IMG/VR virus record: IMGVR_UViG_3300045988_136184
Direction: 5' to 3' (one strand)
DNA from: a virus
DNA: 16,591 nucleotides
The position numbers were made by a program, and so were the translations under genes. The notes below the pieces were generated by a model. That model made no database searches. It was given only the letters and a program-made list of their open reading frames with translations, and was not told the origin of the DNA. This document shows, piece by piece, positions 1 through 16,591 of this stretch (within the stretch, counting starts at the first letter, position 1; every line of letters begins with the position of its first letter).

Positions 1-141
1 GCGCGAACTGGGCTGCGCTGGAGAAGAACGCGCCTATCCTGCCGGGCAGTGATTGGAAGAATCCGATGATGTTGTTCACGCACGCGCCGATGAAGTTGGT
101 GAAGTTGCTCCATATCTGCCGACCGCTTTCGGTCTGGGTAA
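1..141. repeat. Terminal overlap copy 1 (identical to 16451-16591)
   Basis: Read directly: gcgcgaactgggctgcgctg...ggtctgggtaa occurs at both ends of the window. It lies inside the tape measure gene, so it is more likely an assembly or circularisation overlap than a physical terminal repeat. Confidence 0.95.
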
Positions 142-1591
142 AGAAGTAGACCAGTCCGGCCACCAGGGCGGCTATGAGCGTGATGATCAGCACGATGGGG
201 TTGGCGTTCATGGCCGCGTTGAGCGCCCATTGGGCCACGGATGCGGCCGTGTTGGCGATGCTGAACCCCTGCAATGCGGAGGATACAGCGGTGATGACGC
301 CCGCGACTTTGAACACGGCGAAGCCGGTGCCGATGCCGACCAGGGCGGCGCTGATGGGTTCCGCGTTCGCGCTCACCCAGTCGCCGAACGCGGTGAGTTT
401 TCCGGCCACATCGCCCACGATGACGGCCGCGCCGTTGAAGGCGTCGCCCAACGCGGTGCCCGCTCCGGCCGCGCCGCCCATCGAGTCGAGCAGGGGCGTG
501 AACTGGCCGATGAGGTCGCCGGCGGCTCCGGCGAGGCTCTTGCATGACTCCCAGACGGCGGCGAAGATATCGCCGGCGGCCTGTGCGGGGCCGGTGTTCT
601 GGAACGCGGTGAGGAAGTCGGAGACCTTCTGTTTCGCGGTGTCGAACGTGCTGGCGGCGGTACCCCGGATGGTGAGCAGGAAGTCCACGACGGGGCTGTC
701 CTCCTCCACGCTGAACGCGTCGCGCAGTTCCGCGCTGAAGTCGCCGTCGCGCACGAGTTTGATGACGCCTTGCAGGCCGGTGGTCGCCTTGCCGCTGAAC
801 GCGCTGATTTTGTCGGCGGCGACGCTCATGGCGGAGGTGACCGTCGGCTTGAACAGGTTGAACGCATCGGTCAGGCCGCCGACCACGGCGGCTTCGAGGT
901 TGCCCATGGCTCCCTCCATGGTGGAGGTGCTGGTCGCGGCCTCTTTGGCGACGTCGCTCATGCCGAGGTCCATGATCGCGGCGGAGAACTCGTCCGCCGT
1001 GATCTCGCCCTTCTCCATGGCGTCCCTGAAATTGCCGGTGTACGCGCCGGCCTTGAGCATGGATTCCTGGAGCCGGCCGGCCGCACCGGGGATGGCGTCG
1101 GTCAGCTGGTTCCAGTTCTCCGTCGTGAGCTTGCCGGCTCCGGCGGTCTGGGTCATGACCATGGCCACGCTTTTGAACGTGTCGGCGTTGCCGCCTGCCA
1201 CGGCGTTCAGATTGCCTGCCGCCTCGGTCAGGCCCACGTAGTCCTTGACTCCGTTGGCGGCGAGCTGGGCGGTGGTGTTCTGCACGGTCGCGAGGTCGTA
1301 GACCGTGCGGTCCGCGTATTCCCGTGTGGCCTTGGTGGCCTGGTTTATGGCGGTGGTGTCCAGTCCGGCGAAGCCCATGGTCTGCTTGAACTTGTCGATG
1401 CTGTCGCTCATGTCCACGACGGCGGCGCTGAAGCCCTTGAGCTTGTCCCACAGGGCGGTCACGCCCTTGACGGCCATGCCGCCCATGAAGCTGCCGAAGG
1501 CGGCGGCTTTGCCGGTGACCTTGCTGAACGCCTTCACGGCGTCGTCGCTGTTGCCGGTGATTCTCACCGACATGATCGCGCTACGCGCCAT
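1..1591 (-). CDS. Tail tape measure protein, N-terminal 530 codons (continues across the circular junction into 16450-15963)
   Basis: The minus-strand ATG at 1591 is preceded by GGAGGAG. I scanned 1-1591 for tta/cta/tca in this frame and found no in-frame stop. The hand translation starts MARSAIMSVRITGNSDDAVKAFSK. The gene sits directly after the G/GT chaperone. The ORF is missing from the supplied track only because it runs off the window edge. Confidence 0.85.
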   Translation of the reverse strand, partial: MARSAIMSVRITGNSDDAVKAFSKVTGKAAAFGSFMGGMAVKGVTALWDKLKGFSAAVVDMSDSIDKFKQTMGFAGLDTTAINQATKATREYADRTVYDLATVQNTTAQLAANGVKDYVGLTEAAGNLNAVAGGNADTFKSVAMVMTQTAGAGKLTTENWNQLTDAIPGAAGRLQESMLKAGAYTGNFRDAMEKGEITADEFSAAIMDLGMSDVAKEAATSTSTMEGAMGNLEAAVVGGLTDAFNLFKPTVTSAMSVAADKISAFSGKATTGLQGVIKLVRDGDFSAELRDAFSVEEDSPVVDFLLTIRGTAASTFDTAKQKVSDFLTAFQNTGPAQAAGDIFAAVWESCKSLAGAAGDLIGQFTPLLDSMGGAAGAGTALGDAFNGAAVIVGDVAGKLTAFGDWVSANAEPISAALVGIGTGFAVFKVAGVITAVSSALQGFSIANTAASVAQWALNAAMNANPIVLIITLIAALVAGLVYFFTQTESGRQIWSNFTNFIGACVNNIIGFFQSLPGRIGAFFSSAAQFA

Positions 1592-2008
1592 GTTCCATCT
1601 CCTCCATGCGTTCCATCTCCTGTTCGAGCAGTCTTATCGCGGTGCCCCAGTCCAGTTCGCTGGCCTCGTTGCGCCATGCCCACGGCGCGCCGCCGAAGCG
1701 GTGGGCGAGGATGACGCTGAGCATGCCGAGCGAATCGTCGGGCCACGCGGCTATTCGGTAGGGTTTTCCGGCGTCTCCACGTCGATGTCGTCCACGTCGT
1801 CGAGCCACTGGTCGTATGGTTTGGACGTGTTGCCGGCGAACCTCATAGCGAGGTACGCCATGTAGTAGGACTGGCGGATTCGGCTGCCCTCTCCGGCGGC
1901 CCATCCCTCCTTCTGCGCGTGCTCCTCGCATGAGGTGATGACGCGCGGGGTGAGCGGGGCCTCGTTGGAGGTGCCGTCCACGTAGGTGACTTTCGCAATG
2001 TTGCGCAT
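1581..2008 (-). CDS. Tail assembly chaperone G-T fusion made by a programmed -1 frameshift (about 142 aa)
   Basis: G codons start at positions congruent to 1 mod 3. The overlapping ORF 1581-2138 is congruent to 2 mod 3, which is the -1 frame on the minus strand. Only the tail of that ORF (KPYRIAAWPDDSLGMLSVILAHRFGGAPWAWRNEASELDWGTAIRLLEQEMERMEEMEHGA) looks protein-like. Its stop at 1581 overlaps the tape measure ATG at 1591. Confidence 0.6.
1751..2008 (-). CDS. Tail assembly chaperone (gpG-like), 85 aa
   Basis: Located immediately upstream of the tape measure gene. It has an acidic C-terminus (DDVDDIDVETPENPTE), an AAGGAG RBS 9 nt upstream of the ATG at 2008, and an overlapping -1 frame that stays open to 1581. 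Confidence 0.7.
   Translation of the reverse strand: MRNIAKVTYVDGTSNEAPLTPRVITSCEEHAQKEGWAAGEGSRIRQSYYMAYLAMRFAGNTSKPYDQWLDDVDDIDVETPENPTE
1763..1769 (-). promoter_or_regulatory. Candidate -1 slippery site G GAA AAC
   Basis: The minus strand reads CCG GAA AAC CCT ACC GAA TAG in frame 0 and GGA AAA CCC TAC in frame -1. This is the only homopolymer-like run in the last 60 nt of G. It is not a perfect X XXY YYZ heptamer. Confidence 0.4.
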
Positions 2009-2011
2009 GGG

Positions 2012-2395
2012 TTATGCTCCTTTGACTTGTTCCATGGTTTTCTTGATGAACCGTTCGTATTCCTTCGTCCACTGGCCTTCGGTCGAGGCCACGGCGTCGT
2101 TCACGAACGTTCTCGGCTTGATGTGCCGCGCGGGCCAACCGTAATTGATCGGTCCCGCATACGGCACGGTCTTGCGGCCGGCACGGATGATACCGGCCTT
2201 CTGGGTCGCGCCCACACGTATCGATCCGGCGAGCTTGCCGGTCCTTCCGCGTGGCGCGCGGGCCACCGCCTCAGGCTTGGCGATGTCGGCGGCCCGCCGG
2301 TTGACCTCCTTCAGCTCCTTCATGTCGGCGCCGGCCTTGCGCATGGTCTGTACGAAACGCTTCTGACCGACGACGTACAGGGCCTTGTCGGCCAT
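2012..2395 (-). CDS. HK97 gp10-family neck / tail-completion protein, 127 aa
   Basis: The segment ARAPRGRTGKLAGSIRVG...VPYAGPINYGWPARHIKPRTFVNDA matches my recollection of the gp10-family pattern (AP..TG.L..SI...YA..vEfG...PFl). Confidence 0.65.
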   Translation of the reverse strand: MADKALYVVGQKRFVQTMRKAGADMKELKEVNRRAADIAKPEAVARAPRGRTGKLAGSIRVGATQKAGIIRAGRKTVPYAGPINYGWPARHIKPRTFVNDAVASTEGQWTKEYERFIKKTMEQVKGA

Positions 2396-2396
2396 G

Positions 2397-2819
2397 TCAG
2401 GCGCTCGTCGGCGTGTACGCCGACGCCTTCACGTCGGTGGCGGAAAACTCGAAATCCTTCTTGTTCTTCGTCTTCACGTCACCGCCGAACGCGATGGGCG
2501 CGATGGTCACGCGCATGTCCAGCTGGAGCTTGCCGGCAGTGTTCGGCACGAACTTCGCAGCCTTCGTCTCGCCGGCGTGGTTCAGGCAGTAGACTTGCGC
2601 GCCGTTCATGCTGTAGTCCTCGGCGATGCTTCCCGACAGCTTCCACGACGTCGTGAGCGCGCCGCCCTCCTCGTGGCCGTCCAGGTACGTGTCGGGGTCC
2701 TCGCTGGAATTGTCCGGCGACAGTTCCACGCTCGTGCAATCGACGTCCAGCTTGTACTGGTCGTCTGAGGAGCCGATGACCAGGCTTCCCGGTCCCAGGG
2801 TACGGATTTTGTCCGCCAT
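2397..2819 (-). CDS. Putative major tail (tube) protein, 140 aa
   Basis: MADKIRTLGPGSLVIGSS...VTIAPIAFGGDVKTKNKKDFEFSATDV has a beta-rich composition typical of actinophage tail tube proteins. It has its own RBS (AAAGGAA). The position is consistent with a tube protein, although the gp10-like gene lies between it and the chaperones. Confidence 0.55.
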   Translation of the reverse strand: MADKIRTLGPGSLVIGSSDDQYKLDVDCTSVELSPDNSSEDPDTYLDGHEEGGALTTSWKLSGSIAEDYSMNGAQVYCLNHAGETKAAKFVPNTAGKLQLDMRVTIAPIAFGGDVKTKNKKDFEFSATDVKASAYTPTSA

Positions 2820-2836
2820 GATGGTTGTTCCTTTCG

Positions 2837-3202
2837 TTAGATTTCATTGAGTGTGATCTGGTAGGCCGCGAGCGTCGCGTCTCCACGCGTGAAGCCGACG
2901 GGCTCGGCCGATGTGACAGGCAGCGCGGACGCCGCGAGCCGGTCCATCGCGGCCAGTAGCAGCGGCAGCGCGGACGCCTGCGCCCAGGGACTGCCGGCGA
3001 CGAACACGAGCCGCACCGATAGTTCGTTTTCCGCGCCCGCGTAGGGCCATGCCACTTCGGGGGGTTTGACCCATACGCAGACCTTGCCGCGTGGCGGCTT
3101 CACCTCGGTCTCGTCGATGGTGACGTGTTCCACGAGGTCGCCGCACGCGCCGGCCACCTGTTCCATGAGCGCGTCGATCTTGCCGGTGATGGTGTTTGTC
3201 AT
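2837..3202 (-). CDS. Head-tail joining / tail terminator-like protein, 121 aa
   Basis: The real start is MTNTITGKIDALMEQ at 3202, which forms an ATGA overlap with the upstream stop. The 67 Arg-rich residues upstream in the track ORF are rejected. The functional call rests on position between the connector and the tube protein. Confidence 0.5.
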   Translation of the reverse strand: MTNTITGKIDALMEQVAGACGDLVEHVTIDETEVKPPRGKVCVWVKPPEVAWPYAGAENELSVRLVFVAGSPWAQASALPLLLAAMDRLAASALPVTSAEPVGFTRGDATLAAYQITLNEI

Positions 3203-3525
3203 GCGATCCCCATTCCCGCGAGCACGCCGGCGGCGCGGAGCTTCGGCCAGGCGGCGCGCAACGGGTCGGCGGAGACGCGGAACGGTTCGATGGCGTCGCT
3301 GTCCACGTTCATCACGCCGTTGCGCGCGTCCTTCTGGTTGAACAGGTCGGCGGCGACCGCCAGCACGCAATCGGACTGGATCAGGTCGGGCACCGTGTCC
3401 CACGTCTCGCCCAGGTTCGTCGACAGGTAGGCGCGCGCCGTCGCCAGACAGTCGTCGGCGCGCGTCTCGTCGTCGCTGCCGATGACGTTCATCATCGACA
3501 GGAACTTGTCATGCAACTGGTCCAT
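3199..3525 (-). CDS. gp6-like head-tail connector (adaptor) protein, 108 aa
   Basis: It is the first gene after the capsid gene. Its size and sequence (MDQLHDKFLSMMNVIGSDDETRADDCLATARAYL...) fit the Phage_connect_1 type. Confidence 0.6.
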   Translation of the reverse strand: MDQLHDKFLSMMNVIGSDDETRADDCLATARAYLSTNLGETWDTVPDLIQSDCVLAVAADLFNQKDARNGVMNVDSDAIEPFRVSADPLRAAWPKLRAAGVLAGMGIA

Positions 3526-3535
3526 GTGCGCCTAC

Positions 3536-5110
3536 TCAGGCGGCGGCCTTCGGACCCAACGGCATGACGCCGCCGGTGAACACGGTCGCGAACGCCGCGT
3601 AACCGTACACGCTGTAATTGGAAAGCAGTTTGGTGGTGTCGTCCTGCTGGAGCTGGAAGGGGCCGCCGGCCTCCCACATCTGCAACGCGGTCGGGTCGAT
3701 GAACGCGGCCGTGTTCGCGGCGGCACCCGGCACCATCTGCACGGGGACGGACAGCATGCGGCCGGTGATGCCGGTAAGGCTCAGGCTGCCGAGCTTGTCC
3801 ACGCCCTCGCCGGACACGTCCATGAGCGCGTCGCCGCTGCGCGTGATCTTCGCCATCTTGTCAAATACGTCCTTGCTGACCGCGAGCGTGCCGAGCTGCG
3901 CGCCTCGGCCGTCCGCCGCCTCGGCCGCGTTGATGATGACGGTAATCCACTGGTCGGCGGTGAGCGCGCTCACGGCCGCCGGCGTCTCCAGCTTGTTCGC
4001 TGCGGCGCCGGTGATGGCGGCAGTCAGCTGCGCGCGGGCCGCCGCCTCCACCGCGTTGCTGTAAGCGATGGTGAGCGCGCGGAGCGCGGTATCGAGCGCG
4101 GGCGTGTTGCTGCGTTCGATGACCTGGCGCGACAGCGGCGCGTAACCTCCATAGGTCTTCACGGCGGCGGTCGCGCTCGTGAGCGTGATTTTGCCGGTGG
4201 TCAGGGCCGCGCCCTCGGCCGTCTGTTCGGCCACCTTCAGCGTGTTAGAGCCGAGCTTGAGATATTCCAGCGTCATGCCGGTGGCCGGCAGCGCGGCATG
4301 CTGGAACAGGTTCGCGACGCTACGGCGCGACTGGATGAGCTTGATCTGGTCGGCGACCCACTCGTTAGTGTTGTTCGTGTCGGCGCTGGAAATCAGGTCG
4401 CGGGCCTCGCGCATGAACTCATACGCGGTGTCGTCGCCGGCCGCAAGCGCCTTCGCGAACTCGCCGGCCGAACGGTATTGGCCACCGATGACGTGCGGCG
4501 GGTCCGGCTTCTGCCGGCCGATGGTGTCCGCGAGCGAACGGATCTGCATTTCGAGCTGGTCGAAACGCGATTCCGTCGCCGGCTGCTGTTCGTTTTCCAC
4601 TGTTTCCTCCTTGGTGTCGGTTTCCTGGTTGACGTGTTCCTGGTCCCGTTGGCCGGTGATGGCCGCGCCCGTGTACGCGGGTATGCCGGTGACGGCGACC
4701 TCAAGCAGTTTCACGGCGCGCCGCACGTACACGCTCGTGTCGCCCTCGGTGCGCTTGTCGGTGGTCACGGGCATGAAGCCCACGCTGAACGAATCAAGCA
4801 CGCCGTCGCGGATCAGCTGCACGGCGTCGCGACCCTCGGCCGTGTCGCTGATTGACGCGGTGATGTGCAATCCGTCGGCCTCGCGCGTCGCGTTCGTGAC
4901 CTTGCCGATGAGACGGCCGTGGTCACGGCTCAACTTGGTGCGTGTCGTGTCGCCGAAATCGCAATCCGGCGCGAACTCCTCGGCCGCGCCGCGCCACAAT
5001 CCGATGCGTTGGCCGAACGGCACGGCGATGCCCTCGATGCGGGTACCGTCGCCCTGGTCCTCGCGTAGCTCGATGCCCTTCACGGTGATGGTGCGTACCT
5101 CTTCGCTCAT
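3536..5110 (-). CDS. Prohead protease (HK97 / S78 type) - scaffold-like linker - HK97-fold major capsid protein fusion, 524 aa
   Basis: The N-terminus carries protease motifs (IEGIAVPFG, DHGRLIGKV, LDSFSVGF). The middle is an acidic or coiled segment (QETDTKEETVENEQQPATESRFDQLEMQIRSLAD). The C-terminal roughly 270 aa is capsid-like (AEQTAEGAALTTGKITLTSATAAVKTYGGYAPLSRQVIERS...). It is a single uninterrupted ORF. The ATG at 5110 has a GGAGG RBS and forms an ATGA overlap with the portal stop. Confidence 0.8.
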   Translation of the reverse strand: MSEEVRTITVKGIELREDQGDGTRIEGIAVPFGQRIGLWRGAAEEFAPDCDFGDTTRTKLSRDHGRLIGKVTNATREADGLHITASISDTAEGRDAVQLIRDGVLDSFSVGFMPVTTDKRTEGDTSVYVRRAVKLLEVAVTGIPAYTGAAITGQRDQEHVNQETDTKEETVENEQQPATESRFDQLEMQIRSLADTIGRQKPDPPHVIGGQYRSAGEFAKALAAGDDTAYEFMREARDLISSADTNNTNEWVADQIKLIQSRRSVANLFQHAALPATGMTLEYLKLGSNTLKVAEQTAEGAALTTGKITLTSATAAVKTYGGYAPLSRQVIERSNTPALDTALRALTIAYSNAVEAAARAQLTAAITGAAANKLETPAAVSALTADQWITVIINAAEAADGRGAQLGTLAVSKDVFDKMAKITRSGDALMDVSGEGVDKLGSLSLTGITGRMLSVPVQMVPGAAANTAAFIDPTALQMWEAGGPFQLQQDDTTKLLSNYSVYGYAAFATVFTGGVMPLGPKAAA

Positions 5111-6228
5111 AATGTGACCTCCTGCGGTGTGGTCTGGTTGATCGGCGCCCATCCCTCACGGGCGCGCGCCTCGTCCACCGTCATGAATCCGGCGGATATG
5201 GCGGTCTGGTAGGCGCTGTAACGGGTGTTCGTGTCGGAACGATGCAACGAATCCCAGTCGGGCATGCACCATTGCCCCTCAGGCAGCAGCGACGTGAGGG
5301 CCTCGCAAATCTCGTCAGCGTAGGCCGACAAAGTGTATTCCGCGAACGTGAGCCACTCTTGCTCGATGTTCGAGTAGGTCAGCGAAGTGCCTTCCACCTT
5401 CGCGAGCATCAACGACGCCGGGATGCCCAACAGGCGGGCTATCTGCGTGGTGTTGAACTGCTGGGACTCGATGAATTGCAGGTCTTCGGGGCTCAACGCC
5501 AACGGCGTGTAGTCCAGGCCCTTGCCGAGCACGCGCACGCCGCCGGCGCCGCCCTTCGCCCACCGTTCGCTAGCGGTCCTCGCGTCCTGGTCGCTTAATA
5601 TCTGGTCGCTTTTCAGGATGCCGGCGGGCCGCGCCGTGTTGTCCAACCAGTTCGATGCGTAGGCGCGAGTGTCCTGCGCTCCCTCGATCTCCTCGCGGGC
5701 CGCGCTGATAGGGCCCATGCCGCGCAAACGGCCGGCCACGTTCAACAGCTTCAGATGCACGATGCGGTCGGCGCCGTAGTCCACGCCACGGTACGAGTAG
5801 CGCAAGCGCGGGTTAGCCGGGTCCATGTTCAGGTCAGTGACGGTCACGAGCTGGGGTGGCAGACTGCGCACTCCCACGAGCACGCCGCCCGCCTCGACCT
5901 TGAGCAGGAACGCGTTACCGTTCAACGCGAGAGCGGAAACGAGGTCGCCGAACAGGTCGCGGCGGCTACGGTTCAGGTCGGGCCGGGTGATGAGCGTGCT
6001 CGGCCGCATGCGCGAGCCGTCCGGCGCGTACTGGATCAGCGGCAGCTTGCTGACCGCCGTCTCGATGATCTGCACGCCGCGAAATACGGTGGACAACGCC
6101 AGCGGGTCATGCGACGTGGACAATCGCGGCGGCAATGTCGGCGCGTCCGCTTCCTCCACGTCGTCCGTCGTCTGCGCCGCGCGAAGCAACAGGGCGGCGG
6201 TGTTGGAGATGCGGGAAATGAAGCTCAT
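5107..6228 (-). CDS. Portal protein (HK97 family), 373 aa
   Basis: Located between the large terminase and the protease-capsid gene. The sequence shows typical portal features (ALSTVFRGVQIIETAVSKLPL..., QFNTTQIARLLGIPASLM). Confidence 0.85.
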   Translation of the reverse strand: MSFISRISNTAALLLRAAQTTDDVEEADAPTLPPRLSTSHDPLALSTVFRGVQIIETAVSKLPLIQYAPDGSRMRPSTLITRPDLNRSRRDLFGDLVSALALNGNAFLLKVEAGGVLVGVRSLPPQLVTVTDLNMDPANPRLRYSYRGVDYGADRIVHLKLLNVAGRLRGMGPISAAREEIEGAQDTRAYASNWLDNTARPAGILKSDQILSDQDARTASERWAKGGAGGVRVLGKGLDYTPLALSPEDLQFIESQQFNTTQIARLLGIPASLMLAKVEGTSLTYSNIEQEWLTFAEYTLSAYADEICEALTSLLPEGQWCMPDWDSLHRSDTNTRYSAYQTAISAGFMTVDEARAREGWAPINQTTPQEVTL

Positions 6229-6279
6229 GCGGCCGATTCAACCGCCCGCCGGCGCGCCACGCCGAAACCGGCGTATAAG

Positions 6280-6315
6280 AACATCGCAGAACGTCTAAAA
6301 ACGTCATAGAACGTC
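6280..6315 (-). repeat. Four GA(C/T)GTT hexamers at exact 10-nt phasing in the large terminase-portal intergenic gap
   Basis: The minus strand reads GGTTAGACGTTCTATGACGTTTTTAGACGTTCTGCGATGTTCTTATACGC. It includes an 11-nt perfect direct repeat, TTAGACGTTCT, twice (plus-strand agaacgtctaa at 6288-6298 and 6308-6318). It is a locally AT-rich island. Confidence 0.8.
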
Positions 6316-7766
6316 TAACCGAAAATCTGCAACGGCGCGGCCGGCTGCGCGTGAAGCGAAGCGGTGACCGCGAGTTGCGCGGCCTCAAGCGCGTTAATCG
6401 CCTGTTCGCTGTTGCGGCGCGACAGCACCCAACTGTCGGCGACCCACCGGCGCACCGCGACGGCGGCAGCGTCGTCCAGCGCCGGATCAGGCACGTGCAA
6501 CACCTGGCGTTGCATGAGCCGGTCAAGCATGAGCACGCCGGCCGCGACTATCTCCGTGTTGCCGATATCCGACAACCGGTATTCCGGCGTGCCGTCCGCC
6601 GCGACCTCATGCAACCGGTCGGCCAACGGCGCGGACGGGCCGCGCCGGTCTATGGCTATCGGCGCGCCGCCATACCGTGATTGCAGGTCGGCCAGCCGTT
6701 CGGCCGCGCCGGCGGTGCCCGGCAGCACGTCCACGATCTGCACGACGGTGACGCCATCGCGCCGGCACGCGGCGGCTATCGCGGTCGATTCCGATTCCAT
6801 GCCGACCGCGACGCCGAACGCGAGCGTGTCCAGGTCGAGCGCCGACAGGTCGAGCGGCGCGGTCTCGGTCTCCGTCCACAAGGCGGCGGGGTAGACGCGT
6901 TCGGTGCTGGACGTGTCACGGAGATTGCAGAACGCGCGCCGCCAGCCGGCCGGGTCGTCCGCGAACTGGTCGCGAAAGTCCTTGAGCTGCCGACGGTCGA
7001 ACAGGTAGCCGCAACCCGGGTGCGCGCTGGCTACGGCGTCCAGGTCCTCGCTGTCCTTCGCGGGGTCAAGCCCCCAATCGAAGAACGCCCAACGTTTCGG
7101 GATGTCGCCGGCACGGCACCGGTCCAGAAGCGCGTTGTAATACTCGCTTTCGGCCGTGCCCTCCGTGCTTGTGATCCACAATTGCGGACGGACGCCCGTG
7201 GCCCTCATGCGCGTGGTCGTCGTCGGGATAAAGCCATCCAGAATCTGCTTGGCCTGGAGCGCCGACAACGCCCACACCTCATCGAGGTTGATGAAATCGC
7301 CCTGGAAACCGTGGCCGCTGCTTTCGGTCATGCTGCCCGGCCGCAACGTGCTGCCGTTGACGAGCGGCAGCGCCATGCTGCCGTTGCTCATGCGCGGGTT
7401 CCCGTCGATCAGCGCCGCCAGAGGGGAGCGCACCACGCTTTTAATCAGCTTGCGAAACTGTTCGTTGCTATCCTTACCGGTCTGCGCGAGATACCACACC
7501 TCACGGTCGGGTCCAAGCAGCGCGTTACGCACCTGCTCGGCCTTGCTTATCGTCGTCTTGCCCGCCTGGCGTTGAACGGACACAATAACGCGGTCGTAGT
7601 AGTACGTGCCCGTTTCCGGGTCCAGCTCACCGGCCACGTCCGCTACCTGGCGTTGCCATGGGATCAGCGGCTGACCCAACGCGGCGGAGATGCGCGCCAC
7701 CTTGCCGCCGTCCGTCTCACGCGAAGGGTCGCGCGGGGTCGCGTGGCGCGCCGGTGCCGGCCTCAC
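6315..7766 (-). CDS. Terminase large subunit, about 483 aa (start uncertain: GTG 7766 or GTG 7700)
   Basis: It has a Walker A-like VQRQAGKTT, a DEVW Walker B-like motif, and a C-terminal nuclease-like region. The GTG at 7766 forms a GTGA overlap with the terS stop. The track start at 7934 adds an Arg/Pro-rich overlap and is rejected. Confidence 0.85.
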   Translation of the reverse strand: MRPAPARHATPRDPSRETDGGKVARISAALGQPLIPWQRQVADVAGELDPETGTYYYDRVIVSVQRQAGKTTISKAEQVRNALLGPDREVWYLAQTGKDSNEQFRKLIKSVVRSPLAALIDGNPRMSNGSMALPLVNGSTLRPGSMTESSGHGFQGDFINLDEVWALSALQAKQILDGFIPTTTTRMRATGVRPQLWITSTEGTAESEYYNALLDRCRAGDIPKRWAFFDWGLDPAKDSEDLDAVASAHPGCGYLFDRRQLKDFRDQFADDPAGWRRAFCNLRDTSSTERVYPAALWTETETAPLDLSALDLDTLAFGVAVGMESESTAIAAACRRDGVTVVQIVDVLPGTAGAAERLADLQSRYGGAPIAIDRRGPSAPLADRLHEVAADGTPEYRLSDIGNTEIVAAGVLMLDRLMQRQVLHVPDPALDDAAAVAVRRWVADSWVLSRRNSEQAINALEAAQLAVTASLHAQPAAPLQIFG

Positions 7767-8077
7767 TGCGCCATGTCCTTGAGCAGCTGCGCGAGGTCGC
7801 CGGCCTTCGCGGACGTTTCGGACGGCTGCAACCGGTCGATGGTCTCGTTGTAGCTCGTGACCATGCGGGAGATGTCGCGGCCCTTGCGACACAGGCGGTC
7901 GATGGTGCGGGCGCACGTGAGCAGCAGCGTACACAGGGCGCGCCGTTGCGGCGTCAGCTGCGCGGCGTCCTGCAACAGCTCGGTGACGAGCTCCTTGGTC
8001 GAGCTGGTCAGCGGGTTGGTCAGCTCGTCGCTGTCCTCCATGCCCGGAAGTGTCATCTGCTTGTCGTTGTCGTCCAT
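7763..8077 (-). CDS. Putative terminase small subunit, 104 aa
   Basis: The ATG at 8077 is preceded by AGGAG at 8-nt spacing. The gene is translationally coupled to the large terminase. It is a small helical protein (TELLQDAAQLTPQRRALCTLLLTCARTIDRL). The assignment is mainly positional. Confidence 0.5.
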   Translation of the reverse strand: MDDNDKQMTLPGMEDSDELTNPLTSSTKELVTELLQDAAQLTPQRRALCTLLLTCARTIDRLCRKGRDISRMVTSYNETIDRLQPSETSAKAGDLAQLLKDMAQ

Positions 8078-8143
8078 GATTTGCGCTCCTAGCCTATCGG
8101 TGTTACTGTCTGGAACTGGCTTCATTCCGCCGATTGGTGGAGC

Positions 8144-8175
8144 GCCGCGCCCTTGCCGGCGCGGCTTTTTTTATT
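8144..8175 (+). terminator. GC-rich hairpin (GCCGCGCC-cttgcc-GGCGCGGC) followed by TTTTTTTATTT on the plus strand
   Basis: Read directly at 8144-8165 plus the T-run at 8166-8175. It lies in the HNH-terS intergenic gap. Its orientation is opposite to the flanking genes; on the minus strand the A-run comes before the hairpin. Confidence 0.5.
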
Positions 8176-8240
8176 TGGGTTGGGGATACGAAATCGGTGG
8201 GCGCGGGGTGTCCCTTGACCATGGCCGTTTAAAAAACCGG

Positions 8241-8966
8241 CTACCATCGCGGCCGCGCCGACACGGCCGGCGGCGAAGACGGGCCGTCGATCAGGCGAAG
8301 CCGCGAAAGCTGCGTGCGCCGCGTCTCCAGCATCCCGTCCACCTTCGCTTGCGTGATGCCGATCCGGCGCCATCGCTTCAGCAGCTCCACGTCTTCACGG
8401 CCACGCCGGCACTCGGCCATGCGCCCGCGCAACAGCTGGTCGTCGGCGTCCAGGACCACCACGTCATAGTTCAACGCGATCCACTCGGCCAGCATGTTCG
8501 GACTGTTGCGGGACGTCGGCAGCGCACGCACCAGCCACACATGCCTGGCCGTGACCATGCGGGACACACGCCGGTACGCGCTGCCCCACAACGTATCGGC
8601 CAGCGCGTGCGCCTCGCTGCCGCCGTCCACGCACGCGACCGCCAGCCTCGACGGGTCCACCACGATATCGCCCGGCGCCATGTGGTCGCGCACATACGCG
8701 GTCTTGCCCACGCATGGCGGGCCTATCACGGCCGTGACCTGCGCGCCGAAGCCGGACACCACACGATCCGCGCGCAACGAATTGCAGTGCTTACACGCCG
8801 GCCGAAGATTGCTCGGAACGGTCGGGCCGTAGAGACTGTAAGGCTTCACGTGGTCCATGGTCTCCGTGCCCCTGTGCGTGCATCCCGGCATGTCCAGCCA
8901 ACAATCGGAGCCGAACGTGAGCAGCACTTGCGCGGCCATGTTCGGCGGCACCCTCTTGCGCTTCAT
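8241..8966 (-). CDS. HNH endonuclease fused to a P-loop NTPase / kinase-like domain, 241 aa
   Basis: The N-terminus reads CWLDMPGC...DHVKPYSLYGPTVPSNLRPACKHCN, an HNH motif with a Cys4-type zinc site. The C-terminus has Walker A (VIGPPCVGKT) and Walker B-like (YDVVVLDAD) motifs. The ATG at 8966 forms an ATGA overlap with the upstream stop. Confidence 0.7.
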   Translation of the reverse strand: MKRKRVPPNMAAQVLLTFGSDCWLDMPGCTHRGTETMDHVKPYSLYGPTVPSNLRPACKHCNSLRADRVVSGFGAQVTAVIGPPCVGKTAYVRDHMAPGDIVVDPSRLAVACVDGGSEAHALADTLWGSAYRRVSRMVTARHVWLVRALPTSRNSPNMLAEWIALNYDVVVLDADDQLLRGRMAECRRGREDVELLKRWRRIGITQAKVDGMLETRRTQLSRLRLIDGPSSPPAVSARPRW

Positions 8967-9133
8967 TGCCTCTTCCCCATCCACTTGTTCACATCGTCCA
9001 CGAGATACACCACGCGGCCCTCCAACATGTACCACTTCGGCCCACGGCCCTGCTTGCGCCACATGTAGAGCGTCTGACCGGACTTGCCCAGGAACTCGGC
9101 CAGCTCACGCGCATACAGGAAACGACGGCCCAT
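8963..9133 (-). CDS. Excisionase-family / MerR-like HTH DNA-binding protein (candidate Xis/RDF), 56 aa
   Basis: MGRRFLYARELAEFLGKSGQTLYMWRKQGRGPKWYMLEGRVVYLVDDVNKWMGKRQ fits the excisionase-type winged HTH pattern. It forms a TGATG junction with the upstream gene. Confidence 0.6.
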   Translation of the reverse strand: MGRRFLYARELAEFLGKSGQTLYMWRKQGRGPKWYMLEGRVVYLVDDVNKWMGKRQ

Positions 9134-9465
9134 CAGTGGCACCACCGTTTCAGTGACGCGGCCACATCCCGGCAATCGTAGGTCTTCAAGCCCAGCACAC
9201 GGCCGCGCGCATGGATGCCGGCGCCACTCTTGTCGGAAAGAATCGTCTGCATGTCCAAGTCGTGCGCCGGGTTCTTCGTGCTCAACCCGATCAGCGCCAT
9301 AAGCTCGGGCCGGGTGATGGTGTCAGAGCACGCACACCGCTGCTCGATGTTCGGCAGAGCGTACTTCACCATCGCGCGGAGATTGCGAAGCTTCGTCTTG
9401 TTCGCCGGTGACTGCTTGCGACCGGTGCGTTTCCTCGTTGGTTTGTAATCGACTGCATATCCCAT
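9133..9465 (-). CDS. Hypothetical basic protein, 110 aa
   Basis: This ORF has an RBS (CGAGGT) and is the first gene after the 430-bp non-coding region. I recognise no family. Confidence 0.5.
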   Translation of the reverse strand: MGYAVDYKPTRKRTGRKQSPANKTKLRNLRAMVKYALPNIEQRCACSDTITRPELMALIGLSTKNPAHDLDMQTILSDKSGAGIHARGRVLGLKTYDCRDVAASLKRWCH

Positions 9466-9550
9466 AATGTGAACCTCGATTCGGAACGTTGATTGATAGA
9501 GACTTTTGGGTGGTGAGGGTTAGAGCGGGGAGACCTAGACGTAGGCGACG

Positions 9551-9576
9551 AAAACAGACGAACATTTGTTCGTCTG
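9551..9576 (-). terminator. Perfect 10-2-10 palindrome CAGACGAACA-tt-TGTTCGTCTG, followed by TTTT on the minus strand
   Basis: Read directly. On the minus strand the stem is followed by TTTTCG. It could equally be a protein-binding palindrome. Confidence 0.35.
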
Positions 9577-9892
9577 CAATCAATCGTCTGCAAGGTCTCC
9601 ACGCGACTTTCGGTCTGGAGCCGGGCCGTCGCATTGTCGAGAGCGGCCCAATGGCCGCCGTGAATGGTCCCGCCAAAGCCTCCACAAAAATGTGTGGTCA
9701 CGCCGCCCTATTACGCCTTAACCGGCAAGCCCTGGTGGTAGGGAAGCGCTCAAGCACCCCGCAAGGGTGACAGGTTTCGTTTCGCTAGTAACGATGCGCC
9801 AGTCGTCCGCAGTGGGTTAGACCCGTCGACGTGCTACCGGGTCCCTGCACATCCCCGGTCACGGCACATTCAGTTATCCAGAACGGCGCGCC

Positions 9893-10063
9893 CTACTCAG
9901 GCGGCGCCGCGCACAACGCCAGATAAAGCTCACGGAACAATGTCCGCGCCTCGTTACAACTGAACGCGTACACACGGCCCGGCCTCTTACGGCCGTCCAT
10001 GGTCGGCGTGATCGTCACGGCCACATAGCCCTGAGGCGTGGGCCTTACGGTGAACTCATACAT
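9893..10063 (-). CDS. Hypothetical protein, 56 aa
   Basis: MYEFTVRPTPQGYVAVTITPTMDGRKRPGRVYAFSCNEARTLFRELYLALCAAPPE. The upstream 58 residues of the track ORF are Arg/Cys/Ser-rich and are rejected. Confidence 0.4.
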   Translation of the reverse strand: MYEFTVRPTPQGYVAVTITPTMDGRKRPGRVYAFSCNEARTLFRELYLALCAAPPE

Positions 10064-10182
10064 GGTCGTTCCATCCCAGAAACTCGGCCGCCGCGGCCCA
10101 CGCCAGACACAAGCCCAGCGAGAACAGCACGAGCGGCGAAACAACAAGCAGCACGACGAACTGGCAGATTTCGCGGCGGACG

Positions 10183-10428
10183 TCACGCCTCTTCGATATC
10201 GAGTTGCACGGCGTCGGGTATCGACTTGATGCAGCAAATCAGCTCATAGCCCGCGTACTCGGGTATCGAGCCGGTGGTAAGCACGATGGCCGGCGCGTCC
10301 TTGTCGTCCGTGAAGCAGCGCACCGGGCCACAGGACCATTTCACGCTGTTCTTCGTCTGGAGCCGGAACACCACGAGGTCGCCCGGCCGCACGTCCCCGG
10401 GCTCGGTCGAAATCTCATACCGCATCAT
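10183..10428 (-). CDS. Hypothetical protein, 81 aa
   Basis: The start is MMRYEISTEPGDV at 10428 or 10425, overlapping the end of the zinc-ribbon ORF by 14 nt. I recognise no family. Confidence 0.5.
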   Translation of the reverse strand: MMRYEISTEPGDVRPGDLVVFRLQTKNSVKWSCGPVRCFTDDKDAPAIVLTTGSIPEYAGYELICCIKSIPDAVQLDIEEA

Positions 10429-10588
10429 GCGCCGCCTCGTCATGCTTCGGCATGCCGCACTTCGGGCAACGCGCCTGAGGCGGATAGATGAACCAACCAT
10501 GCGCCTTCGCGTGCTGGTCCGCCGCGACGTTCCACGGCACCGTCATGGTGAAACCGCAATCATCGCACTTCACGACGTGATACATCAT
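10415..10588 (-). CDS. Small zinc-ribbon protein (CxxC...CxxC), 57 aa; not in the supplied ORF track
   Basis: The hand translation is MMYHVVKCDDCGFTMTVPWNVAADQHAKAHGWFIYPPQARCPKCGMPKHDEAAHDAV-stop. The ATG at 10588 forms an ATGA overlap with the upstream stop, and the TGA lies at 10417-10415. Confidence 0.55.
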   Translation of the reverse strand: MMYHVVKCDDCGFTMTVPWNVAADQHAKAHGWFIYPPQARCPKCGMPKHDEAAHDAV

Positions 10589-10767
10589 CGGTCCTGCTCC
10601 CTTGCATTCAGAAAACGATTGATCTCCTCACGCCACTGCCTCAAATCGGCCGGCGACGCGTCGAATTCCAGGCCGCAATGCGCCGCGAAATAATCCGGGA
10701 ACGACACACGGAACATGCGGTATTCCTCGGCTTCGGCGTTCAAACAAATCGACATGCGCATGGTCAC
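10585..10767 (-). CDS. Hypothetical protein, 60 aa (GTG start)
   Basis: The GTG at 10767 forms a GTGA overlap with the cro-like stop; an alternative ATG lies at 10761. I recognise no family. Confidence 0.45.
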   Translation of the reverse strand: MTMRMSICLNAEAEEYRMFRVSFPDYFAAHCGLEFDASPADLRQWREEINRFLNAREQDR

Positions 10768-10979
10768 GCCTCCAACGGCTTCGCGTAATCGGAACGGCCT
10801 GTGAGGTAATCAAGCGACACGTCGAACGCGTCGGCGATTTTCCGCATGTCCTTCAAGGTGAAGTTGGTGCGGCCGTGAAACTTGTCGCTCACGGCCTGTT
10901 CGGACACGCCCAGCACCTCGGCTAGGTCGCGCTGCTTCAGGTGGTGGGCCCTCAACAGTCTTCGGATATTGCTAATCAA
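10764..10979 (-). CDS. Cro-like XRE-family HTH regulator, 71 aa from TTG 10979 (the maximal ORF extends to GTG 11054, 96 aa)
   Basis: HTH core: NIRRLLRAHHLKQRDLAEVLGVSEQAVSDKFHGRTNFTLKDMRKIADAFDVSLDYL. The TTG at 10979 has GAAGG 5 nt upstream and leaves the operator repeats intergenic. The GTG at 11054 has no RBS and would bury an operator inside the ORF. Confidence 0.7.
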   Translation of the reverse strand: MISNIRRLLRAHHLKQRDLAEVLGVSEQAVSDKFHGRTNFTLKDMRKIADAFDVSLDYLTGRSDYAKPLEA

Positions 10980-10993
10980 ATCTGCCTTCTTCG

Positions 10994-11015
10994 TAGAAGC
11001 TACTGAATATCTGTA
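10994..11015. promoter_or_regulatory. Operator-like repeat copy A (tagaAGCTACtGAATATCtGTA)
   Basis: 19 of 22 positions are identical to copy B, 64 bp away. It is an imperfect internal palindrome. A shorter third relative, ACTGAATCTG, lies at 11033-11042. A candidate -35 TTGACG for the minus strand lies at 11030-11025. Confidence 0.55.
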
Positions 11016-11057
11016 ATTACTACACGTCAAAAACTGAATCTGCAACCGCGACACGCC

Positions 11058-11079
11058 TAGTAGCTACGGAATATCCGTA
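11058..11079. promoter_or_regulatory. Operator-like repeat copy B, containing the perfect 7-3-7 palindrome CTACGGA-ATA-TCCGTAG
   Basis: Read directly (palindrome at 11063-11079). It sits just upstream of a TAAATT -10-like hexamer (11081-11086) and the repressor start codons (GTG 11088, ATG 11094). This is compatible with a leaderless transcript. Confidence 0.55.
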
Positions 11080-11087
11080 GTAAATTA

Positions 11088-11510
11088 GTGGTTATGACAG
11101 CAACAATGACAATGCCGAACGCGATGCGTAGGCAAGATGTAGTAGCAAAGAACGTTGGTTTGATGGTGAAGGCGCGTGGGCTGAAGAAGAAGGATCTAGC
11201 GCAAGCGATGGGGATTTCCCCTCAGGCTGTTTCCACGCGGTTGCAGGGTACTGCCAATTGGACGCTAGACGAGGCTTGCGCGGCTGCCGATTTTCTCCGC
11301 GTGCCGCTGGACACACTTCTTCGCGCGTCGCTTACCGCCGGCGAGGTGCTGGGGTATGAAAAAACCGCCGCCCCGGATGATTCCGGGAACGGCGGTCAAT
11401 TGGTAGCGGGGCATGGATTTGAACCATGGACCTCTGGTAACGTTGTTGCCCAGAGGTCCACGGTTCAAATCCATGAAGCCCGATTATTTGATTTTATCCT
11501 AGCGGCGTAA
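11088..11510 (+). CDS. CI-like XRE-family HTH repressor, 140 aa viral form; its 3' third reads through the attP core and it ends in ...ILAA
   Basis: HTH: VAKNVGLMVKARGLKKKDLAQAMGISPQAVSTRLQGTANWTLDEACAAADFLRVPLDTLL. Codons from about 105 onward (GGQLVAGHGFEPWTSG...) are the complement of a tRNA 3' end. The terminal codons are atc cta gcg gcg taa, encoding I L A A stop. Confidence 0.75.
   Translation: MVMTATMTMPNAMRRQDVVAKNVGLMVKARGLKKKDLAQAMGISPQAVSTRLQGTANWTLDEACAAADFLRVPLDTLLRASLTAGEVLGYEKTAAPDDSGNGGQLVAGHGFEPWTSGNVVAQRSTVQIHEARLFDFILAA
11401..11437 (-). other. attP core: 3' terminal fragment of a tRNA gene (no 5' half, so not a functional tRNA)
   Basis: The minus strand reads CCAGAGGTC-CATGG-TTCAAAT-CCATG-CCCCGCT-A-CCA. 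This is a perfect T-arm, 7-nt acceptor strand, discriminator and CCA. The upstream sequence does not fold into anticodon, D or 5' acceptor arms. It lies next to the integrase gene. Confidence 0.75.
11412..11475. repeat. 26-bp inverted repeat (one A/C mismatch) with a 12-nt spacer; the left arm is the tRNA-fragment T-arm region and the right arm is a degenerate inverted copy
   Basis: Left arm 11412-11437 is catggatttgaaccatggacctctgg. The spacer is taacgttgttgc. Right arm 11450-11475 is ccagaggtccacggttcaaatccatg. Confidence 0.9.
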
Positions 11511-11528
11511 TGCCGCCGGCCGCCAAGG

Positions 11529-12368
11529 ATGCCGGCCGTGAGTATGCACAAAAAGCTGCCCCCTGCTCAGTGGCGGGACGAAATCACCCTATGGCTCGAA
11601 TCGCTCACGGCGGCGGGCCTCAGTCAGGACACCGTCAACACGCGGCGGTGCAAGATAGGCCACGCGGCGCGGTGCCTGGATAAATCGCCCTATGACGTGA
11701 CGTCGGAGGATCTAGTGCATTGGACCGCCTCGCAATCATGGAAGGCGGAGACGCGCAAGGGCTACCGAAACACGCTCGTCGGTTTTTTCCGGTGGCTGCA
11801 TGCCACGGGCCGGCGCGCGGACGATCCGGCCGCCGCGCTGCCGAAGGTGCGCAAGACGCGGCCGCATCCCCGCCCGTGCCCCGACGTGCACATATACGCT
11901 GCCATGTGCGCCGCGAACGATGTGGAACGGCTCATGCTGCGTCTCGGAGCAGAAGCCGGGTTGAGGCTGTCCGAAATCGCGGCCGTCCACTCGCGCGACG
12001 TGCTGGAAGGCGACGCCGGCCCGTCGCTGATAGTGCGGGGCAAGGGCGACAAACAGCGCATAGTGCCCATAAGCGAGGACCTGGCGAAGCGGATAACGGC
12101 CGCGCCCGGTTGGCTGTTCCCCGGCCGGTGGCGTGGACACGTCGAAAAATCGTATGTGTCCCGCCACCTCACACGGCTGCTGCCGGACGGTTGGGGGCCG
12201 CACTCGCTGCGCCACCGGTACGCCACGCGCATGTACGAGACCACGCACGATCTGCTGCTGGTCTCGAAACTGCTGGGACATAGCAGCGTGGAGACCACGC
12301 AAATCTACGTGGCGATGCCGGACAGCCGTCTGCGCGTCGGTCTGGACGCGGTGACGTTGGCCGGCTAG
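11529..12368 (+). CDS. int: Tyrosine integrase (XerC/D-sized, 279 aa; the start could be 11529, 11538 or 11544)
   Basis: Catalytic signature residues: Arg in AGLRLSEI, Lys in GKGDKQRIVPI, HxxR in HSLRHRYAT, and H...Y in LGHSSVETTQIYV. An N-terminal SAM-like core-binding region is present. There is no room for a separate arm-binding domain. Confidence 0.9.
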   Translation: MPAVSMHKKLPPAQWRDEITLWLESLTAAGLSQDTVNTRRCKIGHAARCLDKSPYDVTSEDLVHWTASQSWKAETRKGYRNTLVGFFRWLHATGRRADDPAAALPKVRKTRPHPRPCPDVHIYAAMCAANDVERLMLRLGAEAGLRLSEIAAVHSRDVLEGDAGPSLIVRGKGDKQRIVPISEDLAKRITAAPGWLFPGRWRGHVEKSYVSRHLTRLLPDGWGPHSLRHRYATRMYETTHDLLLVSKLLGHSSVETTQIYVAMPDSRLRVGLDAVTLAG

Positions 12369-12622
12369 GCCGCGTGCTGCGCGCGCGACTTGGGCGTGAT
12401 TGGGTTGTCCTTCCACCACGCCCATAGCGCGGCGCCCACGTTCCATGTGAGGGCGACGAGCTGGTTAACCGTCTCGTCAGCGATGGGGATGGTATCGACG
12501 CCGAACATGACCAGGCAAGCGTTAATCAAGCCGAGCAGCAGCACGGCGGCGCGGGCGATGGTCGCGGCGCTGACGCCGGGGGTGCGGGTGTCGCCGCCCT
12601 CCACTTGTTCTTCGTATTCCAT
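12365..12622 (-). CDS. Holin, 85 aa, two predicted TM helices
   Basis: Located immediately downstream of the endolysin, with a GGAAGGA RBS. The hydrophobic segments are AAVLLLGLINACLVMFGV and LVALTWNVGAALWAWW, followed by a basic tail (WWKDNPITPKSRAQ). From memory this resembles the WWKNNxxT motif of SPP1/phiLC3-type holins. Confidence 0.6.
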   Translation of the reverse strand: MEYEEQVEGGDTRTPGVSAATIARAAVLLLGLINACLVMFGVDTIPIADETVNQLVALTWNVGAALWAWWKDNPITPKSRAQHAA

Positions 12623-12624
12623 GG

Positions 12625-13479
12625 CTATCCTTCCTTTTCGGTGGTCTTGTCGGTGGCGGTCACGCTGATTTCCAGCGAGTCCAGCTTCGCGCGCACGGCG
12701 TCCGCGACGATCTTGGATATGTCGGCCGGGTTCGCTCCCAGCGCCTTGCTAAGCGCCTCGATCGCGGCGGTCTGCGCCGTCAGCTGGGTTTTGAGGTCGG
12801 CTATGTCGTAACGCGCCTGGATGACGCTATCCAACACGTTGCGGCCGTCGTTGCCCTTGGTCTGGATCAACGCGTCGGCGGCCCGGTCCTTGAGCTCGTT
12901 CCGGGTCTGGATGATTCCATCGAAGAGATTGCGGCCGTCGTTGCCCTTGGTCTCGTAAAGGTCTTGCGCACTCACTGTTCCTGCTCCTGTCAAAAGTTGG
13001 TTTGCTTTGTTGATTACATAATCCACGTCCAGACCATTCGCGGCCCGGTCGGGACATCCTGCGTGATCGCTGCCTGGTATCTCTCGGTGCAACCACACGT
13101 TGCCTTTTAGCCCGTCGTGCCATAGGCGCGGCCAGCCGTATCGGCGCGCGATGTCCGCGCACAAGGCGGCGCTAGCGTCCATGCACGCCTTGGTGCAGGG
13201 GACGCCGGCCATGCCGCCTTCGTGCTCGATGCTGATGGTCTGGCAGTTCGACGCATAGTTGCTGTCGGTCCACGGCGCGTCAGTTTCTCGCACATACTGG
13301 TGGATCAGGCCCGTGGAGCCGATGCCGTATGTGCTGGACGCCTGGCGCACCGGATTCTGAAACGTCGCGTCGGTGCCGGCGAGACGGCCTACCATGATGT
13401 GCAGGGTGATGTGCGTGACCTCGTAGCCGTTGCGTCCCGCGTAGTGGTTGGGGCTGCCTATCCATGTGCTATTGACCAT
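12625..13479 (-). CDS. Endolysin: N-acetylmuramoyl-L-alanine amidase (Amidase_2 / PGRP fold) with a repeat-containing C-terminal region, 284 aa
   Basis: Zinc-ligand pattern: THITLH ... WLHREIPGSDHAGCPD. The RBS AAGGAG lies 8 nt upstream of the ATG at 13479. The C-terminus has two 30-aa repeats, TKGNDGRN(L/V)(F/L)D..IQ.R, followed by a coiled segment. Confidence 0.85.
   Translation of the reverse strand: MVNSTWIGSPNHYAGRNGYEVTHITLHIMVGRLAGTDATFQNPVRQASSTYGIGSTGLIHQYVRETDAPWTDSNYASNCQTISIEHEGGMAGVPCTKACMDASAALCADIARRYGWPRLWHDGLKGNVWLHREIPGSDHAGCPDRAANGLDVDYVINKANQLLTGAGTVSAQDLYETKGNDGRNLFDGIIQTRNELKDRAADALIQTKGNDGRNVLDSVIQARYDIADLKTQLTAQTAAIEALSKALGANPADISKIVADAVRAKLDSLEISVTATDKTTEKEG
12849..12963. 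repeat. Two perfect 25-bp direct repeats (ttgcggccgtcgttgcccttggtct) 90 bp apart inside the endolysin gene
   Basis: The copies lie at 12849-12873 and 12939-12963. They encode the TKGNDGRN cores of the 30-aa protein repeats. Confidence 0.9.
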
Positions 13480-13493
13480 TCATTTGTCTCCTT

Positions 13494-13736
13494 TCAATCG
13501 TCTCGATGCTCGAAAAGCCCTTCCGGTGGCTCAGGCGGTGGTGGCGGTGCTCGCCGGTATATGTGATCCACGAGAGCACGGTTCCATTGCCACAACAGGG
13601 AATTGTCGGTCTGCATCTGTTGCGCGAGCCGGTACGCCTCCAACCGGTCGCGCGAGGCGGTTGCTACGGTCTGGATAATCGCGCCCAGCACCACGCCGGC
13701 GACGCCGACCACCGACACGATTGCTTCCTCGCTCAT
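13494..13736 (-). CDS. Small membrane protein with an N-terminal TM helix (possible second holin or lysis regulator), 80 aa
   Basis: The real start is MSEEAIVSVVGVAGVVLGAIIQTVA at 13736, forming an ATGA overlap with the upstream stop. It has a Pro-rich C-terminus (APPPPPEPPEG) and lies directly upstream of the endolysin. Confidence 0.55.
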   Translation of the reverse strand: MSEEAIVSVVGVAGVVLGAIIQTVATASRDRLEAYRLAQQMQTDNSLLWQWNRALVDHIYRRAPPPPPEPPEGLFEHRDD

Positions 13737-14437
13737 AGCTCCACCACGTTGAGATAGCCGGCCACGCGCATTGTGCCGCTGTTGTTGGAGTAGAACGAGA
13801 CCTGGATTCCGCCGGTGCCGTCGGATTCGATGACGGTCACACACTCAATTGCGCTGAACGCATTACCAGAGGTGCTTGATTCCGCCGCACTCGGGAGCAG
13901 TGACGAGGCGCCTCCTACCGTCGCCACCCCGATGCTTAGCCATGTCATGTCTGCGATACCGGAGAACTGCATGTATTCTTTGACCAGCCATCGGCCGGCC
14001 GGCAGAATCGCATACGCGCCCTTGCTATTGGCAGTCGTCTTGATGTCGGCGCTTCCGGTCACGTTGGAGAACATCATGTATGTGTCGCCGTTGTTCAGGA
14101 TGAGGTCGTTCGCGGATCTTTTGAACCGGCAGCCCCACGTGCGTTTCTGTCGAATCTCCACGGGGTGCCAGGCGTCGCCAAGACGGTAGTACAGACCATT
14201 GCGTTGCATGGTGTCACCGGTGACCACGCCTGATTGTCCATTCACGCCTTCCAGTGACTCCAATGTCTCCAGCGTGGTTGCAGTCACTGGCGATACGCCT
14301 TCGGGGGTCGCTCGCGCGTCGATTTCGCGCAAGACCTTTTCGACGCCTTCTGCCGTCTGTCGGAACTGTGTGGGGGCGGACGATACGAGTTCATCGGCCT
14401 CGATATAGGGGATGCCGTACACGCTTGTGGTCTTCAT
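13733..14437 (-). CDS. Minor tail protein / putative receptor-binding protein, 234 aa
   Basis: The real start is MKTTSVYGIPYIEADELVSSAPTQFRQTAEGVEKVLREID at 14437 (ATGA overlap). This N-terminal pattern is common in actinophage tail fibre or minor tail proteins. It is the last structural gene before the lysis genes. The 155 upstream Arg-rich residues of the track ORF are rejected. Confidence 0.6.
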   Translation of the reverse strand: MKTTSVYGIPYIEADELVSSAPTQFRQTAEGVEKVLREIDARATPEGVSPVTATTLETLESLEGVNGQSGVVTGDTMQRNGLYYRLGDAWHPVEIRQKRTWGCRFKRSANDLILNNGDTYMMFSNVTGSADIKTTANSKGAYAILPAGRWLVKEYMQFSGIADMTWLSIGVATVGGASSLLPSAAESSTSGNAFSAIECVTVIESDGTGGIQVSFYSNNSGTMRVAGYLNVVEL

Positions 14438-15963
14438 CCTTGTGATCCTTCCTGTGTTGGTTGTGAGAATTGTCGAATTAACGCGAGCTCGGCTAGTGTG
14501 AACCGGCACATGTCCCATGTGACGGGCCATGCACCCATATCCGCCCACGTGGTCGCGGTATCGGTCTTGACGGGCAACGGCCATAACGTGACCTCGTTGC
14601 GGAGCAACGGCCGCCCGCTCGACCACTGGTAGGTGAGCGTGCCGCCGATGGTCGCCCACGCGCCGCCCGCGGCGGGTATGCCGTCGTCGCCGGTGAGACG
14701 TGACGACGTGGCGCCCTGGATGACGAGCGGCCCGGAACTGGCGGTGAGATACAGGCGCGCGTGCGTGGCCGGGTCCAGCTTGCGGCCGTCGAACACCACC
14801 GTTGCCGGCCGTAACCGCCGGTCGATGGTGACGAGCAGTCGGGCGAACGCGTCGCGATCCGCGTCGGTCGGGGCCCACACGCTGCCGCCCGCGCGGCCCC
14901 ATACGCCGCCCGACTCGTCGGCCGTCACCACGTCGGCCTCAACGGTGACGCTGGATTGCGTGGCCTTCAGGTTCGCCGGCAGCCGGCCCATGTCCGTCAA
15001 AGCAGTTTCGTGCTGGTCGAACTCAAGCGCGCCGTCGGACGCTTTCGCTGTCTTGCCCTGAATAACGAACTGGGTGACGGGTTCCGGGATCGTCAATGAT
15101 TGTTCGTCGTCGGTGATGACGTCGGCGGCGTCCAGGCCGTCCAGCGTCTCGCCCGTCCAGTCGGTCACGGTAAGTCGGGCTGTGTCGTCGATGCCGATGC
15201 TGGCGGGCGCGCCGAACGGCATGTAGTCGATGCGGCTCGCGTCGCGGTCGGGGTATTCATACCACAGCGGCCACATTCGTGAGTGCGCGTAGAGACGGTG
15301 GAGCAGGGCGAGCTGTGACGGGTAGTCGTCGGTCCGGTAGGGTGCCACGGATGCGGTGATGGGGAGACCGTTGGCGTTGGCCTGCGGCGCGTCCGCCTCC
15401 CCGGCACGTCGGTTGAGCTCCGTCAATCGTTCGGCCATGGTGCCGACCCAGTGCAGGCCCGTGTAGCGTGCGTCGGACGAGATGGGCCCTTGTTTCTGCA
15501 TTCTTTTCCACAGGATCATGCGGCTGGAGGCGCTGAGTTCCAGTAGCCAGCCGTCGCCGTGGGACCGGGTTTCGCCGCCGTTCTGCACCAGTCCGTCGAA
15601 CAATGTCGTCGCCGTGCTGGACTTGCCGGACGGGTTGCCGGGCGTGTACGCCTGGTGCATCGCGTCCAAACGCATGCGCTGCGCCGACCATGCGCCCATG
15701 TCGTCGCTGAGCATGCCCCATGTGGGTTGTGCCGAGATCTGCACGAGCACGCGCGCGCCGGCCAGGGCGAGGGCGCGGCCGGTGAGCCAGCCGGTCGAGT
15801 CGCGCAGCCGGAACGTCATCACGGACGGTTCGGGCTGCTGGTCGATGCCGTCGGTGCCCCACTGGATGCTGAAGCCGTCCAATGCGGCCACGTCGTTGTC
15901 GTGGTCGTTGACGGCAACCCAGCCGTCGCCCCAGTCGAGGAACATGAAACACTGCTGCGCCAT
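14434..15963 (-). CDS. Minor tail protein, distal-tail (Dit)-like N-terminus with a long C-terminal extension, 509 aa
   Basis: The real start is MAQQCFMFLDWGDGWVAVND at 15963. It forms a TGATG junction with the tape measure stop and has a GCGAGG RBS. The position directly after the tape measure gene supports the call. The upstream 200 residues of the track ORF overlap the tape measure frame and are rejected. Confidence 0.6.
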   Translation of the reverse strand: MAQQCFMFLDWGDGWVAVNDHDNDVAALDGFSIQWGTDGIDQQPEPSVMTFRLRDSTGWLTGRALALAGARVLVQISAQPTWGMLSDDMGAWSAQRMRLDAMHQAYTPGNPSGKSSTATTLFDGLVQNGGETRSHGDGWLLELSASSRMILWKRMQKQGPISSDARYTGLHWVGTMAERLTELNRRAGEADAPQANANGLPITASVAPYRTDDYPSQLALLHRLYAHSRMWPLWYEYPDRDASRIDYMPFGAPASIGIDDTARLTVTDWTGETLDGLDAADVITDDEQSLTIPEPVTQFVIQGKTAKASDGALEFDQHETALTDMGRLPANLKATQSSVTVEADVVTADESGGVWGRAGGSVWAPTDADRDAFARLLVTIDRRLRPATVVFDGRKLDPATHARLYLTASSGPLVIQGATSSRLTGDDGIPAAGGAWATIGGTLTYQWSSGRPLLRNEVTLWPLPVKTDTATTWADMGAWPVTWDMCRFTLAELALIRQFSQPTQEGSQG

Positions 15964-16591
15964 CAGTTGCCTCGCTTCCGGTCGTAGTCGCGGAGAATCT
16001 TCCTGATTTCGCGTGCCACGCCCTCGCGGTCCACGGGCGCGTTGAACGTGACGTTGAAAACGGTGGCCGTACTGGCCGCCTGACTGCCGGCGGTGGTACC
16101 GCCGTTGAACACGACGTTGGACAGGCGGCCGTTGATGTTGCCGATGGCGCGGCGCACGTCGGTGTCGAAGCCGAGGCCAAGGCCTTTGGCGAGGCCCTGC
16201 ATGATGAGGCGGCCGTTTTTCACCAGCAGCACCTTGTCGTAGGCGGCGGGGCCCTTGTGCTCCGCGATCCAGTCGGCGATGCCGCCGATGAACCCGGTCA
16301 CGTTGTTCCACGCGGATTTCAGACCGTCGAGGAAACCCTCGATGATGCTTGAGCCCGCGTTCCACAGCAGCCGTCCAACGTTGCCGATGGCGGACAGGAT
16401 GCGGCCGGGCAGTCCACTGAACCAGCTGACCACGTTGTTCCACGTGTTCTGCGCGAACTGGGCTGCGCTGGAGAAGAACGCGCCTATCCTGCCGGGCAGT
16501 GATTGGAAGAATCCGATGATGTTGTTCACGCACGCGCCGATGAAGTTGGTGAAGTTGCTCCATATCTGCCGACCGCTTTCGGTCTGGGTAA
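15963..16591 (-). CDS. Tail tape measure protein, C-terminal part (16451-16591 duplicates 1-141); the whole protein is 692 aa
   Basis: The track ORF 15963-16529 (NNIIGFFQSLPGRIGAFF...KILRDYDRKRGN) is open up to the window end. Position 16529 corresponds to position 79, which is in frame with the ATG at 1591. The sequence has Gly/Ala-rich repeats and a hydrophobic segment, as is typical of tape measure proteins. Confidence 0.85.
   Translation of the reverse strand, partial: TQTESGRQIWSNFTNFIGACVNNIIGFFQSLPGRIGAFFSSAAQFAQNTWNNVVSWFSGLPGRILSAIGNVGRLLWNAGSSIIEGFLDGLKSAWNNVTGFIGGIADWIAEHKGPAAYDKVLLVKNGRLIMQGLAKGLGLGFDTDVRRAIGNINGRLSNVVFNGGTTAGSQAASTATVFNVTFNAPVDREGVAREIRKILRDYDRKRGN
16451..16591. 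repeat. Terminal overlap copy 2 (identical to 1-141)
   Basis: Same 141-nt string as the window start. Confidence 0.95.

Follow-up and report, generated by a model that had tools for sequence, protein, structure and literature searches.

A closed 16,450-bp genome, very probably that of a complete temperate siphovirus-type Bifidobacterium phage with its attachment site inside the repressor gene

Small actinobacteriophages are known for a layout dominated by structural genes, in which virion genes take >80% of the coding capacity, and phages of the kind analyzed here, smaller temperate ones included, have already been described. Mavrich et al. 2018 (PMC6109161) reported the ~18.2-kb B. breve prophages Bb423phi2 and 689b-1, residing at tRNA-Met and showing the same att core and repressor arrangement as our element. 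Like these and Bl-1/Bbr-1 (PMC6109161), the element has a Bifidobacterium host and occupies the tRNA-Met 3' end adjoining metA. It also has in common with the small tRNA-Met bifidoprophages the att core (TGGTAGCGGGGCATGGATTTGAACCATGGACCTCTGG), the localization of int and rep at opposite prophage ends, a gene set made up mostly of structural genes, and a C-terminal ssrA-like extension of the viral repressor that is lost on integration. The differences concern size (16,450 bp versus ~18,220-18,260 bp in the B. breve prophages), the tail of the viral repressor (23 residues versus the 18 of the published description of the B. breve prophages), the carriers (here mainly B. adolescentis/B. longum-type genomes) and the attP junction, which was recovered joined here, whereas no excision was seen for Bb423phi2.

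The size class (15.9-17.7 kb) and the module order are also those of the Gordonia Cluster CW phages (GMA5, Jeanie) and of SallySpecial, EricDab (16,658 bp) and Emperor. With these small Gordonia phages the element shares a capsid-protease fusion, an HNH gene adjoining the terminase and a rep-int pair opposite to the other genes; SallySpecial (15,896 bp) has an annotated Y-integrase and immunity repressor. Integration-dependent immunity was reported for Cluster CW phages, GMA5 included (Pope et al. 2017), and the likeness would extend to this type of immunity at a tRNA gene, although the target is tRNA-Lys for Cluster CW and tRNA-Met here. Moreover, the host order is different, there is no nucleotide similarity, and the lysis genes are placed at the end of the tail genes instead of between portal and capsid. 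The first-pass annotation considered a temperate member of this size class unusual, a view contradicted by the already known SallySpecial, Bb423phi2 and 689b-1.

The closest cultured match for the head genes is Microbacterium cluster EE (Orlajensenviridae, e.g., Quaker, 17,450 bp). The portal is 41% identical to Quaker gp4, and the protease-capsid protein shows 35% identity to the "major capsid and protease fusion protein" of cluster EE; the adaptor, a gp9-like protein, a membrane protein, the size, the portal-to-lysis gene order and the lack of replication genes are similar as well. Cluster EE phages are, however, lytic and have neither an integrase nor a repressor with an att site, both of which are present here. 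Their large terminases gave no BLASTP match with that of the element at E <= 0.01, and their HNH gene stands by itself at the right end of the genome and encodes 99 aa, in contrast to the P-loop fusion found here. Finally, the int-rep-cro switch of three genes (about 1.6 kb), with attP inside rep, a tagged viral versus an untagged prophage repressor and a short arm-less integrase, resembles that of the mycobacteriophages BPs, Brujita and Charlie (Broussard et al. 2013; PMC3694055), whose genomes are of 41 kb versus 16 kb here.

The window, i.e., the whole 16,591-nt stretch of DNA that was analyzed, begins and ends with exactly the same 141 nt, which gives a 16,450-bp circle of 64% G+C. The following features concern its closure:

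16451-16591: repeat of positions 1-141
1-1591, minus strand: tape measure protein, N-terminal part (gene start at 1591)
15963-16591, minus strand: tape measure protein, C-terminal part

A 1,600-nt segment comprising the join and its flanks aligned without gaps, at 99.75% identity, to an integrated prophage of the complete genome CP150432.1, and was contiguous at 78-93% in nine further loci representing seven distinct prophage copies. The join of the circle, which the first-pass annotation had proposed from the terminal identity, is thus real and not a mis-join. The annotation's view that the 141-nt overlap is a signature left by the assembler is plausible, given the k141_... names of related ENA contigs, and the tape measure gene does cross the junction in frame as a 692-aa ORF (15963-16450, then 1-1591, minus strand); a PF20155 TMP_3 domain was found in the tape measure gene of identical length in the prophage copies. 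The copy integrated in B. adolescentis 22L (CP007443.1) has 16,445 bp between its att cores; the element is therefore not part of a larger genome, which agrees with the earlier proposal of a complete temperate siphovirus.

The genome contains 25 firm ORFs, or 26-27 with GT and a 41-aa ORF called in some prophage copies only, close to the earlier count of about 27, and is tightly packed (coding density ~94%). Overlapping gene junctions had been put at ten or more; the overlaps are there, but their number is slightly lower, at 9-10: six ATGA, one GTGA and two TGATG, with a second GTGA counted if the gene after cro takes an alternative start. One further junction overlaps by 14 nt, and the convergent int and holin genes overlap by 4 nt. 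Pfam and PHROGs identified terL, portal, S78 protease-capsid fusion, major tail protein, Neck1/tail completion protein, SPP1-type holin, Amidase_2 lysin, tyrosine integrase, HTH_3 repressor, cro, HTH_17 protein and HNH, whereas terS, the adaptor, the 121-aa protein, both tip proteins and the 80-aa membrane protein were named from position or weak likeness to cluster EE. The virion and lysis genes are:

5107-6228, minus strand: portal protein (Pfam Phage_portal, 1.4e-72)
3536-5110, minus strand: S78 prohead protease-major capsid fusion (Pfam Peptidase_S78, 2.9e-16; Phage_capsid_4, 8.1e-15)
2012-3525, minus strand: four head-tail/tail proteins (two with PHROG matches; similar to Quaker gp6 and gp9), as follows
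3199-3525, minus strand: adaptor
2837-3202, minus strand: 121-aa protein
2397-2819, minus strand: major tail protein (PHROG, 4.8e-23)
2012-2395, minus strand: Neck1/HK97 gp10-like protein (PHROG Neck1, 6e-12)
1592-2008, minus strand: tail assembly chaperones G (1751-2008, 85 aa) and GT (142 aa)
13733-15963, minus strand: two tail-tip proteins (position; weak PHROG minor tail match), of 509 aa (14434-15963) and 234 aa (13733-14437)
12365-13736, minus strand: lysis region, as follows
13494-13736, minus strand: 80-aa membrane protein (38% identical to Quaker gp18)
12625-13479, minus strand: Amidase_2 endolysin (Pfam Amidase_2, 8.3e-18)
12365-12622, minus strand: SPP1-type holin (Pfam Holin_SPP1, 6.8e-18)

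An in-phase AAACCCT heptamer at 1766-1760 supports a -1 frameshift, and GT ends at the start of the tape measure gene.

Upstream of the portal gene are the putative packaging genes and a region with predicted DNA-binding proteins:

7763-8077, minus strand: putative small terminase, 104 aa (position only)
6315-7766, minus strand: large terminase, 483 aa from GTG 7766 (PHROG 9, 3.2e-37)
8078-8240: 163-bp gap separating terS from the HNH gene; contains a G+C-rich hairpin beside an A/T run
8241-8966, minus strand: HNH endonuclease fused to a P-loop kinase-like domain, 241 aa (Pfam HNH, 3.3e-7; AAA_33, 3.6e-4; PHROG 4581, 4.4e-20)
8963-9133, minus strand: 56-aa HTH_17 (MerR/excisionase-type) protein (Pfam HTH_17, 1.8e-7; PHROG 66, 3.7e-9)
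9133-9465, minus strand: 110-aa protein (18 homologues; those named are from Bifidobacterium)

TerL shows 37-38% identity to its counterparts in Gordonia phages Emperor and SallySpecial, with 38% for Emperor, and 32% to that of RRH1. The putative TerS has no family match in Pfam or PHROGs; in the prophage copies it is called as 104 aa, overlapping terL. The model of the HNH-kinase protein (AlphaFold2, pLDDT 88) matched folds of adenylate, gluconate and polynucleotide kinases. By analogy with the mycobacteriophages, packaging is probably of the cos type, aided by the HNH nuclease, and the 163-bp gap is a candidate cos region.

As stated in the first-pass annotation, no replication genes are recognizable: neither Pfam nor PHROGs nor two structure predictions indicated a polymerase, primase, helicase, Rep initiator, general recombinase or SSB. 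The 110-aa protein, for which structure prediction had been suggested as a way to detect a hidden initiator, is confined to this phage family and has a basic N-terminus; its predicted fold (pLDDT 80) appears winged-helix-like, with weak matches (E > 0.3) to Rex/ArsR/MarR-type DNA binders. Since the genome has no replication enzyme or recognizable initiator, the host replisome would have to be used, in a mode that we extrapolate from the mycobacteriophage model. A replication gene is likewise annotated in none of the genome records of Quaker, SallySpecial and EricDab.

The element is a prophage of gut Bifidobacterium (B. adolescentis, B. longum and relatives). Integrated copies with unchanged gene order occur in complete Bifidobacterium genomes and large metagenome contigs, and exactly the same integrase protein is present in 5,365 assembly blocks. 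Neither the host nor the att site inside the repressor gene was mentioned in the first-pass annotation. The tail-tip region is the most variable among the prophage copies: in related prophages its identity drops to 77% or it is replaced. A distant relative, with 46% capsid identity, measures 16,428 bp and uses the tRNA-Met site too.

It might be argued that the element is a cryptic or defective prophage, which still excises or is tandemly duplicated but forms no infectious particles, its small size and missing replication genes being signs of decay. Small bifidobacterial prophages are indeed commonly seen as cryptic remnants (PMC8705816), and the failure of Bb423phi2 to excise or replicate after mitomycin C (PMC6109161) counts against a functional phage, as does the lack of detectable replication genes. 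Nevertheless, all 25 ORFs are intact at ~94% coding, relatives down to 46% capsid identity retain the gene set and the ~16.4-kb size, and the immunity and tail-tip modules are exchanged between copies, as in actively evolving phages. In addition, cultured phages that match the element in architecture and size form plaques (turbid ones in the case of Cluster CW), and the protein database contains many 16.2-16.9 kb contigs of this family. We therefore consider decay rather unlikely; infectivity, as in the mycobacteriophage model, would be retained.

The repressor and integrase genes, transcribed opposite to the long leftward unit, and the attachment site are as follows:

11094-11510, plus strand: immunity repressor, viral form (Pfam HTH_3, 2.3e-7; PHROG transcriptional repressor)
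11400-11437, minus strand: attP common core (37 nt of the host tRNA-Met(CAT) 3' end, from variable loop to CCA, plus 1 nt)
11450-11475, plus strand: second copy, inverted, of the core's T-arm portion (repeat search)
11529-12368, plus strand: tyrosine integrase, 279 aa (Pfam Phage_integrase, 1.5e-20, residues 124-263)

The core lies within the repressor ORF, and the exact limits of homology with the prophage flanks are 11400 (int side) and 11437 (rep side). ARAGORN detected the tRNA-Met at the rep-side junction, with the core at tRNA position 41; the target is the 3' end of this gene, adjoining metA, and the core sequence equals the att site published for Bb423phi2/689b-1. As attP falls within the repressor gene, the repressor encoded by the free genome (138 aa from ATG 11094, or 115 aa from ATG 11163) has a 23-residue tail, NVVAQRSTVQIHEARLFDFILAA, ending in FDFILAA, i.e., in an ssrA-like LAA. 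In the prophage copies the repressor has 116 aa, ends in EPWTSGL and is devoid of this tail. The tails of IMG/VR relatives differ in sequence, yet still end in ILAA, MLAA, NLAA, VLAA or ILTA, even in a group with a different attP.

Together, 11450-11475 and 11412-11437 form a 26-nt inverted repeat (96% complementary; RNA fold -57.8 kcal/mol, z -8.2) located between the crossover site and int, and the VQIH motif that it encodes is retained in most related tails with the tRNA-Met core. This inverted core copy distinguishes the element from the BPs type, and so does the integrase C-terminus, TLAG, which has no clear LAA-type tag and counts against our reading. At 279 aa, the integrase is too short to carry an N-terminal arm-binding domain. 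Its identity is 44-47% to the integrases of Gordonia EricDab/GMA5 and to those encoded by gene 32 of ~41-kb mycobacteriophages (44% for the latter), phages that we take to be the Cluster G (BPs) group.

The circular assembly reveals that the attP junction was present in the sample, which is no proof of free virions. The contig may have arisen from a double lysogen in tandem or from a hybrid junction in a chromosome, as head-to-tail chromosomal copies give a rep-core-int junction that an assembler would close. Such an attP-like chromosomal junction exists in one scaffold (L009), where a repressor with a different N-terminus and the viral tail is directly upstream of int, and another locus (L003) shows tandem accretion at this tRNA, with a third core copy and a second element of 7.6 kb. 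This origin is distinctly unlikely: the repressor found here matches that of the simple prophages and therefore nothing is hybrid, and the sampled state, not the identity of the element, would change. It is highly improbable that the element is a satellite of the PICI or capsid-forming PICI type, dependent on a helper phage for missing functions including replication, since the superficial resemblance to chromosomal islands (~16 kb, integrase-repressor module, no replication genes) and the frequency of larger ~40-kb prophages, possible helpers, in bifidobacteria are opposed by a full set of head, neck, tail, tape measure, chaperone, tip and lysis genes, by the growth of cultured relatives of the same design on strains with no reported helper, and by the make-up of known satellites, in which at least the tails or the capsids are missing and which usually encode a replication initiator of their own.

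Returning to an autonomous temperate phage, the control of lysogeny would involve the following features:

10980-11093: cro-rep control region (repeat search and sequence)
10764-10979, minus strand: cro-like HTH protein (Pfam HTH_3, 5.3e-13)
9893-10761, minus strand: four small early ORFs (58, 57, 81 and 56 aa), also called in prophage copies
9466-9892, minus strand: 427-bp non-coding gap that separates the early ORFs from the late operon (gene map)

The control region has the lowest G+C of the genome and contains two 22-nt repeats (10994-11015 and 11058-11079) with a TACGGA-ATA-TCCGTA type palindrome, which are candidate operators. Cro, divergent from rep, is the first gene of what would be one long leftward transcription unit, continuing through the early ORFs (no family match in Pfam/PHROGs, apart from weak zinc-ribbon matches of the 57-aa one) and the gap to the late operon. 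In the gap, a palindrome search found a hairpin and T-run at about 9577-9548 that looks like an intrinsic terminator. The late operon would comprise, in order, the winged-helix protein, HTH_17 protein, HNH-kinase fusion, terS, terL, portal, protease-capsid fusion, neck/tail genes, G/GT, tape measure, tip proteins and lysis genes. The protein earlier called Xis-like matches HTH_17, but its naming as Xis is questionable, given that such switches function in the absence of an excisionase (PMC3694055); the presence of an excisionase-family gene also counts against our reading, canonical integration-dependent systems having no xis.

In the proposed switch, modeled on the mycobacteriophages (PMC3694055), the short arm-less integrase would insert the phage at the tRNA-Met gene's 3' end. 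The tagged viral repressor is the expected target of ClpXP-type proteolysis; on integration, a single leucine and a stop codon, the latter over the tRNA anticodon loop, would take the place of the tail, and the untagged prophage repressor would be stable. As stable repressor would be made only after integration, lysogeny would require integration, i.e., immunity would be integration-dependent. Taken together, the window very probably represents the complete excised-form (attP) genome of a 16,450-bp temperate siphovirus-type Bifidobacterium phage, which inserts at tRNA-Met, controls lysogeny by an integration-dependent repressor switch and relies on the host replisome.

The first 141 nt of the window are identical to its last 141 nt, and therefore the unique sequence is a circle of 16,450 bp (64% G+C), with the tape measure gene (692 aa) reading in frame through the join; both points had been made in the first-pass annotation and were found to be exact. 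The possibility of a chimeric mis-join, also raised there, was examined by alignment to integrated copies. A segment of 1,600 nt centred on the join aligned without gaps, at 99.75% identity, to the integrated prophage in the complete genome CP150432.1, and it is also contiguous in seven other prophage copies; thus, the join is genuine. Judging from the record coordinates and alignment ends, the att cores in CP007443.1 (presumably B. adolescentis 22L) are 16,445 bp apart, which shows that the window is a whole element and not a fragment.

Gene calling, based on third-position G+C, ORF structure, and independent calls on the integrated copies, yielded 25 firm ORFs, which together occupy about 94% of the circle. 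The previously estimated number of about 27 genes is approached (26–27) when the frameshifted GT product and a 41-aa ORF, called in only some prophage copies, are counted. The assigned functions were as follows.

Genes of the circle and the basis of their assignment
Portal protein: Pfam/PHROG family search (1.4e-72)
S78 protease fused to a capsid domain: family search
Large terminase subunit (terL): PHROG 9 (3.2e-37)
Major tail protein: PHROG (4.8e-23)
Neck1/HK97 gp10-like protein: family search
SPP1-type holin, Amidase_2 endolysin, and tyrosine integrase: family search
Two divergently oriented HTH_3 proteins, an HTH_17 protein, and an HNH protein: family search
terS, adaptor, 121-aa protein, two tip proteins, and 80-aa membrane protein: position or weak similarity to proteins of Microbacterium cluster EE phages

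Most families named in the earlier gene list were therefore recovered by the searches, and the last six proteins keep a positional or weak-similarity assignment. The G/GT chaperone pair was corroborated by a slippery heptamer AAACCCT, located in phase at 1766-1760, and by the 142-aa product, which ends at the start of the tape measure gene. Overlapping gene junctions do occur (six ATGA, one or two GTGA, and two TGATG), and their number is nine or ten, versus the "at least ten" claimed originally.

The integration and immunity functions are encoded by three genes:

10764-10979, minus strand: cro, an HTH gene divergent from rep across a 114-bp control region
11094-11510, plus strand: rep, the repressor gene, adjacent to and co-oriented with int
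11529-12368, plus strand: int, the integrase gene

Within the control region there are two 22-nt direct repeats (10994-11015 and 11058-11079), each with a 6-3-6 palindrome of the TACGGA-ATA-TCCGTA type, which are likely operators for the repressor and/or Cro. The homology with prophage flanks ends at 11400 (int side) and 11437 (rep side), which delimits an attP core (11400-11437) placed inside the rep coding sequence. Read as the reverse complement, its 38 bp equal the final 37 nt of a tRNA-Met(CAT) gene with one base added; a complete tRNA is restored on the rep side, where it adjoins a PF04204 gene (HTS, homoserine O-succinyltransferase/MetA family). The ARAGORN scan of the window found no tRNA, because only the 3' tRNA fragment is present, and the att hairpin accounts for the Rfam result, i.e., just two sub-threshold matches to miRNA precursors.

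In one of the retrieved loci (L012, 4752-4828), pair 1:72 of the target tRNA (CGCGGGG...CCCCGCTACCA) is mismatched, and three G:C pairs in succession adjoin the anticodon loop. These are hallmarks of initiator tRNAs, and hence the attB gene is probably tRNA-fMet and not elongator tRNA-Met.

In the free genome the viral repressor has 138 aa and ends with ...GFEPWTSG-NVVAQRSTVQIHEARLFDFILAA, while in seven retrieved prophage copies it has 116 aa and ends with ...GFEPWTSGL, the stop codon lying over the complement of the anticodon loop. As the core is located inside the rep ORF, integration removes 23 residues ending in an ssrA-like LAA. Two of the seven copies carry a different repressor N-terminus, i.e., a second immunity type. 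Among the IMG/VR relatives the tail sequence varies, ending with ILAA, MLAA, NLAA, VLAA, or ILTA; the LAA/LTA-type ending is kept even in a group with a different attP, and one group ends with ALVD instead. This pattern points to selection on the tail ending. Considered at the sequence level, attP within rep, the two repressor forms, the short integrase, the divergent cro, and the 114-bp control region together constitute the architecture of integration-dependent immunity as defined in PMC3694055. On this model, the tagged repressor would be degraded by proteolysis and lysogeny would depend on integration.

An immunity type other than that of the window was found in loci L017 and L018, whose region 4077-4753, compared with 10764-11437 of the window, carries a different cro and a different N-terminal domain of the repressor, together with an identical core-encoded C-terminal segment (PDDSGNGGQLVAGHGFEPWTSGL). 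In both loci a tandem pair of HTH_17 genes replaces the single one. The HTH_17/excisionase-family ORF of the window (8963-9133) belongs to the late operon, where it directly precedes the HNH gene, far from int; the integration-dependent systems described have an arm-less integrase and no excisionase.

The integrase is short (279 aa), with its catalytic domain at 124-263, which leaves no room for an arm-binding domain. Its C-terminus (...GLDAVTLAG), where the integrases of the model systems carry a degradation tag, is hydrophobic and resembles the ssrA ending, but is not LAA. The protein is 44-47% identical to integrases of the Gordonia phages EricDab and GMA5 and of mycobacteriophages of about 41 kb (gene 32 there), which we take to be Cluster G phages of the BPs group. 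The T-arm part of the core is repeated in inverted orientation over 26 nt (11412-11437 and 11450-11475); this copy lies between the crossover point and int, at 12 nt from the core on its downstream side, and it remains with int in the prophage. A transcript over this inverted repeat would form a hairpin (-57.8 kcal/mol, z -8.2) followed by a T-rich stretch, and VQIH, the coding imprint of the inverted copy, is kept in most related tails with the tRNA-Met core. The inverted copy might provide the integrase with a second pair of half-sites to bind, or it might attenuate the expression of int.

A comparable organization was described for the B. breve prophages Bb423phi2 (18,221 bp) and 689b-1 (18,260 bp), with Bl-1 and Bbr-1 cited at the same site (Mavrich et al. 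2018, PMC6109161). They occupy a tRNA-Met gene next to metA, with the att sequence TGGTAGCGGGGCATGGATTTGAACCATGGACCTCTGGGT, and have int and rep at opposite ends; their viral repressor, as reconstructed, is longer by 18 residues that include an ssrA-like tag (PMC6109161). The core of the window matches 37 of the 39 published att bases, the remaining two being on the host side; with tRNA-Met at the junction and a MetA-family gene beside it, integration at the 3' end of tRNA-Met next to metA is shared with these prophages. We infer kinship with Bb423phi2 and 689b-1 from host genus, att site, and architecture.

The element is widespread in human gut Bifidobacterium, as 5,365 blocks of the assembly collection list its exact integrase protein and 3,023 its exact portal. 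All retrieved loci are chromosomal and the gene order is the same in complete genomes of 2.2-2.5 Mb and in large metagenome contigs. Publicly named proteins and relatives all belong to Bifidobacterium (B. adolescentis, B. longum, B. pullorum, B. pseudolongum, B. lemurum, B. scardovii, B. reuteri, B. felsineum, and B. imperatoris), and a capsid-profile scan of the genome collection, which is not a census of host range, indicated at least four close loci. Among the matches listed, a relative with 46% capsid identity has its cores 16,428 bp apart, also at tRNA-Met, and many contigs of the family are 16.2-16.9 kb long. The family is thus genus-wide in Bifidobacterium and conserved in size.

Some copies differ in the tip region. 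In L007, L008, L015, and L018, within the region equivalent to 13494-14437 of the window, the second tip protein is shorter (197-208 aa) and a small ORF in the reverse orientation comes after its gene, and identity to the window in the first tip gene falls to about 77%. This region resembles the segment of about 500 bp, invertible and without its own recombinase, reported for Bb423phi2 versus 689b-1 (Mavrich et al., PMC6109161).

More than one element may occupy the same tRNA. In L003 (CP118598.1, 2313-9882), a third copy of the tRNA-Met core, 7.6 kb past the int-side core of the prophage, delimits a further integrative element, which encodes a 409-aa integrase of its own, a Rep_OBD protein, a BsuBI/PstI-type restriction enzyme, and an Eco57I-type methylase, which is a case of tandem accretion at one tRNA. 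In L009 (9329-9982 of a 256-kb scaffold), the core links a repressor-like gene, whose N-terminus differs, to a viral tail (...FDFILAA) directly upstream of int, i.e., an attP-like junction within the chromosome, presumably left by a neighbouring or earlier element. It is therefore possible that the circular assembly originated from a tandem lysogen, since L009 shows that attP-like junctions can be chromosomal, but such an origin would leave the identity of the element unchanged. A cryptic prophage is disfavoured, as the genes are intact and densely packed, the size is kept across deep divergence, and modules are swapped among the copies. Phage satellites (PICI or capsid-forming PICI), which lack part of the virion gene set and depend on a helper, and GTA-like elements were rejected, because the element has the full range of head, neck, tail, chaperone, tape measure, tip, and lysis genes along with the integrase and att functions.

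The complete temperate siphovirus was compared with the class of siphoviruses below 20 kb (RRH1 and clusters AN, CW, DM, and EE). Its terL is closest to those of the Gordonia phages Emperor and SallySpecial (37-38% identity), with 32% for RRH1 and 31-38% across these phages and Arthrobacter phages of about 15.5 kb. The head genes are closest to those of cultured cluster EE phages, i.e., 41% for the portal (Quaker) and 35% for the capsid-protease fusion. A genome below 20 kb, a siphovirus gene set, a capsid-protease fusion, and related terminase and portal proteins place it among the small-genome actinobacteriophages. Membership in Orlajensenviridae, the family of cluster EE, is not supported by gene content or nucleotide similarity, as whole-genome megablast against 50,697 phage records gave no match, and only 6 of the 25 proteins match Quaker in BLASTP (23-41% identity). 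As in the window, Quaker has an HTH gene directly before the HNH gene, and BLASTP detected no similarity between the two HTH proteins.

The first-pass interpretation held in part: its observation was confirmed, whereas its view that a temperate member of this size is unusual has to be abandoned, given the precedents of SallySpecial (15,896 bp; both a Y-integrase and an immunity repressor are annotated), EricDab (16,658 bp), bifidoprophages of about 18 kb, and the Gordonia Cluster CW phages. The latter (17.1-17.7 kb) are temperate and have integration-dependent immunity, and virion genes take up more than 80% of their coding capacity (Pope et al. 2017, PMC5559632). Together, the prophages of Mavrich et al., Cluster CW, and the small Gordonia phages show that temperate siphoviruses of such a size, lacking replication genes, are already an established type. 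The window therefore does not represent a novel kind of virus; it is a new, somewhat smaller member of this type, from the B. adolescentis/B. longum lineage.

The original statement that the genome has no recognizable replication genes stands after family searches, two structure predictions, and a DnaA-box scan. The small ORFs of 9133-10767, in which a hidden initiator had been thought possible, matched no Pfam or PHROG family except for a zinc ribbon, and none emerged as an initiator. The 110-aa protein, confined to this Bifidobacterium phage family, gave a sub-threshold match to antiterminator Q (E 0.024, Pfam/PHROGs) and a predicted winged-helix-like fold (pLDDT 80); with no significant PDB match, this model does not allow naming it a replication initiator or regulator. 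The HNH protein (8241-8966, minus strand; 241 aa) has a C-terminal P-loop domain with the Walker A motif GPPCVGKT (pLDDT 88), whose predicted fold resembles adenylate, gluconate, and polynucleotide kinases; a PDB sequence search was negative. The fold search, giving a kinase-type P-loop, argues against a helicase, primase, or AAA+ initiator. This HNH-kinase fusion is kept across the Bifidobacterium family down to 38% identity, whereas phages of clusters EE and CW have a short HNH gene standing alone; the matching PHROGs family is labelled "terminase small subunit".

No DnaA-box cluster was found, the matches being scattered without an origin signal (with one mismatch allowed, eight observed versus 3.6 expected; 5 of 200 shuffles reach eight), and the GC skew merely tracks gene orientation. 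A promoter scan of 7900-12700 revealed no sigma-70-type site, and the contig ends of the IMG/VR relatives, mapped for cos, were uninformative, as the entries are trimmed to the prophage at the att site; the predicted place of cos is the gap at 8078-8240. The sole long non-coding stretch is a 427-bp gap (9466-9892), dividing the early ORFs from the late operon. It holds a terminator-like hairpin, in which a 10-bp palindrome without mismatches is combined with a T-run (about 9577-9548, minus strand). It also contains TCGTCTGCAA repeated in tandem and further inverted repeats, and may act as a terminator, as a late promoter, or as an origin. This gap and the early ORFans are the sole candidates for origin or initiator function.

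It is conceivable, though we regard it as rather unlikely, that the phage is fully autonomous and its DNA is copied without any phage-encoded replication enzyme, by an undescribed minimal module recruiting the host replisome. Such a module would comprise the early ORFans restricted to the family (58, 57, 81, and 56 aa) together with the winged-helix protein of 110 aa and the 427-bp gap, and the HNH-kinase fusion would process DNA ends. No account of how the 14-18-kb actinobacteriophages replicate was found in the literature searched. If the reading is true, this phage would rank with the smallest temperate tailed phages that are self-sufficient and would offer a tractable model of replication in this whole class.

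The interest of the element lies in three points: its prevalence in the gut, its closed, attP-form genome from a family usually dismissed as remnants, and its mode of replication. It carries the family of small tRNA-Met bifidoprophages into the B. adolescentis/B. longum lineage. Mavrich et al. argued that their prophages may be functional despite their small size, with no excision of Bb423phi2 seen (PMC6109161); for this family the window supplies a closed, attP-joined genome. Spontaneous release is frequent in systems of this type, which are unresponsive to SOS induction. With its known att site, the int-rep-cro switch, compact at 1.6 kb, might find use in Bifidobacterium as a tool for integration. 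Moreover, prophage surveys dismissing bifidobacterial prophages below 20 kb as remnants probably discard a complete phage of a dominant human gut commensal.

Follow-up and report, generated by a model that had tools for sequence, protein, structure and literature searches.

A probable integration-dependent immunity cassette, with attP inside the repressor gene, in a small circular phage genome

Introduction

Why would a temperate phage place its attachment site within the gene for its own repressor, and why would the repressor encoded by the free phage end in Leu-Ala-Ala? Both features were pointed out in a preliminary description of the DNA analyzed here (16,591 nt; the whole stretch is hereafter the window), and both are present: the attP core lies within rep (11088-11510), and the viral repressor, Rep, ends in ...FDFILAA. 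Integration-dependent immunity was defined in the mycobacteriophages BPs, Brujita, and Charlie (Broussard and Hatfull, 2013; PMC3694055); there, the tag brings about proteolysis of the viral repressor, the truncated form is stable and active, and immunity is established only upon integration. The same arrangement was predicted by in silico reconstruction for the tRNA-Met bifidoprophages Bb423phi2 and 689b-1 (Mavrich et al., 2018; PMC6109161), and the design of the switch is therefore not new, having been predicted in 2018 for this phage group. We consider it probable that the locus is an integration-dependent immunity cassette composed of cro, operators, a rep gene containing attP, and int, and the reading of these elements as an integration-dependent switch is supported at the sequence level. 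Because attP lies inside rep, integration into an initiator-tRNA gene clips a degradation-tag-like tail from the repressor.

A circular genome with a compact cro-rep-int cassette

Bases 1-141 of the window are repeated as bases 16451-16591, which makes it a circular contig of 16,450 bp. The gene set is complete (terS/HNH, TerL, portal, a protease-capsid fusion, tail, endolysin, and holin), and CRISPR spacers with consistent PAMs target the phage. The window is best explained as the genome, circular and not integrated, of a small temperate Bifidobacterium siphovirus. A cryptic remnant or an assembly artifact was rejected in view of the full structural and lysis module, the 141-nt circular overlap, and the presence of the same attP on 16 other contigs. 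With the whole window as query, megablast gave no match among 50,697 phage records, and relatives were found by protein-level searches only.

The cassette spans ~1.6 kb in total (10764-12368). The six sequence elements previously listed for this locus are all present where they had been placed, with rep and a tyrosine integrase gene adjacent and co-oriented, a cro-like gene divergent from them, and operator-like sites in the control region between:

10764-11054, minus strand: divergent cro-like HTH gene, given as the longest ORF (Pfam HTH_3, E 1.2e-12)
11001-11015: operator-like palindrome TACTGAATATCTGTA, matching TACNGAATATCNGTA, within a 22-nt direct repeat
11065-11079: operator-like palindrome TACGGAATATCCGTA, matching TACNGAATATCNGTA, directly upstream of rep
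11088-11510, plus strand: rep, viral (unintegrated) form, 140 aa from GTG, with alternative ATGs at 11094, 11106, and 11112
11529-12368, plus strand: tyrosine integrase (Int), 279 aa, ending in -TLAG (Pfam Phage_integrase, E 1.5e-20)

The divergent HTH gene, identified earlier from the letters alone, is recognized by Pfam as an HTH_3 ORF, and its real start is probably further downstream than that of the longest ORF; cro-like homologues also adjoin rep in three integrated copies (L001, L082, and L083) described below. The operator-repeat region that had been noted between rep and cro consists of two copies of TACNGAATATCNGTA, a 15-bp palindromic operator-like site with exactly two matches in the window, a number reached in 0 of 200 shuffles. 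From these sequences we infer repressor binding to the two palindromes. Scanning 10600-11700 for sigma-70 promoters and terminators returned no promoter-like site, and no terminator at the hairpin discussed below. An HTH_17 (Xis-like) ORF of 55 aa lies at 8963-9130 and might encode a directionality factor, a component that the mycobacteriophage system lacks.

The gene directly after rep on the same strand is, as had been proposed, a tyrosine integrase. Its catalytic domain (residues 124-263) is the sole domain detected, and the predicted protein is probably too short for an arm-binding domain. The -TLAG end is only loosely ssrA-like; nearly all Int relatives end in L-x-x with small or hydrophobic residues (LAA, LQA, LGA, LAV, LVS), and one pair ends in -KQA. 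A tBLASTn search of isolated phages for the cassette, made with Int only as the query, placed Int nearest to those of the Gordonia phages EricDab (46.6%) and GMA5 (43.5%) and of cluster G mycobacteriophages (~44%). Homology of Int with that of the BPs-group phages suggests that the cassette is an ancient mobile module spanning Actinobacteria, including the abundant Bifidobacterium of the human gut.

The attachment core and the integrated form

Two features define the attachment site:

11401-11437, minus strand: attP common core, an exact match to tRNA-Met in L001, L082, and L083
11431-11437: inferred strand-exchange segment, CCTCTGG (CCAGAGG on the tRNA strand), 7 bp, from the attL of L034 and L044 and the junction of L080

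The core covers the 3′ end of an initiator-type tRNA-Met, beginning with the final 4 nt of the anticodon stem and running over the T arm and acceptor as far as CCA. Its reverse complement, CCAGAGGTCCATGGTTCAAATCCATGCCCCGCTACCA, is identical to the 3′ part of the tRNA-Met called by ARAGORN in L001, L082, and L083. ARAGORN called no tRNA in the window, and the tRNA 5′ half is therefore considered absent there. The exact match to a Bifidobacterium initiator-type tRNA-Met, together with this missing call, agrees with the earlier reading of the 37-nt segment as a tRNA 3′ end lacking its 5′ half.

The search that had been suggested for the attB tRNA and for integrated copies recovered both a tRNA-Met attB and integrated phages. 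L082 (Rep 99% identical) and L083 are the same phage as the window, and L001 is a relative in the genome of Bifidobacterium sp. M3-N-101, where the flanks are metA and the atp operon. Identification of 11401-11437 as the attP core is upheld by the attR and attL junctions, which fall within it, and attP is reconstituted when the left portion of attR is fused to the right portion of attL. At attR, L082, L083, and L001 are identical to the window until ...GGACCTCTGG (11437) and then continue as antisense tRNA-Met, with the result that Rep ends in ...EPWTSGL-TGA. Translation into host sequence, another suggested check, shows that the stop is a TGA in the tRNA anticodon loop, reached after a single host-encoded residue (Leu). 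Counted from the ATG at 11112, the prophage Rep has 110 aa and the viral form 132 aa; with the GTG start, the lengths are 118 and 140 aa. The prophage lengths are in line with the predicted ~105-120 aa plus host-derived residues. Integration removes 22 residues, -LAA included, and the viral and prophage proteins differ in their ends, ...FDFILAA versus ...EPWTSGL.

At attL, host terminator sequence runs up to GTAGCGGGG, after which come the core, tail, and int of the window; L002, L012, and others have the same order of host DNA, core, tail, and int. In L001, L082, and L083, a complete tRNA-Met is called by ARAGORN at attR, and the core is duplicated at attL. As read from these junctions, Int-mediated recombination is shown to restore the host initiator-type tRNA-Met via the phage-borne 3′ half. 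The anticipated separation of int from the rep promoter is also found, since rep stays at attR and int ends up at attL with host DNA before it. Strand exchange most likely takes place within CCTCTGG (11431-11437): the attL sites of L034 and L044 retain the whole host-type T arm (ACAGG/CCTGT) up to CCTCTGG, and at the tandem junction of L080 the phage-to-phage switch falls exactly at CCAGAGG. A crossover in the T loop was rejected on the same observations.

The repressor tail

The part of rep to the right of the core is as follows:

11439-11510, plus strand: viral-only Rep tail, N118-A140 and the stop codon, predicted disordered and absent from prophage-form proteins (...TSGL)
11499-11510, plus strand: ssrA-like tag, with the Leu-Ala-Ala codons at 11499-11507 and the TAA stop at 11508-11510

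Depending on the start codon, viral Rep is 140 aa (GTG), 134 aa (ATG at 11106), or 132 aa (ATG at 11112) long, and identical Rep proteins of 132 and 134 aa occur on 17 other contigs. The HTH domain was thought to be complete by about residue 75; Pfam places HTH_3 at residues 28-77 (E 2.4e-07), and the AlphaFold model of the 134-aa form has a helical domain at residues 7-88, followed by a stretch without structure (88-131, pLDDT <50). The prophage Rep is thereby shown, at the level of the model, to retain the whole predicted HTH fold without the 22-residue disordered -ILAA tail. Between the core and the stop there are 23 codons (about 24 had been estimated), ending in ...FDFILAA-TAA as described. 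An LAA C-terminus on a tail of pLDDT <50 is what an ssrA-like degron would look like in sequence, and rep alone among the window's 219 open frames (≥40 aa) has such an LAA end. The Bifidobacterium tmRNA, sought for its ssrA tag with the published tmRNA core in genome contigs and viral scans, was not recovered.

Among 22 distinct tail variants from relatives with Int 58-100% identical, 21 end in L[AT]A (-LAA or -LTA), with several reading frames represented. At the tail end, the Leu, Ala, and stop codons vary synonymously, and the part of the tail upstream is read in different frames. Across dozens of metagenomic relatives, the tag end thus appears to be under protein-level conservation; since the tail overlaps a strongly conserved DNA/RNA hairpin, part of the tail's conservation is not at the protein level. 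The protein database holds two classes of Rep homologues, one ending in ...EPWTSGL (its member P0004 represents 78 sequences) and one with tails ending in -LAA or -LTA.

Two lineages differ from this pattern and count against the proposed role of the tag. In L037-L044 the tail ends in ...ALVD, with no LAA. In a sister lineage (F-type), whose attP core is inverted relative to that of the window, Rep ends in ...AMVLAA and the stop lies 16-20 nt before the core, an arrangement found in three viral forms (L069, L073, and L074) and one integrated form (L090). Because this stop precedes the core, the tag stays on the prophage Rep of the F-type lineage. Sister lineages in which the tag is removed, kept, or absent on integration are natural controls for its role.

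An inverted repeat at attP

The tail also contains a 26-nt inverted repeat that was overlooked in the preliminary description, its arms 96% complementary:

11412-11437: reverse arm, part of the att core, polymorphic at position 11426
11438-11449: spacer of 12 nt, where phage-only sequence to the right of the core starts
11450-11475, plus strand: forward arm, a forward tRNA T-arm copy, CCAGAGGTCCACGGTTCAAATCCATG, which forms the repeat with 11412-11437

The repeat thus gives the ORF tail another copy of the tRNA T arm, in forward orientation. The predicted RNA hairpin has an energy of -62.9 kcal/mol (z -8.8), and the DNA fold a z of -8.3. Most relatives keep the forward copy at the DNA level while reading it in different frames (AQRSTVQIH vs. 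PRGPRFKSM), with spacers of 3-13 nt by eye; a tally whose distances start at CCTCTGG and end at CCAGAGG or the forward T arm gives 5-15 nt. The arms have been kept or made complementary in 28 of 34 attL sites, and the reverse arm is homogenized to the forward copy in most attL sites and in some viral genomes; in viral genomes generally, one to three mismatches between arms are usual. Position 11426 is A in 11 viral genomes and G in 5, with G occurring on several int haplotypes. A tRNA-perfect reverse arm in every viral genome was rejected, as 14 further viral contigs comprise 9 with A and 5 with G at this position. Heterology in an extended strand-exchange region combined with selection at attR, considered in place of templated homogenization, fits L034 but not L006.

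A more active role for the quasi-palindromic attP, with its two inverted initiator-tRNA 3′ halves, is a tentative and rather doubtful proposal: it would act as an arm-homogenizing anti-curing ratchet and as the pivot of attP orientation flips between sister lineages. If so, a reverse arm beside a phage forward arm (the phage's own in attP, the displaced host half at attL) would become homogenized, the lysogen's host copy of the tRNA 3′ half would be corrupted, and precise excision would leave an initiator tRNA with a mismatched T stem. Flips would have placed attP inside rep, where the tag is removable, or just outside it, where the tag is permanent, and the lineages would form a natural series from integration-dependent to integration-independent switches, along the path proposed by Broussard and Hatfull. 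A metagenome scan for intact tRNA genes with a homogenized T arm, as excision scars, gave eight matches and no intact tRNA. These eight are displaced 3′ halves behind forward-oriented phages; tandem lysogeny accounts for them, and so the anti-curing idea is neither supported nor refuted by the scan. Along with the set of sister lineages described above, the quasi-palindromic attP with arm homogenization is worth experimental study.

Proposed switch and alternative explanations

The precedent of BPs, Brujita, and Charlie and the conservation of the tail end suggest how the cassette may work. In the free genome, -LAA would send Rep to ClpXP-type proteases, and this degradation would presumably make lytic growth the default. 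As the junctions show, Int recombines attP with the host initiator-type tRNA-Met, the tRNA being rebuilt from the phage 3′ half. This leaves rep at attR, running antisense into the tRNA and stopped by the anticodon-loop TGA after one host Leu, and puts int at attL, where it has host DNA in front of it and is cut off from the rep promoter. Integration would then yield a stable Rep able to bind both palindromic operators and confer immunity, and the frequency of lysogeny may be set by the availability of Int.

The same locus could instead be an ordinary tRNA-targeting attP that overlaps a dispensable rep 3′ end, the tail having no regulatory role and immunity being independent of integration. 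Retention of -LAA on the integrated Rep of the F-type sister lineage and the lack of a tag in L037-L044 would both sit well with such an arrangement. We nevertheless regard it as unlikely, because the L[AT]A end recurs in 21 of 22 tails in several frames and with synonymous variation, the LAA end is unique among the 219 open frames, and the gene order is that of the experimentally characterized cluster G system, to whose Int that of the window is homologous.

It is quite unlikely that 11401-11490 functions mainly through its 26-bp hairpin or quasi-palindrome, with the ORF secondary, although such a role could coexist with the tag mechanism. The hairpin could provide an Int-binding architecture, a transcription or RNA-processing barrier separating rep from int, or an insulator upstream of int at attL. 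Its strong predicted folds, the conservation of the forward T-arm copy across frames with spacers of 3-13 nt, and the complementarity of the arms in 28 of 34 attL sites are what selection on the hairpin might produce. The inverted repeat is missing in EricDab and Taheera, which makes it a lineage-specific addition. The LAA codons, however, lie outside the hairpin, no terminator-like T run follows the stem, and viral arms usually carry one to three mismatches. The L037-L044 family, moreover, functions without the forward copy, since its viral and attL forms both exist.

Comparison with known systems

The closest described elements are the prophages Bb423phi2 and 689b-1 and the related Bl-1 and Bbr-1, likewise of Bifidobacterium and with attB in a tRNA-Met beside metA (Mavrich et al., 2018; PMC6109161). 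Their 39-bp attR, TGGTAGCGGGGCATGGATTTGAACCATGGACCTCTGGGT, contains the 37-bp core of the window. They are similarly small (~18 kb vs. 16.45 kb), have int at attL and rep at attR as found here, and, upon reconstruction, encode a viral Rep with extra C-terminal residues bearing an ssrA-like tag, as in the window. They nonetheless belong to a different lineage: Reps of the Bb423phi2/689b-1 tail type are 55-59% identical to that of the window, and the Int of L064, which has this tail type, is 59% identical. The extra tail residues number 22 in the window and 18 in those prophages, with the forward T-arm copy in another frame. Mavrich et al. (2018) do not mention the inverted repeat; a one-base mismatch between attL and attR (CCTTGG vs. 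CCATGG), unexplained there, fits the arm homogenization seen here. No excision of Bb423phi2 was seen in that study, and the viral rep allele, reconstructed for those prophages, is directly observed here on a circular contig. The conceptual gain is small, integration-dependent immunity being established in mycobacteriophages and predicted for tRNA-Met bifidoprophages, and the value of the present genome is confirmatory, in that a natural circular molecule displays the real viral allele formerly derived in silico.

In common with BPs, Brujita, and Charlie (Broussard and Hatfull, 2013; PMC3694055), the window has a cro-rep-int cassette with attP in the rep 3′ end, a tyrosine Int that probably lacks an arm-binding domain, and a C-terminal Rep tag lost on integration into a tRNA gene. 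The mycobacteriophages differ in host phylum branch, tRNA target, and genome size (at least 41 kb vs. 16 kb), and function has been tested in them alone.

Among isolated phages, the Gordonia phages EricDab (16.7 kb) and GMA5 (17.6 kb) are similar to the window in genome size, but differ in host and tRNA, and their attP lacks a large inverted repeat. EricDab and Taheera share the cro/rep/int order, and in both rep reads through an antisense tRNA segment; the attP of Taheera, in contrast to that of the window, is not a quasi-palindrome of two tRNA 3′ halves. EricDab Rep ends in -PPWAA and its Int in -AAAA. For its structural genes, the window has closer relatives among small Microbacterium phages, with the capsid-protease fusion at 35%.

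Genome organization and the repressor-integrase cassette

Because bases 1-141 recur at 16451-16591, the window is a circular contig of 16,450 bp. On the minus strand, the gene set is complete for a small siphovirus-type phage (HNH/small-terminase-like protein, large terminase, portal, protease-capsid fusion, major tail protein, endolysin, and holin); the plus strand holds only two genes, rep and int. The endolysin gene (12625-13479, minus strand) contains a 58-nt direct repeat (12806-12863 and 12896-12953, 81% identical, 90 nt apart), which suggests a repeated 30-residue module. The cassette comprises the following features.

Features of the repressor-integrase cassette
10764-11054: second HTH_3 gene, divergent from rep
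11001-11015 and 11065-11079: two 15-bp palindromes, TACNGAATATCNGTA, between both HTH genes
11088-11510, plus strand: rep, Cro/CI-type HTH ORF, Pfam HTH_3 at residues 28-77
11529-12368, plus strand: int, tyrosine integrase of 279 aa, starting 18 nt downstream of rep

The palindromes have no further copies in the window, and two matches were obtained in 0/200 shuffles. Read as its reverse complement, segment 11401-11437 matches a tRNA 3′ end perfectly; ARAGORN found no tRNA in the window, so the 3′ part alone is present. The rep ORF passes through this segment and stops as ...FDFILAA-TAA; of the genome's 219 open frames (≥40 aa), no other ends in LAA. All elements listed in the preliminary description, namely the rep ORF running through the tRNA segment, its -LAA end, int, the divergent HTH gene, and the operator-like repeats, are real.

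Integration junctions and repressor truncation

A search of the protein collection with Rep returned 75 homologues, every one from Bifidobacterium or gut metagenomes, in two classes: those ending ...GHGFEPWTSGL and those with tails ending -LAA/-LTA. Contigs carrying the short form are prophage ends, and one short-class protein, P0004, which stands for 78 sequences, is 99% identical to the window Rep. In the 258-kb contig L001 (Bifidobacterium sp. M3-N-101), metA and the atp operon come next after rep; the phage in contigs L082 and L083 is that of the window. ARAGORN predicts a complete tRNA-Met in each of the three loci, on the strand opposite to rep, where it overlaps the gene's end. This target tRNA has initiator hallmarks, seen in loci L054 and L068: an acceptor 5′-CGCGGGG...CCCCGCUA with a C1-U72 mismatch, and GGG/CCC beside the anticodon loop.

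In alignments, the window is identical to attR, the junction keeping rep, up to ...GGACCTCTGG (11437), and to attL, the junction keeping int, from GTAGCGGGG (11404) onward, so that both junctions fall within the tRNA-derived core inside rep, as had been proposed for a tRNA-targeting integrase. Translation of the integrated copies into host sequence gave the frame GGG TTA TGA, where TGA is the antisense of the tRNA-Met anticodon loop CTCATAA. Prophage Rep therefore lacks 23 tail residues of viral Rep and gains a single host-encoded Leu (110 vs. 132 aa from ATG 11112; 118 vs. 140 aa from the GTG), in agreement with the earlier proposal that integration truncates Rep and removes its tag. At the sequence level, these junctions are proof that 11401-11437 is attP and that integration shortens the repressor. 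AlphaFold, run with 36 homologues, placed helices at Rep residues 7-88 only, with pLDDT <50 at residues 88-131; in this model, truncation would spare the folded domain and remove a disordered tail.

An Int scan of IMG/VR yielded 80 loci (Int identity 58-100%), and each distinct tail was translated from core to stop. L-A-A or L-T-A ends 21 of 22 distinct tails. Relative to the DNA, the mid-tail uses two or more reading frames (e.g., ...AQRSTVQIHEARLFDFILAA vs. ...YPRGPRSKSMPRLILSLAA), and the terminal codons vary synonymously (Leu CTA/CTG/TTA; Ala GCG/GCT/GCA; stop TAA/TGA/TAG). Frame changes and synonymous variation together point to selection on the tail end at the protein level. The exception is the lineage L037-L044, where the LAA end is lost and the tail ends ...DYWALVD. 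In this lineage, 200 nt upstream of int, the forward T-arm copy is absent and an LAA-codon remnant, CTAGCTGCG, is left out of frame.

Integration-dependent immunity, the reading advanced in the preliminary description, is thus supported in the window by sequence and comparative genomics, and its functional steps are inferred.

Relation to known integration-dependent systems

According to its discoverers' summary, integration-dependent immunity involves a ~2 kb cassette of int, rep, and cro, with attP inside rep, differing viral and prophage forms of Rep, Int also tagged, and xis absent (PMC3694055); the cassette, the position of attP, and the two Rep forms are present in the window at the sequence level. 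Int C-termini of nearly all lineages take the form L-x-x, where x is small or hydrophobic (LAG, LAA, LQA, LGA, LAV, LVS), one pair ending in -KQA being the exception, and recall the tagged Int of BPs; the window Int ends in -TLAG, which is ambiguous as a tag. The window may not lack xis: a 55-aa HTH_17 (excisionase-like) ORF at 8963-9130 (minus strand), immediately upstream of the HNH/small-terminase gene, may encode a recombination directionality factor.

Among isolated phages, the closest Int relatives are those of Gordonia phages EricDab (46.6%) and GMA5, with cluster G mycobacteriophages at ~44%, and this kinship argues that the cassettes are not only analogous. EricDab and Taheera (cluster G) share the window's gene order, and their rep reads through an antisense tRNA segment; in EricDab, Rep ends in -WAA and Int in -AAAA.

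Most important for comparison are Bb423phi2 and 689b-1, ~18 kb B. breve prophages integrated at tRNA-Met with int at attL and rep at attR, whose 39-bp core includes that of the window (Mavrich et al., 2018, PMC6109161). When their viral Rep was reconstructed, it proved longer by 18 residues with an ssrA-like tag at the end, and the term integration-dependent immunity was explicitly applied to them (Mavrich et al., 2018). The window's Rep is 55-59% identical to Rep of the Bb423phi2 type, and the Int identity is ~59%. The earlier reading was therefore right yet already known for this phage group. A whole-genome nucleotide search of the phage database gave no match to the window, which is a new lineage of that group. 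Because no excision of Bb423phi2 was seen (Mavrich et al., 2018), what the window contributes is a natural viral rep allele; the only potentially new points are a quasi-palindromic attP and its homogenization.

A quasi-palindromic attP

A 26-nt inverted repeat absent from the preliminary description joins 11412-11437 to 11450-11475 with one mismatch (96% complementary) and a 12-nt spacer. The reverse arm belongs to the att core; the other arm, within the rep tail, repeats the tRNA variable region and T arm in forward orientation. A very stable hairpin is predicted (-62.9 kcal/mol and z -8.8 as RNA, z -8.3 as DNA). The forward copy is kept in most relatives, where spacer length is 3-13 nt and the reading frame differs, which argues for a constraint on DNA or RNA rather than protein. 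No comparable inverted repeat was found in EricDab or Taheera.

Strand exchange can apparently be narrowed to CCTCTGG (11431-11437), since attL of L034 and L044, where the host tRNA T stem is ACAGG/CCTGT, keeps the whole host-type T arm, and since in L080, where a window-type prophage and a second phage lie head to head, the sequence switches exactly at CCAGAGG. Exchange at this site would make the attL reverse arm the displaced host tRNA half.

Homogenization of the reverse arm was surveyed at window position 11426 and in loci L002-L077 and L118-L131. In 28 of 34 sites with a forward copy, the inner 14 nt of the attL reverse arm are the perfect complement of the same phage's forward arm (e.g., CCGTG/CACGG, CCTTG/CAAGG, TT/AA, and a T-loop G), at the cost of a T-stem base pair in 22 of those 28. 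The lineage without a forward copy has a tRNA-perfect reverse arm in 8/8. Among 16 window-type viral genomes, 11 have the tRNA-perfect A at 11426 and five the palindrome-perfect G; the G allele is found on several int haplotypes, with the forward arm constant throughout.

The simplest reading is recurrent templated homogenization of the reverse arm by the adjacent forward arm, in line with quasipalindrome template switching, an established mutational process (PMC7202029, PMC8604942). Heterology within an extended exchange region is an alternative that fits some loci but not others. In a metagenome scan, no intact tRNA gene carried a homogenized arm, which occurred only in displaced halves behind other phages. 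On templated homogenization, the single published attL/attR mismatch of Bb423phi2 (CCTTGG vs. CCATGG; Mavrich et al., 2018, Table 3) would be an instance of the same process, accounting for a previously unexplained difference.

In L080 (1-620) and L084-L091, one tRNA-Met is occupied by a head-to-head tandem of two different phages; in L080, a window-type int faces an F-type int (see below) across ...GCAACAACGTTA|CCAGAGG|TCACAGG.... The matching far junctions of these loci hold displaced tRNA halves with a homogenized T arm.

Sister lineages, repressor variants, and CRISPR targeting

In the F-type sister lineage (L069, L073, and L074; Int identity ~60%), the tRNA core is forward and lies between the rep stop codon and int. 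Rep ends ...AMVLAA in these loci (L069, 2442-2900) and likewise in L090, an integrated F-type copy, so integration leaves the tag on Rep there, which is a caveat to the switch reading. Whether the tag matters could be judged from the F-type and window lineages, which serve as natural controls. A remnant of the reverse core (GT-GCGGGGCATGGA...) persists in F-type rep genes; both lineages thus hold two inverted tRNA-derived copies, a different one being active in each, which suggests that attP flipped in and out of rep during evolution.

Other arrangements were also seen. In the L050 type, rep passes through a forward core and ends ...YTVTA. In P0007, P0032, and P0035, the rep frame is joined, after approximately residue 85-90, to DNA beyond attP or within int, removing attP with or without most of int; these may be real deletions or assembly errors, and that of P0007 may lie between short GC-rich repeats. 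Homologues P0047-P0071 and P0001-P0046 have unrelated N-terminal families (...TAAPDDSGNGGQLVAGHG... vs. ...DIEKASGFFNVKPEALVAGHG...) with the same core and tails, the mosaic breakpoint being the att core. P0033, P0019, and P0036 extend into different attachment sequences; P0036 likewise ends in -LAA.

The apparent homologue P0074 proved to be an open frame spanning a CRISPR array with 34 repeats (ATTTCAATCCACGCTCTCCATGAGGAGAGCGAC) at 303-2584 of contig L117. Among the last four spacers of the array, three match the window with 100% identity (10277-10311, 11387-11420, and 11441-11474), two of the three within the rep/attP region; in crRNA orientation, TTC precedes each protospacer. Beyond the final spacer, the contig continues into phage DNA, probably through an assembly switch.
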